Positions 1-64,000 of a stretch of 64,000 nucleotides of DNA are shown here, piece after piece (within the stretch, counting starts at the first letter, position 1; each line of letters begins with the position of its first letter). The stretch is from a virus (Duplodnaviria; Caudoviricetes). Under the pieces are notes generated by a model that worked only from the letters and a program-made list of their open reading frames with translations, had not been told where the DNA came from and did not search any database. The position numbers and the translations under genes are program-made. The stretch covers positions 224,001-288,000 of the IMG/VR virus record IMGVR_UViG_3300032030_000005. One strand, 5' to 3'.

Positions 1-54
1 CAAAAGATAAGATAGAAATATCCGAAGGAATACAAATATAAAGGGGGAATAATA

Positions 55-1167
55 GTGTTAGATTTAGTTGAAAAAATCTTGAATTCTAAGAAAGTAAACT
101 ATAAAACTTTAGGTGGTTTTTTAACACCACTTAAAGATAGTTTATTTCAGCAAGAATCAACTATAAACGTTTTTATTGATATACCATCAGTAGTAAACCA
201 ATTATATAATCCAACAAATATAAAACATTTAGCTGGTGGTGTATTAAATAAGAAAGATAAGTATATGATAGCATCTAGTCTGTTAAATATGATAGGTCAT
301 TATAGACATTATTTTGCAACTAGATTTTGCTGTTACACTAATATATTCTTTATGTATAATTCATCAATTGATAAAAACATAAGGGATAATTTAAATCCAG
401 CTTATAAGCTGGAATATTATGATAAAAGACTTCATCTAGATAATTCAGTATTCTCAGATATAAATATTATCTTAAAAGATAATTATAAAGTCATGAAAAT
501 AATAATGGATTATTTACCTCACTGTTATTTTATCGACAGCTCTTATTGTGATTATAGATGTATATTTCCTTTTATAATTAAGCAAGAAGAGTTCAAAGAT
601 AACACAAATGTAATTATATCATCAGACAAGCTTATGTATCAGAACACTTTATACGGAGATACAATAATTGTTGAACCAAAGGGTGTTAATTCTGATTTAA
701 TAACATATGGTATAATTATTAAAGCCGTGGCTGGTAAGTCAAAGAATGTAGAAAAACATCCAGAATATTTAGATATCAATCCAGAGAATATTATTCTGAT
801 TGATAGTTTAATATCTCATCCTAAGTTAAATACTAAAGGAGTTAAGAATTTAAGTTATATTAGTACTTTAAAGATGCTTAATAAACATCATATAAATATT
901 AATGAACCTATCTTAAATCCTGATAATTTGGATGATATTTTTACAGATATTAAAGAAGTTAAAGACAACCTTGATGAAATTAAGACTAACTTCAAAATCT
1001 ATAACAATGCTTATCTGGCTAATATATATAATAAAGATTTAGAGATTATCTTTGAGTCCTGTAATAAGTATATAGAAGAGCTAGACGAGTTAAGGAAAAT
1101 TAATGAGAAGTTTTTCAGTAAACATCCTTTAAATTTAGAGTTCTACTTTAATGGTGAGATCGATTAA
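55..1167 (+). CDS. 5'-3' exonuclease/flap endonuclease (PIN-like) family protein
   Basis: N-terminal VFIDI strand, YYDKR, and IISSDKLMYQ resembling the 'iiSsDkDl.Q' 5'-nuclease motif; partly degenerate. Confidence 0.5.
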   Translation: MLDLVEKILNSKKVNYKTLGGFLTPLKDSLFQQESTINVFIDIPSVVNQLYNPTNIKHLAGGVLNKKDKYMIASSLLNMIGHYRHYFATRFCCYTNIFFMYNSSIDKNIRDNLNPAYKLEYYDKRLHLDNSVFSDINIILKDNYKVMKIIMDYLPHCYFIDSSYCDYRCIFPFIIKQEEFKDNTNVIISSDKLMYQNTLYGDTIIVEPKGVNSDLITYGIIIKAVAGKSKNVEKHPEYLDINPENIILIDSLISHPKLNTKGVKNLSYISTLKMLNKHHININEPILNPDNLDDIFTDIKEVKDNLDEIKTNFKIYNNAYLANIYNKDLEIIFESCNKYIEELDELRKINEKFFSKHPLNLEFYFNGEID

Positions 1168-1211
1168 AAGATAAATTTATGGTAAAAAATTATTTTATAA
1201 AGGAGTAAAAA

Positions 1212-1823
1212 ATGGCTAATAAAGATTGGGGTACTACATTCAATGATGAAAAACCCGTATATGTAATTTTATTCACATCTAGAAATAAAGATAATAAGCA
1301 TTTAGAAGGCTTTAAAGAAAGACGTGAATCTTTCTTAACAAATAAATCTAAAGAAGATTTAAGCGAAAGATTTAAAGCTTTTGTAAATGATGGTGTGGAA
1401 GGTGAAATGTCTAGATTTTATATTTCAATAAATTCTAGAAATAAAGAAAGATTATATAAAAAGGTATTACACTTTTTAATTGATAATCCAACTTTTAATA
1501 TATGTAGTCTTCCTTCAAAGATTGCCGGATTAGCTGCAGAACATGATTGTTCCGATAGCAAAAGATGGATGTTTGACTTTGATATGTTAAATGAATCATT
1601 AGCTAATGATTTTTGTAGCGATATTAAAGAAATAGATAATAGTGTAGAAACTGAAATCCACAGAACTCCAAATGGTTATGCAATACTCTGTAGTCATGGC
1701 TTTGATATAAGAAAGCTTGATGGTGCGTGGAATAGTATGTCAATAACTCTTAAAAAGGATGACTTACTATGTGTTGCATGGAAAACTAAAGATTCTAAGG
1801 TGGTAAATTATGATGAAGGATGA
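1212..1823 (+). CDS. phage protein with primase-polymerase (AEP)-like motifs
   Basis: WMFDFD (hhhDhD) and HRTPNGY motifs; RBS AAGGAG. Confidence 0.4.
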   Translation: MANKDWGTTFNDEKPVYVILFTSRNKDNKHLEGFKERRESFLTNKSKEDLSERFKAFVNDGVEGEMSRFYISINSRNKERLYKKVLHFLIDNPTFNICSLPSKIAGLAAEHDCSDSKRWMFDFDMLNESLANDFCSDIKEIDNSVETEIHRTPNGYAILCSHGFDIRKLDGAWNSMSITLKKDDLLCVAWKTKDSKVVNYDEG

Positions 1824-2014
1824 TAAATATGGATCGAGAATTTAATCGTGATAAATTTACAAAAGACTTTAAACAATGGTTAAATGAAAATCATGAACAA
1901 GTTATGAATACATGTATAACTGTAGAAGATCTTATGAAAGATCCAGATTTTATAAACGATCCAGATTTTCGTGAAGAATCATATGAGGAGGATGTTTATG
2001 AAAGTAAAACCTAA
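1820..2014 (+). CDS. hypothetical protein
   Basis: ATGA overlap with the upstream gene. Confidence 0.6.
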   Translation: MINMDREFNRDKFTKDFKQWLNENHEQVMNTCITVEDLMKDPDFINDPDFREESYEEDVYESKT

Positions 2015-2171
2015 GAAAGTTACCAATTATGAGCAGTATATGAATACTATAACTGCTGAAGATAGAGCTTATGTTAAAGGATTCATGGAAGCTAGAAAAA
2101 AAGAGGATGAAAAATATCTGAATGAAAAGATATCTACTCTTTTAATTTTATTGGTAATAAAAAATTATTAA
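1998..2171 (+). CDS. hypothetical protein
   Basis: RBS GAGGAGG before ATG 1998. Confidence 0.55.
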   Translation: MKVKPKKVTNYEQYMNTITAEDRAYVKGFMEARKKEDEKYLNEKISTLLILLVIKNY

Positions 2172-2185
2172 TAGGAGGAATTGTT

Positions 2186-2446
2186 ATGGCAAAGGAATTT
2201 AAGTATGATGTTCTTGCAGATCTCGGTACTATCGAAGAAACTGAGACTGTAAAGACATGTGTCAAGGTCATCTCTTTTAATGGAGGAAAGCCTAAGCTTG
2301 ACATCAGAAAGTGGTATACCACCAATAACACTATGGGAAAAGGAGTATCTATCTCTTTAGATCCAGACGTTATTGACAAGCTCAAGGAAGCTCTTGAAGG
2401 TATAGAAGATGACTATGACCTTCCAAATGAGAGTATAGATATGTAA
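2186..2446 (+). CDS. PC4/YdbC-family ssDNA-binding protein
   Basis: ISFNGGKPKLDIRKW...MGKGVSI signature; RBS AGGAGG. Confidence 0.85.
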   Translation: MAKEFKYDVLADLGTIEETETVKTCVKVISFNGGKPKLDIRKWYTTNNTMGKGVSISLDPDVIDKLKEALEGIEDDYDLPNESIDM

Positions 2447-2450
2447 AAAA

Positions 2451-2488
2451 TAATTCCCCTAAAGAGAATTAACTCTTTAGGGGAATTA
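2451..2488. terminator. hairpin/terminator of the CCCTAAAG palindrome family
   Basis: 16-bp inverted repeat TAATTCCCCTAAAGAG/CTCTTTAGGGGAATTA. Confidence 0.75.
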
Positions 2489-2568
2489 TATATAAATTAA
2501 ATGGAGGAATAACTTATATACTAATATGTTCTCTATTTAATTAAAAAATGCAAAGGGGTAGAAAAGCT

Positions 2569-2874
2569 ATGATAATTTCAGTAAAGTATGTCGAAGACAT
2601 CAAGATCAGCAGAAGAAAGATGAAGGAAATAAGAAAATATCTGGAGGACAACTCAATTTATTATATTGAGAATATTGAAGGATTTTTATTTAGTCCTTAT
2701 CTAAAGACCAAGGTTAATGAGAATTTAGAATTCTGTAAGAATAAGATTAATTTACCATATGTATCTTATTCAGATGATGTCTACAAAGGTTATTTAATCA
2801 GTAAGAAGTTTTTAAAAGAAACTGAACTGGTTAAAAAGATCAATTCTAATTATAAAAAGGAATTTATATTATGA
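2569..2874 (+). CDS. hypothetical protein
   Basis: ORF; ATGA-coupled to nrdG. Confidence 0.65.
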   Translation: MIISVKYVEDIKISRRKMKEIRKYLEDNSIYYIENIEGFLFSPYLKTKVNENLEFCKNKINLPYVSYSDDVYKGYLISKKFLKETELVKKINSNYKKEFIL

Positions 2875-3389
2875 ATTACAGCAAGATATATTATATTGAT
2901 ACAATCAATGGCGAGGGGTTAAGAGTATCACTCTTTACTTCTGGATGTACAATCCATTGTAAAGGTTGTTTCAATAAGGAAACATGGGATTTTAACCATG
3001 GTGAATCTTTCACTAAAGAAGAGTTAGAAAAAATAATTAATACTATTTTTAATGATAAAGGTATTAATTATAGTGGTTTATCTTTATTAGGTGGAGAACC
3101 ACTTGATAATATTGACGGTCTTATTCCGTTACTAAAAGAGTTTAAGAAGAAAAACAAAGATAATAAAAAAGATGTATGGATTTGGACCGGGAGAACTATT
3201 GATTATGTAAACTCTAATGAAAAGATGAAGAACTTCTTATTAGAATACTGTGATGTAGTAGTTGCAGGTCCATATATTGAAGAAGAGAAAAACTTAAAGT
3301 TAAGATTTAGAGGAAGTAATAATCAAAAAATTTATCTAATTAAAAATAATCACTTTATTGAAAGTGAAGAGTTAGAAAAAGGGGTATAA
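2871..3389 (+). CDS. nrdG: anaerobic ribonucleotide reductase activating protein (radical SAM)
   Basis: NGEGLRVSLF, CTIHCKGC, LLGGEPL, FRGSNNQ. Confidence 0.93.
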   Translation: MNYSKIYYIDTINGEGLRVSLFTSGCTIHCKGCFNKETWDFNHGESFTKEELEKIINTIFNDKGINYSGLSLLGGEPLDNIDGLIPLLKEFKKKNKDNKKDVWIWTGRTIDYVNSNEKMKNFLLEYCDVVVAGPYIEEEKNLKLRFRGSNNQKIYLIKNNHFIESEELEKGV

Positions 3390-3393
3390 TACT

Positions 3394-3933
3394 ATGAATA
3401 TTTATGAAAATATTAAGGATGTGAATGTAAGCTTTGCGGATGGTATAATTAATAATCCTTATCTATTAAGTATTGTTAAGAATTACAATAAGGCAATAAA
3501 AGGCTTTTTAGAAAGTAAGTCAACAACTGTAAGTGAATTTGAAGATGATTATCTTCTTAAGGATGATATCATTGAAGAATTAATCACTGAGAAACTTAAG
3601 AAAAATATGTTTTATGAATCAGTTGATAGAAAAGATATAGCTGCTATAAAGAAACTTATTAAGGAATATTTCAGTGAATATAAACAGCAGATTTACAAGG
3701 ATTCTTTAAAATATCAGAAGAAACGTTTTGGTATAAGATATAATGAGTTTAAGATCACTACTATGCATGAATTATATAAATTTGGTAATGATCCAGAAAT
3801 GTTAAATATCATTATACCAAATAATGCATTCTTCTATTTAAAGGTAATCGATAGATTATTAGTTTATTATTGCAAAAAGGTAATAGATAGGAAAGAAGAT
3901 TTAAATAAAGTTGAATATATTAAAATAAAATAA
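3394..3933 (+). CDS. hypothetical protein
   Basis: 179-aa ORF in operon. Confidence 0.7.
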   Translation: MNIYENIKDVNVSFADGIINNPYLLSIVKNYNKAIKGFLESKSTTVSEFEDDYLLKDDIIEELITEKLKKNMFYESVDRKDIAAIKKLIKEYFSEYKQQIYKDSLKYQKKRFGIRYNEFKITTMHELYKFGNDPEMLNIIIPNNAFFYLKVIDRLLVYYCKKVIDRKEDLNKVEYIKIK

Positions 3934-3938
3934 TTTTT

Positions 3939-3977
3939 GAGAGATATGCTATAATAGCATATCTCTCTTTTTTTTTT
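3939..3977 (+). terminator. intrinsic terminator
   Basis: 14-bp stem plus T-run. Confidence 0.85.
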
Positions 3978-4006
3978 CTACTTGTATTTAATTAATATGT
4001 TGAATA

Positions 4007-4014
4007 TATATTAT
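4007..4014 (+). promoter_or_regulatory. early phage promoter core TATATTAT (representative copy)
   Basis: Copies on + at 4007, 6580, 10460, 15717, 15882, 30250, 37155, 62234, 62615, 63460, 63793 and on - at 25556, 28652, 34834, 37113, 62191; each is intergenic and faces a gene; resembles phiKZ/AR9 early promoter consensus. Confidence 0.85.
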
Positions 4015-4040
4015 AATTATGTACCAAGAAACATTCACAA

Positions 4041-4078
4041 ACATCACCTGAGTACGTGATGTATAAAATAAACTGTTC
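4041..4078 (+). ncRNA. 5'-leader H-type pseudoknot A
   Basis: S1 ACATCAC/GTGATGT, 8-nt loop CTGAGTAC, S2 GAGTA/TGTTC, then AGGAGG. Confidence 0.65.
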
Positions 4079-4100
4079 CATTTTAAGGAGGAAAATTAAA

Positions 4101-5642
4101 ATGAAGGCAAATTATTCAACAGCAACAAAAGTAACAAACAATGAAAAAGAAAGATCAACTAGTCAGTTGATAAACGAAATTAAGGAAAAGTATAGAGGAG
4201 ATGTTTCTGCATGCTCGTTTTTTATATCGAGCTGCAAAGCCATCAAATTTATAGATTTACTTTACATTTCAGAAGGTCGTGTAAGATTTTTTACTTGTCC
4301 TTGTTTGAAACAAGGAAGTAGGAAACGAATTAAAGGAGATAAGGTAGTTCGTTTCCGTCATGAAAACGATATGTTACTCATCGGAGATTCTTCTGTAAGA
4401 GAAATCTCTGAAGCAGAACTCTTAAAGCATACTTTAGAGTATGCAGTGCCATTTGCAATGGCGAAGAGTAGGTTTGTTCCAGTTTTTATAAAAAGCAAAA
4501 AACTGGGATTAGATTTCAGTCAGTTCTTCGACGGAACTGAAACAATAACTGAAGAAAAAATAACAGTTGAAGTTGAATCTGCAGAGGATGAGGCTGCTAC
4601 ACTTGAAGCCGTAGAGACTGAAGATGTAACTGTAACTGAAACAGAAGTCATTACAGCCGAAGAATCTACTCCTACTCCAAAAACAGAAGAAGATCTTCTC
4701 ATTGAAAAGATTATAGATCTTGATGCTAATGTGTTAAATCCTTTAACAAAGTTTATGATCGATAGAATAATGGATATAAGCACATACATTAACGATTCAA
4801 TTATTGAAAAAGTTAAAAGTTTTGATGATTGTTATATCTATAATCAGGGGCTTTGTGAAAAGCAAATAGAAGCAGCTAAACTGGCTGCTTCTACAGCCTC
4901 AGCTTCAGAAAAGATTGATAAGTTCATCATTGCTCTTGCTAAAATTTCAGCTGATCTTAAGAATCAGTCTGAAGAAGCTAAGAATGAAGAATATTTCCTT
5001 AAGAAATCGCTTGAAAAAGCGACAGAAAAGGTTAATAATTTCTATAATGAAATCAATAATGAACTTTCTAGAATCGAAACTGAATGTAGCGAAAAGAAAA
5101 TGGCGGAAAAGAAAGTTGACGATATAATGTCAAATCTCTCTGAATTAGAGAGAGAACTTCTTATGAAATCTCTTGGTTTAAGACCAGAGATAGATGTTGA
5201 CGTAGTAAAAAACCCAACACACATTGTACCATCAACTGAAGAAACTGCGATAGACGGAAGATTTACCATTGTTATGAACGATGGCAACACACGTTCCATC
5301 GATAACAGTTGGTCCGAAATATTGGGCCATCTTCGTCAGGTCGCATTAAAAAGAGAGACTGTTAATATATCAGTCTTTAAATATATTGCGGACCAGATGG
5401 CTTTAGGACTTACTAGAAAAGAGCTTATAGAAGCTCTGGGCAGTCAGCACTACGCTAAACGAGCTCTGGACATATGCTCAGAGCTCGGTCTTTATAAGCT
5501 CGATAGATCTCAGAATGCTGGAAAAAAGCGTTCTCCAGTGGCATCAGCCAAATCTGGAAGAACACTTTCTGAGCGTTCGGAGATCAAAAAGAAGGTAATC
5601 GAAGAAGATATAAAGCAGAAAGCGGAAGCTCTTCATGCTTGA
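4101..5642 (+). CDS. early coiled-coil hypothetical protein
   Basis: RBS AAGGAGG before ATG 4101; acidic linker and coiled-coil region. Confidence 0.75.
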   Translation: MKANYSTATKVTNNEKERSTSQLINEIKEKYRGDVSACSFFISSCKAIKFIDLLYISEGRVRFFTCPCLKQGSRKRIKGDKVVRFRHENDMLLIGDSSVREISEAELLKHTLEYAVPFAMAKSRFVPVFIKSKKLGLDFSQFFDGTETITEEKITVEVESAEDEAATLEAVETEDVTVTETEVITAEESTPTPKTEEDLLIEKIIDLDANVLNPLTKFMIDRIMDISTYINDSIIEKVKSFDDCYIYNQGLCEKQIEAAKLAASTASASEKIDKFIIALAKISADLKNQSEEAKNEEYFLKKSLEKATEKVNNFYNEINNELSRIETECSEKKMAEKKVDDIMSNLSELERELLMKSLGLRPEIDVDVVKNPTHIVPSTEETAIDGRFTIVMNDGNTRSIDNSWSEILGHLRQVALKRETVNISVFKYIADQMALGLTRKELIEALGSQHYAKRALDICSELGLYKLDRSQNAGKKRSPVASAKSGRTLSERSEIKKKVIEEDIKQKAEALHA

Positions 5643-5662
5643 TCTTCATTAATCTTACAAAA

Positions 5663-5700
5663 ATATCACCTGAGTACGTGATGTATAAAATAAACTGCTC
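5663..5700 (+). ncRNA. 5'-leader H-type pseudoknot B (33-bp direct repeat of A)
   Basis: 5665-5697 is identical to 4043-4075; S2 GAGTA/TGCTC. Confidence 0.65.
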
Positions 5701-5719
5701 TTCCGTAGGAGGTTATAAT

Positions 5720-5854
5720 ATGGAAAAGAAAAAAGCATTAGAAATGATAGAAAATATGGAGATCAACCCAGAGCTCAAAGAAAAGCTCATAGAAATCGCT
5801 GATGAACTTGATGAAATATTCGAAAGAATTGACAAGATCGAAGCTTGTCACTAA
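5720..5854 (+). CDS. small hypothetical protein (44 aa)
   Basis: RBS AGGAGG before ATG 5720. Confidence 0.7.
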   Translation: MEKKKALEMIENMEINPELKEKLIEIADELDEIFERIDKIEACH

Positions 5855-5872
5855 ATTCTTTCAAGTTCGGAT

Positions 5873-5910
5873 AAAAACAGCATCCTTCATTCGAGGGATG
5901 CTGTTTTTTT
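5873..5910. terminator. bidirectional terminator
   Basis: AAAAACAGCATCC...GGATGCTGTTTTT between convergent genes. Confidence 0.85.
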
Positions 5911-6534
5911 TTATATTTCTAATATGGAATCATCATAAGTATTATTATTCATATCGATTAATTTATTATATTTAAGTAAAGTTTCTTCAGCTATAAAGTC
6001 TTTATACTTTCCAATAAATGCATTTACATCTCCAAAGATGCTTTCAAGTTTAATAAATATCTTTTCACAATGTACTAATTCATGAGCTGTTTTAGATAGA
6101 TAAACAAGACCTACTTGATTTAATTTATGAAGCTCTAATACTTCATCACATATATCTAATGAAGTAAAATTTTCTCCAGTAAGTATTCTTTTATTTATAC
6201 AAGTTTCTACTATATCATATAATGTAAATGGATAATGATGAAATTCTAATGTTAATCCATCAATATCATCTGAAAGATTACCTAATACAGAACAGTTATG
6301 AATACCTACTTCATTTTTAAGATGTCCTAAATAAGACTTATATTCTTTAGAAGTTCTTATCTGTTTTTCTATATTCTTAATAAAAGCTTTAATTTCTTTA
6401 GCATCTGACCATTCTGTAAAATAAAAACTACCTATAATATTTTTACTATTACCTTTAGTAGCTAATACTACATCATCACCTTTATTTAATGAAATAACAT
6501 TATTCACTTCATTTGGTTTATTAATTTGTTTCAT
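5911..6534 (-). CDS. HNH-like jumbo-phage protein
   Basis: LEFHH...VGLVYLSKTAHELVH beta-beta-alpha-metal-like pattern; late promoter at 6560-6571 (-). Confidence 0.5.
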   Translation of the reverse strand: MKQINKPNEVNNVISLNKGDDVVLATKGNSKNIIGSFYFTEWSDAKEIKAFIKNIEKQIRTSKEYKSYLGHLKNEVGIHNCSVLGNLSDDIDGLTLEFHHYPFTLYDIVETCINKRILTGENFTSLDICDEVLELHKLNQVGLVYLSKTAHELVHCEKIFIKLESIFGDVNAFIGKYKDFIAEETLLKYNKLIDMNNNTYDDSILEI

Positions 6535-6643
6535 ATAAATATTCACTCCTTTATTATAATAACTTGCTGTTTTTAAATATATATTATTTTTGTGACTGTA
6601 TTAAGACAATAAAAAATTTAAGAAAAGGAGGAATACAGTTGTT

Positions 6644-7024
6644 ATGAAATACACATATCCTACAGAAGAACTTATGAACAAAGCTTTCGATCAGGCAGTA
6701 TGTGGTTCTTTTGGAACATTTTTAGATGGTGTTTATCTTAAAGCATGCTATGCAAATGGTTATGGCTTTGAGATTGTAAAACATAAAGGTACGTATGGCT
6801 TAGAGCCGGATCTTTGGGAGCTTTACGTACTTAAAAAAGTAGAAGATCCAGAGGAGTATGATATCGAAACAAGATACACTGCCAATTATGAGACGGATAT
6901 AACTGATGATGTTGTTCCATCATTAACTAATGAGCAGGTAATGCTCGTTATACCATTAATAAGATGGTTAGATGATAGAGGTCAGCTTCCGGAAGGTACA
7001 AACCTTCCACATTTTTTAAAATAA
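6644..7024 (+). CDS. early hypothetical phage protein
   Basis: Early promoter 6580, RBS AAGGAGG. Confidence 0.75.
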   Translation: MKYTYPTEELMNKAFDQAVCGSFGTFLDGVYLKACYANGYGFEIVKHKGTYGLEPDLWELYVLKKVEDPEEYDIETRYTANYETDITDDVVPSLTNEQVMLVIPLIRWLDDRGQLPEGTNLPHFLK

Positions 7025-7028
7025 TAAT

Positions 7029-7068
7029 AAAAGAGAATATACCAAATGGTATATTCTCTTTTTTTTTT
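7029..7068. terminator. bidirectional terminator
   Basis: AAAAGAGAATATACCA/TGGTATATTCTCTTTT. Confidence 0.85.
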
Positions 7069-9748
7069 ATAAAAATCTATCTTTCATTCTGACTTTTGTT
7101 AATTCTAAATTATTATCAATAAGATAATCATGTAAATTATCATTTGGTGTTAATTTACCACTTTTTAAATCGTTATTTAATTGCTTTTTTACAGAAGTTT
7201 GATACATATAATCTTTAGTCATAAAAGGAGTCATAAATCGTCCATTAACACCAAAGTCTTTTGTAGTAGGTTGATATTTATCATCAACTATTATACAATG
7301 TTTCTTTATCATATCAATAGTCATGATAAATTTATCAACTTTTGCATATTTGATAGAATCTTTTCTTATTGTAATACAGTTTGGTGTATTTGAAGAATGC
7401 CCTAATCCTAATTCCATATCACTATCTAATTTAATAGTATAAATATAAAATTCCAATAATTTTTTATCATAGTTATTCAAATTATCTTTTAAATAATTAA
7501 ATACTGATTTAGTTATAATAGGATTTTGAGAGTTTTTACATCCCATATGTGTTATATTACTATCTACTTTTTTTAAAGTTTTTAAAACTTCAAAACATCC
7601 CCATCCAATAGCTGAATTATATTTAGTCCAAGTAAATAAAGAAAAGCCTTCTTCCTGAAATACATTACCAAAATCTAAACCAACAGATTTTAATTCTTTA
7701 TAATAATTTTTAGAAGCATGATAAACTTTTATAGGACTGTTAATGGTTTCATGTAAAGCTCTTCTTACAGATCTTTTAAAATCATACTTTTGTTTATTAA
7801 GATCCTTTATATAATCTCGACTTCGTTTAATTTCTCTAAAGATATCTTCGATTAAAGGTCGTCCGTCTGGTCTATCTCTCTTTATTCTTCTGATACTTGC
7901 CTGTAAATCACTAGTACCCATTATAATTAAAGGAAGTGTTACCGCTTTTTCAGGAGACATTAAACAAATATTACAACCTTCAAATATAAACTTTTTACTT
8001 CTATATTTAGGATTATTTTTAGTATTATCTAATAACCAATCAAAAAATTTAATCCAAAGTTTATCAGCTTCTGAAGAATCATATCTAATTTGCCATGGTA
8101 ATTCAGGATGTTGGTTAATATAATCTAATATTATTCCAGTTCCTCTTATATTAATTAATCTAGATAATAATTTTTCATATTTTTCTTTTGGTCTGGTTAT
8201 TCTTAATAAAAATAAATCTAAATGAGAAACATATGCATCATATTCTTCTCCTAATTTCATAGAATAAGTACTTTTACCATCACCGCTTGACCCAGTAATC
8301 CAAAGAGGATTTCCTTCTCTCCATTGATCCACGTTTATAGCAAAGTTCTTTTCAGGAATAACTAAAGATTCATTATATGTATTGATTAATTCATTATAAT
8401 TATCTCTATTATTTTTACCAAATAATTCCATAGACTTCTGATCGGAAAGCCTTTTTCTTCGATCATCCATAGAATCCCAGTTCTTCATGACTCTTTCAAG
8501 TTCTTCCTTAGAAGGTTCTTTATGTATTAACTCTATACCAGTTTCAGCTCTCCATTTATGAACTGGATCATTTTTAAGCTTTAAATATATATCATTTCCA
8601 TAATTCTTTTTAATATCTTTTAGATTCATAGGTGGTTCATAGTCTTCATGTAACTTTATACCTTTTTGCTTGATAACTTCATCGAATCTAGTCTGTGGGA
8701 AAGGTTTCTCGTCTAATTCTACTTCACCATCATCATTTATATAACCAAAACCATAACACATATCAAAATGGAAATTAACCATCATATCTCCAACTGTATA
8801 TACATTATCTCTTCCAACTAATTCACTGAATGGATCTATTAAGATATTAGTATCTTTATTTAATACTACAGTATGCTCATATTTATCAGCACTTACTGGT
8901 CTATAAGGAAGTTTTTTGTATGATCCAGACTTAGAAGGCTTAGTTTGCTTCCATCCTATAAGCTCTTCATCTCTTGCTATTTCTGGCATTTGTACGAACT
9001 TCTTAATAGCTTCTAGATTTACATCATACATCTCTTTCATTGAAAGATTCTTATATTCTGGATATCGGTTAAAGAATAATTTGATATAGTGTTTATATTT
9101 TTGTACGTCCTTCTTATTATGTTCTAATAATCTATCAAAATCCTTTTTATTAAAGCTATCTATATTTTCTTTATCAAATTGTTCTTTTTTCTTTAACAGT
9201 TCTTCAAGATTTATAGGAGTATGACTATCCGTCCAGCAATCTAAGTGATTTTCTTTTTCTGAATCCATATATACTCTTTCACCATGAATATGACCATGTA
9301 CATTAATCTTAACTTTCTTATATTTCTTAAGCATTAATGGTTTGTGACTAAAGATAATATCTTTATATTGTAATTCATCAAATACATAATTAAATCCTAA
9401 TGATAAATAATAATCATTATCTTTAAAATCATGATTACCTTTAATAAGTATCTTTATACCATTTAATTGATTATAAAAATATCTAATTAAGTTATCATAA
9501 TCATCTGATAACTTTTTATATGAAGTATCACCCATATATATGAATATATCATTAGGCTTTACTTTAGCTTTTTGCTGAATTATTAATCTCTTTAATTCTA
9601 ATTGTGATTGTTTACCTTTTGTATAGGCATCTTTATAAATATGCCAGTCGGTAGCTAACCATATTCTATTATATGGAGTTCTATCTAAAAGACTCTTCAC
9701 GTAGTCTTCTTGACTTACATTTTCATTAAAGAAATCTATATAATCCAT
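7067..9748 (-). CDS. multidomain protein: calcineurin-like phosphoesterase + two unknown domains + P-loop kinase + ADP-ribosyltransferase-like domain; putative virion-packaged polyprotein
   Basis: TDWH, GD, GNHD, SH, HGHIH; GSSGDGKST and FIFEG; KVYHAS; RBS AGAGGTG before MDYIDFFNE. Confidence 0.7.
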   Translation of the reverse strand: MDYIDFFNENVSQEDYVKSLLDRTPYNRIWLATDWHIYKDAYTKGKQSQLELKRLIIQQKAKVKPNDIFIYMGDTSYKKLSDDYDNLIRYFYNQLNGIKILIKGNHDFKDNDYYLSLGFNYVFDELQYKDIIFSHKPLMLKKYKKVKINVHGHIHGERVYMDSEKENHLDCWTDSHTPINLEELLKKKEQFDKENIDSFNKKDFDRLLEHNKKDVQKYKHYIKLFFNRYPEYKNLSMKEMYDVNLEAIKKFVQMPEIARDEELIGWKQTKPSKSGSYKKLPYRPVSADKYEHTVVLNKDTNILIDPFSELVGRDNVYTVGDMMVNFHFDMCYGFGYINDDGEVELDEKPFPQTRFDEVIKQKGIKLHEDYEPPMNLKDIKKNYGNDIYLKLKNDPVHKWRAETGIELIHKEPSKEELERVMKNWDSMDDRRKRLSDQKSMELFGKNNRDNYNELINTYNESLVIPEKNFAINVDQWREGNPLWITGSSGDGKSTYSMKLGEEYDAYVSHLDLFLLRITRPKEKYEKLLSRLINIRGTGIILDYINQHPELPWQIRYDSSEADKLWIKFFDWLLDNTKNNPKYRSKKFIFEGCNICLMSPEKAVTLPLIIMGTSDLQASIRRIKRDRPDGRPLIEDIFREIKRSRDYIKDLNKQKYDFKRSVRRALHETINSPIKVYHASKNYYKELKSVGLDFGNVFQEEGFSLFTWTKYNSAIGWGCFEVLKTLKKVDSNITHMGCKNSQNPIITKSVFNYLKDNLNNYDKKLLEFYIYTIKLDSDMELGLGHSSNTPNCITIRKDSIKYAKVDKFIMTIDMIKKHCIIVDDKYQPTTKDFGVNGRFMTPFMTKDYMYQTSVKKQLNNDLKSGKLTPNDNLHDYLIDNNLELTKVRMKDRFL

Positions 9749-9774
9749 AATATCACCTCTTTTCAATCTTAAGA

Positions 9775-10386
9775 TTAAGACTTGTTAACGGTACTATATA
9801 AATTAGTATCTCTCCACATATCATAATGTCCTTTAGCTTCTGTATCCCAATATTCACCACTACCATGAATATGACCATGTATATTAATATTGTATATAGA
9901 TTGACATACATAAGTTTTAGTAAATCTACGGTAATTCCAAAAATAATTACTATCAACAATAGGACGTTTTGATGTTAGATTTTTATCCCATATGGCTGGT
10001 AGATGAGTGAATACTATATTCTTATAAGTCAAATGATCTACTATATAGATGAATCCACATTCTTTATAATAGTTATCTGATAATATATCATGATTCCCTC
10101 TTACTAATATTTTTTTAATAGGTAAGCTTTTAAAAAAGATTTTAATCTTTTCATTTTGCTCTAGTGTACAGTCTACATGATCAATATCTCCTAAGACTAT
10201 TAGTATATCATCATTTCCTAATTTTTTACATTCATTAAAGAATTTATCCATTTTTACTTTAGTATTAAATGGTTTTTTATTTCTACATTCATTCTTATAG
10301 AAATGTAAATCGGTTGCCATATAAATTTGATTAGGTTTTTCCCCACTAACAAATGTTATGGCATTTTGTAAATCATTGTCTATCAT
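9775..10386 (-). CDS. calcineurin-like metallophosphoesterase
   Basis: TDLH, LGD, GNHD, TH, HGHIH motifs; paralogous to the N-terminal domain of the downstream gene. Confidence 0.85.
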   Translation of the reverse strand: MIDNDLQNAITFVSGEKPNQIYMATDLHFYKNECRNKKPFNTKVKMDKFFNECKKLGNDDILIVLGDIDHVDCTLEQNEKIKIFFKSLPIKKILVRGNHDILSDNYYKECGFIYIVDHLTYKNIVFTHLPAIWDKNLTSKRPIVDSNYFWNYRRFTKTYVCQSIYNINIHGHIHGSGEYWDTEAKGHYDMWRDTNLYSTVNKS

Positions 10387-10473
10387 TCTTATCACTTCCC
10401 TTATTATAAGATAAATATAATTAAAAGTTGTAAACCGTATTAAACGCATATTCTATTTATATATTATAATTGT

Positions 10474-10525
10474 GAATAAGTTAATAAGGTGGGATTAACT
10501 TATTCTAATTAATATTAACACCCAC
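10474..10525 (+). ncRNA. 5'-leader H-type pseudoknot E
   Basis: 12-bp S1 GAATAAGTTAAT/ATTAACTTATTC, 8-nt loop AAGGTGGG, S2 GTGGG/CCCAC. Confidence 0.6.
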
Positions 10526-10551
10526 AATGTTATCTTTAGGAGGATACACAT

Positions 10552-10878
10552 ATGACACAGACAACAAGAAAGATACTTACAAATGCATTTTCTTTACAGA
10601 TGTTAGCAGAACTGAATGCTGACGTTACTGTAAGAGAAATCACACCAGCAGAAGTGCCAGAAGACACAGAGTCAGCAATGGGTCATGCTGACATCGCAGC
10701 AGTCGCTGGAAGTGTCCTCGGACGTGAAATTCCAGTGGTTAGAAGTTCACAGAAGCTCACTGAAACAGATGAGCTTTATGTTGCACAGTTCATGGGAGGA
10801 CGCCTCCCAGAAGGTGCAACGACCCTTCCGGAAGGTTTCAGTATTAAGTGGTTAAAGATTACTGTCAAGTACAGATAA
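10552..10878 (+). CDS. acrIII-1: AcrIII-1 / DUF1874 (STIV B116/YddF-like) cyclic oligoadenylate ring nuclease
   Basis: NAFSLQML, SAMGHADIA (GH motif), RLPEG; about 108 aa. Confidence 0.85.
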   Translation: MTQTTRKILTNAFSLQMLAELNADVTVREITPAEVPEDTESAMGHADIAAVAGSVLGREIPVVRSSQKLTETDELYVAQFMGGRLPEGATTLPEGFSIKWLKITVKYR

Positions 10879-10903
10879 AATAACCACTTAATACTGATCT
10901 TTT

Positions 10904-10946
10904 AATTAAGCACATGGGACTCCCCTTACTGTGTGCTTAATTTTTT
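10904..10946 (+). terminator. intrinsic terminator
   Basis: AATTAAGCACA...TGTGCTTAATT plus T-run. Confidence 0.75.
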
Positions 10947-10992
10947 ACATTATTCGTGTTATTTTTTTTTTCATTATATATTAATAGAAACA

Positions 10993-11005
10993 AACAATGA
11001 GTTAT
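10993..11005 (+). promoter_or_regulatory. late phage promoter AACA-N5-TTAT (representative copy)
   Basis: AACA-N6-TA copies on + at 10993, 12249, 18765, 25641, 28702, 39572, 43245, 49259, 57003, 62733 and on - at 6560-6571, 15656-15667, 39553-39564; matches AR9 late consensus. Confidence 0.75.
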
Positions 11006-11033
11006 TAATTATATAAAGAAAGGATTGATATAT

Positions 11034-12225
11034 ATGAATCAAACTGAAGGATTTATTGTTTGTGAAGAGTTTACAGCTTCTACACCATCTATTTTAGCAG
11101 ATGATAATAAATCTATTGTGTTTGAAGCTACTTTACAAGAAGCTGATGCACCTAATAGAAATAAGCGTATATATGGTAAAGATGTATTATCTGAAGCTTT
11201 AAATAATCCTACTGTTAGAGAAAAGATAGCTCATAAAGCTTTCTATGGTGAGGCTGGACACCCTCTTTCTACAGATATAAAACGCCAAGCATATATAGAT
11301 CAACATAATATAAGTCATATTGTATGTTCTACAAAATGGGAAGGTAATATTCTTAAAGGCATTGTAGAAACAGCACAAACTAGTACTGGTTTTGACATGA
11401 GAGGTTTAATTAGACAAGGTTCACAAGTATCATTTTCATTAAGAGCTCTTGGTAATATTATTAAACCAGATGGTCAATATCAAAGAGTCTTTGGTCCTTT
11501 AATGATCATTTGTTACGATTGGGTCGGCTCTATCATAAGATAAATAATTTGTGGCTCAATTAAAACTCCTTTAATTGCTGGAACGTCCTATAAATGGGAT
11601 AATCAGCAGCCAAGACTTAAAAGAAGACTTCATTCGTAAGATGTCTTTTTTTTTTTAAGTAAGGTTCAACGACTATCGAAACCATAGGTTCTAAAAAGAA
11701 CTGAAGAAGGGAGTAGAGTACCGCCTAAGCGATTGAGGTTCTGGTGTAGAGTAATAATCTAGTAATTCCAGATTAAAGGGAAATGGGGAGCAGCATGTAT
11801 TAGCCATATACATCTGAAGATATAGTCTTATCTATACAGTAATGTATAGCTGTTTAATATAAACGTATATAGTGTAGCGAACTATATAGAAAAGGAATAA
11901 ATGCACAATTCCATCTCATGATAAAGCATATATGGGAAAAATTATTTCTGAAGACTTTAATAGATTAGAACAAAATGGAATTATTACAGAAGGTCTTATT
12001 AACTTTAAAATGGCTGATTTAGCTGAATATGTAATGCAACAGGATAATAAGCTTAGCTGTATTTGTGAATCATTAGGATTTAATATAGATAGTGATTTCT
12101 CTAATGTAGATGTAGATAGACGTAATAAGTTATTATCTATTAAAGAAGGTAATGAAACACTTAAATTATTCTTAAAGAATTCAGTAGTAAATAATATGGA
12201 TAATTATTTCAAGTATAAGTTTTAA
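11034..12225 (+). CDS. prohead core protease (T4 gp21-like); exons 11034-11524 and 11904-12225, 270 aa spliced
   Basis: NRNKRIY, GEAGHP (His), SFSLRALG (Ser); splicing restores YDWV|TIPSH (D-x-V-x-x-P-S) in frame with the 11932 ORF. Confidence 0.9.
11525..11903 (+). ncRNA. group I self-splicing intron, no ORF
   Basis: P4 TGCTG(11576)/CAGCA(11604); P7 GACTA(11671)/TAGTC(11823); P1 exon ATTGGGT with IGS GCTCAAT giving U.G at the 5' splice site; P10 TTGTG/CACAA; terminal G at 11903. Confidence 0.95.
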
Positions 12226-12350
12226 TTGAATATATAGCATAAGTTGATAACAAAAATTTATAATTACTTATTTTAAATTATATTTGTTAATTTAAAATAA
12301 ATTAATATTAATTTATTCTATATAAATATTAAAGAAAGTAGGTATTAATT

Positions 12351-13364
12351 ATGAATTACAGAGATCTTATTTTAGAATCTTATCTCGAAGATAATGATTA
12401 TGAAGCATATGATGAAGAATACGATGATGCATATGATGAATATGATGAAGATGAAGAATATGAAGCATATGACGAAGAGTATGATGATGATGAAGCACTT
12501 GAAGCATACCTTGAAGGTTACTACTATGCATTAGAATCATTAGATGATCGTAGAGCTGACGGTTCTGTAAAGTACTATTCGTATAATAAGAAGGGTAAGC
12601 AAGGTGCTGAAGTTACAAGAAACGTAGATGCTGATGGTAGAGTTTACTATACTAATGCAAAGGGTAAGAGACTTAAGGATGGCGTTTCTGTAAAGGCTGC
12701 TATTAATAAGGGTAAGGGCGAATTCGGCGTTGGTACAGTTACAAGAAGCAAAGCTGCAATTCAGAAGGATATTAAGGATACAGGCAATCGTGTTGCTAGC
12801 GGTGCTTCAAAGAATACTGGTATTGCTAATGCTTCTAGATCACAAGGTAATATTTCTAAGACTGCTGAAACTGCAAGAAATGCTGAGTTTGCTGCTAAGA
12901 ACAGAGAAGATAATCTTAAGAGACAGCACAGAGCTGAAAAGAAAGAACTTCAGAATAGACTTGCTAGAGCTAATCAGGAAATTACTAACTCAAGAGAATA
13001 TGGTTTCAAGTCTGGTGAACGTTCAGGCTATGAAAAGGGTAATACTGCTGGTACTAAGAAGGGCCGTGCTCAGGGTGCAGCTGTTGCCGGTGGTGCAGCT
13101 TTAGCTGTTGCTGGTGGTGTAGCTGCTGCAAAGGCTATTAAGCTTGATAAGGAATATAAGGCTTATACAGCTGCTGGTGGTAAGCTTTCTAAGAAGGAAT
13201 GGTTATCAAAGGGTAAGCCATCACCATCTGTTGTTGAAAAAGCTGTAGCTAAGATCAAGCATGAAGCATATAATGAAATCGCTGATATGGTTTATGAAGA
13301 TGCTTTAAATGAAGGTTATGAACTTGCTATTGCTGAACTTTGTGCTGAAGAAGATTATGAATAA
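12351..13364 (+). CDS. putative internal head/ejected protein with acidic propeptides and glycine-zipper segment
   Basis: MNYRDLILE, acidic N- and C-termini with repeated xLE/xNE, basic core, GAAVAGGAALAVAGGVAAA; late promoter. Confidence 0.65.
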   Translation: MNYRDLILESYLEDNDYEAYDEEYDDAYDEYDEDEEYEAYDEEYDDDEALEAYLEGYYYALESLDDRRADGSVKYYSYNKKGKQGAEVTRNVDADGRVYYTNAKGKRLKDGVSVKAAINKGKGEFGVGTVTRSKAAIQKDIKDTGNRVASGASKNTGIANASRSQGNISKTAETARNAEFAAKNREDNLKRQHRAEKKELQNRLARANQEITNSREYGFKSGERSGYEKGNTAGTKKGRAQGAAVAGGAALAVAGGVAAAKAIKLDKEYKAYTAAGGKLSKKEWLSKGKPSPSVVEKAVAKIKHEAYNEIADMVYEDALNEGYELAIAELCAEEDYE

Positions 13365-13389
13365 TAAATAAAAAAAAAATATATAAAAT

Positions 13390-13428
13390 TTACTCTAAGG
13401 TTTAAATAAACCTTAGAGTAAATTTTTT
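13390..13428 (+). terminator. hairpin terminator
   Basis: TTACTCTAAGGTTTA/TAAACCTTAGAGTAA. Confidence 0.75.
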
Positions 13429-13446
13429 AACGAAAGAAGTGTTAGT

Positions 13447-14406
13447 ATGACTTATAATGAATATTTGAATGAAAGTAATGAATCAGATAAAGAAAAATTA
13501 AAAAGATTAAAAGTTGAATATAGAGCATATTGTAAACAATGTAAAGCAGAAAAAAAGAAGCCAAAATCATTTAAAGAATTCTTATATGATAAACATGAAA
13601 CTATTAAAAAGGTTAATACCGGAGCTGCTACTGCTGGTATAGTTGGTGGTGCTGCTGCCGCTAAAGCTGGTCATGAAGCATATAAGGGATTTAAGCGTGT
13701 ATATCATGCAACACAGAATAGAAAAGATAATCCAAATGTATTAAAGTCTATCGATAAAGAAGGTTTAACCAGAAGACATGGTGGCGAAGCCGGATCTAAA
13801 GCTGATACAGAATCCGCTTTAGCAGGTAAGCATAAATTATTTAGTACTCTTGGTGATGCTCAAGAAAATAATAAAGGGCAAGTGCAATATGCTAAATTAA
13901 GTCATGTTGTTGGATATGTTGCTTTACCAAAATATACTAAGGGTTCTAAATTAAAAGATAGAAAAATTTATAAAATAGATTTACCATATGATGATTATAA
14001 AAAATCTAAAACAGATACAAATATATCTAAAGCTATACATAAGCTTGGACATGTTCCTAAAAAAGCAGCTGATAAAATAACAGATATAACTACTGGTGCT
14101 AAAATGATGGGTCATAAAGATATAGATCCTAGATTATTAGCTAATAATAAAGCATATTCAAAGAAAGAGAAAAAGGCTTTTAAGAAAGAAATATATAAAG
14201 ATTATGTAAAGAATCATAAAAATAGACATATAAGTGGGGGCGTAGTAGCAGCAGCCGGAGGTGCAGCAGCTGCAACAGGTGCTGGATTAGCTGTAAAAAC
14301 GTTAAAAGATGTTTCTACTAGAAAAAAAGCATATAAGAAATATAAAGAACAAGGCGGAAAATTAAGTTACAAAGAATTTTGTATTAAAGCATATAAAAAT
14401 TATTAA
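13447..14406 (+). CDS. putative internal head protein with ART/Tpt1-like domain between two glycine-rich hydrophobic segments
   Basis: MTYNEYLNE; RVYHAT...LKSIDKEGL. Confidence 0.55.
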   Translation: MTYNEYLNESNESDKEKLKRLKVEYRAYCKQCKAEKKKPKSFKEFLYDKHETIKKVNTGAATAGIVGGAAAAKAGHEAYKGFKRVYHATQNRKDNPNVLKSIDKEGLTRRHGGEAGSKADTESALAGKHKLFSTLGDAQENNKGQVQYAKLSHVVGYVALPKYTKGSKLKDRKIYKIDLPYDDYKKSKTDTNISKAIHKLGHVPKKAADKITDITTGAKMMGHKDIDPRLLANNKAYSKKEKKAFKKEIYKDYVKNHKNRHISGGVVAAAGGAAAATGAGLAVKTLKDVSTRKKAYKKYKEQGGKLSYKEFCIKAYKNY

Positions 14407-14421
14407 AAAAGGTGAATTGAT

Positions 14422-14979
14422 ATGAATTATGAAGAATTATTCTTAGAGGGTTATTACGATGCATTAGAAGAATTAAATGATATCTTTTTAGAAGGATCTA
14501 CAACTGCAAAATATTTAAATCATCATAGTTTAGGTGGTACATTTTTTGGACCTCCATTATTTAGATGGTTTAATTCAGAACTTAAAAAAGGTGATAGCTT
14601 TATGGGTGTCCATAAGTTATATCCTAAATATTTAAAATATTGTGCTAAAAGAGGATATTCTGCTTTATCTAAAGAAGAATTTATCGAAGAAGGTAAAAAA
14701 TATTATACTTTAAAAGCTAAAGTAGATGTTAATCAACTTGGTGGTAGTGTTCTTGGTGGTGCATTATCTGGTTATGGTACAACAATGGCAGATGCTGCAG
14801 CTATGGATACTGCTATTACTGGTGGTGCTATTAGTACATCTGCACTGTCTGCAGGTACTGCATTTGGTATTGCTGGTGGTCTTATGGCAGCTGGAAGTAA
14901 TATAGCATCTGAAGTATATAGAAGAAAACCAGAATTTGTAGATAAAGCAAAAATGAGACATGACCTTAAAGGTATTTAA
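14422..14979 (+). CDS. putative internal head protein, glycine-zipper
   Basis: MNYEELFLEGYYDALEE; GGSVLGGALSG and AGTAFGIAGGLMAAG. Confidence 0.6.
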   Translation: MNYEELFLEGYYDALEELNDIFLEGSTTAKYLNHHSLGGTFFGPPLFRWFNSELKKGDSFMGVHKLYPKYLKYCAKRGYSALSKEEFIEEGKKYYTLKAKVDVNQLGGSVLGGALSGYGTTMADAAAMDTAITGGAISTSALSAGTAFGIAGGLMAAGSNIASEVYRRKPEFVDKAKMRHDLKGI

Positions 14980-14986
14980 AAATTAA

Positions 14987-15014
14987 TCCCTAAAGACTAT
15001 ATAGTCTTTAGGGA
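14987..15014. repeat. perfect 28-bp palindrome / bidirectional terminator
   Basis: TCCCTAAAGACTATATAGTCTTTAGGGA; identical copy at 61232-61259. Confidence 0.9.
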
Positions 15015-15032
15015 ATTTTATTTTTTTTTTAA

Positions 15033-15626
15033 TTAAAATTTTGGTTTGCCTATTGATTTCCACTGATTAAATGAAATATTTTTACGTTTCTCAGGTTTCA
15101 TACTTTGCCAATGTTTATAGTTACTATAATCAGATGCAGATTTAATAACTGCTGCACCTATTATAGCACCACCAATAGCTTTTTTATGTTTACCTACAAA
15201 TTCACCAGTTGATTTAGCAGTTTCTTTAGCAGTTTTTATCTTTTTATCAATTTCTCTTTTTCTACGTTCTGCAAGCTTATCATCTCTTTGTAATTGTCTG
15301 TTCATTTTGATATCTTTTACATCTTCTGTATTATTAACATCATCTATACGTTTTTCTCTATTATAACTATCTTTATTACGTGTTTTTTCAGATTTATACT
15401 TATCTCTTTTACGATTATTTTCTAAGTGCATATCAAGTTTTTCAGAACGATATTTATCTTTCTTACGTTCATTATTTAAACGATGATCAAGCAATCCTTC
15501 ACATATATTTAAAAATTCTTCATACTGTATATCTACATCCGGTCTAGTTCTAAGCATTTCTAAATATACTCGATATGATAATTCTGAATTGTTATTACAT
15601 TCTAATAAAATATCTATATTATTCAT
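15033..15626 (-). CDS. putative internal head protein, basic, with C-terminal glycine-rich helix
   Basis: MNNIDILLE; internal repeat LD.HL.N.RK.DKY.SEK; AIGGAIIGAAVI; late promoter. Confidence 0.6.
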   Translation of the reverse strand: MNNIDILLECNNNSELSYRVYLEMLRTRPDVDIQYEEFLNICEGLLDHRLNNERKKDKYRSEKLDMHLENNRKRDKYKSEKTRNKDSYNREKRIDDVNNTEDVKDIKMNRQLQRDDKLAERRKREIDKKIKTAKETAKSTGEFVGKHKKAIGGAIIGAAVIKSASDYSNYKHWQSMKPEKRKNISFNQWKSIGKPKF

Positions 15627-15743
15627 TATATGTCACCTCTTGTATATTAATAATATAAAAAGATGTTGATCTAATAATTTATAATTCTAAAAACCGTATC
15701 TAATATATATTCTGAATATATTATAATTGTGAATAAAGAAACA

Positions 15744-15778
15744 TTAAGACCTGATCAAGTCTTAAACAAAAACTGATC
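15744..15778 (+). ncRNA. 5'-leader H-type pseudoknot C
   Basis: S1 TTAAGAC/GTCTTAA, loop CTGATCAA, S2 GATCA/TGATC. Confidence 0.65.
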
Positions 15779-15797
15779 TATTCTAAGGAGGAATAGT

Positions 15798-15830
15798 ATG
15801 GAAAATATTAATATTTCAAAGAAAAAGTAA
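15798..15830 (+). CDS. 10-codon minigene MENINISKKK
   Basis: Early promoter 15717, RBS AAGGAGG, terminator 15824-15862. Confidence 0.45.
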   Translation: MENINISKKK

Positions 15831-15923
15831 TACATACTAATTATAGTATGTATTACTTTTTTACTAAATTTTTTTAAAATATATATTATTTTTTTAGTAA
15901 TTTTTAACCATGGAGGACTTATT

Positions 15924-16118
15924 ATGAATTTTAATTTTGAGGTAAAAAAGATTGACAGAACTGATAAGGATGTTGCAATAAAGAATCATCCGGGTGAATA
16001 TTATTATATAGTATCCACTAAAACAGTATACTACAGTAGAGCTAAAGCATCTGCTAATAAAAATGGGCCATTAGATAAAATGGTAACAGTACAGTTTCCA
16101 AAGGAGGTAATATTATGA
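15924..16118 (+). CDS. hypothetical protein
   Basis: Early promoter 15882, RBS GGAGG. Confidence 0.7.
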   Translation: MNFNFEVKKIDRTDKDVAIKNHPGEYYYIVSTKTVYYSRAKASANKNGPLDKMVTVQFPKEVIL

Positions 16119-16744
16119 AAGAAATATATACTATTTTATTTAAAGAATATATATTTATCTCAGATAGTTCTAGACATCCAGCATTTGATATGAGTAAAAA
16201 TATAGCTAATTACTCGTTTGATGATTATCAAATATTTAAAAATTTTGAATTTAAAAATGTGTTTGACTTTCAAACATATACTACGTCTTTAACACAAGAC
16301 GATAAGTTTATTAAAAAGGTTATTAATAATTTTGAATTAGATAGAGAAAAACGCATATTGACTTCCTTAAATAAAGTTTATGCTAATGAGTATGGTTTTG
16401 TTAAAACTGATTCTGAAGAATTATTAAAATCAAGAAAAGAATATTTAAAAGAAAAATTATCGAATTATTCAATTCATTTATTAAATGAAAAAAATAAAAA
16501 TTTTTTAAAAGTTAGCGATGTTATAGCTCCATACTGTATAGACGAAATGTATGAGGATAAAGCTCGTCCGTATGTAATAGTATATAGTGATATTATTAAT
16601 ATTAAAAATCCAGTAGATGAGTCAATGGCAAACATTAATGTAGATATAAAAATAAACGCTGCATTTAGTAAGACTCCTTTAATACAAAACTATGTCGATT
16701 TAACAACATATAAACTATGTAAAACTTTAGAAGGAGAAAAATAA
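16115..16744 (+). CDS. paralogous family protein 1
   Basis: MKEIYTILFKE...YKLCKTLE. Confidence 0.75.
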   Translation: MKEIYTILFKEYIFISDSSRHPAFDMSKNIANYSFDDYQIFKNFEFKNVFDFQTYTTSLTQDDKFIKKVINNFELDREKRILTSLNKVYANEYGFVKTDSEELLKSRKEYLKEKLSNYSIHLLNEKNKNFLKVSDVIAPYCIDEMYEDKARPYVIVYSDIINIKNPVDESMANINVDIKINAAFSKTPLIQNYVDLTTYKLCKTLEGEK

Positions 16745-17340
16745 TGAAAGAGATTTATACAGTAGTTTATAGCGAAATAATAGAGATTTATAATGAATCT
16801 GGAGGAACTAGTTTTAATGAAGAGTCATTAACATATATAAATACGGTTTTTTCTTTATCATTTGATAATATGGAAGTTTTAAAAAATTTTGATTTAAATT
16901 ATGTATTGAATTTTAATTTATATAAACCAACCATATTAAAAGATCCAGACAAAATTCGTAGCGGTATAACAAATGAATTTGAAATTGATTATGATGAAGG
17001 ATATAACGAAATTTGTAATATAATCAAAGAAGATCTTTGTAATCATTTTGGTCCTATTATTGCTACGGATTTTAAAACAGAAAAAGAAACAAATCCAAAG
17101 TTTGTTTCAGATATGTTAAAGTTCGTAACGATAAGAGATGCTTCAGAACTCAGTAAAGCATATAAAGATGAAAAGATCACTATTCTTAGGAAATCGTATG
17201 AATTACACAGAGATTATTTATATGATGAGATGATTTATATAGATATTGAGTTAAGATGTTGTATTGTATCATCTCCTATATTTACAGGAGATGACAATGA
17301 ATTCGTAGAATATGAACTAATAAAAAACTTGGAGGTATAA
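16744..17340 (+). CDS. paralogous family protein 2
   Basis: MKEIYTVVYSE...YELIKNLE. Confidence 0.75.
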   Translation: MKEIYTVVYSEIIEIYNESGGTSFNEESLTYINTVFSLSFDNMEVLKNFDLNYVLNFNLYKPTILKDPDKIRSGITNEFEIDYDEGYNEICNIIKEDLCNHFGPIIATDFKTEKETNPKFVSDMLKFVTIRDASELSKAYKDEKITILRKSYELHRDYLYDEMIYIDIELRCCIVSSPIFTGDDNEFVEYELIKNLEV

Positions 17341-17342
17341 TA

Positions 17343-17891
17343 ATGAAAGAAGCATTCTTAATAACATTATCGGAAAATTTAGAATTTAGAATGGCTGAAT
17401 ATACTTTTCCATTTATAGTTAAGTATGAAAATGTAGAAAATTTTGTTGTCAATGATTTTGACAATATTAAAAAATTCACATTAAACTCTATTATAAATAC
17501 GTATATGCCAACAATTCAAAAAGAAGAAAATACTGAATATTTAGCAATAAAACTTCTTTATGAATTTGATAAGTTGGATACATGGGGAGTATTTGAAAAA
17601 GATTTAAAAGAAGCTATTCACTCATTACCTATTAAAAAAGATATGCAAGACTATACATGGGGAACAGAGTATGTCACAAGATATCTTAAAAATGATATAC
17701 CATATAAATTTCAGAAAACTAATGATCATGAAATATTCTGTAAAAAATATATTCTTACTAAGAGAGATATAGCTTTAATGTTTACTATAAAGTATAAAAT
17801 AAACAAAATTCCTGTGCTAGGTAATAAAGAAGAAACTGAAGCAGCTCTTGCAGAATATGATCTTCTTAGAAATCTAGGTGTTGAAAATTAA
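17343..17891 (+). CDS. paralogous family protein 3
   Basis: MKEAFLITLSE...YDLLRNLG. Confidence 0.75.
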   Translation: MKEAFLITLSENLEFRMAEYTFPFIVKYENVENFVVNDFDNIKKFTLNSIINTYMPTIQKEENTEYLAIKLLYEFDKLDTWGVFEKDLKEAIHSLPIKKDMQDYTWGTEYVTRYLKNDIPYKFQKTNDHEIFCKKYILTKRDIALMFTIKYKINKIPVLGNKEETEAALAEYDLLRNLGVEN

Positions 17892-17903
17892 GGAGGAAAA
17901 CTG

Positions 17904-18440
17904 ATGGATACCATATATACTGTTATGATAAAGGAAAAGTTAGAAGACTATTGTGAAAATATTCCAATGTATGGTAACTTTTATAAAAATGAATGGATGC
18001 ATGATATGTTATCTTTTAGTAATAAAAAACAGTTATTAAAATATCTGAATGAAATTAAAAATACAAAAGTAGAGAGTAAACTTCTTAATGAAGAGTATAA
18101 ATCTTTTATTAGACAGTTAGTTGGCGTTGTAGCTGTTCGTAATGGTATTTTTAAGAGTTCTGATGAAATATGGAGAGATCTTCAATATCATCATAAAACG
18201 CTTATTTATAATGCAAGAGATATACATGAATCAGAAATAGATAGGGTAAATGGTGTATTCTGTATAGTGTGTGAAGATTTAAGAGGTTCTTATAAATTGA
18301 ACTATCCAACTCCAAATTCAGATGATCATATTAGAGTAGTAAGTCATTTATTAACAATATGCATCTATAAAAACGATTTAGTACATAATGATACTGAGAG
18401 AGTTGAACATCAGTTAGTTAAGAATCTGGAGGAAAACTAA
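17904..18440 (+). CDS. paralogous family protein 4
   Basis: MDTIYTVMIKE...HQLVKNLE. Confidence 0.75.
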   Translation: MDTIYTVMIKEKLEDYCENIPMYGNFYKNEWMHDMLSFSNKKQLLKYLNEIKNTKVESKLLNEEYKSFIRQLVGVVAVRNGIFKSSDEIWRDLQYHHKTLIYNARDIHESEIDRVNGVFCIVCEDLRGSYKLNYPTPNSDDHIRVVSHLLTICIYKNDLVHNDTERVEHQLVKNLEEN

Positions 18441-18718
18441 TGAAAAAGAAATTACCATATCCAATAAAATGTAAACAGTGTAAGTATATTACTGTCGAAA
18501 AATTTAATGGTGAAAAAGAATTTTACTGTGAAAAGTATAATGAATTTTGTGCTTGTATAAAAAAGTGCAAAAAATTTAAAACAAAATATCCATTAATAAC
18601 AAGTCTTCAAGATGTATCTGTACTTATTAATCTTGGATTTGGTTTTGTTTTGTTAATATTATTAATACTTCATATGATTGGTGTTATTGATATTAACGAA
18701 TTATTTAATAATAAATAA
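18440..18718 (+). CDS. Cys-rich small membrane protein
   Basis: CKQC..C..C.C..C followed by one hydrophobic helix. Confidence 0.7.
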   Translation: MKKKLPYPIKCKQCKYITVEKFNGEKEFYCEKYNEFCACIKKCKKFKTKYPLITSLQDVSVLINLGFGFVLLILLILHMIGVIDINELFNNK

Positions 18719-18810
18719 AAATTAAAAGTAAAGGATATTATCCTTTACTTTTTTTTATAAATTCAACAACTATTTATACTTTTTTAATAAATAATAAAGA
18801 GGTGAATACA

Positions 18811-19770
18811 ATGTCTGAATTAACTACTAAACAGAAAGATTCATTTGATGATTCTGTTTTTGGAGTTCCAGAATTAAGGAAATTTCCATTAAATGATAGA
18901 GAACATGTGTTAAAAGCCATTCAATTTTTTCATCATTGTCCTTTAACGTATAAAAAAGAATTAGCTAATAATATTAATAAAAAAGCTAAAGAATATAATA
19001 TTTCTATATCCAAATCATCTAATATATATGAGTATTTAAATGAAGAAGAACAATATGAAATAGATTTATTTGAAGATATTCATTTATTAGAAGATTCATT
19101 ATTATTTACAGAAGCTTTTGGTATGAATGAACAAGAAGCTAAAGGTTGTGTTGATACAGCTATCAATATGTGGAAAAAAAGAAAATCATTTATAAAAACT
19201 TATAAAGATAAACAAGTTTTATTAACTGATATAAGAAATGAAAAAATGATGATTGATAGTTTACAAAGATCTGGTGATTATAATGGTATCATTTTAAGAG
19301 CCAAAAATTCAGCTAATAAAATGAATACTTCTATTAATAAGCGTAATAATCAAACAGTTCAAGGATCTAAGAATAATGGTAGAGTTATGGGAAATCCTAT
19401 ATTCCAACGAAGAAATACAGCTTTTGGTGTTGGTGCTGCAACTCTTGTAGGTGCTACAGTAGCAGGTGGTGCTTTAGGTAAAGCAAGTGCTAATAAAAGA
19501 AATAACGGTCGTTTAGTTACTAAAGCTAAAGTAGGTGCAGGTGCTGTTGCCGGTGCTGCAGTTGGTAATGTAGCTGCTATGGCTGCTATGGGAGCAACTG
19601 CTGGACATCAGGAAAGACAAAAGAGAATAGCAAGAGATCCTAATGCTCCATTACAACAATATGCTAATAAATATGCTAACTTTATTAGTAATTTCCAAGG
19701 AGAAATTCTTGAATTACAACCTAATGTTGGAGGTCAGCAAAATCAGCAAGAAGGAGAAGGTGAAGATTAA
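18811..19770 (+). CDS. late protein with DUF6582-like N-terminus, xxE-rich linker and two glycine-zipper helices
   Basis: ELTTKQKDSFDDSVFGVPELRKFPLNDREHV; YLNE/LFED/LLED/FTEA; GAGAVAGAAVG. Confidence 0.6.
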   Translation: MSELTTKQKDSFDDSVFGVPELRKFPLNDREHVLKAIQFFHHCPLTYKKELANNINKKAKEYNISISKSSNIYEYLNEEEQYEIDLFEDIHLLEDSLLFTEAFGMNEQEAKGCVDTAINMWKKRKSFIKTYKDKQVLLTDIRNEKMMIDSLQRSGDYNGIILRAKNSANKMNTSINKRNNQTVQGSKNNGRVMGNPIFQRRNTAFGVGAATLVGATVAGGALGKASANKRNNGRLVTKAKVGAGAVAGAAVGNVAAMAAMGATAGHQERQKRIARDPNAPLQQYANKYANFISNFQGEILELQPNVGGQQNQQEGEGED

Positions 19771-21065
19771 TGGGTAAGTTTTTACAAGAGGATTCTTTAG
19801 AGAAAAAGACCCTAAATAATTATTTTGATAATTATTTAGATACTACTGAAAGATATTCAAAATGGCTTCAAGGTGCTCCTACATTTGTAACATACTATTC
19901 TATTAATCTAGAAAATTCTACCCAAGATCAAGGTCTTAATAATGTAATGGAAGTAGTTGGTGGAGAATCACCTATTAGATATAATAAGATAGAAAATTTT
20001 CCTATTTACCTTGAAGGAGAAATGAATTTTACAACTAATTTAGAAGAAGATGCTGGTTTTGATAGTGATTCTGAAGGTACTGGTATTATATTACCGGGTA
20101 CAATAGTTCCTCAAAATGATGATTTATTAGTATTTGAAATATTAGAGCATAAGCACATATATCGTGTGGCTAACGTAGAATATTCAAATACAAGTATTAG
20201 AAAGTTTTATAGAGTTTCTTTTTTTGTATCTCCGTTTGATATAGAAACCTTAGAAACTAGACAAGTTAAAGAAGAATATAATGTTATATATAATAATATA
20301 GGTACTGAAGTAGATCCTGTAATATCTAAGAAAGAATTCTCATTAATAACAGAAATTGATAAAGTCTTAGACTATTTGACTGAAAGGTATGTAAGATTTT
20401 ATTATGATAAGAAAGTTAATTCTTTTATATATAACTATGATAAGATGAATATGATTATTCATGAATTCTATAAAGATAATGGTATCTATGATCCAAAGCT
20501 GGCTTTTTTCATAAAACGAAATAATTTATTTATAAATAAGAAAACTTTTTTAAAAAATATTTATGTAGAAAGTTTATTACCTGATAGAGATTTAGATTAT
20601 GAAAGATCTATATACTCTTTATTTGAAACATTAGATACTGATGAATTTGAGTATCCTTATTTTTATTTTATACCTATAAATGAATCTGTATTTAAATTAC
20701 TTCAAGATAAATTCCATGAATTAGTTCATAATAAAGATGATGTATATAGAAAGTTTAAAATTATTCCAGATGGTAAAATAAGATCTGGACAATTTACATC
20801 AGTTGATTTAATTAAATATGTAACTGATACAAAACTTTTAATTGATGATTTACCTTTAAATGAGCAAATTATGATTATTTATTTAAGGTGTAGAAAATAT
20901 GAGGAACAAAATAATATTATAGATTATCTAGAAGATATAGTTACCCTTTCGAAAAAAATTAAAATCGACAAGGATTTCTATACCTATGTTCAAATACCAT
21001 GTATAATCTTTATACTAAAACAAATCAAAAGTATTATAACACATAGTACTAATTATATTAAATAG
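19770..21065 (+). CDS. putative virion structural protein
   Basis: Late operon; FVTYYSIN...SPIRYNKIENFPIY recalled from related jumbo phages, not verified. Confidence 0.5.
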   Translation: MGKFLQEDSLEKKTLNNYFDNYLDTTERYSKWLQGAPTFVTYYSINLENSTQDQGLNNVMEVVGGESPIRYNKIENFPIYLEGEMNFTTNLEEDAGFDSDSEGTGIILPGTIVPQNDDLLVFEILEHKHIYRVANVEYSNTSIRKFYRVSFFVSPFDIETLETRQVKEEYNVIYNNIGTEVDPVISKKEFSLITEIDKVLDYLTERYVRFYYDKKVNSFIYNYDKMNMIIHEFYKDNGIYDPKLAFFIKRNNLFINKKTFLKNIYVESLLPDRDLDYERSIYSLFETLDTDEFEYPYFYFIPINESVFKLLQDKFHELVHNKDDVYRKFKIIPDGKIRSGQFTSVDLIKYVTDTKLLIDDLPLNEQIMIIYLRCRKYEEQNNIIDYLEDIVTLSKKIKIDKDFYTYVQIPCIIFILKQIKSIITHSTNYIK

Positions 21066-21081
21066 AAAGGATTGAATTTTT

Positions 21082-22125
21082 ATGTTTAATTCATTAAGAG
21101 ACGAACTTAACAAAATTGCTTTAATGGAATCTGATGATTTAGAATATTTCAATGATCATACAGTCGATGGAGACGAAGGCGCAGCTGACGATGAGCTTTA
21201 CGATGATATCGAAGAAGGAGAAGAAGAAGAAGATTTCGATGATCTCGATGGCGAAGCTGTAAATGAAGCTATCGATGCTATTGTAAATCAGATGCTCGTT
21301 AATGAAGCCTTAGAAGATGCTGATTATGAAGAAGATTATGATTATGATGCAGATGATGAAGGCTATTATGAAGAAGACTATGATGAATACGAAGATTACT
21401 ATGATGAAGAAGAAGCATATGGTGATGACGTATTTGATGATGATTATGATGACGACGAATTTGATGATGACGACGATGAAGTAGATATGGATGAAGGCGT
21501 TGTTGGTGATGGTAAGACCGTTAAGGGCGATCCAAGCGATGATGAATATGATTCTGTAGATATCGGTGGCGTTACAAACTCAATTCATTATGATCTTAAG
21601 GAAGATATTGAAGATGATGAAGAAGATGATCTTGATGAGCTTTTAGAAGCTATGCTCAATGAATCAGATGATACAAATGATCTTAGAGCTACATCAAATG
21701 ATATCTTTGGTGATAGTGCTGATATGCCTTCACAAGATACACCTCCTTCACCACAGTATTCTAAGGTAACAGGTAGATGTGGTAGAACAGGTGCTACAGT
21801 TCCTACAACAGTTATGGGTGATGGACAGTTTGGTACATATGGTAAGTCAAAGTTCAGCCGTGACGTTTTAGGACAGGCAACTGTTGATGATGATGCATAT
21901 GATGAAGAAGGTAATTCATATGATTTATATGCTTCAGCTGGTAATATCTATGATGATGATGAAAATGAAGAATATTATGGCTTAAGAAATAAGGTTCAGA
22001 CAAAGAATCTTTTCGGTAGACATAATATCAACAACATCAACTATGCAGAACTTGGTGACAGATTTGCTGGTACTAAGGATGCATTAGATGAATCAGTAGA
22101 ACTCTTCCTTAGAGGCTTAGAATAA
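21082..22125 (+). CDS. highly acidic putative prohead core/scaffold protein
   Basis: D/E-rich with ALME, AVNE, LVNE, ALED, LLEA, MLNE, ALDE sites. Confidence 0.5.
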   Translation: MFNSLRDELNKIALMESDDLEYFNDHTVDGDEGAADDELYDDIEEGEEEEDFDDLDGEAVNEAIDAIVNQMLVNEALEDADYEEDYDYDADDEGYYEEDYDEYEDYYDEEEAYGDDVFDDDYDDDEFDDDDDEVDMDEGVVGDGKTVKGDPSDDEYDSVDIGGVTNSIHYDLKEDIEDDEEDDLDELLEAMLNESDDTNDLRATSNDIFGDSADMPSQDTPPSPQYSKVTGRCGRTGATVPTTVMGDGQFGTYGKSKFSRDVLGQATVDDDAYDEEGNSYDLYASAGNIYDDDENEEYYGLRNKVQTKNLFGRHNINNINYAELGDRFAGTKDALDESVELFLRGLE

Positions 22126-22149
22126 TATATTAAATAAGGAGTAAACCCT

Positions 22150-22638
22150 ATGAAAGTAGTAATTTTTGATGAAGGCTTTATTCCGGGTTTAGGCCGTGGT
22201 CCTTTTAGAACACCTATTGAAATTAGCGAAGACAAGTTCTTTCTCTACAAGAGAATGGGCATTCAAGTAATAAAGGCTGATGTTACAGCTCCTATTGCTG
22301 AAAGCGGTATATTCAATAGAACTGTTACTAAGAGTATTTCTGATAATATTCCTAATGAAGAACCAGAAGCAGTTGAAGAAGTAAAGCCTATTATTAAAGA
22401 AACTAAAGTTGAAGAAACTAAAATAGAAGAACCTGCTGTTGAAGAAGTAGCAGTAGAAGCAGCTAATGATTCAGAAGTTGATGAAGTTATCGAAGAAGCA
22501 GTTGAAGAGGAAGTAGCTATTAGCGATCTTACAAAGAAAGAGCTAGTAGATCTTTTACATGAGAATGGTATCGAAGAAGCTTCTAAGAATATGACGAAAG
22601 ACGAATTAGTTAAATTAGCTGAAGAATCTTTACAATAA
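22150..22638 (+). CDS. protein with C-terminal HeH/Rho-N-like domain
   Basis: SDLTKKELVDLLHENGI...MTKDELVKL. Confidence 0.6.
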   Translation: MKVVIFDEGFIPGLGRGPFRTPIEISEDKFFLYKRMGIQVIKADVTAPIAESGIFNRTVTKSISDNIPNEEPEAVEEVKPIIKETKVEETKIEEPAVEEVAVEAANDSEVDEVIEEAVEEEVAISDLTKKELVDLLHENGIEEASKNMTKDELVKLAEESLQ

Positions 22639-22645
22639 AAAAAAA

Positions 22646-22678
22646 ATATCCCTAAAGACTATATGTCTTTAGGGATAT
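22646..22678. terminator. palindrome-family bidirectional terminator
   Basis: ATATCCCTAAAGAC/GTCTTTAGGGATAT. Confidence 0.85.
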
Positions 22679-22682
22679 TTTA

Positions 22683-23408
22683 TTATCTAGATAAACTTAA
22701 GCATTCTTTATAGTATTCGACCATAATATTTCTTTTTGTAGCTTTCTCTAAGTAAGCTGGATCAAAGATACTATTATAAGAATATAATGGAATAAGCATT
22801 ATACAATCATTAATATTGTCTCCTGAATTATCTAAATAATCATACATATTAGATAACTCATCATCAACTATAATAGATATATTTTCAATATCTTTTATAA
22901 CATCAGATTTCTTTTCATTTATGTCTACAAATAAGATTTCTACATTTTCAATTATAGGTCCAAGTATACGTTTAATACATTTAATCTTAGCATCAGTATA
23001 AATATCAAATGTTCTTGTTACAACGTATACTTTATCAAAATTAAAGTGCTTATATTTAAATAGTGTAGGTATAAATTCACCTAACCTAGTAGTGATAACT
23101 TCTTTATAGAAATTATCACTTTCATTTAGGTATACCTTTAAGATATCCTGCATAGCTGCTTGCTTTTCTTTCTCTGTTAAGCTTTCTTTTAAGAGCCAAT
23201 CAGAGAAAAGATAAGTTGGTCTAGAAATTAAAGGATAGTTAAAGAAATCATTATAATTGTAGTTTAATGGAATAACTTCTGGCTTTATTTTAGTAAGTAA
23301 ATTTTTGTTATTCATTACACAATAAAACCATAAGTTAGTTGTGTATGTTAATACATCATCCATGTCTACTACAATTGAACCTTTTTTCACATTTCCCAAT
23401 TTTAGCAT
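22683..23408 (-). CDS. HAD-superfamily 5'(3')-deoxyribonucleotidase-like protein
   Basis: IVVDMDDVLT (motif I), VVTR, IIVDD. Confidence 0.75.
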   Translation of the reverse strand: MLKLGNVKKGSIVVDMDDVLTYTTNLWFYCVMNNKNLLTKIKPEVIPLNYNYNDFFNYPLISRPTYLFSDWLLKESLTEKEKQAAMQDILKVYLNESDNFYKEVITTRLGEFIPTLFKYKHFNFDKVYVVTRTFDIYTDAKIKCIKRILGPIIENVEILFVDINEKKSDVIKDIENISIIVDDELSNMYDYLDNSGDNINDCIMLIPLYSYNSIFDPAYLEKATKRNIMVEYYKECLSLSR

Positions 23409-23421
23409 TATAGTGTCCTCC

Positions 23422-25509
23422 TTATATCTTAATAATATTAGTTGGAATTAAATTCTTATCAATATTTGGTGTCTGTATATTAAGAGCATCTAATAATACA
23501 GTACCAGAATTAAGATGATCCAATACCATTTTATTTACATTTAAGAATGGCATTAACAGATCTGGAATCTTTGTTAGATTTTTTGGAAGACTTACGACGT
23601 TAATAATACCGTCTTTACATAATGCATTTTCTACTGTTGTAGTTTTATCTATTTTATAACTAAAGTTGATTACTTCATCCATTCTTTCTAAGAATAAATT
23701 ATATTCATTTTCATCAACTTCAAGATTCTTTTCTTCGATATATTTGTCTATTTGCGATTTGATTAATTCAATATTTGGTTCTATAATTACTTTTATAAGA
23801 TTAATATTGTTTGGATATACGATTTCTAATTCCGGGAATAATAAATTCCATGTCATACAACCTCTTACCTGCATTACATTAAGAGGATTCTTATATCCAC
23901 CAATTTCATTAGCTCTTAATGGTAAAGTATAATCTACGTTACCATCTTTTAATGACTGTTTAATATTATTACTTAACGTAAAATATTTTCTCAATATATT
24001 ATTGTATTTAATTTCATCTGATAATAATATATCATTCTTTAATAAATCTGTAAAGTGTTTTGCTACATTTTTATTAGTATTTGATTTCTTAATAGCAAGA
24101 CCTTTAAGGTCTATTTTCTGTTTCTCAATAATATTACCTTCTTGCATTAATACTGTAGAAGCATAAGACTTCTTATTCTTCGTAAGTAAGAGTCGTGAAA
24201 GCATAAACTCATTCTTCATATTAATCAATGGTCTATACTTTTCTGCAATAAAGTGTAATTTTCCAAATTTAAGATATGCTTCATTAATAACATTTGTAAT
24301 TAAATACGTTATACAATTAATAGAAGCAACCTTCATTTCCTTACTATCATCAACACATTCAATATTCTCTCTAAAATATTCATATGCTGGTTCAAGATGT
24401 AAAAAGTTTGAGTCAGTATCAACAATTGGTACTACTTTTCTCTTACCAAACTTACAGAAGTTATACTTATTAATATCTATAAAATTATAGAATACCCAAT
24501 CCTTTACATAACTCCATACATTCTTAAGTATTTCCTCATTCTCTTTCCATTCTTTATCAAATGTTGCCTTTAATTCTTTATCTTCTTCATGACCCTTTGG
24601 TAAGTTATTTGGACCATTAGGATTTAAGAATGGAATTTCCTTATTTAATATCTTTTCAAATTCTTTATATAATTTAGTATCTGTTAAAAATTCAAAAAGA
24701 TTATTTTTATAGTAGATCTTTTTAAGATCTTCTTTAGACAATTTGTTAAAATAATTAACTAATGATTCACATTCCATTAAATTAACATTTTCTACTGGAA
24801 TCATTGTTTCTGGATCATAAAATAGTTTACTAAATTTATCTAAGATTTTCTCTACAGTTATTTTTCTATTAGTATTTATTTCTGTAGTATATTCTGTTTC
24901 CAGAATATTATCAACGTAAACTATAATATCTGAAGATGTATAGAAATGTAAATTTCCTTTTAAGAACTTTTCGAAGGTATCAATGGCAGTCATGATAATT
25001 TCTTCACCAGATGCAGTAACAGATTCACCGCAATCTAAGTCTCTAAATATACTACCATTAGCAGTCAACACACCATAATATGAATTCATGATACTAGCTT
25101 TATAAGTCTGCTGTTCTGAATCATACCTATTCATTAATGTAGGATCTTCATCATTAATATGCTGGAACTTTAATTTCTTCGCTTCTTTTCTTTTGTTACC
25201 AGTATATTCTAACATTTTAGATTCCAAAGCTTCATGTTCTTCATGTTGTGCATATGCTGTTCCATACTTATTCAGTATGTGACCTTTTTTATTAAGGAAA
25301 GTTTCTAATTTGTCTAAAGCAACATCATTTACATCTGTACTAATCTGATCCATAAATCTGATATCGTAAGATATATTTTCATCTTGCTTATTTCTTTCTT
25401 TAATAATCTTATCAAGTTTCTTTTCTAATTCATATTCATCTTTTTCTGGAAAGGATCTTTTTAAAAATGATAACATTTTAGATTTATAATCCTCTACTTT
25501 GTTTGTCAT
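23422..25509 (-). CDS. family B DNA polymerase, polymerase subunit of a split phiKZ-type enzyme
   Basis: KASIMNSYYG (motif B), VDTDS (motif C), KKSYA, LKGL; no exonuclease motifs; early promoter 25556. Confidence 0.88.
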   Translation of the reverse strand: MTNKVEDYKSKMLSFLKRSFPEKDEYELEKKLDKIIKERNKQDENISYDIRFMDQISTDVNDVALDKLETFLNKKGHILNKYGTAYAQHEEHEALESKMLEYTGNKRKEAKKLKFQHINDEDPTLMNRYDSEQQTYKASIMNSYYGVLTANGSIFRDLDCGESVTASGEEIIMTAIDTFEKFLKGNLHFYTSSDIIVYVDNILETEYTTEINTNRKITVEKILDKFSKLFYDPETMIPVENVNLMECESLVNYFNKLSKEDLKKIYYKNNLFEFLTDTKLYKEFEKILNKEIPFLNPNGPNNLPKGHEEDKELKATFDKEWKENEEILKNVWSYVKDWVFYNFIDINKYNFCKFGKRKVVPIVDTDSNFLHLEPAYEYFRENIECVDDSKEMKVASINCITYLITNVINEAYLKFGKLHFIAEKYRPLINMKNEFMLSRLLLTKNKKSYASTVLMQEGNIIEKQKIDLKGLAIKKSNTNKNVAKHFTDLLKNDILLSDEIKYNNILRKYFTLSNNIKQSLKDGNVDYTLPLRANEIGGYKNPLNVMQVRGCMTWNLLFPELEIVYPNNINLIKVIIEPNIELIKSQIDKYIEEKNLEVDENEYNLFLERMDEVINFSYKIDKTTTVENALCKDGIINVVSLPKNLTKIPDLLMPFLNVNKMVLDHLNSGTVLLDALNIQTPNIDKNLIPTNIIKI

Positions 25510-25710
25510 TATTTTATCCTCCTTGTCTGAAATTGTACCATTACAGTACAAAAATATAATATATATTTAAATACAGAATTGTTGGTTTTAGAATTTTTAT
25601 TTTAGTCTAAAAGAATGTATTAAAAAAATAATGGATTAGTAACAATAATTTATTATACTGATATTTTTATCTAAATATTACAAATTTTACTTCGAAGGGA
25701 GCAATTAATT

Positions 25711-26043
25711 ATGTCAAAGTTTTTTGATAATTACAATGCTGATAATGTAATTGAATATATGAATGAAGCATTCGATCTTATTTATGAAAACGCTCATGCT
25801 GGTGAAAATACAGCTCTTAATGAAGCTAACGTTATTAAGCTCGATCAGCAGACAATGAAGAAGAAGATGATCCGTAGAGCTGAACTTGCTGCTGCTAAGA
25901 ATGCTGACGATCCGCTTTTCCATAAGTATATCAAGCACTCAAAGCTTAGAAAGCAGTATAGAAGAGCTATTCACGAAAAGTATAACTCAAAGGCTAACAT
26001 CATTTATAAGCAGTGGGTTGCTAGAAATAGAGGCAACGACTAA
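25711..26043 (+). CDS. putative internal head protein (acidic propeptide, basic mature part)
   Basis: YMNEA, IYEN, ALNEA then K/R-rich helices; late promoter 25641. Confidence 0.55.
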   Translation: MSKFFDNYNADNVIEYMNEAFDLIYENAHAGENTALNEANVIKLDQQTMKKKMIRRAELAAAKNADDPLFHKYIKHSKLRKQYRRAIHEKYNSKANIIYKQWVARNRGND

Positions 26044-26165
26044 TTTTATTTAAATTAAATGTCTTAAGGATAATATCCTTAAGACATTTTTATTCTCAAA
26101 AAAAAAAGGTTAAGGATATAATTGATATCCTTAACCTTTTTTATTATATTTATTAAATTATTTAT

Positions 26166-26357
26166 TTATTTATCTTTTTTATATATTTTAATACTGTAAA
26201 ATACATTTTTGCTATCAGGATATGTTTTATCAATATATTCTTCTACAGCATTTTTTATCTTTTTATATTCGTTTCTATAATACATACGATTAAATAATAT
26301 ATTTCCAATAAGGCATCCAATAAGAGTGCCTATAAAAGTACTAATAATTCTTGCCAT
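26166..26357 (-). CDS. small membrane protein
   Basis: N-terminal hydrophobic helix. Confidence 0.6.
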   Translation of the reverse strand: MARIISTFIGTLIGCLIGNILFNRMYYRNEYKKIKNAVEEYIDKTYPDSKNVFYSIKIYKKDK

Positions 26358-26362
26358 TTTTA

Positions 26363-26632
26363 TTACTCCTCATCATTATTATCATTAAATAATGTACTAT
26401 AAAATATTATATTAAAAATCGTTAATAATATCGCCACTACTACTGCAATGGCGATATATAACTTAGTTGAAGGTATTTTACTAATAATTATTAAATAGAT
26501 AATATCTAAAGCTATTGGAAACAGTAATCCTATTATAGCAATAATAACTGCAACCATTTTAATGAATACTTTTAAAAATAATTCTTTTATTTCTATTAAA
26601 AATTCCAATAGTTCTTTTAATTCTTCATTCAT
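26363..26632 (-). CDS. small two-TM membrane protein
   Basis: Two hydrophobic helices. Confidence 0.65.
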   Translation of the reverse strand: MNEELKELLEFLIEIKELFLKVFIKMVAVIIAIIGLLFPIALDIIYLIIISKIPSTKLYIAIAVVVAILLTIFNIIFYSTLFNDNNDEE

Positions 26633-26642
26633 TTTTACACCT

Positions 26643-28580
26643 TTATTTTAAAAGAATATCATAGTTAGAAAATCCCTTCTTAGATAATGTACCATACTTA
26701 TCTAACAGAAGCTGATCTTTAATCTTTTCAAATACCAGTGGCTTAGAAATACTCTTACTACAATAATGAATAGCGTCCGGTACAGAGTATAATTCATAAT
26801 CTGGCATTTCTTTACCCTTGAATAAAGATCTGTCTAACTTCATAAGATTTTTAATTAATAATGCAATATGAATGTAATCTGTCTTAGAATTACTCTCATA
26901 AAGTATATCAATAATCTTATTAAATAATTCGATAGCATTATGATTTCTTATAAATTCATTCTTCTCAATAATTTCTTTGAGTTTAAGCATCGGTCCAGAA
27001 AGTGAGTTATTATCAACAGAATAACTAAATATGTAATCAAAGTTCTTTAACTTCTTAGCTTTAATTACATACTTATCTAAATCCTTGTCTAAATCATTAA
27101 AGAGTAATTCATTTATTTCTGGATTTATTACAAAGTTAATATTATTATCAAGTTCAACCACATTACCATTATCAACAAGTGTAATTGAACTAATTTCATA
27201 TTCTTCACAATCTTCATCAACAAGGTCTTTACTAAATGCAAATACTACTTTATCGATATATTCTTCTTTAAGAATTAACTTATCAATTTCTATTGTGAAG
27301 TACTTAAGAATTTCTGGCTTAATACTTGTAAGAATAGCAGCCTGAAGAAGATGCTTTACAGAAAGATTTGTCTGTGTAATCATATTAGTAATGATGAGTG
27401 ATGCAATAATTCCTACATTCATATCCTTGTTAAAATTATACATACCACCATAACATTTTTTACAAATACCTGACTTACATGCACAAGTCATCGGTGTTCT
27501 AAGATAAATCGTCTTACCGATTAAATCAGAATCATCTTCACTCTTAATTTTCTTAAGATTCTTACCAGTAGATGTTTTTGAATAATATAAATTATTGATG
27601 TGCTGTAACTTCTTCTTATTTTCAACAGTAAATGGTATAAGATGCTTTGTTCCACAATCTTCTAAATCTGATACATATTCATCATTAAGAAGAATCTGAA
27701 GTTTTCTTGTAAGATATCCTGAATTCTTTGTCTGAATTTTAACAGTAATAAGTGCCTTAAGACAACCTACTGCATTAATATAGAAGTCAGTTACATCTCT
27801 TAATCCCATACAGAAATTTGTATCAATAGATCTTGGAATAATTTTCTCTTTAAGATCTGGCTTAAGGCCTATATATCCGAGAACCTGTCCAAGCTGTCGA
27901 TTATTAATTCCAGCACCAGAAGTGATAAAATTCTTAAATGTGTTTTCTTCATCATTAATTAATATTTCCTGAATTTTATTTACTATACTATGTGTATGAT
28001 CAATAATTTCTTCTGGTGTTACTACACCATTCTTTTCTTTTATAAAGCTATCTGGTTCATATAAAATCTTTCTGAACTCTTCATTTCTTTTTGCTAATTG
28101 TATAAATGAATGAAGATCAAAAGTTGGACCAAAGTTTTTAGTCATATCACATGTTAAATTATTAAGATTGTCTATGATTTCTACAAGAACTTCACCAATC
28201 ATATCAGGTTCATATCCTAACTGAACGCTGAAATAATCAATACACCAGTCGAAGTATTTTTCAATTTCATTAATATTACTTACATCTGGAAGTATATCAA
28301 TATTAATTTCTTCATCAAATACATAGAATGGCTCTAATATAATTAAGTAAGTAAGATACTGACCTAATTTAATTTCTCTTGGTTTTTCTCCATTAAATGT
28401 AACCTTAATTGGTTCATGTCTTCTCTCTATTTTCTCAGTTATATAGTTAGAGAGTTCTTTAATTTCATTTTCATATACGCTGACATCATTAATTATTCTA
28501 TCATCAGCGAATAATTCTTTTACATTCTGAATTTCCTCATCAATTTCTTTAATTTCTTTTACATTTTTGTTCTTTACCAT
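26643..28580 (-). CDS. multisubunit RNA polymerase beta' subunit, C-terminal part (probably non-virion RNAP)
   Basis: TKNSGYLTRKL bridge helix, DCGT, RTPMTC...GICKKCYG zinc site, TQTNLSVKH trigger loop; early promoter 28652. Confidence 0.9.
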   Translation of the reverse strand: MVKNKNVKEIKEIDEEIQNVKELFADDRIINDVSVYENEIKELSNYITEKIERRHEPIKVTFNGEKPREIKLGQYLTYLIILEPFYVFDEEINIDILPDVSNINEIEKYFDWCIDYFSVQLGYEPDMIGEVLVEIIDNLNNLTCDMTKNFGPTFDLHSFIQLAKRNEEFRKILYEPDSFIKEKNGVVTPEEIIDHTHSIVNKIQEILINDEENTFKNFITSGAGINNRQLGQVLGYIGLKPDLKEKIIPRSIDTNFCMGLRDVTDFYINAVGCLKALITVKIQTKNSGYLTRKLQILLNDEYVSDLEDCGTKHLIPFTVENKKKLQHINNLYYSKTSTGKNLKKIKSEDDSDLIGKTIYLRTPMTCACKSGICKKCYGGMYNFNKDMNVGIIASLIITNMITQTNLSVKHLLQAAILTSIKPEILKYFTIEIDKLILKEEYIDKVVFAFSKDLVDEDCEEYEISSITLVDNGNVVELDNNINFVINPEINELLFNDLDKDLDKYVIKAKKLKNFDYIFSYSVDNNSLSGPMLKLKEIIEKNEFIRNHNAIELFNKIIDILYESNSKTDYIHIALLIKNLMKLDRSLFKGKEMPDYELYSVPDAIHYCSKSISKPLVFEKIKDQLLLDKYGTLSKKGFSNYDILLK

Positions 28581-28743
28581 TATTTTTTACCCCCTTTAAA
28601 AGATAATAAAATATTAAATTAAAAATTTAAATTTTAATTTAATACCTTATAATAATATATATTTTAATTGGATTTTTAATTTTTTTTTAAAAATAAATTT
28701 TAACAAATTTATATCATAAATGTATGAAATTTGGAGGTTGAAT

Positions 28744-30246
28744 ATGGAAATTTTAGACAAAAGTAATGGTAGAATTTATTTATATCCAACTAAAATTGTT
28801 ATAGATCCTTATACTGAAGAAGTAAAGCAAATTGAAAACCTATTTAAAGTTTGGGACAATGTATTACATAAATACGTATTCGAAGCTTTTATTAAAGATG
28901 GTGATAAATTAATACTTCCTACAGGAGTTTCATTAGTTAAATTAAAAAGTATATTTAGTGATTATAAAGTTGAAGATAAAAGAATGAGTTCCGAACGTTA
29001 TATAAAAGCTAATAGATTAAATACAAATATAAAGATGAATTATGATTTTAAAAATGAAGAACAGAAAAAGGTCTTTAATTTTTTAAATAAACAGCAAGTA
29101 GTTCATAGTCGTAATATGCAGAAGTATATAGCTGTTAATACTGGTTTTGGTAAAACTTTTATAGCTGTAAAATATATAGCATCAAGTCATGATAGACCAA
29201 TTATATTTGTAGATCAGGAATCATTAGCTGAACAGTGGAAGTCTAGAATTACTGAATATACTAATACTAAAGAAGATGAAATATATTATATTTCAGGAAG
29301 TAATTCTATAAATAAACTAATGAAAATGTCTAGTGATGATATTTTAAAGATTAAATTCTTTATTTGTTGTTATAGAACTTTAACAGCAAATATTAAGAAT
29401 AATAATTCAACTGAAGATATAAGTAAATTATTTAATCAAATTAAAGTTACAGTAAAAATATTTGATGAAGCACATATTGAATGGAAGTCTATCTTTAAAA
29501 TAGATATGCTTTCTAATTTAAGAAGTATTTATCTTTCGGCAACTCCTAAAAGAACTGATCCATCAGAAGATAAAGTATATCAGAATATATTCCATAATGT
29601 AGATAAATATATTTCAGATATATCAAATACTGATACAGAAAATTATCATAATATTTTAATTTATGAGTGGAATTCTCATCCAGATGTTTTATCAGTTAAT
29701 CGTTGTTCAAATAAATATGGATTTTCTACTGCAAAATATTGTGAATATTTATTTATTAGTAGATATGAAAAATTTAAAGAATTATTATCTGATTTAATAT
29801 TTAAAACCGTATTGGCAAAAAGAAAGAAAAAAAAGATTGCTATATTATTTGGTACTAATATGTTATTATATCAATTCTATGATGATTTAAAAAATATATG
29901 TACTTTAAATAATTATAAATTAACAGTAAATATTTTCAATGGAGATACTAAAAAAGACGATAAATTAAGAATACTGGAAGAATCTGATATTATATTAACA
30001 ACAGATGTTTCTTTCCAAAAAGGTATAGATGTTAAGGACTTACAGGTTGTTATTAACACAGCTCCAACAAGTTCTGAACCAAAATTAATACAGACAGTAG
30101 GTCGTCTTAGAAAGCTTGAGAAAAAAGAAGTATTCTTTATTGATGTAATAGACCTTGGATTTTCATCTATGGTAAAACAGCTAAATATTAAAAAGAATAA
30201 AGTATATAATAAAATAGCAAAGAATATTTTTATTAAAGTAAATTAA
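28744..30246 (+). CDS. superfamily 2 helicase (UvsW-like)
   Basis: TGFGKT, DEAH, SATP, KGID, QTVGRLR. Confidence 0.9.
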   Translation: MEILDKSNGRIYLYPTKIVIDPYTEEVKQIENLFKVWDNVLHKYVFEAFIKDGDKLILPTGVSLVKLKSIFSDYKVEDKRMSSERYIKANRLNTNIKMNYDFKNEEQKKVFNFLNKQQVVHSRNMQKYIAVNTGFGKTFIAVKYIASSHDRPIIFVDQESLAEQWKSRITEYTNTKEDEIYYISGSNSINKLMKMSSDDILKIKFFICCYRTLTANIKNNNSTEDISKLFNQIKVTVKIFDEAHIEWKSIFKIDMLSNLRSIYLSATPKRTDPSEDKVYQNIFHNVDKYISDISNTDTENYHNILIYEWNSHPDVLSVNRCSNKYGFSTAKYCEYLFISRYEKFKELLSDLIFKTVLAKRKKKKIAILFGTNMLLYQFYDDLKNICTLNNYKLTVNIFNGDTKKDDKLRILEESDIILTTDVSFQKGIDVKDLQVVINTAPTSSEPKLIQTVGRLRKLEKKEVFFIDVIDLGFSSMVKQLNIKKNKVYNKIAKNIFIKVN

Positions 30247-30315
30247 TTATATATTATTATTGTAGTGAATATTGATATATTCACTACAATAATGATGATT
30301 AAAGGAGTAGAAACT

Positions 30316-30945
30316 ATGGCAAATAAGAAAGAAAAAGTAGAAAACTTTTTAAATGCCTCTAAGGATATGGACAATTTTCTTGTTGTTTGTAAAGGGGAAT
30401 TTGACAAAGAACTCAAAAATGTAATAGGTATTACAGGAGAGATGAAAGACAACTTAAGTATAGAATATTCTCCAGATAAGAGATGTGTTTTTCTTCAATA
30501 TACTTTTCATAGTGAATATATAAAGGAAGTTATTCATGCAACTACAATGACTAACGAAGATCCTAAAGCATATCTTTGTGTTGTAGACTTTCTTACAGAA
30601 ACTTATTATATTCATAATGAATTAGATAAGATTAGAAAATTCTGTAAAGATATTACTAATGAGTTAACAAAGTATTTTGTAGATACAGAAAAGGATGTGC
30701 TTGCTATGCTTGAAGCTTCTAAGAAGTTTTTCTTTAGATTAACACATCCTAGCACACCACAGGTAATAGAAGAATTAAACAATAAGATTTCTTTTACAAA
30801 GAATGTTTTAAAAGAGTTTGATCCTGAAGTTAGATTTATATCATCTGATTTGAGTGAAGAATCCATAAAGACATTTGTTGAAGTAATTAAGTATGTTTAT
30901 GGTTATATGGATCTTAAGCAGATTAATGATCCGGAAGAGGAATGA
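30316..30945 (+). CDS. hypothetical protein
   Basis: Early promoter 30250, RBS AAGGAG. Confidence 0.7.
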   Translation: MANKKEKVENFLNASKDMDNFLVVCKGEFDKELKNVIGITGEMKDNLSIEYSPDKRCVFLQYTFHSEYIKEVIHATTMTNEDPKAYLCVVDFLTETYYIHNELDKIRKFCKDITNELTKYFVDTEKDVLAMLEASKKFFFRLTHPSTPQVIEELNNKISFTKNVLKEFDPEVRFISSDLSEESIKTFVEVIKYVYGYMDLKQINDPEEE

Positions 30946-31559
30946 ATATGAGAAAGCTTTTTATACGAGTATTTTATGACTCAAATAATATCAAGAATGC
31001 TTCTATATGGAAGATATCACTTGTTTCTGATAAGGCAGATATGCTTTATATAGAGACTCAACATGATAATGTAAGTGATTCTATACCAGAAGGAGTATAT
31101 CAGCAGTTATTAAAGGATAGCTATTTTAAAGGACTAACTGGTGTAGATAGTAGTATTGGTTCTTTAAAAATGGTAGATTCTGTAGATGGTAAAGAAACAT
31201 CTGACATTAATATATTTATAAACGATGATAATAAGATCAGAGAAAAGATAAATCAGTTTATAAATACATATTATAATAATGAAGAAATATTATATATCTT
31301 CAAGGATTGTTATGAATATATACTGTTCATGAATTATATGAATATTTCTTTAGATAAAGTTAATTATGAAGTTTTAAATCATTATTCCTTAGACAATAAA
31401 TGTGAAAGGTATAATGAGATAATTAACTTATCAATTGAGAATTCTTTAAAAGAACTCGAAGGAAATGATGAGATGAAGTCTTTATTTATGTATATGAGAA
31501 TCGTTATTGAGACTCTTATACTTAAGGACTTTTTCACATATATATTTAATAATTTATAA
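30942..31559 (+). CDS. hypothetical protein
   Basis: Overlapping operon ORF. Confidence 0.7.
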   Translation: MNMRKLFIRVFYDSNNIKNASIWKISLVSDKADMLYIETQHDNVSDSIPEGVYQQLLKDSYFKGLTGVDSSIGSLKMVDSVDGKETSDINIFINDDNKIREKINQFINTYYNNEEILYIFKDCYEYILFMNYMNISLDKVNYEVLNHYSLDNKCERYNEIINLSIENSLKELEGNDEMKSLFMYMRIVIETLILKDFFTYIFNNL

Positions 31560-31577
31560 CTAGGAGGAAAAATTAAA

Positions 31578-32594
31578 ATGAGATCTATCGAGAAAATTTA
31601 CAACAGACTGTTTAGTGTAGGAAAGCTTACATTAGAGACCGTAGTCACTAATGGAGCTAAGAATGCTTCGGATATGCGTCTGGATGCATTCAAGTATGAC
31701 ACATTTAAGTCTAATAAGTATTCAAACGTAGATACACTTGATCAGCTGAGAATTAACTCAAACGCTTATTTATCAGTATCCTATAAGGGATATAATGAAA
31801 ATAATGAGTTTGAAAATGAGGAAGTATGGATTGCTGAAAAATATATTGGCAATTTTAAGGACTTCCTTGTATCAGCTTATGAGCAGATTATTGAGAAGCA
31901 GTCTGAAATTTATGGAAAGAATTCTGTAAATCCAGAATACGAAGACTTTATCATTACTACTGGATACGATGAAGAAGGTAATGGTTTCGGATTCATTGAT
32001 GGTAATGGACATACTATTTATATGTATCCAGAAATGCTTGCAATTCAGGGTGACGATGATACTAAGACACTTTATCAGGGCGTAGTGTTTGTTATTGAAA
32101 CAAAGGATGCAAAACAGTACGCTATTGAAATGGGTCTTAAGACCCTCTACAATATGAGTCTTATCGTTAACAACTATGATATGACTCTCGATGCAAGACT
32201 CACTTCTATAATGGGTCTATTATATCAGAGTGCTAGTGGTTCTTCTTCAGGATCTGTTAAGGCTTCTAACACAAATGTTAGACCTTCAGGACTGTCTAGA
32301 CCTCTTAAGAGCAGAAATGGAGGAACTAGCCCAGTAGCACCAGCAGCTGCTAAGCCTACTTCTGTAAAGAAGCCTTCATTAGAAAATGCTCTCGACGATA
32401 TGGAAGAAGACCTTGATGAAGAAGAAACAACAGCGCCAGCACCAAAAGCTGCTCCAGCAAAAGGCGGAAAGAAGATTATTTCTAAGAAGCCTGTTACAAA
32501 AACAACAAAGTCTGTAAGCATTAATGACATGCTTAACGAAGCAGACGATGTTGATGTAGATATTGATTTAGATGAGGAAGGTGAAGACTTCTAA
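31578..32594 (+). CDS. hypothetical protein with low-complexity linker and acidic C-tail (SSB-like architecture)
   Basis: Ends DDVDVDIDLDEEGEDF; function is inference only. Confidence 0.45.
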   Translation: MRSIEKIYNRLFSVGKLTLETVVTNGAKNASDMRLDAFKYDTFKSNKYSNVDTLDQLRINSNAYLSVSYKGYNENNEFENEEVWIAEKYIGNFKDFLVSAYEQIIEKQSEIYGKNSVNPEYEDFIITTGYDEEGNGFGFIDGNGHTIYMYPEMLAIQGDDDTKTLYQGVVFVIETKDAKQYAIEMGLKTLYNMSLIVNNYDMTLDARLTSIMGLLYQSASGSSSGSVKASNTNVRPSGLSRPLKSRNGGTSPVAPAAAKPTSVKKPSLENALDDMEEDLDEEETTAPAPKAAPAKGGKKIISKKPVTKTTKSVSINDMLNEADDVDVDIDLDEEGEDF

Positions 32595-32983
32595 TGAAAG
32601 GACTTCCTAAAATAACTCTTGATCCAGAATTAGAAGAGTTATTGGACGAGAGTTCTAAATTAGAAACTTCTAAACCAAATAAAAAAATAAAATCTAAAAA
32701 CACTAAAGTTGAAGACATTATTAATATACCAATAAAAGAAGAAGACGATGTCTTCGCTTTAGCAACAAAGAATTTAATAAATAACTCTGGCTTGACAAAT
32801 CAAGATCTATATGATCTAAAAGGTCAAAGAGATGCTTATAATATGATCTATTCCTTTAAAGTTAAAAATCAATTGGGAATAGATCGTATAAAAGAGTGGG
32901 CTAAGATTCTTCATAAGAAGCCTATATTAACATTTGTTGATATGACTGATGAAGAAATCAAAGAGCTCGAAGAAAACGAATAA
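32594..32983 (+). CDS. hypothetical protein, possible HTH
   Basis: SGLTNQDL...YNMIYS pattern. Confidence 0.5.
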   Translation: MKGLPKITLDPELEELLDESSKLETSKPNKKIKSKNTKVEDIINIPIKEEDDVFALATKNLINNSGLTNQDLYDLKGQRDAYNMIYSFKVKNQLGIDRIKEWAKILHKKPILTFVDMTDEEIKELEENE

Positions 32984-32988
32984 AAAGT

Positions 32989-33022
32989 GCCGATAGGGAA
33001 ATTTCCCTATCGGCTTTTTTTT
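32989..33022. terminator. bidirectional terminator
   Basis: GCCGATAGGGAAATTTCCCTATCGGC plus T-run. Confidence 0.85.
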
Positions 33023-33324
33023 TAGTCTAATTTATTTAAAGTTTCTAAAGCATAATTATAACCATCTAAATGCATTTCACTAAAATGATTAGCCATTATA
33101 TATGCTTCTAATTCTTCCTTATTAAATTCATAATCTACTAAGGTATGTTTTTCACCCTTACCGTCTTTATTATATGTGGTATACGTCTCTATAATCCTTA
33201 CAGTCTTATCTTCTTCAGATAAATATCCTTCATAGAAAACTTCTTGACTACATGTAAATGGACAATCCGGTTTCTTATAATTTCTATAATAATGCTTAAC
33301 AAAAATTTTTTTCATAAAACCCAC
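33022..33324 (-). CDS. hypothetical protein
   Basis: 100-aa ORF. Confidence 0.65.
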   Translation of the reverse strand: MGFMKKIFVKHYYRNYKKPDCPFTCSQEVFYEGYLSEEDKTVRIIETYTTYNKDGKGEKHTLVDYEFNKEELEAYIMANHFSEMHLDGYNYALETLNKLD

Positions 33325-33352
33325 ATCCCATTCTTATATTTATAAATATGTG

Positions 33353-33949
33353 TTAAATTAATACATATCTATGTTTATTACTATCTATGCGTTCACAACT
33401 AAGTAATGTAGTTTCCTTATGTTCTTTATAATGATCTTTGAAGGTATTCCACATATTGTTAATTTCCTTAGTGTTAGGAATATTCTTACCAGTAAAGTAA
33501 TAGTTTGGTAAGTATTCTGTTTGTGATTCTAATTCTGCAAAGAGTGTTGGATCATCACTATGAACGCAGTAATCTGTTAATGGGTCATGACCTAAAATAA
33601 TTCTATCTACTACACCATCAACATCTCTTATAGTAAAGATAAGAACATACATTTCTTCATTTTCTTCTATCTCTTCTTCTACTTCTGGCACTTCTTCCTC
33701 TGGGGTCATAGAAACTTCTTCATTTTTCTGTATTGCATATTCTTTTGTAAACTTTCTTGGCTGAGTAGGCTCATCTTTTACACCGCTAAAGCTCTTTATA
33801 TCTTTAGAGACAGCTTCTAAAGATGTATGAATCATTGTCATTGTATCACTCATGTGATAAATAGTATTCTTAAGCTCTTCAACATATACCTTTATCTGAG
33901 CCATTGTCATTTCATCAAGATCTCTTTCAATATTCTTTAAAGTTAACAT
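33353..33949 (-). CDS. hypothetical protein
   Basis: RBS GGAGG; N-terminal coiled coil. Confidence 0.7.
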   Translation of the reverse strand: MLTLKNIERDLDEMTMAQIKVYVEELKNTIYHMSDTMTMIHTSLEAVSKDIKSFSGVKDEPTQPRKFTKEYAIQKNEEVSMTPEEEVPEVEEEIEENEEMYVLIFTIRDVDGVVDRIILGHDPLTDYCVHSDDPTLFAELESQTEYLPNYYFTGKNIPNTKEINNMWNTFKDHYKEHKETTLLSCERIDSNKHRYVLI

Positions 33950-34003
33950 AAACCATTCCTCCGTTTAATAAAAAAAAAAGGAGTCCAAAGACTCCAAGAA
34001 ATA

Positions 34004-34588
34004 TTACTTCTTAATTATCTCCCTGTAGATAAATAGGTAAAATATATTATCTATAATGTTGCCTATTAAGGCAAATATAAATAACATATTAAGATCAAAC
34101 TGTTTAAACATTATGACACTAGCACCAGCCAATGTTGCAATGCTAGATACTATGTTGCTATTATTGTCATAACGTTCTCTACTTTTTTCGTCAGGATTTA
34201 CCTTAGCTCTCATCCTGACGCCACCACACGCTAAATTGCGAGTAATTAAAGCATAAATCAATATATTCATAATGAAGTATACTTTAAGGTTATGTGAGAA
34301 CATTGCTATCCCGAATAGAATTATATCTAAAATCATTTCTGACCAAAGAATTATTCTATAAAATCGGAATAGTTTGTCTGAATGTTTATTCCAAATACGA
34401 CAAAAGATTATTGTACTCAAACAAGCTAAGATACTTTCAAAAGAAATGTATCTTTCGCTAATTACCCGACACATCTCTTGATAGATGTATGGATAACTTA
34501 ATGAGTAAAATAACCCAGATATGAGATTAGCTACTAACATTAATGTTGATAAAAATCTCATTTTTTTGGCTGATAAATTTTTTGGCAT
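34004..34588 (-). CDS. six-TM membrane protein resembling half an MFS transporter
   Basis: Six hydrophobic segments; W..HSDK and SIATLAGA patterns; RBS AGGAGG. Confidence 0.55.
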   Translation of the reverse strand: MPKNLSAKKMRFLSTLMLVANLISGLFYSLSYPYIYQEMCRVISERYISFESILACLSTIIFCRIWNKHSDKLFRFYRIILWSEMILDIILFGIAMFSHNLKVYFIMNILIYALITRNLACGGVRMRAKVNPDEKSRERYDNNSNIVSSIATLAGASVIMFKQFDLNMLFIFALIGNIIDNIFYLFIYREIIKK

Positions 34589-34608
34589 GGCTAGTCCTCC
34601 TATTTTCT

Positions 34609-34764
34609 TTAATTGCCCTTTTCTTTACATTGCCTGTAATACTTACATTTTAGACATTCTTGATGCCTATAATAAATGCACTTAAATATTACTATTGGTA
34701 AAGCAAATGCACTCACTATAGTAATCAAAGCTAAAATGCAAAATATTATAAATAGTATATCCAC
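34609..34764 (-). CDS. 51-aa membrane peptide with Cys-rich tail (not in ORF track)
   Basis: GTG start after AGGGGG; MDILFIIFCILALITIVSAFALPIVIFKCIYYRHQECLKCKYYRQCKEKGN. Confidence 0.55.
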   Translation of the reverse strand: MDILFIIFCILALITIVSAFALPIVIFKCIYYRHQECLKCKYYRQCKEKGN

Positions 34765-34870
34765 TGCAATTAACCCCCTATAAATATTATATTAAGGATG
34801 CAGCTTTTACACTACATCCTTAATACTATTATTATAATATATATCTACTAATAATGTTTAATTCATATTA

Positions 34871-37051
34871 TTAATAGTATACCTTCTCATATGTGGTCTT
34901 GACATTCATTACAAGTTCCTTATTAAGAACTTTATCTGTGCCTGTATATGTTTTAACCTCATCCTTTTTAGTATCAGCAAGCTTACTTGTATCAAACCAC
35001 TGACCGCAAAGAATCTTAGCAATTCTTATACCAGCAAGTCTAGCTCTTGTTTCTACTAAAAGCTGCTTAAGATTTGCAAGAACAAGCTCTGTGGTGAAGT
35101 CTTCCTTATGAGAAAGAGCTTCTACAAGATAAGCATCACCATTTGCTGGCTTTTCAACTACTGGTTCATTCTTCTCATTAAACTTAATAGCTGAAAGCTT
35201 TGAGAATCCCTTAAGGGATACTTCAAATACTCTCGCTTCATAATAATCAGAATCTGCTACACTTGGTACAGAAGTTGAGATACCATTATAGATACCATTC
35301 TTTATACCAAATTCTTCAAGAAGCTTTACCTGTTCTTCTGTGAAGTGCTTTTCTTCATAGGTCTTAACAGTTTCTTTAGTAAGTTCTTTAGCAAGCTTAA
35401 GCTGTGCTTTAAATTTGTTCTCCTTACGTACAAGATCAAAGACTTCTTCGATTGTAGCTTTACCCATAGCAGCATTAACAATCGGAATCTTCTTAAGATC
35501 AAAGGTTACTGTAGAGCCATCTCCATTGCCTTCTATAGAATGAATGCAGAACTGATAATCCTTAATAAGCTTATCTAAAGTTTCCTTATTAACCATTACA
35601 GTTAACTCATCCATGTTTAAGAAACCATCCTTAACAATTGTGTGATTTCTAAATATCTTACAAGGATAATTTTCAGGTAAGTTAACTTTAGCAGCCTGCT
35701 TTGGATTTATCGCTACTGTACCCTTAACTTCAAAGCCTATTGATATATTAAGCTTCTTTTCATTATAGGTAATATTTTCAATAGGAGAAGTCATAATGCC
35801 TTCATCCTTCTTAAACATATTGAAAGAATCTTCTGTCTTTCTTCCAATTCGTTTATAATTCTCTGTTACCACATATTTATTTTCTTTAGAAGAAGAAAGG
35901 AGTGTTAACAGATCGATGAGACAAGTTGCGTTCTCATCAGGAATATACATCATACCTGCTGAACCCTTATCTCTGCTTATATTTCTGAATGCAGCCTTTT
36001 TAAGCTTTCTCTTAAACTGTTCACGTTCATCTGGAGTGAACGCATTTATAAGCATATCTGAGAAGGTCTTATCTTTAAGACTATTTCCCAGAATCTGAAG
36101 AGCTGAATATCTGTCGCCAAAAGTATATTCAGCGAGAGCCAGTTTATACAGAATACTATCGAGTCTATTATCTGCAAGTTTGTTACCTTCTTCTGAAAAT
36201 GCATTTTCATTAATTTCGCCTCTTATCAATGCTTCAGTATCATCATATACAACAATGAACTGATTTGTTCTTTTGTCAATATGTGTAAGCTTAATTTCCT
36301 CATTATAGATATTAACACTATTACTTGTTAAGTAATAGATCTTAGCACCCGGAATCTTAAGGAGTACATTATCTTTTGTAACATCCTTGATTCTTTCCAT
36401 ATTTTCTTCAAAGATCTGATGATACTCATTAATATCATTAGAGTGAATGAAAATACCGAAGTCTGACATAGAAGCCCATTCATTGAGCTTTGTTTCATTA
36501 CAATAGTTACCATATCCTATTGTATTAAATGAAATAATCTTATCCTTAATACGTTCAAGGACTTTTTCTACTCTAGCATGTTCTGCTGAAGTAGGCCAAG
36601 GAGTTACTGCTTCTCCGTCAGTAAATAAAGTAACTGAGAAATTCTCACATAATGGTGCTAGTTCTTCAACGATCTTTTCAGTTTCTTCAACTGATTCACT
36701 AAAACAAGTACAGCCTATAGTACTTTTCAGTGAGTCCAATACTCTAAAGGAGCTTTCCTTATTTTCTGGAATATTCTTAATTCCTTTAAGGACAGTACGA
36801 TACTGTCCTTCCCCTGAAAACCATATGATTGTATAGTAGTCATTTGCTCCCATCTGTTCTATGGTCTTCTTACAGTCCTCGATAAGTCCTTCTATGTGAT
36901 AGTGCATAGAACCAGATCTATCAAGAAGCTGAATATGATGTACTTCCTTTGGGATCATAGAAACTTCTTCTTTGTCCTTCTTGTAGTCAAGTACAAATAC
37001 GTTCTTATTGTCCTTTCCAATAAGTGTGTTTACCTTTGATACTTTTAACAT
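34871..37051 (-). CDS. von Willebrand factor A domain protein
   Basis: MIDAS LLDRSGSM...T...FTDGE; early promoter 37113. Confidence 0.85.
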   Translation of the reverse strand: MLKVSKVNTLIGKDNKNVFVLDYKKDKEEVSMIPKEVHHIQLLDRSGSMHYHIEGLIEDCKKTIEQMGANDYYTIIWFSGEGQYRTVLKGIKNIPENKESSFRVLDSLKSTIGCTCFSESVEETEKIVEELAPLCENFSVTLFTDGEAVTPWPTSAEHARVEKVLERIKDKIISFNTIGYGNYCNETKLNEWASMSDFGIFIHSNDINEYHQIFEENMERIKDVTKDNVLLKIPGAKIYYLTSNSVNIYNEEIKLTHIDKRTNQFIVVYDDTEALIRGEINENAFSEEGNKLADNRLDSILYKLALAEYTFGDRYSALQILGNSLKDKTFSDMLINAFTPDEREQFKRKLKKAAFRNISRDKGSAGMMYIPDENATCLIDLLTLLSSSKENKYVVTENYKRIGRKTEDSFNMFKKDEGIMTSPIENITYNEKKLNISIGFEVKGTVAINPKQAAKVNLPENYPCKIFRNHTIVKDGFLNMDELTVMVNKETLDKLIKDYQFCIHSIEGNGDGSTVTFDLKKIPIVNAAMGKATIEEVFDLVRKENKFKAQLKLAKELTKETVKTYEEKHFTEEQVKLLEEFGIKNGIYNGISTSVPSVADSDYYEARVFEVSLKGFSKLSAIKFNEKNEPVVEKPANGDAYLVEALSHKEDFTTELVLANLKQLLVETRARLAGIRIAKILCGQWFDTSKLADTKKDEVKTYTGTDKVLNKELVMNVKTTYEKVYY

Positions 37052-37216
37052 TTGCTATTCCTCCTAATTAAATATTAAATTTTTTGCATAATATTTTATT
37101 ATGCACATTAATATAATATATAAATATTTTTAAGTAAGAATTTTTTTTTAATTATATATTATAATAGTGTAATTGAACTTACATCAATTATAATTTTATG
37201 AAAGGAAGAGTAAAAA

Positions 37217-37438
37217 ATGCTAAAACTAAATTATGTAGGAGATTTGGAGGAAATTAATGATGAGTTAATAAACTCTAAACTCTCATTCACAGATGATATG
37301 ATTGATAAGATGATTACCATTGAATTGATAATTAATAATCATGATATCTATCATCTAAGAGGAAGAGTGTTAAAAAATTATGGATTTAATCTTGTTATTG
37401 TCGAATTTCGAGGATTTACTGAAGGAGGAGGAAATTAA
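37217..37438 (+). CDS. hypothetical protein
   Basis: Early promoter 37155. Confidence 0.65.
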   Translation: MLKLNYVGDLEEINDELINSKLSFTDDMIDKMITIELIINNHDIYHLRGRVLKNYGFNLVIVEFRGFTEGGGN

Positions 37439-37833
37439 TGAGTTATCCTTATTTCAAGGTGATATCATATGATATCTATGAACTAAATATAGTCGAAATA
37501 TTATTTATTAAAAATAAAGAATATGAAGACAAAGTTAATGGTATAATAGAAACTTTAAAGAAGACATATAAGTTTATACCAAAGTTATTTTTCACAGACA
37601 ATAAATATATAAATGATGAAGTTATTGTTTGTGATATCCTGTTTAATAATAATGTCGATATTGTAAATGTCGATTATAAAACAGGAGATGAATTTTTAAA
37701 GTCTGCAAATCAATATAGCAAATCTTTAAGTAAAATAACTTTCGATGATACAGAAGTAAAATTATATATACCACAATTAAAAGACTTAGAAGAGTCTATA
37801 TTGATGAGGATATATAACTATATTACAAAATAA
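37438..37833 (+). CDS. hypothetical protein
   Basis: RBS GGAGG, coupled start. Confidence 0.7.
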   Translation: MSYPYFKVISYDIYELNIVEILFIKNKEYEDKVNGIIETLKKTYKFIPKLFFTDNKYINDEVIVCDILFNNNVDIVNVDYKTGDEFLKSANQYSKSLSKITFDDTEVKLYIPQLKDLEESILMRIYNYITK

Positions 37834-37849
37834 TAAGGAGTAAAAAACA

Positions 37850-39007
37850 ATGAATAATGAAAAGAAAATGAATGTAATCAAAACAGCAAATGACTACGAA
37901 ATTTATAACGATAATGAAATTAAAACATTTAATTTCTTACCGACAAAAATCTACACTGTAGAGTTTCATAAAATGCGAGGCTTCTACCTCAAGGAATATG
38001 ATGGCCTTGATGTCAAAGAAAAAGTTTATGGAGTTCATGAAACTAAGATTAATAAGGTTATGAACTCATTTAAGATGTTTGAAAGAAGCCTTGGTGTAAT
38101 ACTTTCGGGTGACAAAGGAATTGGTAAATCCCTCTTCTCAAAGATGCTCGCTAATGAGTGTCTTAAAAGAGATATTCCAGTTATTCTTGTAAACACGTAC
38201 TTCCCGAACGTGGCTTCATTTATAGACTCGATTCATCAGGAAGTCATGGTTCTCTTCGATGAATTTGACAAGTCTTTCGGTGAAGTACAGGCAGATAATG
38301 GTCACGCATCACCTCAGACAGAACTCCTTACTCTGTTTGATGGTATAAGTACTGGAGACAAAAGATTATATGTTATTACATGTAACAGCCTTCAGAAACT
38401 TAATGATTACCTTGTTAATAGACCAGGTCGTTTCCATTATCATTTTAGGTTTGCTTATCCAAACGAGGAGGAAATTAAAACATACTTGGAAGATAAACTT
38501 TCTGAAGAATATTATGGAGAGATTCCATCTGTTGTTATGTTCTCTAAGAAAGTAGATCTTAATTATGACTGCCTTAGAGCAATAGCTTTTGAGCTTAATA
38601 ACGGCTCAACATTTAAGGAAGCCATCGAAGATCTTAACATCATTAACTTTAATACTGCTCTTCCAAGCTACAATATTAAATTCGTGTTTGAGAATGGCAT
38701 GATTATTAAAAAGAAGAATTTTAGATTTGATATAGACGATGAAGATAATGAGTATTTATGGCTCTCTCCAGATGGATATAGCCTATCAGATGACTTTATC
38801 AGAGTATCATTTATCCCAGCCGATAATGAGTGGGATGATAAGCTTCTCACTCATGTAATCAAGGATTCTGATATAAAGACTGAGTGGTTCGAAAATTATA
38901 TCGATGAAAATGAAAAAGAAAAAGCAAAGTCTATTATTAACACAAAATGTGTTACTATAATCTTTGACAGAATATACAAGAGTACATCGCTCAATTATAG
39001 AGTATAA
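37850..39007 (+). CDS. AAA+ ATPase
   Basis: GDKGIGKS, LFDEFDK, NRPGRF arginine finger. Confidence 0.9.
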   Translation: MNNEKKMNVIKTANDYEIYNDNEIKTFNFLPTKIYTVEFHKMRGFYLKEYDGLDVKEKVYGVHETKINKVMNSFKMFERSLGVILSGDKGIGKSLFSKMLANECLKRDIPVILVNTYFPNVASFIDSIHQEVMVLFDEFDKSFGEVQADNGHASPQTELLTLFDGISTGDKRLYVITCNSLQKLNDYLVNRPGRFHYHFRFAYPNEEEIKTYLEDKLSEEYYGEIPSVVMFSKKVDLNYDCLRAIAFELNNGSTFKEAIEDLNIINFNTALPSYNIKFVFENGMIIKKKNFRFDIDDEDNEYLWLSPDGYSLSDDFIRVSFIPADNEWDDKLLTHVIKDSDIKTEWFENYIDENEKEKAKSIINTKCVTIIFDRIYKSTSLNYRV

Positions 39008-39060
39008 AATAATAACATATAATTAATAATAAGAATATTAATTATACGTATAATTAAAAA

Positions 39061-39104
39061 ATACCCATAAGACCGTAAAGTCTTATGGGTATTTTTTTTT
39101 TTTT
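39061..39104. terminator. palindrome-family bidirectional terminator
   Basis: ATACCCATAAGAC/GTCTTATGGGTAT with flanking A and T runs. Confidence 0.85.
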
Positions 39105-39528
39105 ATGATAAAGTCTGTTTAGTCTTATAACGACCTTCAATCTGGAACCAATACATAATACTATCGAGTTCTGATTGAATATATGATGGATAATTATTCT
39201 TACCACACTTATCGATAACGGAAATAATAAGATTAAATATCTTGTATATAGAACTAAAGATTTCTTCAGAGTCATATTCCTTAACAGGAAGTTCCATATC
39301 TACTTTAGATTTAGAAGCTATATTTTCTAATTCTTTAGCAGAAGGAATCTTTTCATTTGCTAAAATCATCATCTCTGCAACTTGATCTATATATTCACCA
39401 AATTTATCGATATATCCATCCAGAACTTCAACATGTGTTGTATGAAAATCTAATCCAGTAGACTTCCAGTGAAGGATTCTTAGATTATATTGCTGTTTTT
39501 GAAGTGCAGCTAATAAAACAAATAACAT
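39103..39528 (-). CDS. Dps/ferritin-like protein
   Basis: LHWKSTGLDFHTTH...IDQVAE ferroxidase pattern. Confidence 0.8.
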   Translation of the reverse strand: MLFVLLAALQKQQYNLRILHWKSTGLDFHTTHVEVLDGYIDKFGEYIDQVAEMMILANEKIPSAKELENIASKSKVDMELPVKEYDSEEIFSSIYKIFNLIISVIDKCGKNNYPSYIQSELDSIMYWFQIEGRYKTKQTLS

Positions 39529-39613
39529 TTGGATACCTTCTTTCATATATAATAATACAGTGTTATAAAAAAACATTGACTTATATTGTTATATAGAAAG
39601 GAATGATACTTTT

Positions 39614-42600
39614 ATGGGTAAGATATATGTTAAAGGAAAAGCATATGGTGAAACCAACGAAGTTATAGAAGAATATATTGAATCTCTTGAACAACAAATA
39701 GAAGCCTTAGAAAAGAAAATTAGAGAAAATAATATTGAAGATATAACAACTGTATACTTTGACAGCGAAGATTTATTAAAGCTCAATTCTAAAGCAGATG
39801 GCGAAGCTTTCTGTAAAGTAGAAATTAAAGAAGGCGGTAAATCAACAAAATGTTTTGCTACATGTAAAGTTCAAGGTAATACTTCAGCCGGATTTCCTAA
39901 GAAAAATTATACAGTCAAATTCTATGAAGATGATACACTTAGTAAGAAATTTAAGATTGATATGGGCTGGGGTAAACAATCTAAATATTGCTTTAAAGCA
40001 AATTGGATTGATGCTACACATGTAAGAAATGTTTTAGGTGCTAAAATAATGGGAGAAGCTGCTAAAACAAGACCAGATAGTGATTTTAAGGAATTAATTA
40101 CATCTGCTCCTAATATGGGTCTTGTAGATGGTTTCCCAATTGTTGTAATGGTTAATGGCCAATTTCATGGTTTATATACATGGAATATTCCAAAGGATGC
40201 TTGGCTTTATAACTTAAATGAAAAGAATACTAATCATGTTTTATATTGTTCAGATTTCCATACAGATGTAACAGCATTTAAATCAATATGGAATACAACA
40301 ACTGACCCTGAATTAGATGACTGGGAATTAGAAGTTGGTACTGAATCTCAAACATTATATGATAATTATAATAGAATGGCTAGATTTATAATTCAGGCAA
40401 CAGATTCAGAATTTAGAGAAAATATTAATGATTATATTGATCTTTATAGTGTAATTGATTATTATTGTTTCTGTGCTTTATCTTTCCATCCAGACGGTAT
40501 TACTAAGAATATGATTCTTGTATCATACGATGGCGGTATACATTGGGGTCTTGGATTATATGATATGGATGCTACATTCTGTTTACATTGGAATGGTCAA
40601 TCATTCTATGATATAGATTCTTATGGTGTAGAATGGGATGAAACAAATAATAGACTTCTTGATAGAGTTAGAAATTGCTTCTCTGAAGAGTTATATGCTA
40701 GATATCTTGAACTTAGAGATACTTACTTAAGCTTAAGTTATATTAGTGAAGTTGCTGAGAAGATTAGTAATAAATTTACTGATAAATTAAAGAATCTTGA
40801 ATTTACTAAATGGCCAGGTATTCCACAACAATCCACTAATACAGTTGATAAATTTAAGGAAATTGTTTATCAGAGAGGTAAGATTGTAGATCAGAGAATG
40901 GCTAGAATTGAATGGGGAGAAATTAAAAATCCTGATGAACCATATAGTTTAAGTGATAATCCAATTCAATCTGGAGACGGATGGATAAAAGTTGATGAGG
41001 CTATTGCTTTAGATGGTGGTCCTTGTAATTTTGATGATGAATTTGCTTTTTATGGTGATGTATATGTAGACTGGGCTAAAACATATACAGATGATTCAAA
41101 CTGGAAATATACTAGAATAGCTGCAGCTACAAAAGATACATATAGATATCATGGAGATTTTTGGTATTTTAGTTCAAATAGCCTAACAGCTAAAGGTGAT
41201 GATTATAATGGCTATTTATTATATATGTCTAATTATATATTAGATGAAAAAAAGGATACAACTGATCCGATAAATACAAAATTTGTTATTTGTAAACGAA
41301 GAATATATGAAGATATAGAAGATCATTCAAATGATGAATTTGCAATTCAAATCTTTTTAGATGATGGTAATAGTTTAACACTTCCATGTGATAACCATCA
41401 AGATGAGCTTATCAGAGTTCCATCTATGCCATACGATAGTTCTGATCCTTCTGCTCCTTATTCACATACAAATGAATTTTTCTATAAAGCTGGATTCTGT
41501 CCTACTGTAGAAAATATTAGTAAATTATTGTATAGAGCAGATGCTAAGAAATCATTAGACCATATAACAATTAATGGCCTTAATATATCAAAATATAGTA
41601 ATTTAGCAGATAATGAATATCGATTAGGTAATCATGAAGATTTTAAAGAAAAGGATGGTTATAGGTATGTAGTACCTATCACAGCGCATCCATTTGAAGC
41701 TCAACCATCAGTAATTAATATAGAAAGATTACCATTACCATATTATGCTAGTGCTGCAGAAAAAGCAAATCCAGGTGCTACAGATGCAAATCATAATTCT
41801 ATAACATCATATAGTTTAGGTTATAATATTAATAGATATTATTTAACACTTAATTCTCCAGCTTCAACTAAACCATGGGGCAGAGATAGATATAAGATTT
41901 CTATTCCAGAACATAAATATACTAAAAATATTAATTTTTTCTTTACTAATACTGAATATACAAATAATACTCCTGTTTATTTAGGAGACTTAGCAAATGC
42001 TATTGATACTAATGTTCATTTATTTGATGAGGATAGAGATTTCTTTATCACTTTAACATATAACGCTAGAACATGGGAACATGGATCTGTATTATATCCA
42101 TCAGTATTACAATGTTTTGATAATCCAACACAAGAAAGAAGAGCTTTAAAAAGCCATATCAAAATATATGAAGTAGCTCCGACGACAGGTATAGATCAAA
42201 CATTATCAGGAGATATATTTAATGAATCATTACTATCACATATTAATAATGGCAATGAAATTAGAATCGTTTTAGTAAAAAGAGGTCATACATTATGTGC
42301 TTTTGCTAGAAATGCTACATTAGGCAGAATTGGTGGTTCATCTGGTAACTTTTTACCGGATAACTTTATTTATAATGCAAATGCTACATTATTAGTTGGT
42401 TATGGTGATAATAATCCTAATATGGATTTTAAAGAAATACGTGTTGGTTATGGTTCACTTACTAATGTAGACATCTTATCATATTTAGATTATCAACCAG
42501 AGACAGATCTTTATACAAATGGAGATTCATTACCATTCTTTGATGCTTTTGCAAAATTAGATACAAGTATGTACTTAGATGAAAAATATAGTGATGCTAA

Positions 42601-43192
42601 TCTTGCTACATCAAACATTAATACTAATTTAACAATAATGCCATCCAGTCTTTCAGATACTAGAAATTTTGCTATTTTCTCTGAATTTACTATGAATCAT
42701 GACAGTTATACACAATCAGCAGACTGGTATCCAGGAATTTTCTCATGCTATAATGCTAGAATAAATAACGATACTAGCGATTTAATATTCTTTGGTGTTT
42801 GTGATGCAGCAACAGGTAATATAAAAACTTTTGTACTTAATCACAATAATCATTTAAAAGATGAAAATGATAATTTATTAACAAGTACTCCATCAACATT
42901 ACTTAAATGTATAATATTTAAACGTGGTTGGAGATTAATTGCTATTATACGTAAAGATAATACATTATATTACACATATCAAGATTTAGATTCAGAAAAT
43001 TATGATCCTAATGATGGTGCTGTATCTCGTCCAACACTTCATGTCGGACATGGTACTGCAGTACATGCTGAAAACTATTATCATAGAGTTAGCGTACAAT
43101 ATGGCGATTTAGAAGATAGTACAATTCAAACATATTTCGGTTCTGATATTAAAATACCAGATGCTTTACAAGCTATCTTAGATGGTGAATAA
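39614..43192 (+). CDS. CotH kinase-domain protein, probably virion-associated
   Basis: KVQGNTSAGFPKKNY, KANWID, DGITKN, YDMD; late promoter. Confidence 0.8.
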   Translation: MGKIYVKGKAYGETNEVIEEYIESLEQQIEALEKKIRENNIEDITTVYFDSEDLLKLNSKADGEAFCKVEIKEGGKSTKCFATCKVQGNTSAGFPKKNYTVKFYEDDTLSKKFKIDMGWGKQSKYCFKANWIDATHVRNVLGAKIMGEAAKTRPDSDFKELITSAPNMGLVDGFPIVVMVNGQFHGLYTWNIPKDAWLYNLNEKNTNHVLYCSDFHTDVTAFKSIWNTTTDPELDDWELEVGTESQTLYDNYNRMARFIIQATDSEFRENINDYIDLYSVIDYYCFCALSFHPDGITKNMILVSYDGGIHWGLGLYDMDATFCLHWNGQSFYDIDSYGVEWDETNNRLLDRVRNCFSEELYARYLELRDTYLSLSYISEVAEKISNKFTDKLKNLEFTKWPGIPQQSTNTVDKFKEIVYQRGKIVDQRMARIEWGEIKNPDEPYSLSDNPIQSGDGWIKVDEAIALDGGPCNFDDEFAFYGDVYVDWAKTYTDDSNWKYTRIAAATKDTYRYHGDFWYFSSNSLTAKGDDYNGYLLYMSNYILDEKKDTTDPINTKFVICKRRIYEDIEDHSNDEFAIQIFLDDGNSLTLPCDNHQDELIRVPSMPYDSSDPSAPYSHTNEFFYKAGFCPTVENISKLLYRADAKKSLDHITINGLNISKYSNLADNEYRLGNHEDFKEKDGYRYVVPITAHPFEAQPSVINIERLPLPYYASAAEKANPGATDANHNSITSYSLGYNINRYYLTLNSPASTKPWGRDRYKISIPEHKYTKNINFFFTNTEYTNNTPVYLGDLANAIDTNVHLFDEDRDFFITLTYNARTWEHGSVLYPSVLQCFDNPTQERRALKSHIKIYEVAPTTGIDQTLSGDIFNESLLSHINNGNEIRIVLVKRGHTLCAFARNATLGRIGGSSGNFLPDNFIYNANATLLVGYGDNNPNMDFKEIRVGYGSLTNVDILSYLDYQPETDLYTNGDSLPFFDAFAKLDTSMYLDEKYSDANLATSNINTNLTIMPSSLSDTRNFAIFSEFTMNHDSYTQSADWYPGIFSCYNARINNDTSDLIFFGVCDAATGNIKTFVLNHNNHLKDENDNLLTSTPSTLLKCIIFKRGWRLIAIIRKDNTLYYTYQDLDSENYDPNDGAVSRPTLHVGHGTAVHAENYYHRVSVQYGDLEDSTIQTYFGSDIKIPDALQAILDGE

Positions 43193-43279
43193 TTTATTTA
43201 TATTCCCTTAAGACATTTAGCCTTAAGGGAATTTTATTAATAGCAACATCTATTTATAAGTTAATAATTTGTAAAGTAG

Positions 43280-43879
43280 GTGAAACTAGTGAGATATTCC
43301 AAAAGTAAATATTTTAATTTAATATATAATGAAGATGGAGAACCAACACAGCAAGGTATGGAAGCAGCCGGTGGTCCTGGAATGCAAGCAGATCCTAATC
43401 AAGTGATGATGGATCCAAACGCTATGCAAGCTCCTTCATTTTCTATGTTAGATATTGAAAAAGATGAAGACAGTAAGACAGATAAGAAATTTCCAGAAGA
43501 AAAAGATGGTATTTCTCCAGAACAAGATTTAACTAACTTTGTTAACTATCAAAGATTATTATATTATGATAAGTTCCAAGCAATATTAAAATTAATAGAA
43601 CAAACAAAAGTCACTTTTAATAATAATAAATATTATATAAATGCTGATAACGTTCCTGACGGGAAACAACATAAGATTATTAACTTACTTATATCTTCTT
43701 TAGAAGAAATTGAAGAACAGATAAATTTTTTTTTACAAAAAGGTATTGCTACAGTTAATATTGATAAGACAAGAGCTATATATAATGCTATTTATAAAAA
43801 ATTAGATATATGCGTTACTGCTTTTGAAGATACTGTTAAAAATGCATTTGTTGAAGATAAAAGTAAAAAGAAAAAGTAA
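43280..43879 (+). CDS. late hypothetical (putative virion) protein
   Basis: Late promoter 43245; IYNED site. Confidence 0.65.
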   Translation: MKLVRYSKSKYFNLIYNEDGEPTQQGMEAAGGPGMQADPNQVMMDPNAMQAPSFSMLDIEKDEDSKTDKKFPEEKDGISPEQDLTNFVNYQRLLYYDKFQAILKLIEQTKVTFNNNKYYINADNVPDGKQHKIINLLISSLEEIEEQINFFLQKGIATVNIDKTRAIYNAIYKKLDICVTAFEDTVKNAFVEDKSKKKK

Positions 43880-43902
43880 TTTTAGAAAGAAGGTAACTAT
43901 TT

Positions 43903-44670
43903 ATGAAACTTGTAAAGCTTTTAAGTAAGCCTTTAACTTCAGTAGCTGGTATCGTAGGTGTACCTAATGCTGAAGATGTTGTAGTTCCATCAAAGAAATC
44001 ACTTTTAGTTTCAGATGATCGTTTTACATTATTACAGCATAATCATGTAAAGACATATCTTATTAAAGATTTCTCAGAAGTAGCAGTTGTTAACCTCGGA
44101 GACTTTGATAAGAAGAAGACATATGTTATTGCTGATATTGTTAAGCCTTCAGAATTCTCAGGATTTGATCCTTCAGAATATGAAATTGGTGATCATATTT
44201 TTGTATATGCTGACGGTCCAGTACATCCGGGTGAACCACCTAAGATGAAGAAGCCTAAGCCGGGTTATGCTTTTACTCCACAAGAATATATTGACGCTCT
44301 TAACGAGTATAATACAGCTATGAAGGCTTATACTGAAGAACTTGAAGCTTATGAAGCTGCTGTTAAGGCATTCATTACTACAGGTGAAGCATCATATCAG
44401 GAATATGGTTGGCTCATCAGAATTGTAAGCGATACTCAGTATTATGTAATCGCAGACTTCTCATTTGAGACAACTAAGGATACTGCACAGTTTGGTGTTA
44501 TGGGTAAACTTCCGAAGGAAGTTGCAACTAAGGTTACACAGGCTCTCGGTGGTTTTGCAGCTGACGATTCTATTAAGGGTCTTACTGTTGCTGAAATCAT
44601 TGAAAAAGCTCTTGGTCTTGAAGTAGAAGAAGAGTTAGTCGGTGAATTCCTTCCAAAAGACGAACCATAA
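43903..44670 (+). CDS. putative virion protein, paralog of the N-terminal domain of the next gene
   Basis: Shared MKL.KLL, FDPS.Y, TTKD..QFG..GK.P. Confidence 0.7.
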   Translation: MKLVKLLSKPLTSVAGIVGVPNAEDVVVPSKKSLLVSDDRFTLLQHNHVKTYLIKDFSEVAVVNLGDFDKKKTYVIADIVKPSEFSGFDPSEYEIGDHIFVYADGPVHPGEPPKMKKPKPGYAFTPQEYIDALNEYNTAMKAYTEELEAYEAAVKAFITTGEASYQEYGWLIRIVSDTQYYVIADFSFETTKDTAQFGVMGKLPKEVATKVTQALGGFAADDSIKGLTVAEIIEKALGLEVEEELVGEFLPKDEP

Positions 44671-44749
44671 TGATTAATTGATTCCCGATAATGATTATTC
44701 ATTATCGGGAATTATTAAAATAAAAAATTTAAGAAAGGAATGTTTATTT

Positions 44750-47700
44750 ATGAAATTAATTAAACTTTTATATAAGTTTGATACTCCTTTAAAGGAAGAT
44801 GTCAAGGCATTTTTCCCAAGAGATCTTGAAGAAACTCTTAAAGCTAACTATATATTAGTTTCTGATGCTAAATTCAGACTCTTAGAATTCGCTAAGGTTG
44901 GTATGTATGTTTATCATACATTCTCAGAAACTGAAGCTGATGATATGGAAGCACTCTTTGGTTTAAGAGAAGATTACATTATTATTAAGAATGTAGTTGA
45001 TCCTGCAGAATTTGATATTGATACTTTTGATCCATCAACATATAATCTTAATGACTATATCTTCTTCTATAAGGAAGCGCCAGTAGCTCCTGAAAAGCCA
45101 GTAGCTCCTAAATTCCATTCAGGTACATTCAATTATGAACTTACAGAAACAGAAAAGAAGATTCTTTGGGATGCTTATTTAGCAAAGGAAGAAGAATATA
45201 AGGCTCTTTATGAAGCATATGAAGAAGAATATGCTACATTTAAGGAAGAAGAATTAGATCTTCCTATCTATGGTTGTCTTGGAATTATTACTAGAAAAGA
45301 AAATGATATTCCGGGAACAATCTTAAAGTACTATGATGATAAGAAGCTTCTCATCCTCTTAGATGCTTCATTTAAGACAACAAAGGATGTAGAACAGTTT
45401 GGCATCTATGGTAAGATTCCGAATGGTAGACCAACATTAGTATCTGCTGATATTGGTGGTCTTAAGGCTGGTACATCATTAAGAACATGGAACTACAAGG
45501 AAATCCTTGAAACAGTATTTGGTCTTGAACCTGAAAAGGAAAAGGTTGGTACAATTCAGCCTGAAGCTGAGTCAGATAAGGTTTCTGCTACTGTTTCTTA
45601 TGGTGAAGGTAAGACAGCTATCGGTTCTCTTACAGATACAGCTACTATTACAGCTACACTTAAGCTTTCAGAACAGTCAGAAGCTACTACAGTTAAGCTT
45701 ATGAATGGTACTGAAGTTGTTGATACAACTGCTGTAGCAGATACTGTAACATTTAGTGTAACAGGTCTTTCATCTACTACAATATATAAGATTGTAGCAG
45801 TTCATACAGATTCAGAATCTGGTGAAGAAGTTATTGATGCTCAGACATCAGTATCAGTTGTTGTTAACTTTGTTGCTCCTACTGTAACAGGTCTCACTGC
45901 AACTCCTACATCTGTTGATAATACTTCTACACCTGTAACATTTGCTGTAACAGTTAAAGAAGGTTCTTCTGCAATTACATCTGTTAAGCTTTATAAGTCT
46001 GATAATACTGAAGTAATGGCTATGGCTCTTACTGATGAAGAAACATATGGCTGTGTAGTTAACTCTATTACTTCTACTTCAGGTTATTATGCAAAGGCTG
46101 TAGATGCTAATAACAAGGAAGTTAAGTCTAATACAGTTAATGTAACTCTTAATATAGTTGCTCCTACTGTAACACTCTCTGCTGATAAGACTACTGTAAC
46201 ATCTAAGTCTGAAGCAATTGTATTTACTGCTATTGTAACTGCTTCTAAAGCTATTACATCCGTTAAGCTTTATAAAGAAGATGGTACTGAAGTAGGTACA
46301 ATGACTCTTGATGGTGCTAACTATACTTATACTGTAAATGGTATTACTGAATCTACTGGATTCTTTGCAAAGGCTACTGATGAAGATTCTATTGAGGGTA
46401 ATTCTGCAGTTAAGAATATTACATTAAATATTTCTGAACCTACTATTACTCTTACAACTGATAAGAACTCTGTAACATCTTCTACTGATTCTGTAGTATT
46501 TACTGCTACTGTAACTGCAGGTTCTGGTTCTATTACTAAGGTAGAACTTTATAAGAGTGATGATACTAAGGTAGCTGATATGGTTCTCGATGGTTCTAAT
46601 TATGTATACACTGTAACTGGTCTTTCTGAAAATACTACATTCTATGCAAAGGCTACTAACTCTGAAGATCTCTTCAAGAAGTCTGCAAACAAGGCTATTA
46701 CTGTAAATATTACTGCTCCTACTGTAACTCTTGCTACAGCTCCAACATCTGTTGGTAATACTACAACTCCAGTAACATTTACTGCTACTGTAACTAATAC
46801 TTCTGGTACAATTACTTCTGTAGAGCTTTATAAGAGTGATGATACTAAGGTTGGAGATATGACTCTTGATGGTTCTACTTATACTTACACTCTTAATACT
46901 CTCACTGAGACTACTGCATTCTATGCAAAGGCTACTAATAGTGAGACAAGAAGTGGTGTATCCGCTAACAAGACCGTAACTCTTACTATGGCTGGTCCTA
47001 ATGCAACTCTTACAGCAAATCCTGCATCTCTAACAACTGTTGGTAAAGTAACTCTTACAGCAAATGTAACTGCAGGTTCATCTGCTATCACTCAAGTAGA
47101 ACTCTTTGATAATAGTACTGCTACTGGAACAGCAATTGAAACTGAGACATCTGGATTTGATGATCTTTCATGGGAGATTCAGGGTGTTGATGAAACCTGT
47201 GCATATTCTATTAAGGTAACTGATGCTAATGGTTTAACTAAGACTGCATCTGCTAATATTACATTTACTGTACAGAATCCAGTAATTACTATGACTGCAT
47301 CTCCTACAACTATTACAACTAAGAAGGATAATGTAACTCTTACAATTACTGCTACTAAGAAGTCCTTTGATCTTACTAAGATTGAACTCTTTGAGGGTGC
47401 AACTGCAACTGGAACAGCTCTTGAAACTTGGACAACTGATCTAACAACTGCTAAGACTAAGACAATTGCAGATGTAAATACTAATAAGACTTATACTGTT
47501 AAGGTAACTGATTCTAAGGGTAATACTGGAACAGCTTCTGCTTCTGTAACTTATAACTATGTACATCCTGCTATTACTGTAACTAGTGTAACACCTTCTT
47601 CTACAGATAGTCCTATAACACCTTCTTCTGTAGTTACTGTTGCAGTTGCATGTACAGCTCAGACAGGCGCAACTGGTTCTACTGTAAAACTTTATAGAAA

Positions 47701-48289
47701 TAGTGTTGCTACCGCTAACCTTATTGAATCTAAAGAATATGCTGCAAGTACTTCATTTAGTGTAAGTGGCGGTCATACAAATGGTGATAAGTTCGTTGCT
47801 GTAGTTGAATACACTGCAGATGGTGATTCTTATACAGCTCAGAAGACTTCTGCTGCTATTACTGTAGAAATTCCACCAACACAGGTTTATTATGGTAACT
47901 GTCTCTGGACTCCAACGCTTAAAGCATTATTTGTAGCTAGTGACGGTAATAGAGATACATTACCATCTGACTGGACCGATGCTGTTGCTAAAGAATTTAT
48001 GACAACTACTGTTTCACAAGTTCATTTAGCTAAATTTGCTGCTGTTGCTGGTGAATATGATAGTAATACAAATGCTGAACGTATGACTGAAATGGATAAT
48101 GATACTCCAATGCAAGCAGCTTATATAGTTCCATCAACATTCACAGTTCATTTTACTCAGAATGGTGCTAATGTAGATAGCTCAATGGTAACTCAGAGTG
48201 TTACAGTTGATGGTGTAAATTATACTGTTTATATGTGGAACGGTGTTTCATGGGATAATGTTGAACAGTGTAAGATATACTTATCATAA
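44750..48289 (+). CDS. virion protein with about eight Ig-like (~93 aa) repeats
   Basis: Repeated PTVTL...V.FTA.V...IT.V.LY...FYAKAT. Confidence 0.8.
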   Translation: MKLIKLLYKFDTPLKEDVKAFFPRDLEETLKANYILVSDAKFRLLEFAKVGMYVYHTFSETEADDMEALFGLREDYIIIKNVVDPAEFDIDTFDPSTYNLNDYIFFYKEAPVAPEKPVAPKFHSGTFNYELTETEKKILWDAYLAKEEEYKALYEAYEEEYATFKEEELDLPIYGCLGIITRKENDIPGTILKYYDDKKLLILLDASFKTTKDVEQFGIYGKIPNGRPTLVSADIGGLKAGTSLRTWNYKEILETVFGLEPEKEKVGTIQPEAESDKVSATVSYGEGKTAIGSLTDTATITATLKLSEQSEATTVKLMNGTEVVDTTAVADTVTFSVTGLSSTTIYKIVAVHTDSESGEEVIDAQTSVSVVVNFVAPTVTGLTATPTSVDNTSTPVTFAVTVKEGSSAITSVKLYKSDNTEVMAMALTDEETYGCVVNSITSTSGYYAKAVDANNKEVKSNTVNVTLNIVAPTVTLSADKTTVTSKSEAIVFTAIVTASKAITSVKLYKEDGTEVGTMTLDGANYTYTVNGITESTGFFAKATDEDSIEGNSAVKNITLNISEPTITLTTDKNSVTSSTDSVVFTATVTAGSGSITKVELYKSDDTKVADMVLDGSNYVYTVTGLSENTTFYAKATNSEDLFKKSANKAITVNITAPTVTLATAPTSVGNTTTPVTFTATVTNTSGTITSVELYKSDDTKVGDMTLDGSTYTYTLNTLTETTAFYAKATNSETRSGVSANKTVTLTMAGPNATLTANPASLTTVGKVTLTANVTAGSSAITQVELFDNSTATGTAIETETSGFDDLSWEIQGVDETCAYSIKVTDANGLTKTASANITFTVQNPVITMTASPTTITTKKDNVTLTITATKKSFDLTKIELFEGATATGTALETWTTDLTTAKTKTIADVNTNKTYTVKVTDSKGNTGTASASVTYNYVHPAITVTSVTPSSTDSPITPSSVVTVAVACTAQTGATGSTVKLYRNSVATANLIESKEYAASTSFSVSGGHTNGDKFVAVVEYTADGDSYTAQKTSAAITVEIPPTQVYYGNCLWTPTLKALFVASDGNRDTLPSDWTDAVAKEFMTTTVSQVHLAKFAAVAGEYDSNTNAERMTEMDNDTPMQAAYIVPSTFTVHFTQNGANVDSSMVTQSVTVDGVNYTVYMWNGVSWDNVEQCKIYLS

Positions 48290-48313
48290 GCTGTTTAGAA
48301 AGGATTGGTATAT

Positions 48314-49210
48314 ATGGCTATTAAATGGAGTGACAATATGTCATATGAAGGAAAAGGAAATAACTTTGAAAGAGATTATTTTGAAGTCCTTCAAAATGTA
48401 TTAGACCCTGATACTGGGGAGATTATTAAAAAAGGTTTAGTAAATGTTTCTGATAGAAAGATGCCAGAAATGTTTATTGCAATGTGTGGAGAAACACAAA
48501 AGATTTATCTTTATAATAAATCAAACGATGTTGATCCAGTTTTAGGAAAGTGGAGAGAAGTAGGTTCTGCAGAATTAGGCGGTATTCTTAACTTCAATAC
48601 TATTGCTGTAATGGCTTTATTTACTCCTAAGTCAAAAGCAGCTTTAGCATATTGTGCTGAAGATGAAAAGACTTATTTATATCTTGTATCAAATGAATCA
48701 GATCCTACTACTGGTAAATGGAGAGTTTTCGTTACTGGTTCAGTAAATAAAGAAATGGTAAGATGTATTGCTGTTGATACAATTGACCCTTCAAGTCCAC
48801 CAACTGGTTATGATAATGGAAATTACTTATATGATTGTACTAATGATAAAGTATATCTTTATAATGTAACATGGATTGAAGATACTCCAGCAGCTGGTCA
48901 TGATGAATATTCTTTTGAAGAAGTTACAGATGTTCCTTCAGGTACAACTCCAACAGAAGTAGAAGACATTACTCAAATATCTGCAACAGAATCAACTGTT
49001 GGTGTATACTATCATGATACAACTACTGATAAGTATTATATTGGTATTAAAACATGGGTTGAAGATACCCCAGCAACTGGTCATGATGAATATTCAGTAA
49101 CAGATGTTACAGATAACGTAACAATGTTTGAATGTACTATTACCGAATCTTTATATGAAAGTTTAGATAATGCAGTACAAATGAGAGATGTTACATGGTA
49201 CGTTGACTAA
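48314..49210 (+). CDS. putative fibre/adaptor protein
   Basis: Internal repeats D..GKWR and TW.EDTPA.GHDEYS. Confidence 0.6.
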   Translation: MAIKWSDNMSYEGKGNNFERDYFEVLQNVLDPDTGEIIKKGLVNVSDRKMPEMFIAMCGETQKIYLYNKSNDVDPVLGKWREVGSAELGGILNFNTIAVMALFTPKSKAALAYCAEDEKTYLYLVSNESDPTTGKWRVFVTGSVNKEMVRCIAVDTIDPSSPPTGYDNGNYLYDCTNDKVYLYNVTWIEDTPAAGHDEYSFEEVTDVPSGTTPTEVEDITQISATESTVGVYYHDTTTDKYYIGIKTWVEDTPATGHDEYSVTDVTDNVTMFECTITESLYESLDNAVQMRDVTWYVD

Positions 49211-49218
49211 TTAAATAT

Positions 49219-49248
49219 ATCCCTTAAGGCTATATAGCCTTAAGGGAT
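49219..49248. repeat. perfect 30-bp palindrome / terminator
   Basis: ATCCCTTAAGGCTATATAGCCTTAAGGGAT. Confidence 0.85.
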
Positions 49249-49304
49249 TTTTATAAAAAACAGCATATTATTATGTAATATATATAGAAAGGAAAATGAT
49301 ATTT

Positions 49305-51284
49305 ATGGGTAAAATTATATATAAAGGTAATGAATATGCAACAACTAGTATATCTGCAAAGCATATAACTGTTGTAGCTATTAATGTTTTTCAAATAGAT
49401 AAAACTCCTCATGATTATTATGATAATCACAGATCAAAATGGAAAAATGTTTGTGAATATGGTATGGTTGTAAGTAATGTATCTGATGGTTCTTATACTA
49501 AAAATGTTCCAGATTTTTTAACAGATGGTGATATTTTTAAAATATATTATGATGCTAGCGGTTCGTCACCTCATTACCGTTATAAAAAATTAAATAGAGA
49601 AGATTATATTATTGATAATATTCTTTTTTTATATAATCAAGATACAGAATCATTACAAGGAAATGGAAACGATCAAAGTTTATATACTTGGTATACTAGT
49701 AAATCTTATTATGATAAAAATATTCCATGTACTGTTATAAATATTAGATATAATAATAATTCATCACAACCAGATATAGCTCAACCAGGTATTTATTTAA
49801 ATAATAAAATAATAACCGATCAAATTGATATGGGAAACTTTGGTTTTAATAAAAGAACTAAAGTAGTTTTTACTGATCCATTAGACGGTGATTGTAATTT
49901 CTATCAGTATAATGGATTAGTATTTGAAAAAATATTTAGACGATCAAATTATAATGATTCTTTTGAACGTTTTGACTCTAAATTTAGAAATAATGCACCT
50001 CCACCAATTTCAGATAATCTTAATGTTGGTGAAATTTTATTTATAAAAGATGATTCATATAGTGATAATGATACGGATATTTCTTTAGATTTATCATTTA
50101 AACCTAATGATGTATATAGTGTAATAAATGAATACCATCAACTATCAACAGAAGAAGAAAGACGAAATTCTTATGAAAATGTTATAGAATCTATTGAAAA
50201 TACTATTCTCAAAATTGATGGAAAGAAAATATTTAAGTTAGCATCATATTATTATAGCCCTAGTGCATATTCTACAGCATACAATTTTACATTTATACTA
50301 AAAGATGGATTATCTAATAATACATTAAATGCAATATCTGATTCAGGATATAGATCTTATAATACAAATATTGAAAAAATTGCTTTTTTTAAATTAAATA
50401 TTGAACACCATAGTCTTAAATCAGATTCTGTTAAAATTAATATATTTAGAAAAGTGCCTATTACTAATGATACTAAATTAGTACCACATAAAAAAAGTAA
50501 ATATGATATAGGTTCTATTTATCAAACTGTGTCATCTGAAACTCAGATAAATATTTTTGCAGATTATGATACACCAGCTGTAGATATTACAGATTCAAGT
50601 AATCCAGTTATTGCAGATCTACATTTTACAATAAATAACACTAAATTAAAACCATATAAAATAAGATCTGAATTTGTAAACTTTGATTTCAATATAGATC
50701 CTCCAGTAGATGTAGCTCAAGAAGATAATATGAGTCCTATAACATCTAATGCTGTATATGAAGCATTACAAACAGGTTCGGCTGATACATTTATTGGTAC
50801 ACATGATGAATGGAATCAGAAAACTACTGAAGAAAAGAAAGCATATACTATTGTAAACTTTACAGATGATTATTATAGTGTGGATTCTCAAATAGAAGTT
50901 AAAATAATTTATAGTAGTTCAACAGATTTAATATCTCATGATGCTGCAACATCTATTACAGCATCTGCTAATAATAGTCATGTTAGATTAGCCAAAATCA
51001 ATAATTATCATTATAAACTTATATTTGAAGCTTTTAACTTTATAGGACGTGGTGATGGTGGATATGTAATATTATTCACTATGTCTAAATCGTTAATTAG
51101 TAATAAAAAAATTGCATTTACATGTGAATCAGTAATGTCTGATACGGGTTCTGATAAATTCTTCTCTATATATGCAACTACTAATAATGATAATAATGTT
51201 ACCATAGAATTAAGATCTCCTTCTATAGAAAATAATACTACTTATAATCTTTGTGGAAATCTTGATTTATATCTTAAAGACTAA
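49305..51284 (+). CDS. putative tail fibre/receptor-binding protein
   Basis: MGKIIYKG N-terminus; PITSNAVY; FIGTHDEW motif. Confidence 0.6.
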   Translation: MGKIIYKGNEYATTSISAKHITVVAINVFQIDKTPHDYYDNHRSKWKNVCEYGMVVSNVSDGSYTKNVPDFLTDGDIFKIYYDASGSSPHYRYKKLNREDYIIDNILFLYNQDTESLQGNGNDQSLYTWYTSKSYYDKNIPCTVINIRYNNNSSQPDIAQPGIYLNNKIITDQIDMGNFGFNKRTKVVFTDPLDGDCNFYQYNGLVFEKIFRRSNYNDSFERFDSKFRNNAPPPISDNLNVGEILFIKDDSYSDNDTDISLDLSFKPNDVYSVINEYHQLSTEEERRNSYENVIESIENTILKIDGKKIFKLASYYYSPSAYSTAYNFTFILKDGLSNNTLNAISDSGYRSYNTNIEKIAFFKLNIEHHSLKSDSVKINIFRKVPITNDTKLVPHKKSKYDIGSIYQTVSSETQINIFADYDTPAVDITDSSNPVIADLHFTINNTKLKPYKIRSEFVNFDFNIDPPVDVAQEDNMSPITSNAVYEALQTGSADTFIGTHDEWNQKTTEEKKAYTIVNFTDDYYSVDSQIEVKIIYSSSTDLISHDAATSITASANNSHVRLAKINNYHYKLIFEAFNFIGRGDGGYVILFTMSKSLISNKKIAFTCESVMSDTGSDKFFSIYATTNNDNNVTIELRSPSIENNTTYNLCGNLDLYLKD

Positions 51285-51306
51285 TTAAGAAAGGAGAAAT
51301 AATTAT

Positions 51307-52203
51307 ATGAGTATTGGAATTGTTGATAAACAGACTGGTAATGTAAATACCATTGCAGGTGGTAATTCATCTTCAGTTTTAAATTTACTTAATAGTTTTA
51401 TTGATTTAAAAGCATCTAATACTATTTCGGCTTTTAATAGAAAATGGGTAGATGTTAATACAACATTATCTACTACAATGCCACAGACTGGATTTTTATT
51501 ATTCTTTATTAAAAAAGCTAGAGATGGTTATTCTTTTTATGTTGATAGAAATGGTAAAACTGTTTGGAATTATGATAATTTTGCAGGTGAAAATGATTCT
51601 ACACCAAATGTAAACCTTGTTTTAGGTGAAGCAACTTGTATGATTCCTGTAATGAAAGGTGATACTATTACAGTATCAAGTAATGCTTTAGGTACTACCG
51701 ATGATGAAAAATATTTAATAACTAACTGTAAAATTTTATATAATAATCAATCTGTATATACAATTGATGGAGATAATATTACTACTACTTTGTTCTCTCA
51801 AAAAGTTAAAGAGCTTCAAGGTACATTAACATTATCAGGTAGAAATGGAAATGGTGATGCACTTACATTTACAAATATAGTAAATATGGGTGGATTATTA
51901 AAATATGTAGGAACTGGCACAGATGGAAAGAAGTATTATGAAGGTGCTTTTAGATTTTCTTTTGATGTATCAAGTCCTACATCAACAAATAAATTTTTAG
52001 ATATTAATTTTAATTATTCAAATAATTTTTTCTGTGATGTAACATCTGTTTCATTTGATGGAGATCCTCATAATATATATCTAAGAGGATTAAAAAAAAG
52101 TCAAATATCTTTAGAATATTCAGAATCAGATCCATTAGATTCTACAGCTAGAACTATTGAATTAAGATTTACTGGCACATTTTATGTAGAACCGAATCCA
52201 TAA
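51307..52203 (+). CDS. putative tail fibre-associated protein
   Basis: MIPVMKGDTI-type beta domain; late cluster. Confidence 0.5.
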   Translation: MSIGIVDKQTGNVNTIAGGNSSSVLNLLNSFIDLKASNTISAFNRKWVDVNTTLSTTMPQTGFLLFFIKKARDGYSFYVDRNGKTVWNYDNFAGENDSTPNVNLVLGEATCMIPVMKGDTITVSSNALGTTDDEKYLITNCKILYNNQSVYTIDGDNITTTLFSQKVKELQGTLTLSGRNGNGDALTFTNIVNMGGLLKYVGTGTDGKKYYEGAFRFSFDVSSPTSTNKFLDINFNYSNNFFCDVTSVSFDGDPHNIYLRGLKKSQISLEYSESDPLDSTARTIELRFTGTFYVEPNP

Positions 52204-52309
52204 TATTTATTTTATCCCATAAAAGATTATTTTTTATGGGATAATTTTATCTATTATAAATATAACTAAAATACTTTATTATTAAATATTTAAAGAAAGG
52301 ATGATATTT

Positions 52310-52555
52310 ATGCCAAAAATTTATAAAAAAAATAAAATAATTTCTGAAACAAATGACTCTTGGTATGGTACTCATGAAGAATATGAATTACAAAAATCGA
52401 ATATTCCTTTTGGTACTAAAATTGTATTTACAGATACGGAAAATAAATCTATAAGCTTTAAACCTATAAATGATGAAGATCCAATATCTCCAATTGCAAC
52501 TATTGCTGATTTAGGTGATATACAAACTGCACTAGAGGTGATTCTTAATGGATAA
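52310..52555 (+). CDS. small fibre adaptor protein
   Basis: Paralogous to the N-terminus of the 57048 gene; ends LGDIQTALEVILNG. Confidence 0.65.
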   Translation: MPKIYKKNKIISETNDSWYGTHEEYELQKSNIPFGTKIVFTDTENKSISFKPINDEDPISPIATIADLGDIQTALEVILNG

Positions 52556-55500
52556 TGAGAAGACTATTGCTGAGCTTTTAATTGAGCTTAAAGATGCTAA
52601 AGATAATATAAAAAATGCCCTTTCTAGAAAAGGTATCGAAGTTTCTAATGATATGACAACATTTGCTGATGATATAGATTCTATAGAAAAAAAAGTTTCT
52701 ATTCCAATAGTATTATCAAATGGTACATTTACTAGTGTAACTGCAGACTATAATTCAGTTACTCATGAATATTCAATGCCAGATATTTCATTTTTAAATT
52801 GCAATGATTTCTCAGTTACAAATGTTGAACTTCCTTCTGAAGTTACAATACTTCCTGATAATTGTTTAAAATTCTGTCAAATTACTAGTATTGATTTATC
52901 TAATATTAAAACAATTGGAAGATATGCTTTAGCCAATACTGCTATTGCAACTATAGTTATACCATCAACTGTAGAAAAAGTAGATGCTTATGCTTTTGAT
53001 AATTCTGGTTTAACATCAGTTACTTATGATATCACTTCAACTGCTGTAGATTCAAGAGCATTTACTAATACTGTATACTATACTAATAAAATGGCTAATG
53101 TTACTGATGAATTAGTTGAAGGTAATTCACTTATTGTGGTAAAACCTGAAGCAATTGAAGAAGGTACTTATACAATTCCAGAAGGTGTTACTACTATTGA
53201 ACCAGGTGCTTTAGCTGAATTAGATACTTTAACAGAAGTTGTAATTCCAGAAGGTGTTACTACTATTGGTAATAATGCTTTTGAAGATACCGGTTTAACA
53301 TCAGTTACTTTACCTTCTACTATTACAGAGATTGGTGAAGATACATTTGCAGGTTCTAGCTTGACTGGTTCAGTTACTCTTCCTGTTAATGTCGAAACAG
53401 TCGGTGAAGGAGCTTTCGCTGGAACAAATATTACACAAGTATTAACTGATCCAGAAAATCCTAATGAAATTGAATTCGGTATTGATGCATTTAAAGATAC
53501 ACCTTATTTAAATAATATGGGTATTACTGCTGATGGTGGTGCTTTAGCTGTTACATCAGATCAAATAACTGATTTAACAATCCCTAGCACTATTAAAATA
53601 ACAAATGTAGATACATTATGTAATACAACTAATAATACATTAACAACTATTACTCTTAATGAACCTATTAATTGCATTAAATCATATGCATTTGCAAATA
53701 TTCCAAATCTTGTAAGCTTTACTTGTCCTTCTGTAGATATTGTAGAGGCACATGCATTTGATGGAAATACTGCATTTACTGCATTTAATGTAGGTTCGTG
53801 TAAAGAAATTCGTGATTATGCATTCAAAAATACTGCTATTGAAACATTCGATATTCCTGAAGGCTTAGAATATATGGGTAATAATGTATTTGATGGAAAT
53901 ACTTTATTAACATCTTTCTTAATGGATAGAAATAAATGTATTAATAAAATGGATAATGCATTTGATGGTTCTGCAATAGAAAGACTTAGAGTTAAAGTAA
54001 ATACTCTTAAAAATACATTTATAACTAATCTTACATCTTTAACAAAATGTGAAATCATTATTGATAAATTTCCGCCTAATTTTGGTGCTCTTGGTAATTT
54101 AACTAATTTAGAAGAATTAGTTCTTAATTGTAAAGAAATTGATATGAATTCATTTAATAGATCTTCATCTAATACTAATGAATTATCTATTGAATTAATA
54201 AATGTTGAAAAGATTGGTCCATCATGTTTCAATTATGCTATTAACATGCCTAATGAAACATTTTATCTTCCTAATAGTTTAAAAAGTATTGGTAATGACT
54301 GTTTTAAAAATGCAATCGTTAATAATTTAAATATTGGTAGTGGTTTAAAAGAAATAAATAGTTTTAATAATTTAACAGTACTTGGATCAGAAGGTCTTAC
54401 AATTCCTTCCAATATTAAAAAAGTTGGAGGATTTATGGCACTTAATACTTCTGCATTGACAATTGAAAATGGTGTAGAAGAAATAATGTCTGGTACTATA
54501 AAATTTGAATTTGCATTTAAACAATCTACTGGCTTTACAAGTTTAAATATCCCTAATAGTGTTAAAGAAGTAGGTTATGGTTCTTTTAGTGGGAATACTA
54601 CATTAGAAGATGTTTCAATGTCAGAATCTACAAATCTTGGAAGAGATGCTTTTAGCGGATGTACTAGTTTAAATACAATTATAGACCAGACAACTCATAC
54701 ATTACTTTTCTTGAAAATAGGAAGTACTATTCCTGATGGGGTTATTAAATTAGGGCCTAGATCTATTAAATCTTATACTGGTGATGCTCCTGCGTCTGTA
54801 ACAGTTCTTGGTTTTAAATGTTTACAAAGTTCAACTGGTGATATAAACTTTTTAGGTAATGTAACACGAATTGAAGACTACGCTTTTTCAAATTCTACCA
54901 TGACTGTTAGATTTAAAGGTAATATAATTCCTGATACTACATATTTAGAATATTTTTCTCCATGTTTATCAGATTTATCTTGTCAGCAATCAGATAATAA
55001 TAAAACTTGGAATACTTATGTATGTCAATATTATACTGACTTACAAACAGTAGTAGAGCCAGGACAGATTATAGCTGGAAGTTTATTTAAAGTAATTGAT
55101 AATTTAAATAGAGAACCTACAATTGAAGATCCATTTGTAGTTGAAGATCCTGAAACCGGAGATTTATCTTGTCAAGTACCTGAAGGCGTAACTGGTATTG
55201 GTGATATGTGTTTTATGAAGTATCAAAAAGCAGTATATCTTCCAAATTCAGTTAAAAAGATAGGAACTTATGGTGCTGTAAATGGTAATATGCATCTTAA
55301 AGATCCTTCAAATTCTCAATTAGAATATGTAGGTTATGCAGCTTATACTAGTAAAATGAGTATGTCTAATGGTAAAGCAATGAGTGGTTTGGATGTTGAT
55401 GCATTCCCACAAACTAATAATCTTTGCACTTTCCAAAATGATAGTATAATTTTTGCAGCATCAGGAAATAAAGGTATTGAAGGATTTAAATTTCCTAAAA

Positions 55501-56879
55501 GATTACATATAAATATATCATCTAATCTTAAAAAATTTTTTGATACATGTATAGAGGATGAATGTCATTTAGAGTCTACGGATGGTAGTCAATTTTATAT
55601 CGGATCTGGCAGTTGTTGGTTTATGATGAATAATACTGATGGTACAAGTTCTGGAAATATTTGGTTTGGTATTAATAGAGGACAAAATATAACTCTTCCT
55701 GAAGAAACAAATATATACATACCAATGTATAACAGAGGATCTACATCTATATCTTTTAAATCATTTTATAAGAATATTCCTACTGATCCAAAATATAAAG
55801 ATTATATTACACCATTTGCATTACCAAATAAATTGTTAGAATGTACTGAAGATAGTACTGGAACACTTACTCCTGATAGAATAGTATTTCCAGAAGGTCA
55901 TAAAGTTGTATTGTCATATGCATTTAATAATTTATATAGTGGTAACAATGCTAATATAACTATTGAAAAAGCTCTTAATATACCAGAGATAGTATTATCA
56001 AGTACTATTGAAGAGATCAGAGGTAATATTTTTGGTGTAGCTAAAAAACAAACAAATAATGGACTTTCTAATACATCCGCTATTTGTTATATTAATAATT
56101 TAAAACCATTTAAGATACCTGCTAGTTGTAAGAAATTATGCACTGCAGCGCTTATTGGTGCTGGTGGTTTTATTGGTATTGATTTTAATGATAAACTTGA
56201 ATATATAGGAGACTATGCATTATTCAATTGTGGAAGTATAGTTGCAAACTCAAATACTGATGATATAAAAAATGCCATACTTCCTATAACAGTTCCACCA
56301 TCAGTAACTTATATAGGCGATTATGCATTTGGTAAATGTGGTTATAAGAAAATTGAATTCACTAATGGTAATGCAGTTTACGGTAAATATTTATGTTGGA
56401 ATGCAAACAAATTAGAAGAAGTAATTATTCCAGAAGGTGTTACCGAAATTCCAGATTATGCTTTCTATGGTTGTACTTCTTTAAAAACTGTTAAACTTCC
56501 TAGCACTTTAAAGACTATAGGTATTGGTGCTTTCTATGGTTGTACATCATTAGTATCTATTAATATACCAGACAGTGTAGAAGAATTAAAAAATACATGC
56601 TTCTATGGTTGTACATCATTAGACTTAATCCATATACCAAATTCAATTAAAGTAATAGGTGAAGAAGTTTTTGTTAACTGTAATGCTTTAGATTCTCATG
56701 TATTTGAGTTACCTAATTGTATTGAAAGTATAGCTTCTAATGCTTTCAATTTAAACGGTACAGATACTTCCTCTACAAAAAAGTGTTATATCAAAATAGA
56801 TAAAAGAACTAATAGCGTTATTAATTCACCATTTGACAATGGAAGAAATCTTAATGAAGTAACATGGCTTAGAAACTAA
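52548..56879 (+). CDS. BspA-type leucine-rich repeat (LRR_5) protein
   Basis: Many IPEGVT.IG..AF.GC..L repeats. Confidence 0.9.
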   Translation: MDNEKTIAELLIELKDAKDNIKNALSRKGIEVSNDMTTFADDIDSIEKKVSIPIVLSNGTFTSVTADYNSVTHEYSMPDISFLNCNDFSVTNVELPSEVTILPDNCLKFCQITSIDLSNIKTIGRYALANTAIATIVIPSTVEKVDAYAFDNSGLTSVTYDITSTAVDSRAFTNTVYYTNKMANVTDELVEGNSLIVVKPEAIEEGTYTIPEGVTTIEPGALAELDTLTEVVIPEGVTTIGNNAFEDTGLTSVTLPSTITEIGEDTFAGSSLTGSVTLPVNVETVGEGAFAGTNITQVLTDPENPNEIEFGIDAFKDTPYLNNMGITADGGALAVTSDQITDLTIPSTIKITNVDTLCNTTNNTLTTITLNEPINCIKSYAFANIPNLVSFTCPSVDIVEAHAFDGNTAFTAFNVGSCKEIRDYAFKNTAIETFDIPEGLEYMGNNVFDGNTLLTSFLMDRNKCINKMDNAFDGSAIERLRVKVNTLKNTFITNLTSLTKCEIIIDKFPPNFGALGNLTNLEELVLNCKEIDMNSFNRSSSNTNELSIELINVEKIGPSCFNYAINMPNETFYLPNSLKSIGNDCFKNAIVNNLNIGSGLKEINSFNNLTVLGSEGLTIPSNIKKVGGFMALNTSALTIENGVEEIMSGTIKFEFAFKQSTGFTSLNIPNSVKEVGYGSFSGNTTLEDVSMSESTNLGRDAFSGCTSLNTIIDQTTHTLLFLKIGSTIPDGVIKLGPRSIKSYTGDAPASVTVLGFKCLQSSTGDINFLGNVTRIEDYAFSNSTMTVRFKGNIIPDTTYLEYFSPCLSDLSCQQSDNNKTWNTYVCQYYTDLQTVVEPGQIIAGSLFKVIDNLNREPTIEDPFVVEDPETGDLSCQVPEGVTGIGDMCFMKYQKAVYLPNSVKKIGTYGAVNGNMHLKDPSNSQLEYVGYAAYTSKMSMSNGKAMSGLDVDAFPQTNNLCTFQNDSIIFAASGNKGIEGFKFPKRLHINISSNLKKFFDTCIEDECHLESTDGSQFYIGSGSCWFMMNNTDGTSSGNIWFGINRGQNITLPEETNIYIPMYNRGSTSISFKSFYKNIPTDPKYKDYITPFALPNKLLECTEDSTGTLTPDRIVFPEGHKVVLSYAFNNLYSGNNANITIEKALNIPEIVLSSTIEEIRGNIFGVAKKQTNNGLSNTSAICYINNLKPFKIPASCKKLCTAALIGAGGFIGIDFNDKLEYIGDYALFNCGSIVANSNTDDIKNAILPITVPPSVTYIGDYAFGKCGYKKIEFTNGNAVYGKYLCWNANKLEEVIIPEGVTEIPDYAFYGCTSLKTVKLPSTLKTIGIGAFYGCTSLVSINIPDSVEELKNTCFYGCTSLDLIHIPNSIKVIGEEVFVNCNALDSHVFELPNCIESIASNAFNLNGTDTSSTKKCYIKIDKRTNSVINSPFDNGRNLNEVTWLRN

Positions 56880-56883
56880 AAAA

Positions 56884-56925
56884 AAAAATATCCCTAAAGA
56901 TTATATAATCTTTAGGGATATTTTT
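56884..56925. repeat. perfect 42-bp palindrome / terminator
   Basis: AAAAATATCCCTAAAGATTATATAATCTTTAGGGATATTTTT. Confidence 0.85.
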
Positions 56926-57047
56926 CAAAAGTTATTATTAATCATTAATCTTTTTATAAAATAATTTATAATATTGTATTTTATTAAAAAGCCTTTACCA
57001 AAAACAGCTATTTATAAAATATATTGAAAGAAAGGAAAGTGATATTT

Positions 57048-60000
57048 ATGAGCAAAATTATCAGAAAAGGTAACATCTTAGCTGAAAGTAATGACACTTG
57101 GATGGGTACTAAAGCTGAATATGAAGCTGTTAAAGAAACCATACCTTTTGGTACTAAGATAGTTATTATTGATGGTGATAATAAAGGTGTATTCTTTATG
57201 CCTGAAGAGTCTATTGAACCATTAATTCAAACTGGTACAAAGGGTGATCCAGGTATAGGTATTAGAACTGCTAGTGTAAATCAGCAAGGTAATCTTATAT
57301 TAACATTAACAAATAACACTCAAATAAATGCTGGTAAAGTTGTTGGTGCAGACGGTGCTGATGGTAAAAGTGTAACATCTGTTACAAAAACTAAAACTGA
57401 AGGCTTAGTAGATACATATACTGTTACATATACAGACGGTACTACAAATATCTTCACAGTTTCTAATGGTGCAAATGGACAAGATGGTAAAGGTATAAAA
57501 AGTGTTACAAAAACTGCCACTGTAGAAAATGTAGATACATATACTATTAAATATACAGATAATTCTACAACTACATTTACCGTTACAAATGGTATTAATG
57601 GTGCCACAGGTGCAGCAGGTAAAGGTATAAAGACTATTGCAAAAACAGGTTCATCTGGCAAAATAGATACTTATACTATTACATATACTGATAATGCAAC
57701 AACTACATTCTTAGTTACTAATGGTAGTGATGGTAGAAACGGTAATGATGGTGTTGGTATTGAAAGTATTGCTTTACAAGGTCATTTAGGAAATGTAGAT
57801 ACTTATGTAATTCAATATACTAATGATACTTCAACTACATTCAATGTTACAAATGGTATTAATGGTGTAGACGGTAATGATGGTAGTGATGGTATTTCTA
57901 TTGTTAGTGCTGTTGTTAATGGACAAGGTGAACTTGTCCTCACATTAAGTGATGGTAATACTATTAATGCAGGTGAAGTTAAAGGTAAAGATGGTACTTC
58001 CATTAACATCATAGATAGCTTAAGTAGTTCAAGTCAGCTTCCTTCAACAGGACAAGTTAAAGGTGACTCTTATTTAATCTCTGGTGACTTATGGGTATAT
58101 ACTAATAGTTCTGATCCAGACGCTGTTAATGGTTTTAAAAATGTAGGTAGAATTCAAGGACCTACTGGTAAAGGTATTGTAAGTGCAAATATTACTGATG
58201 GTAAATTATATTTAACATATTCTGATTCAGCAACCCCAGTTTTAATAGGCGATGTTAGAGGTGATACTGGTAGAGGTATTTCAACTGTTGCCAAGACTGG
58301 TTCCGCTGGTTTAATAGATACTTATACTATTACATATACAGATGCAACTACCTCTACATTTACAGTAGTTAATGGTGCTAACGGTGCCACAGGTGCTGCT
58401 GGTAGAAGTGTAACCAATATTGCTAAAACAGGTAGTGCTGGTTTAGTAGATACTTATACTATTACTTATTCAGATAGTACTACATCTACATATACAGTTA
58501 CTAATGGTGCAAATGGTGAAGACGGCCAAGATGGTGTTGGCATTGCTTCTTTTGAAAAGACTGGTTCTGTAGGATTAGTAGATACATACACTATTACATA
58601 TACAGATGGTAATACTGATACATTCACTGTTACTAATGGTGCAGATGGTGAAGATGGTTCTACAGGTGCAACTGGTGTAGGCATTGTTTCTGTAACAAAG
58701 ACTAATACTTCAGGATTAGTAGATACATATACTATTACATTTAGTGATGATACAACTACTACATTCAATATTACTAATGGTGCTAATGGTTCTACAGGTG
58801 CTGCCGGTAGAGGTATTCAAGGTATTGCTAAAACAGGTACGGTATCAAATGTAGATACTTATACAGTAACTCTTACTGATGGCACAACTACAACATTTGA
58901 TGTTACAAACGGTACTAATGGTGCAAACGGAATATCTGTTACAAATGCGACAATTAACTCTAGTGGTGAATTAATCTTCACATTCTCAGCTGGTGATCCT
59001 GTAAATGTAGGACGTGTTGTAGGTAATAACGGTGTATCAATTTCTAGTATAGCAAAGACTGATACTGAAGGCTTAGTAGATACATATACTATTACATTTA
59101 GTGATAGTACAACTACAACATTTAATGTTACTAATGGTGCAAACGGTGCTGCAGGTGCAACTGGTAGAGGTATTCAAGGTATTGCTAAAACAAGTACTAC
59201 TGGTTTAACTGATACATATACTATTACATATACAGATAACACTACATCAACTTATACAGTTGTTAATGGTACTGTAGGTGCTACTGGTAAAGGAATTGCT
59301 GATATTTCTTATACATCAACTTCAGGATTAGAAGATACATATACTATTACATACACAGATGGTGATACTGATACATTTGTAGTTACAAACGGTGCTGCAG
59401 GTGCAACTGGTAGAGGTATTGTTTCTATCACTAATACAGCTACAGAAGGATTAATTGATACATACACAATTGCTTATAGTAATGGTACAACTTCTACATT
59501 CACTGTTACTAATGGTGCTAAAGGTCAAGATGGTGCTAATGGTGCAGATGGTGATGATGGTAGAGGTATTGTTTCTGTTGCTAAAACAAGTACTTCAGGA
59601 TTAGTAGATACATATACTATTACATATAGCGATAGTACTACATCTACATTCACTGTTACTAATGGTGCAGATGGTGCATCAGGTGGTATTGTACAACGTT
59701 ATGTACCAAAGTATGCACACCGTGAAGGAAACGATGTTTATTTTGAAGCAAAGATTGATCCAGGTTGTGATTATGTATTCGATACCACCTCATACACTTG
59801 GACAGGTTTACAACCAAAGGATTCAAATGGCTCTAATACTCGTGGTGAAATAGCTCATGGTCCTAATGATACAAGAGTTGCGTTTACCGCAGCATCAAAT
59901 GAAACTCAATGTCAAATGCGATTCTATCCGGGTGTCGGTGTAGAATTTGATCAAATTGATTGGACAAAGATTTCATTTATTAAAGTCGGTGAAACTGCGG

Positions 60001-61160
60001 CTGAATGTTCAGGTCATAATGCTGCTGATATTGAACGACTTGATGGTTCTGCAGTAATGCCTCCAAAACAATCAACAAATATTATTGATATTCTTGAAGG
60101 AGCTACACAAGCAAATCCTGTTAAGATTACACTTATGGGTGACTCAATTACAAATGGTTACTCTGCAGATAGTGGTAAATCTTGGGCTGCTTTATTAGAA
60201 TCATATATCGAAAGCAAGTATCAGTATGTTACAGTAGTAAATACTGGTGTATCTGGATGGAAGAGTTCAGATGCTGTATCAAATCTTGAAACTGCATTAC
60301 CATCTGGTACAACTGTTGCAATTGCAATGTTTGGTACAAACAACCGTCAAAGCCAAGCATATATGGATGCATTATATGGTGACTACACCACAATGTACAA
60401 TCGTGCTAAGAGTATGGGTGCTAAGTTCATACCAATGTGCTGTACAGCAGAAACATTGGTAAATGAATCAATCACTGCAAAGTATGTTGCAACAATGGAT
60501 GCTGTTGAACGTATTATCGCAAAATGGGCAGTGGATCATAATATGGAAATGATCAACCTTTACGAAGGTTTACTCAAGTACTGTAATTATGATTCGGATA
60601 AGTTTGATAAGCTGTTCAATCAAACAGAAACAACAACTGTCGGTGGTCAAACATATCCATTTCACATTCATCCGAATAATGATGGTCACTACATCATGTA
60701 TCGTTTGATTTGTGAAGCTTTAGGATGCAATGCGCCAGTAGCTCAGTATACAGCACCAGTTGGCGGTGGCGGATCAACAAAATACTTACATAGAATATAT
60801 CTCTATAGAAAAGGATACTATTATGTCGGATTTGATTTATATACAAGTTCAGATACATCATTCCAAGGTGATACTCAGGAAATGTTTAATGCACTTGCTG
60901 CAGAATTCACAGCTCAAAACTTTACTAACTTCTCATGGAGAAGTATTCCTCATGCAACTGGTTGGTATAGAGAAACATCTGATGGTACAGCTATTACAAT
61001 TGGAGCGATATACTATGATGGTACTGATTTCGTTGGTATTCGTGAAGGTGTTTCATTAACAACATTTAATAATGCTACAATCAAGCTCACTAACATGAAA
61101 TCATTCACTACTGCACCAAAGGGTACTATATTTGATAATAATATCATAGCCATTGGTTAA
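57048..61160 (+). CDS. tail fibre with 14 DTY.I.Y.D/collagen-like repeats and an SGNH/GDSL esterase domain
   Basis: GDSIT, GVSG, GTNN, HP blocks; roughly 40-aa repeats at 57360-59680. Confidence 0.8.
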   Translation: MSKIIRKGNILAESNDTWMGTKAEYEAVKETIPFGTKIVIIDGDNKGVFFMPEESIEPLIQTGTKGDPGIGIRTASVNQQGNLILTLTNNTQINAGKVVGADGADGKSVTSVTKTKTEGLVDTYTVTYTDGTTNIFTVSNGANGQDGKGIKSVTKTATVENVDTYTIKYTDNSTTTFTVTNGINGATGAAGKGIKTIAKTGSSGKIDTYTITYTDNATTTFLVTNGSDGRNGNDGVGIESIALQGHLGNVDTYVIQYTNDTSTTFNVTNGINGVDGNDGSDGISIVSAVVNGQGELVLTLSDGNTINAGEVKGKDGTSINIIDSLSSSSQLPSTGQVKGDSYLISGDLWVYTNSSDPDAVNGFKNVGRIQGPTGKGIVSANITDGKLYLTYSDSATPVLIGDVRGDTGRGISTVAKTGSAGLIDTYTITYTDATTSTFTVVNGANGATGAAGRSVTNIAKTGSAGLVDTYTITYSDSTTSTYTVTNGANGEDGQDGVGIASFEKTGSVGLVDTYTITYTDGNTDTFTVTNGADGEDGSTGATGVGIVSVTKTNTSGLVDTYTITFSDDTTTTFNITNGANGSTGAAGRGIQGIAKTGTVSNVDTYTVTLTDGTTTTFDVTNGTNGANGISVTNATINSSGELIFTFSAGDPVNVGRVVGNNGVSISSIAKTDTEGLVDTYTITFSDSTTTTFNVTNGANGAAGATGRGIQGIAKTSTTGLTDTYTITYTDNTTSTYTVVNGTVGATGKGIADISYTSTSGLEDTYTITYTDGDTDTFVVTNGAAGATGRGIVSITNTATEGLIDTYTIAYSNGTTSTFTVTNGAKGQDGANGADGDDGRGIVSVAKTSTSGLVDTYTITYSDSTTSTFTVTNGADGASGGIVQRYVPKYAHREGNDVYFEAKIDPGCDYVFDTTSYTWTGLQPKDSNGSNTRGEIAHGPNDTRVAFTAASNETQCQMRFYPGVGVEFDQIDWTKISFIKVGETAAECSGHNAADIERLDGSAVMPPKQSTNIIDILEGATQANPVKITLMGDSITNGYSADSGKSWAALLESYIESKYQYVTVVNTGVSGWKSSDAVSNLETALPSGTTVAIAMFGTNNRQSQAYMDALYGDYTTMYNRAKSMGAKFIPMCCTAETLVNESITAKYVATMDAVERIIAKWAVDHNMEMINLYEGLLKYCNYDSDKFDKLFNQTETTTVGGQTYPFHIHPNNDGHYIMYRLICEALGCNAPVAQYTAPVGGGGSTKYLHRIYLYRKGYYYVGFDLYTSSDTSFQGDTQEMFNALAAEFTAQNFTNFSWRSIPHATGWYRETSDGTAITIGAIYYDGTDFVGIREGVSLTTFNNATIKLTNMKSFTTAPKGTIFDNNIIAIG

Positions 61161-61230
61161 TGAAGAGGACCTTCAATAGAATTATCTTCTAGATATATTT
61201 ACATTAATAGTTCTTATTTAATCTAAAAAA

Positions 61231-61260
61231 ATCCCTAAAGACTATATAGTCTTTAGGGAT
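61231..61260. repeat. perfect 30-bp palindrome / terminator
   Basis: ATCCCTAAAGACTATATAGTCTTTAGGGAT. Confidence 0.9.
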
Positions 61261-61266
61261 AACTTT

Positions 61267-61607
61267 TTAAGGATAAATTGTTACAAGCTTTTTAATTACT
61301 CGTTTTTCAATTTCTCTTTTTTCAGTTTCTACAACTTGTACCAGTACGATGGTAAGTTCTTTTCCTTTGCTTCCTGGCAGTCTACCAATAGATAGCTTAT
61401 TTTCTTTAAAATTCTTATTTCTAAATAAGAAATCATCAGCTCGCCAGTCTGTATCAAACAATAATTCACTGTATATTGGTAATACTTCTTTAGTCCAAGA
61501 ACCACTCCACTGGAAGTTTTCACTCTTCTTTATAGAACAGAATACATGATGATCTGATTCTACTACTTTGCATACCTAAGATTTCGTATAGTCAAACTAT
61601 TCATCAT
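61267..61607 (-). pseudogene. frameshifted small gene (or -1 programmed frameshift)
   Basis: ATG 61607 gives MMNSLTIRNLRYAK*; the -1 frame is open from about 61575 to 61267. Confidence 0.45.
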
Positions 61608-62125
61608 ATTAATTTCTCCGTTATAGTTTCAAATAATCCTTTACTTCTAAACATTTCAAAGTATTGAGTTAAAAGATTTTTTCTTTTTTCATCATCTTTT
61701 ATATTAAGTAAAGGTATACAAAAACGCTTAAAATGTTCAGCATACCAATCTGGTTGATCCTCAAATTTATTTGGATCAAAATTTTCTAATAGTTCATAAC
61801 CTCGTTTACTTGCATCTCCATCACCTATCATATCTTTAAGTTTTTCAATATGATCTAGGTCTTTTACATACACATCCCATTCCGCTAGGAAATATGGAAA
61901 TGCAAAATTATTGCATTCTGGATTATTAATTAATTCATCCATATGATTAGAGATGCAGTTTGCAAAATCATCATCATTAAAATCTTCATCATCAAAGATT
62001 TTATAATATTCATCCGTTAATCTTTTATCATCTGGTTTATATACAGATAATGCCGCTATTTTAATTTTAGCAGAATAATCCATAGGTGTATCTCCACCCA
62101 TAAAATGACCGCTCCAGTATCCCAT
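61604..62125 (-). CDS. early hypothetical protein
   Basis: RBS AAGGAGG; early promoter 62191. Confidence 0.75.
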   Translation of the reverse strand: MGYWSGHFMGGDTPMDYSAKIKIAALSVYKPDDKRLTDEYYKIFDDEDFNDDDFANCISNHMDELINNPECNNFAFPYFLAEWDVYVKDLDHIEKLKDMIGDGDASKRGYELLENFDPNKFEDQPDWYAEHFKRFCIPLLNIKDDEKRKNLLTQYFEMFRSKGLFETITEKLI

Positions 62126-62264
62126 AATAAAAGTCCTCCTTTAATATAATTATTTTCTTGGGATCATAGAAATAATATTTCTACATGTATATAATATATA
62201 TGTGAAAACCGTATCAAATGTAGATATTGAATATATATTATAATTGTGTAAAATAGAAACATTA

Positions 62265-62300
62265 AGTGACATGGACAGGTCACTATAATAAAAGGTCCAT
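62265..62300 (+). ncRNA. 5'-leader H-type pseudoknot D
   Basis: S1 AGTGAC/GTCACT, loop ATGGACAG, S2 TGGAC/GTCCA. Confidence 0.65.
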
Positions 62301-62318
62301 CCATAAGGAGGTTATATT

Positions 62319-62537
62319 ATGGATATGACAATTACAATAACTACAAAATGCGATGAAAGAGAAGCGAGATACCTCTCAAAAGCGGCAGCTCGCGAGAAGG
62401 CACTTGAAGCTCTTAGACTTCTTAACATGATCGATAACAGAATGGATAAATTTAATAATGATTGGTCTGATATTGAGCAGGCTAAGACTTGTATCCGTTA
62501 TGCTCTTGATCATTTGGATTCAGCTTTAGGAGAATAA
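62319..62537 (+). CDS. small early helical protein
   Basis: Promoter 62234, RBS AAGGAGG. Confidence 0.75.
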   Translation: MDMTITITTKCDEREARYLSKAAAREKALEALRLLNMIDNRMDKFNNDWSDIEQAKTCIRYALDHLDSALGE

Positions 62538-62669
62538 TCCTAAAGCTGAATTAGAAAAGTTAACCCAATCCGGATATGGTGAGGGTTAACTTTTTTAGTA
62601 ATTTTTTTTAATTATATATTATATATGTGTCGATAAAAAGACGTTATTATTTCAAGGGGAGGAATAGCA

Positions 62670-62705
62670 ATGTATAATTATTACTACTTATTTAAAGATG
62701 GTTAA
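62670..62705 (+). CDS. 11-codon minigene MYNYYYLFKDG
   Basis: Early promoter 62615, RBS GGGGAGG. Confidence 0.35.
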   Translation: MYNYYYLFKDG

Positions 62706-62763
62706 TAAAATTTATTTTTAAAAAACATTATCAACATAAAAATATTATAAGGAGTAAAAAACA

Positions 62764-63369
62764 ATGACAATTAAGGAAATAAAAAATACAAATAAGGTAA
62801 TATTAGAAATAAAAGATAAAGCAATAATGTTACCAAAAGAATTAGGTGAATACTTAATAAAAACTAATGGATTAAATGATTCCAATATAGTAATCACCGA
62901 ATCTACAACTGGCGTTAAAACTCTTAAAATTAAGAGTTTAACATACACTATCTTAGATGATGGTGAAAAAGAAAAGGTGTTAAATCTTTACAAAGAAAAG
63001 TTTAACATCAAAAATATAATAGAAAATAAAGAAAAGAAGGAAGAAAATAATATGAAAGTAAATATTCGATTTATGAATCCTAAGAAGGATTCAGAAAAGA
63101 CAAATCCGTTTAAGAAATTTATACTATCAATCATTAAACCAAAAATCGTTGATAGAGAATTTAAAGATTTCACAGAAGTAAGTTCCGTAGTCTATGATGC
63201 TCTCAAACCGTTTATGACGGACAACTCTAAATGGACTATTGAGGATAACACTAAGGCTGAAGGTCTTGTTATTAAAAATGAATATAAGAAGGAAGGCAGA
63301 GAATTTCCTTCTCATAATATCTTCTTTATCAATAAAGTTGAAGAAGATAAGACTGCTGAAACTAAGTAA
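62764..63369 (+). CDS. hypothetical protein
   Basis: RBS AAGGAG. Confidence 0.7.
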   Translation: MTIKEIKNTNKVILEIKDKAIMLPKELGEYLIKTNGLNDSNIVITESTTGVKTLKIKSLTYTILDDGEKEKVLNLYKEKFNIKNIIENKEKKEENNMKVNIRFMNPKKDSEKTNPFKKFILSIIKPKIVDREFKDFTEVSSVVYDALKPFMTDNSKWTIEDNTKAEGLVIKNEYKKEGREFPSHNIFFINKVEEDKTAETK

Positions 63370-63390
63370 AAACAATTAAGTTTTTATATG

Positions 63391-63432
63391 ATCCCATAAG
63401 ACAATATGTCTTATGGGATTATTTTTTTTTTT
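63391..63432 (+). terminator. palindrome-family terminator
   Basis: ATCCCATAAGACA/TGTCTTATGGGAT plus T-run. Confidence 0.8.
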
Positions 63433-63512
63433 AACTGTAATAAAATATTTACTTGAATATATATTATAATTATGAATATTCAACATAATAAATCATGAAA
63501 GGAGGTGATATC

Positions 63513-63668
63513 ATGTTTGGATTCGGTAGTACATCTACCAAGACATCTTCCAAGAAGAAGTCCGGAAGAATCTTTGGAGGTAGCTATAGCTATAGCTCTT
63601 CATCTTCAAAGAGTTCAAGTGGTTCTTCTTCAAAGAAGACTAAGATCACTTATAAAAAGAAGAAGTAA
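63513..63668 (+). CDS. 51-aa Ser/Lys-rich basic protein (not in ORF track)
   Basis: Early promoter 63460, RBS AAAGGAGGTGAT; MFGFGSTSTKTSSKKKSGRIFGGSYSYSSSSSKSSSGSSSKKTKITYKKKK. Confidence 0.75.
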   Translation: MFGFGSTSTKTSSKKKSGRIFGGSYSYSSSSSKSSSGSSSKKTKITYKKKK

Positions 63669-63823
63669 AATTCTTCAAATGAGATGATCTACTCTGAATA
63701 AGATTCCGAGTTGGTTAGCTTGGGAACAGAATTAACTAAAAAAATAATTCCTTATATGAGGAGTTATTTTTTTTATTTTTTATAACTAAATATATATTAT
63801 AATTATACTAAGGAGGAATTATT

Positions 63824-64000
63824 ATGAAAAAGAAAACTTTAAAAGAATTTGAAAATCAATTAATATCTATAGATCCTGAATATTCATTAACTGAAAATAG
63901 TGTATATATAAATGATTCAACGCCTATTGAAATTAAACATAATAAATGTAATAATATTTTTATGATGAGACCGGGTAAATTTATAGGAACTAAAAACACT
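63824..64000 (+). CDS. truncated ORF; N-terminus typical of phage homing-endonuclease-associated zinc-ribbon repeat proteins
   Basis: MKKKTLKEF...YINDSTPIEIKHNKCNNIFMMRP; RBS AAGGAGG; runs off the window. Confidence 0.5.
   Translation, partial: MKKKTLKEFENQLISIDPEYSLTENSVYINDSTPIEIKHNKCNNIFMMRPGKFIGTKNT

Follow-up and report, generated by a model that had tools for sequence, protein, structure and literature searches.

In the 306-kb, 27% GC genome of an uncultured, AR9-like jumbo phage from the rumen, a single small fold, an H-type pseudoknot, lies just ahead of the RBS of no fewer than seven small early genes that are unrelated to one another. The aligned sequences carry compensated mutations, which indicate that the fold is maintained by selection, and we consider the leader pseudoknot itself very probably real. 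Our main reading, to which we give a probability of roughly 0.45, is that it acts as a constitutive cis-acting module and not as a sensor, setting the translation of early accessory mRNAs and prolonging their survival.

Leader family and its genomic setting

The first-pass annotation had described five leaders in the window, the 64,000-nt stretch of DNA analysed here, as one family. At all five sites the stem, the 8-nt loop, the A-rich linker, the loop-complementary 5-mer and the AGGAGG were found where it had placed them (Table 1). Four of these sites (4041, 5663, 15744 and 62265) do form a family, together with three copies elsewhere in the source phage and one (L154) on an unrelated metagenome contig, eight in all; the four in the window were scored with a family model, R1. 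The fifth site, 10474, is missed by R1; its loop-tail match by itself is not significant (p ~0.06) and, judged by its sequence, it is not homologous to the family, with which it has only the architecture in common. Its status as a look-alike, the copies outside the window and a third helix described below had all been overlooked. Homology of 10474 to G190799, a second +1-type candidate, or to the leaders of the phage relative G003 was also considered, and the comparison did not support it. Across the family, S1 comprises 5–7 bp closing the 8-nt loop, L1 and L2 are each 1–2 nt, L3 is 8–11 nt and A-rich (60–75% A), and S2 forms 4–6 bp between loop and tail.

Table 1. Features of the knotted leaders and of the look-alike in the window. 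R1 scores are in bits; all +1 positions are predicted.
Feature	Position	Strand	Basis	Details
Early promoter TATATTAT-N6-G	4007..4021	+	sequence vs AR9 consensus (PMC5312081)	predicted +1 = 4021
GAAACAT box	4028..4034	+	sequence	+8 of predicted transcript
Pseudoknot copy 1	4041..4078	+	R1, 70.3 bits	S1 4041-4047/4056-4062, ACATCAC/GTGATGT; loop 4048-4055, CTGAGTAC; L3 4063-4073, A-rich; S2 4050-4054/4074-4078, tail TGTTC with two G.U pairs
P3 hairpin of copy 1	4079..4103	+	fold model	8-bp stem CATTTTAA/TTAAAATG; SD inside loop; AUG 4101-4103 within 3' arm; P(AUG unpaired) 0.02
Pseudoknot copy 2, internal, promoterless	5663..5725	+	R1, 66.8 bits	begins 21 nt past stop codon of 513-aa ORF; S1 5663-5669/5678-5684, ATATCAC/GTGATGT; S2 5672-5676/5696-5700, tail TGCTC; P3 5701-5707/5719-5725; AUG 5720
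Cassette with pseudoknot copy 3	15717..15800	+	R1, 70.5 bits	promoter 15717-15724; +1 at 15731; S1 15744-15750/15759-15765, TTAAGAC/GTCTTAA; S2 15753-15757/15774-15778, GATCA/TGATC; SD hairpin 15778-15796; AUG 15798, then just a 10-codon ORF and terminator
Cassette with pseudoknot copy 4	62234..62322	+	R1, 65.3 bits	promoter 62234-62241; +1 at 62248; S1 62265-62270/62279-62284, AGTGAC/GTCACT; S2 62272-62276/62295-62299, TGGAC/GTCCA; P3 62301-62306/62317-62322; AUG 62319
Architecture-only look-alike	10474..10525	+	sequence; unmatched by R1	12-bp S1 from predicted +1; loop AAGGTGGG; 15-nt linker; tail CCCAC 10521-10525

In AR9-type jumbo phages, early genes are read by an injected polymerase from promoters with the consensus AAATATATATTAT-N6-G(+1), and the unusual length of the 5' UTRs has been remarked on but left unexplained (PMC5312081). 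The promoter reported upstream of four of the five sites, TATATTAT, is seen there as TATATTAT-N6-G and is thus of this early type, and the GAAACATT reported to follow it is indeed present in three of those four. All +1 positions given here are predictions from the AR9 consensus. A GAAACAT box occurs in five family copies, as GAAATAT in a sixth, and also in one early leader that has no knot. The usual order is an upstream promoter element, the AR9-type early promoter, the GAAACAT box, the knot, P3 with the SD, a small ORF and a terminator; in the promoter-bearing cassettes, which leave out the internal copy 5663, the ORF spans 10–513 aa and the terminator is a hairpin with a U-run. The cargo proteins are eight different, mutually unrelated orphans. 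Searches of cargo against Pfam and PHROG returned no function, except for a weak DUF1874-like match of the protein behind the look-alike. Pairing between the 5' and 3' UTRs of cassettes gave no cognate signal.

No Rfam family matched: at gathering score, a scan of the entire window with Rfam 15 returned Intron_gpI alone, and permissive scans of four leaders (E<=10) gave only noise below 22 bits. The structure draws its support from covariation within the family. Should further members turn up, the leaders could qualify as a new Rfam family. R1 likewise returned only noise from the relatives G001–G011, and the element is absent from the closest complete relative, G003, whose RNAP is ~70% identical. 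The early leaders of phage AR9 are short and have no knot. Searching for the promoter plus GAAACAT pattern produced just chance matches in AT-rich viral contigs, and continued pattern searching in viral as well as genome contigs added none. Protein homologues of the 513-aa cargo exist, and cargo homologues range from 94% to 36% identity; the search for orthologous loci by way of this protein gave no relative among viral or genome contigs.

Covariation of the two stems

The first-pass annotation staked its case on covariation of both stems among homologues, and across the eight family copies both do covary. In the alignment of these copies, S1 is 93% paired with five of its seven pairs compensated, and S2 is 93% paired with four of five compensated. 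Paired cells amount to 92.7% in register vs 21–46% when the 3' partners are slid, a value reached by none of 500 shuffles, and a permutation of cognate against non-cognate loops and tails gave p ~1e-4. In pairwise comparisons, copies 15744 and G115709 share an identical 5-bp S1 core and differ at four S2 pairs, all four compensated; 62265 and G298108 differ at a single S2 pair, also compensated; and a U.G of copy 5663 is C-G in L154. Moreover, were the opposite strand the RNA, the pairs at five G.U cells would turn into A.C mismatches, which fits an RNA read from the sense strand.

The architecture by itself is no proof, being common in a 27% GC genome: a generic scan for a hairpin, a 5-nt complement and an RBS returned 186 matches genome-wide and was non-discriminating. 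Loop/tail complementarity at free position, with G.U allowed, also gave a weak signal, and fixed-register tests took the place of that test. As a control, 110 unrelated phage sites that match in linker, RBS and ATG were taken; a hairpin with an 8-nt loop lies directly upstream in 18, and the S2 register of these 18 holds a mean of 1.5 of five pairs, with 5/5 in none. Seven of the eight family sequences are paralogues from one genome, so the compensations represent few independent events, and the multi-base ones could each reflect one template-switch event. The z-scores of the nested folds, at -0.9 to -2.4 and +0.95 in a single copy, are modest, and S2 is marginal, with duplex energies of +1.0 to -6.8 kcal/mol and just 4 bp in two copies.

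Relation to the start codon and possible functions

In most copies S2 is followed without a gap by P3, a third helix that holds the SD in its loop and the AUG in its 3' arm. For five of the eight copies its energy ranges from -5.5 to -9.9 kcal/mol, vs -1.57 +/- 1.83 for 67 other SD-ATG starts. The fold model gives the AUG of four copies an unpaired probability of 0.01–0.06 and the SD one of 0.65–0.98; L154 is an exception in that its SD is paired, and G115709 and the look-alike have a weak P3 or none. The end of S2 lies 6–9 nt from GGAGG in all eight copies, a spacer made up mostly of the P3 5' arm. In six copies, 13–23 nt of the predicted transcript precede S1, which thus begins between +14 and +24, while the knot of L154 lies ~45 nt from its predicted +1, where there is a separate hairpin. 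The fixed SD spacing, the variable 5' distance and the internal copy together argue for a cis-acting module of translation initiation and stability, and we read the knot as neither a 5'-end cap nor a riboswitch. A frameshift or readthrough signal was considered for copy 5663 and rejected; this knot lies beyond the stop codon and the other copies are all in 5' UTRs.

As a constitutive module, the knot would compact the A/U-rich leader into a folded body, probably stacked on P3. The SD would be kept single-stranded for 30S docking, the closed AUG would limit the initiation rate, and few single-stranded A/U stretches would be left to host RNases. The translation of early accessory mRNAs might thereby be held at a set level and their lifetime extended. 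Among the functions offered by the first-pass annotation, its proposal of enhanced translation comes nearest: on the sequence evidence a translation-linked role appears the best fit. Its decoy RNA finds no support. We also tried a switch model in which S2 governs exposure of the SD and AUG; mimicking knot formation brought no consistent change in accessibility, so secondary structure alone gives no mechanism linking S2 to the RBS.

The knot is unlikely, in our judgement, to be the operator of a trans-acting protein, in which a phage protein or host factor would bind the conserved junction and jointly repress or activate the early orphan genes, for example to shut them off once the early phase ends. 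This idea draws on the nucleotides near the helix junction (the S1-closing A-C, the L1 U, the S2 A-U end pair and the G-U with which the S1 3' arm begins) and on the L3 adenines, which are invariant while the helices vary. A partner could also stabilise the marginal S2, and leader pseudoknots serve T4 gp32 and E. coli S15 as operators (PMC3014915). However, either tertiary contacts (base triples or A-minor) or the common descent of recent paralogues would explain the invariant positions just as well, no candidate binding protein was found, and such control cannot be autogenous because the cargo genes are unrelated. We are decidedly sceptical of an extended version in which the knot is the common operator of a phage 'early-gene regulon', with a phage-encoded protein, or an ion or metabolite whose level shifts in the course of infection, locking or melting S2 as a joint translation switch. 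If true, minimal regulatory pseudoknots of a new class would serve temporal control in viruses that carry their own RNA polymerase.

Much the same doubt attaches to a pure mRNA stabiliser, which would work as an RNase J1-type 5'-3' roadblock or by masking RNase Y sites, initiation not being directly affected. In Firmicutes, 5' structures and ribosomes at strong SDs do stabilise mRNAs (PMC3997798; PMC5737220). Hairpins at +1 begin many early transcripts of the source phage and most of those of G003, suggesting that RNA protection is a general concern, and the internal copy 5663 could shield the downstream cistron after cleavage. Against this, the family copies have 13–23 unpaired nucleotides at the predicted 5' end, L154 has a hairpin of its own at +1, several copies have a weak S2, and a roadblock needs no fixed SD spacing. 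The marginal S2, the distance from the 5' end, the L154 hairpin and the internal position of one copy likewise weaken the RNase J block put forward in the first pass.

Very improbably, the RNA has no function and the repeat is the front end of a PeSL-like cassette for recombination or shuffling, its complementarities being by-products of inverted-repeat mutation. The entire front end does recur ahead of orphan genes unrelated to one another, and terminators close the units, a layout known from mobile PeSL cassettes (PMC2839356). Recombination nevertheless leaves unexplained why two interleaved helices stay paired despite sequence change and why G.U pairs are confined to the sense orientation, while the flanking leader sequence diverges free of the pairing constraint seen in the helices. 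Least credible of all is a small riboswitch sensing a ligand or ion: the topology and size class match preQ1-I (short P1, A-rich 3' tail, short P2) and there is a conserved junction together with a marginal S2 open to locking by a ligand, but Rfam riboswitch models gave zero matches even at E<=10, L2 is just one or two variable bases (C, A or G), S2 overlaps neither SD nor terminator, its locking has no consistent effect on SD/AUG exposure in the fold model, and the cargo genes have no pathway in common.

With a portable, covarying leader fold beside the RBS of so many orphan early genes, the takeover programme would seem to include a post-transcriptional layer. As a compact RNA part of ~40–65 nt, it also offers a handle on how SD-adjacent pseudoknots affect initiation and decay in Firmicutes.

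Comparison with known systems

The repZ activator pseudoknot of the IncI-alpha plasmid was reportedly described by Asano and Mizobuchi (1998). It is alike in that pairing joins a hairpin loop to a short tract directly ahead of the RBS, and it is tied to translation initiation, as is proposed for the phage leaders (PMC8383071). The repZ control concerns one gene, needs translation of a leader peptide and is blocked by an antisense RNA, whereas the phage leader is portable and multi-copy (PMC8383071). No ORF lies upstream of the promoter-proximal copies, copy 5663 with the 513-aa ORF before it is a possible exception, and the loop sequences differ among copies, which argues against a single common antisense RNA.

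The gene 32 leaders of T4, T2 and RB69 also carry an H-type pseudoknot upstream of the RBS (PMC3014915, PMC535899). Their coaxial stems have a counterpart in the covarying S1 and S2 joined by a 1–2-nt L2, which would probably stack in the same way. In contrast, 67 nt separate the gene 32 knot from the start codon downstream of it (PMC3014915, PMC535899), and the knot described here lies 6–9 nt from the SD and abuts a hairpin. The gene 32 knot nucleates gp32 binding on an extended, unstructured A/U tract containing UUAAA repeats, in autogenous control of a single SSB gene; the phage leaders have no such tract and precede eight different orphan cargos, none of them an SSB, and the analogy drawn in the first pass therefore fails.

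The preQ1-I riboswitch (RF00522) is likewise a minimal H-type fold: P1 and P2 are both short, and an A-rich 3' tail runs across the minor groove of P1. Its L2 spans several nucleotides, with a conserved ligand-pairing C and fixed loop bases, unlike the short, variable L2 found here. The 3' strand of its P2 overlaps the SD or expression platform, whereas S2 stops short of GGAGG, and it precedes queuosine/preQ1 genes, whereas the cargo here has no queuosine link. RF00522 was not reported on the leaders even at E<=10.

The Firmicute 5' stabilisers aprE, ermC, SP82 and hbs share with these leaders a structure combined with a strong SD close to the start of the message, in a low-GC, Gram-positive setting (PMC3997798, PMC5737220). 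They depend on a ribosome that stalls or initiates, or else act at most a few nucleotides from the 5' end, whereas the family knots lie 13–23 nt in from the predicted 5' end and one is internal; among the knots described here, the look-alike 10474 alone places its structure at the predicted 5' terminus. Lastly, the promoter-early stem-loop (PeSL) cassettes of T4-type phages similarly surround small orphan early genes with a repeated front end and a terminator (PMC2839356). PeSLs combine sigma70-like promoters with terminator hairpins and operate at the level of DNA and transcription (PMC2839356), whereas the cassettes described here join an AR9 virion-RNAP promoter to a covarying leader RNA.

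Extent of the leader family

The first-pass annotation described five sites in the window with a stem, an 8-nt loop, an A-rich linker, a 5-mer complementary to the loop and AGGAGG, and all of these features were verified at each site. Four of the sites, named by the start of the hairpin stem (S1), form a family with three additional copies elsewhere in the 305,865-bp IMG/VR virus record (window, bases 224001-288000). A covariance model built from S1 alone in these seven copies (R1) recovered exactly the same seven in a genome search, at 64-70 bits, with all else below 25 bits. A pattern fixing only the S1 closing bases, loop bases C20/U21/A26, the linker and the RBS identified one true homologue among 241 million metagenome records. 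This copy lies on L154, a 6.5-kb contig of 37% GC with its own AR9-type promoter, and scores 50.9 bits with R1. No further family member was found in the viral contigs or the species genomes scanned, nor in eleven records of related or large phages, one of them G003, a complete relative of 265 kb. The Bacillus jumbo phage AR9 itself has no member, and its early leaders are short and unstructured. An Rfam search of the leaders returned no family matches.

The record (27% GC) encodes a divergent DNA polymerase of family B as well as pieces of a split multisubunit RNA polymerase, and its intergenic regions contain TATATTAT-N6-G, matching the consensus AAATATATATTAT-N6-G(+1) of early (virion RNAP) promoters in AR9 (PMC5312081). 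Applying the AR9 rule to the sequence predicts the transcript starts listed in the table. An upstream element resembling AACYGTAWT is present in six of the seven promoter-bearing sites, namely five family copies (not 4041) and 10474, the fifth first-pass site, and its spacing to the TATATTAT that follows is constant, at 25-27 nt. Of 69 early promoters, 9 have the element, versus about 1.7 expected; these nine serve five family cassettes, 10474, two non-coding early units and one short-leader gene. A GAAACAT box lies at transcript +7 to +10 in five family copies (GAAATAT in a sixth) and is found too in one knot-less early leader. The cargo genes downstream of the leaders are mutually unrelated, comprise 10-513 codons without Pfam or PHROG function, and are followed by terminators. 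Copy 5663 is internal, 21 nt past a stop codon. The sole ORF of the 15744 cassette has 10 codons (MENINISKKK) and precedes a terminator; the cassette may have decayed, or may yield a micropeptide or a small RNA.

Coordinates of the leaders, their promoters and nearby features
Feature	Reference	Coordinates
Family leaders	Window	4041, 5663, 15744, 62265
Family leaders	Genome	68891(+), 298108(+), 115709(-)
Family leader	L154	3555-3623
Separate 10-bp hairpin	L154	3523-3546
Predicted transcript starts	Window	4021, 10474, 15731, 62248
AACYGTAWT-bearing TATATTAT promoters	Window	10460, 15717, 62234, 63460
AACYGTAWT-bearing TATATTAT promoters	Genome	68855, 298080, 150330(-), 115744(-), 52731(-)
15744 cassette	Window	15731-15860
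10474 cargo	Window	10552-10878
ORF-less early-promoter units	Genome	150331(-), 53070(-)
Group I intron	Window	11481-11903
Metallophosphatase strain difference	Window	8369-8650(-)
Early promoters, examples	G003	34475, 98872, 194971(-), 202328

Covariation in the stem and the loop-tail helix

The layout alone is not evidence for a pseudoknot, since a loose architecture scan yields 186 hits genome-wide. The covariation previously claimed for both S1 and the loop-tail helix (S2) was upheld on an alignment of the eight copies (A3), seven of them paralogues of one genome and with the S2 columns outside the model: 92.9% of S1 cells and 92.5% of S2 cells are paired, and 5/7 and 4/5 pairs, respectively, have changed on both sides. 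When the 3' partners are slid by 1-3 columns pairing falls to 21-46%, and the observed pairing or covariation score was reached by none of 500 shuffles. Copies 15744 and G115709 have in common a 5-bp S1 core (AAGAC/GTCTT) and carry GATCA/TGATC versus AGATA/TATCT in S2, where every one of the four differing pairs is compensated. One S2 pair separates 62265 from G298108 (G-C to A-U), and across the 4041/5663/L154 series G.U becomes G-C at one pair and U.G becomes C-G at another. Each multi-base compensation may be a single mutational event. Matching loops to the tails of other copies gave p of about 1e-4. The controls also comprised 110 unrelated phage sites sharing this linker, RBS and ATG; an 8-nt-loop hairpin lies upstream at 18 of them, and in the S2 register these average 1.5 of 5 pairs, and none has 5/5. 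Five G.U cells in the family turn into A.C mismatches if the opposite strand is read, a pattern consistent with a sense-strand RNA. The S2 duplex energy is only +1.0 to -6.8 kcal/mol, and nested-fold z-scores of the leaders are modest.

Parts of the region are covered by metatranscriptome contigs from sheep and bovine rumen, attesting no more than presence in RNA libraries. In a bovine variant, the A-rich linker (L3) of copy 5663 has a 2-nt deletion; S1 and S2 are unchanged among the differences listed, beyond which 92 more exist, and this weakly suggests that linker length can vary.

Sites of similar layout and neighboring features

The fifth first-pass site, 10474, possesses the stem, loop, linker, tail and AGGAGG, but R1 finds no match there and no family sequence is shared. 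Its 12-bp hairpin begins exactly at the predicted +1 and has a loop of 8 nt, with CCCAC as the tail; the chance that some 5-mer complement of the loop falls in the tail is ~6%. G190799, a second +1-type candidate, resembles this layout but cannot be aligned with it, and both are unproven, architecture-only candidates. The 10474 cargo, a 108-aa protein, matches phrog_5063 and weakly matches STIV B116-like/DUF1874 (E 4e-4, below cut-off), and is possibly an AcrIII-1-type ring nuclease, i.e. a candidate early anti-CRISPR. Beyond the window, two ORF-less units open with long +1 hairpins; at 150331(-), the loop GACAGTG is complementary to CACTGTC nine bases past the stem, which makes the unit a candidate for a 7-bp pseudoknot. 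In G003 (265 kb; L137-L150), most early transcripts open directly, at the predicted +1, with a hairpin, and other repeated leader or RNA families, of GTTTGTATGTTCCC type and GGTGGCGGAAAG type, have hairpin loops that match downstream tails.

A prohead core protease (Peptidase_S77) gene is interrupted by a group I intron (75 bits in Rfam), which is spliced out in vivo, since 11524 is joined to 11904 in RNA contigs of two studies. A strain-specific insertion or deletion lies within an 899-aa metallophosphatase gene: in place of 282 nt (94 codons, in frame), RNA contigs from the bovine rumen that belong to a related strain have 6 letters.

Position at the ribosome-binding region and known systems

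Right after S2, gap-free in most copies, begins a further hairpin (P3) with the Shine-Dalgarno (SD) in its loop and the AUG in its 3' arm. P3 stems vary by copy (CAUUUUAA/UUAAAAUG, UUCCGUA/UAUGGAA, CCAUAA/UUAUGG, GCCAUA/UAUGGC, CAUAAUAA/UUAUUAUG). With the SD forced unpaired, P3 reaches -5.5 to -9.9 kcal/mol in 5/8 copies, compared with an average of -1.57 +/- 1.83 kcal/mol for 67 other SD-ATG gene starts of the genome. The partition function gives probabilities of being unpaired of 0.01-0.06 for the AUG in four copies, and 0.65-0.98 for the SD. In L154, a CUCCCUU tract overlapping the S2 tail pairs with the SD. The knot lies 6-9 nt from the SD in all eight copies, whereas its distance to the predicted +1 varies from 13-23 nt to about 45 nt in L154, which has a separate hairpin at its predicted +1 besides the family knot. 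The element thus belongs to the ribosome-binding region, not to the RNA end.

We infer that the knot acts at this region. It would compact the A/U-rich leader and stack on P3, keeping the SD accessible to docking 30S subunits, with the rate of initiation set by the closed AUG; fewer single-stranded targets would then be left for host RNases. There is a minor chance that the knot is instead a protein operator, a reading favored by the marginal S2 and by the invariance of the nucleotides at the junction. A pure RNase roadblock, in whose favor stand the +1 hairpins common to this phage and G003, is somewhat less probable still. A riboswitch is unlikely. No secondary-structure switch was found, since SD and AUG exposure did not shift consistently when the S2 strands were masked in the folding model, nor was any cognate 5'/3'-UTR pairing. 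Also improbable is a cassette acting purely at the DNA level, which leaves the covariation unexplained.

The proposed parallel with the T4 gene 32 operator extends to the presence of a leader pseudoknot, the sole feature in common (PMC3014915). The topology is also that of preQ1-I, although the family fails every specific preQ1-I test. PeSL elements have a similar cassette layout; the phage cassettes differ in their phage-RNAP promoter and in having a module at the RNA level (PMC2839356). In function, the closest known system is the activator pseudoknot of repZ on IncI-alpha plasmids, in which a loop pairs just 5' of the RBS, as in the phage leader; repZ differs from the family in being a single-gene, antisense-controlled switch (cited in PMC8383071).

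Follow-up and report, generated by a model that had tools for sequence, protein, structure and literature searches.

The window analysed here, a 64,000-nucleotide stretch (positions 224,001 to 288,000 of IMG/VR record IMGVR_UViG_3300032030_000005), belongs to the genome of an uncultured 306-kb jumbo phage and carries a polyprotein gene on the minus strand at 7067..9748 (893 codons plus stop). The open frame spans 899 codons (7067..9766, minus strand) from a TTG at 9766; residue numbers follow this frame, in which the first Met of the N-terminal tag is residue 7. The true start is the ATG at 9748, with a good ribosome-binding site, AGAGGTGA, read directly 4 nt before it (9753..9760, minus strand). 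This start supports the length of 893 aa proposed in the initial annotation, which is also that of P0002, the metagenomic collection's own record of the polyprotein. A stand-alone paralog of the phosphoesterase lies upstream (9775..10386, minus strand; likely ATG 10386 behind AAGGGAAG), and its stop codon at 9775-9777 places it in the same operon. A bidirectional terminator with a 15-bp stem (7029..7062) directly follows the polyprotein stop codon. The polyprotein gene is on the strand opposite to the head genes. The sole late-promoter hint is AACT-N6-TA at 10429-10418, a short motif in AT-rich DNA, and sigma-70-like promoter matches were found at chance level (31 vs 33.6). At 1.3 kb from the polyprotein gene lies a head maturation protease gene (11025..12225, plus strand; phrog_207) with a group I intron at 11481-11849 (Rfam RF00028, 75 bits). 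Its exon 1 (11025-11480) matches PF03420 Peptidase_S77, the T4 gp21 family (35.6 bits; cut-off 27).

Module edges were set by homology blocks and two AlphaFold2 models, which cover residues 7-472 and 666-899 and leave KIN without a model. BLAST homology blocks break at 7-379/388, 361/371-467, 458/464-674/676 and 678-898, delimiting four modules: phosphoesterase plus D2 (16-374), HEL (375-466), KIN (467-673) and CT (674-899). The first begins with a calcineurin-like metallophosphoesterase (residues 16-206; 9149..9721, minus strand), as predicted from the sequence alone: PF00149 matches residues 34-215 (35.5 bits; gathering cut-off 21.5), and phrog_547 matches at 8.8e-23. Its metal-binding motifs are DWH 40-42, GD 79-80, GNHD 110-113, H141 and HGHIH 157-161. 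VIA gave Z 14.0 to 1xm7, 11.2 to LpxH and 9.0 to the P. putida nuclease MPE; the nearest folds are AQ665, LpxH, PdeM and MJ0936 (Z 14 to 8.8), and the Pnkp phosphatase follows at Z 7.1.

D2 (residues 207-374; 8645..9148, minus strand) consists of a helical arm and an alpha/beta subdomain, modelled at pLDDT 82-98, and ends with LHE374. The EHTVVL and LIDPF motifs of the initial annotation lie in it as described, at 297-302 and 309-313. VIA returned weak transglutaminase/papain-like matches (3c9q Z 6.4, 4fgo Z 6.2, 4g29 Z 6.1), and H298, D311 and C337 are conserved in 6/8, 8/8 and 5/8 sequences respectively. The idea that D2 is the peptidase that processes the polyprotein was rejected: these junctions mostly occur in relatives without D2, and D2 cannot be a general processing enzyme because only 8 of the ~170 relatives have it. 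Among relatives D2 is always fused to the phosphoesterase, and stand-alone phosphoesterase+D2 proteins exist (P0169, 374 aa; P0161, 372 aa). A boundary had been placed between the two at LLE215. This triplet lies within the first helices of D2, in a helix of pLDDT 92-96, and none of the seven relatives sharing the region has it, which rules it out as a cut site or domain boundary. Since phosphoesterase and D2 always occur together, the polyprotein comprises four units and not about five: the view of a multi-enzyme string stands as to autonomous modules and falls as to their number.

The small helical domain expected before YNE466 is a six-helix, all-helical module in the AlphaFold2 model (HEL, residues 375-466; 8369..8644, minus strand; pLDDT 87-98). 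It is present, at any position, in 96 of the relatives listed, and also occurs alone in proteins of ~90 aa. KIN (residues 467-673; 7748..8368, minus strand) carries a Walker A motif, GSSGDGKST, at 492-500, and ends with LHE673. P-loop kinases (AAA_33, APS-kinase or polynucleotide-kinase-like) are marked by Walker A, an Asp some 19 residues beyond the P-loop Lys and arginines in the lid. In an alignment of 51 KIN modules, K498, D517, E596, R627 and R630 vary little or not at all. Pfam AAA_33 matches 50 of the 51 members (best 5.9e-8), the query alone giving nothing above the cut-off. PDB profile matches are limited to the P-loop, with the kinase of C. thermocellum Pnkp at E 0.011. The assignment of KIN as P-loop kinase-like, based on sequence, is plausible at the fold or family level. 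HEL, D2 and CT had no match by sequence in PDB sequences, Pfam or NCBIfam, and none of HEL, KIN and CT had one among 50,697 GenBank phage records.

CT (residues 674-899; 7070..7747, minus strand), the module with YHAS at 682-685, was examined with AlphaFold2, Foldseek, VIA and BFVD. Its model has a pLDDT of 90.5, and residues 666-677 are disordered. ART-fold proteins fill its Foldseek and VIA lists weakly (best Z 5.2, best E 0.02); in BFVD the best E is 1.7e-5, and the named rows include DarT and ART-PolyVal-like proteins (E 0.016-0.26). The weak fold matches favour the initial view of this module as ART-like, at the fold or family level. Its marked residues are Y682-H683, G700-N701, S709, Y774, Y776, R801, R843 and D852, of which H683 and Y774/Y776 are conserved. 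In ARTs of the H-Y-E clade, strand 1 bears a His and a central strand a Tyr, and the catalytic Glu precedes strand 5. Of 26 CT relatives, 7 have this Glu (E-x-T-[VF]-R), and so do the P0124 and P0023 modules; the CT branch of the query has N796-C797 where other branches keep it. The catalytic tetrad of Tpt1/KptA is Arg-His-Arg-Arg. Matches of CT to Tpt1 chains (Z 5.2, 3.7 and 3.2) are confined to the NAD lobe. CT has Y682-H683 in place of the Tpt1 R-H, and R801 and R843, possible counterparts of the Tpt1 arginines, are conserved.

Among about 170 metagenomic relatives these modules are rearranged, duplicated and lost, and GNATs are added. In the architectures of 168 proteins KIN is present in as many as four copies or CT in as many as two, with GNAT and DUF6582 additions. 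P0003, which occupies the syntenic position in a related phage, has a different module set, and one clean case of module loss at a junction is seen by comparing P0003 (ENDPMKYLNE/S-KIN-...-CT) with L022 (ENDPMKYLNE/S-CT). The Glu-ending linkers recur across these relatives, in agreement with the proposal that homologous domains would be found shuffled in other phages behind the same linkers.

This inheritance pattern bears on whether the polyprotein is an intracellular, non-virion multi-domain enzyme made after infection, an RNA end-healing or nucleotide-signal-degrading kit whose likeness to tagged cargo is coincidental. A kinase, a metallophosphoesterase and a Tpt1/ART-like fold do recall Pnkp-type repair, and jumbo phages carry PNK, calcineurin-like phosphatases and KptA (PMC7824862). 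C. thermocellum Pnkp likewise joins a P-loop kinase and a binuclear metallophosphoesterase in one chain, and both of its domains are among the weaker matches (phosphatase Z 7.1; kinase E 0.011, P-loop only). However, the polyprotein has no ligase domain and another domain order, and the three activities are not co-inherited: kinase, phosphoesterase and CT are all together in one relative only, P0006, and partners are as often GNATs or extra kinases. Moreover, the phosphoesterase is nearer to AQ665 and LpxH than to Pnkp, and CT has Y-H instead of R-H and belongs to a branch without the Glu. RNA_ligase (PF09414) and RtcB (PF01139) were not found in the genome, with controls working; a genome search for the T4 Rnl1 type (PF09511) was uninformative, its controls being silent. 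The N-termini described below, with a tag family that is enriched there and clusters beside the protease, also speak against an intracellular kit, which we regard as improbable. The RNA-repair-kit idea, of the clostridial Pnkp type, put forward in the initial annotation is weak.

The polyprotein begins with MDYIDFFNE (residues 7-15; 9722..9748, minus strand), which ends in the first hydrophobic-x-Glu (h-x-E) site, FNE15. Located at the true N-terminus, it resembles the ~10-residue propeptides of T4-type capsid-targeting sequences (CTS), which end in hydrophobic-x-Glu, and residues 7-17 are disordered in the AlphaFold2 model (pLDDT <50). The tag pattern was found at eight gene starts in the genome, compared with 0.56 expected from shuffles, and three of the eight matches head genes directly downstream of the protease. 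Relatives begin with MNYRDFFNE, MNWSEYFNE or similar peptides, and the near-identical tag MNW[SN]EYFNE precedes three different first modules. Each module also exists as a stand-alone protein, preceded by an N-terminal peptide of 5-20 residues with h-x-E at its end. The targeting tag and the FNE15 site first noticed from the sequence alone are thus part of a family enriched at gene starts, which elsewhere heads stand-alone modules.

In T4, gp21 cleaves after L/I-X-E and a 10-residue CTS is enough for packaging (PMC9026906). The CTS cargo of T4 (IPI, IPII, IPIII and Alt) shares with the polyprotein a short N-terminal peptide that ends in hydrophobic-x-Glu and is portable on unrelated proteins, a gp21-family protease and an ART-like cargo enzyme, Alt being a packaged ART (PMC9026906). 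T4 cargo differs in that it consists of single proteins which lose terminal propeptides, whereas the polyprotein has one tag, four modules and three further candidate sites. No sequence homology was found between it and the T4 internal proteins.

FNE15, LHE374, YNE466 and LHE673 are all present and all coincide with module edges. Loosely defined, 23 h-x-E triplets occur in the polyprotein, so that a single site means little and the weight comes from conservation across relatives. In the span from -9 to +3 around the module start, an h-x-E was found for 53/59 KIN and 17/19 CT modules and for 44/83 HEL modules (53% only), with a background of 0.31, and at least 90% of 51 KIN modules retain E466. 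A strict junction motif, drawn from relatives and defined after the data had been seen, occurs 17 times in 32 junction segments compared with 3.1±1.7 in shuffles; in the query it occurs four times only, at 15, 374, 466 and 673. Tandem double sites such as INE/STILE/T and acidic spacers bounded by two sites were also observed. In the AlphaFold2 models, 15, 374 and 673 lie in low-confidence coil (E374 block, pLDDT 62), and E466 lies where the last HEL helix ends, not in free coil. The expectation that modelled domain edges would coincide with the Glu sites was therefore confirmed for 15, 374 and 673, with 466 at a helix end, but not for 215, which is mid-helix. Depletion of the motif inside modules was not seen (KIN 12 vs 20.1, CT 10 vs 9.1), so that selectivity would have to rest on accessibility alone; HEL interiors, whose sequences are not independent, are the only ones with site avoidance. 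In motif density per gene across the genome, the neighbours of the protease gene do not stand out. The N-terminal 90 residues of the major capsid protein (genome positions 289969-291771) contain several h-x-E triplets, with no assignable cut site. N-E-S as a glycosylation sequon was also considered and rejected: the variants HE/T, TE/N, DE/S and NE/E do not fit.

The junctions might be mainly DNA-level recombination linkers for module exchange with no protease role. Exchange does occur exactly at junctions, one identical junction context preceding different modules in two phages. Nevertheless, junctions across relatives are degenerate except for hydrophobic-x-Glu (YNE, LHE, VTE, LDE, IME and others), which indicates selection on the peptide and not on a nucleotide string, and the N-terminal tags are left unexplained. 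As the sole role of the junctions we consider this highly improbable; a role in recombination is compatible with proteolytic processing and does not exclude it.

From the tag and the junctions we infer that the polyprotein is fairly likely to be packaged in the head and cut by the prohead protease into four injected enzymes. The tag would work like a T4 capsid-targeting sequence and take the whole precursor into the prohead core, where the prohead protease would cut after E15, E374, E466 and E673. Products of ~43, 11, 24.5 and 26 kDa would be freed inside the head, leave it together with the DNA and act ahead of any phage transcription. T4 Alt and the ART and GNAT domains found in polyvalent proteins suggest, by analogy, that they are enzymes of host takeover or counter-defence. 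One tag would probably load several injectable enzymes in this way. The S77 protease encoded nearby is the proposed processing enzyme. An S77 protease is present in 3/3 complete IMG/VR jumbo genomes with KIN relatives; such proteases are common among large myoviruses, so that this co-occurrence discriminates little. Packaging and cutting are also spoken against by the gene's place on the strand opposite to the head genes, its sparse late-promoter signal, the definition of the strict motif after the data had been seen, the low share of HEL junctions with an h-x-E and the position of E466 at a helix end.

The polyprotein could also remain an uncleaved polyvalent protein, a 106-kDa chain either delivered or cytoplasmic, with junctions that are linkers kept by descent and at most the tag removed. 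Polyvalent proteins (Iyer, Burroughs, Anand, de Souza and Aravind, 2017; PMC5512222) with 2-15 domains are known, and N4 vRNAP, ArdC and TraC1 are transferred unprocessed (PMC5512222). They share with the polyprotein unrelated domains in mosaic architectures, including ART and GNAT, and a role as DNA-codelivered effectors is proposed (PMC5512222). Their processing is attributed to built-in peptidase domains, whereas the linkers here would be cut by a prohead protease, and calcineurin-like or P-loop kinase domains have 0 occurrences in the text of that paper (PMC5512222). Of their hallmark Pfam domains (MuF, the LPD families, ART-PolyVal, MPTase and other built-in peptidases), none hit the query up to E 1, and ART-PolyVal hit a single CT relative (E 0.0076).

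Giant phages of the phiKZ group lend further support to an uncleaved chain, as their known prohead proteases take off N-terminal propeptides only (PMC10052503). These phages eject numerous head-internal proteins into the host and share a gp21-like protease that cuts after the Glu of a three-residue motif (substrates of phiKZ gp175 and SPN3US gp245), but the motif is A/S/G-x-E, unlike the hydrophobic-x-Glu seen here. The mapped cuts of SPN3US remove N-terminal propeptides, except for the protease's own C-terminal autocleavage (PMC10052503); propeptide removal in phiKZ-like phages is sometimes multi-step, and no mapped cut releases several enzymes (PMC10052503). The lack of motif depletion within modules points the same way. 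On the other hand, a near-invariant Glu stands at the exact module edge before three unrelated modules, h-x-E also ends the N-terminal peptides of stand-alone modules, where a linker is needless, and the double sites and two-site acidic spacers resemble excised peptides. We therefore consider an uncleaved protein unlikely, albeit the best placed of the alternatives.

Under processing by the prohead protease, the 9-residue tag and the Glu-ending junctions may make this enzyme a resolvase for cargo polyproteins, so that sets of injected enzymes (phosphoesterase, kinase, ART-like, GNAT, HEL) can be assembled, swapped and dosed; polyproteins and stand-alone tagged modules would then be alternative forms of the same combinatorial system. 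We regard it as an even call whether such a packaging logic, previously undescribed in jumbo phages, is at work. If the junctions are cut, the system would unite the portable capsid-targeting sequence of T4 with polyvalent effectors, so far described separately. One tag would then load several enzymes at a fixed 1:1 stoichiometry, to be released by the head protease, and the modules, which would define a large family seen so far in metagenomes only, would become candidates for enzymes of early host takeover or counter-defence. Such a polyprotein would also offer a natural template by which a single construct could fill a phage head with several foreign proteins.

The open frame at window 7067..9766 (-) has 899 codons, which set the residue numbering used here. 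The true start of the polyprotein is ATG 9748, with AGAGGTGA four bases upstream and 26 nt past the stop of the upstream gene; it gives 893 aa, as in P0002, the record of the same protein in the metagenomic collection. The phage record harbouring the window is 305,865 bp long (IMG/VR). This upstream gene (9775..10386 (-)) encodes a stand-alone paralog of the phosphoesterase, the first domain of the polyprotein; it probably starts at ATG 10386 (SD AAGGGAAG), not 10449, and an AR9-type late-promoter motif, AACT-N6-TA, occurs nearby at window 10429-10418. The polyprotein stop codon is followed by a bidirectional terminator (7029-7062), a perfect hairpin with a stem of 15 bp and T-runs on both strands, between the polyprotein and the convergent gene 6644-7024 (+).

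Library scans of the polyprotein named the calcineurin-like phosphoesterase only (PF00149, 35.5 bits; phrog_547, 8.8e-23); the other module limits were set by relatives. Twenty-four proteins of 574-1501 aa match it in blocks only (7-379/388, 361/371-467, 458/464-676 and 678-898). When residues 216-899 were used in an exhaustive HMMER search, 556 hits were obtained; each of the 150 listed aligns to a single block, which may sit anywhere in a protein (82 to 2424 aa long). Five query segments were then mapped onto all 168 related proteins in order to read their architectures. Module order was freely shuffled, with examples such as four copies of the P-loop kinase-like module (KIN) in P0133, CT-CT-KIN in P0035 (CT being the ART-like module), CT-KIN-CT in P0036, KIN-CT in P0004 and HEL-KIN in P0026, HEL being the helical module. 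The exception is the phosphoesterase and the region behind it (D2): D2 was found only behind a phosphoesterase (P0005, P0006, P0008, P0009, P0124, P0161 and P0169), and P0169 (374 aa) and P0161 (372 aa) consist of this pair and nothing else. Taken together, block borders, free shuffling and this inseparable pair delimit a tag (7-15), phosphoesterase+D2 (16-374), HEL (375-466), KIN (467-673) and CT (674-899). The initial annotation had proposed about five enzymes; there are four units, with computed masses for the predicted products of 43.0, 11.2, 24.5 and 26.3 kDa. Shuffling of such domains in other phages with the same linkers, which it had proposed to look for, was seen in the 168 proteins and their Glu-ending junctions. 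HEL, KIN and CT had no match among 50,697 GenBank phage records. P0003 lies at the syntenic locus of a related phage. On the JGI 3300037400 contig L004 (26 kb), the syntenic locus of a related phage includes counterparts of the window genes 55-1167, 2871-3389, 3394-3933 and 5911-6546 and a polyprotein with another module set (GNAT…HEL…X-KIN-CT, ended by the contig edge).

The metal-binding motifs of the phosphoesterase are complete, and NCBIfam PdeM matches at 1.4e-9, under that model's cut-off. Among the top 50 structure matches, those to proteins other than phosphoesterases were human C8orf32 (3c9q, Z 6.4), LapG (Z 6.2) and SseI (Z 6.1), all aligned over residues 214-375 and thus over D2; we take these three to share a papain/transglutaminase-like fold. 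H298 and D311 are conserved and no Cys is consistently kept; as a weak lead from these fold comparisons, D2 (window 8645-9148 (-), residues 207-374) may represent a peptidase or deamidase in degenerate or permuted form. HEL has six helices and no Pfam match. Stand-alone HEL proteins of about 90 aa exist, all named hypothetical, some in candidate-phyla MAG records (P0179 and P0181, in Parcubacteria and Patescibacteria); therefore either HEL reaches well past this phage group or these bins hold phage contigs. KIN conserves Walker A, D517, E596, R627 and R630, and Pfam AAA_33 matches 50 of 51 members, with PDB profile matches confined to the P-loop. For CT, Foldseek and VIA lists were almost all ART-fold (pertussis S1, LT and cholera A, Tpt1, Arr, diphtheria toxin, PARPs, DarT, ParT and RES toxins), with low scores (best Z 5.2, best E 0.02); in BFVD, unnamed viral proteins matched at E 1.7e-5, and DarT and ART-PolyVal-like entries ranked below them. 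Conserved features are the YH[GA]S motif and Y774/Y776. The expected ART Glu occurs in 7/26 relatives and in the distantly related modules carried by P0124 and P0023 (hhalign 93% and 92%), and is replaced by N796-C797 in the branch of this polyprotein.

An RNA end-healing kit had been suggested from the kinase, phosphoesterase and ART-like fold. This reading is weak, as the three activities are not co-inherited among the 168 relatives and the phosphoesterase is not particularly Pnkp-like: the structures closest to it are Aquifex AQ665 (Z 14.0), LpxH (11.2), the P. putida PdeM-type nuclease MPE (9.0) and MJ0936 (8.8), vs 7.1 for the C. thermocellum Pnkp phosphatase and 7.3 for lambda phosphatase. 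Neither the RNA_ligase (PF09414) nor the RtcB family turned up in the genome; in the Rnl1-type search the controls were silent.

Structure models were compared with the proposed hydrophobic-x-Glu (h-x-E) sites. In the CT model (residues 666-899, mean pLDDT 90.5, pTM 0.85), residues 666-677 are below 50 and the fold begins near 680, placing LHE673 in a linker. In the tag-to-HEL model (residues 7-472, mean pLDDT 88.1, pTM 0.69), residues 7-17 are below 50, so that the tag appears disordered; E374 lies within a 14-residue coil (block pLDDT 62, adjoining blocks 73 and 87) and E466 ends the last HEL helix, beyond which pLDDT falls to 62. Thus the placing of h-x-E sites at domain edges held for FNE15, LHE374 and LHE673 (coil or disordered) and YNE466 (helix end) and failed for LLE215. 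The latter was ruled out as a cut site: it lies inside the confident helix 207-216 (blocks of pLDDT 92 and 96) and is kept in no relative (ILNKNK, PLNDYK and others).

Junctions of relatives have the same character. With a slash for the putative cut, residues ahead of module starts read ...YFNE/E, ...KLNE/E, ...YLNE/S, ...IYNE/S, ...INE/STILE/T and ...VTE/S, and stand-alone modules open with like short peptides (MNWSEYFNE/S, MNYLQFLTE/N, MDYITE/S, MKTIQEFDIVNE/S, MIYGNYFLNE/I). Counted within -9..+3 of the aligned module start, h-x-E was found at 53/59 KIN, 17/19 CT and 44/83 HEL starts (background 0.31), and E466 is conserved in at least 90% of 51 KIN modules. A narrower motif, [LIVMFYW][NHTDM]E[STNDE], defined post hoc with the data already seen, occurs 17 times in 32 inter-module segments vs 3.1±1.7 in shuffles, and in the polyprotein at 15, 374, 466 and 673 only. 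Its density across the genome is 0.30 per 100 aa, so the count in the polyprotein is ordinary and only the placement unusual. P0003 reads ...ENDPMKYLNE/S-KIN-...ELNE/S-CT and the relative L022 ...ENDPMKYLNE/S-CT; KIN is therefore absent from L022 exactly between two junctions.

Other elements were seen in relatives. GNAT domains occur in many of the 168, and DUF6582 in one, as an internal module of P0022 (residues 382-439); a weak DUF6582 match also lies at the N-terminus of the product of window 18802-19770 (+), in the neighbourhood of the head-tail joining gene. Acidic spacers some 30 residues long (…DPEDYE.IHDH..DEDDI[YF]NE/S) occur at the N-terminus or between modules in P0019, P0020, P0021, P0022 and P0032 and resemble in style the EGYYDALNE tags of this genome; each is flanked by two h-x-E sites and looks like an excisable peptide. 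In P0092, P0097, L016:1100-1310 and L018:920-1045, H-x-G-[VI]-x-G-[MQ]-[KR]-W-G (for example HYGVKGMKWG, HHGIIGQKWG) replaces the h-x-E tag before HEL or KIN and may be a second type of N-terminal or processing element.

The tag belongs to a family. The open frames of the genome contain 8 instances of the pattern M[NDTSK][YWF]..[LFYIM][FILMY].E vs 0.56 in shuffles, mostly at ORF starts; three copies open genes directly downstream of the protease (window 12351, 13447 and 14422), and the near-identical MNW[SN]EYFNE precedes KIN-first P0004, HEL-first P0045 and CT-first L022. This protease, 1.3 kb from the polyprotein gene on the opposite strand, is a head maturation protease of the T4 gp21 family (PF03420, 35.6 bits vs a cut-off of 27), its gene interrupted by a group I intron (RF00028, 75 bits). 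The major capsid protein, which matches the Pfam Gp23 family at 25.9 bits, is encoded outside the window at genome C1:289969-291771 (-) and contains in its first 90 residues RLNE/T and ILTE/S, candidate maturation sites just ahead of the conserved GVQP motif.

In T4, gp21 cleaves after L/I-X-E, a 10-residue CTS is enough to load foreign proteins into heads, and Alt, an ART, is packaged via its CTS then ejected (PMC9026906). The anatomy of the polyprotein fits an extended form of this scheme, in which a single tag serves four cargoes separated by three internal sites, and we consider it fairly likely, by this analogy and from the sequence and models, that it is a head-packaged polyprotein cut by the prohead protease. 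The tag would bring the four-module precursor into the head, the prohead protease would cut it and the cargo would be ejected. Caveats to the cleavage reading are that the narrower motif is not avoided inside modules and that HEL junctions fit in about half of cases; moreover, mapped cuts in SPN3US remove N-terminal propeptides only, except for the protease's own C-terminal autocleavage (PMC10052503). An S77 protease is encoded in each of the three complete IMG/VR jumbo genomes that contain KIN relatives, a co-occurrence qualified by the frequency of such proteases in large myoviruses. The polyvalent-protein paper ascribes processing to built-in peptidases and makes no mention of calcineurin-like or P-loop kinase domains (PMC5512222), and giant-phage proteolysis papers describe propeptide removal (PMC10052503); no account was found of a prohead protease that resolves a precursor of several enzymes. 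The partners of these modules in relatives are GNATs, further kinases and additional ART-like modules. They match the repertoire for host takeover and counter-defence that polyvalent proteins and jumbo phages have been described to carry (PMC5512222; PMC7824862), into which, by analogy, the enzymes of the polyprotein would fit.
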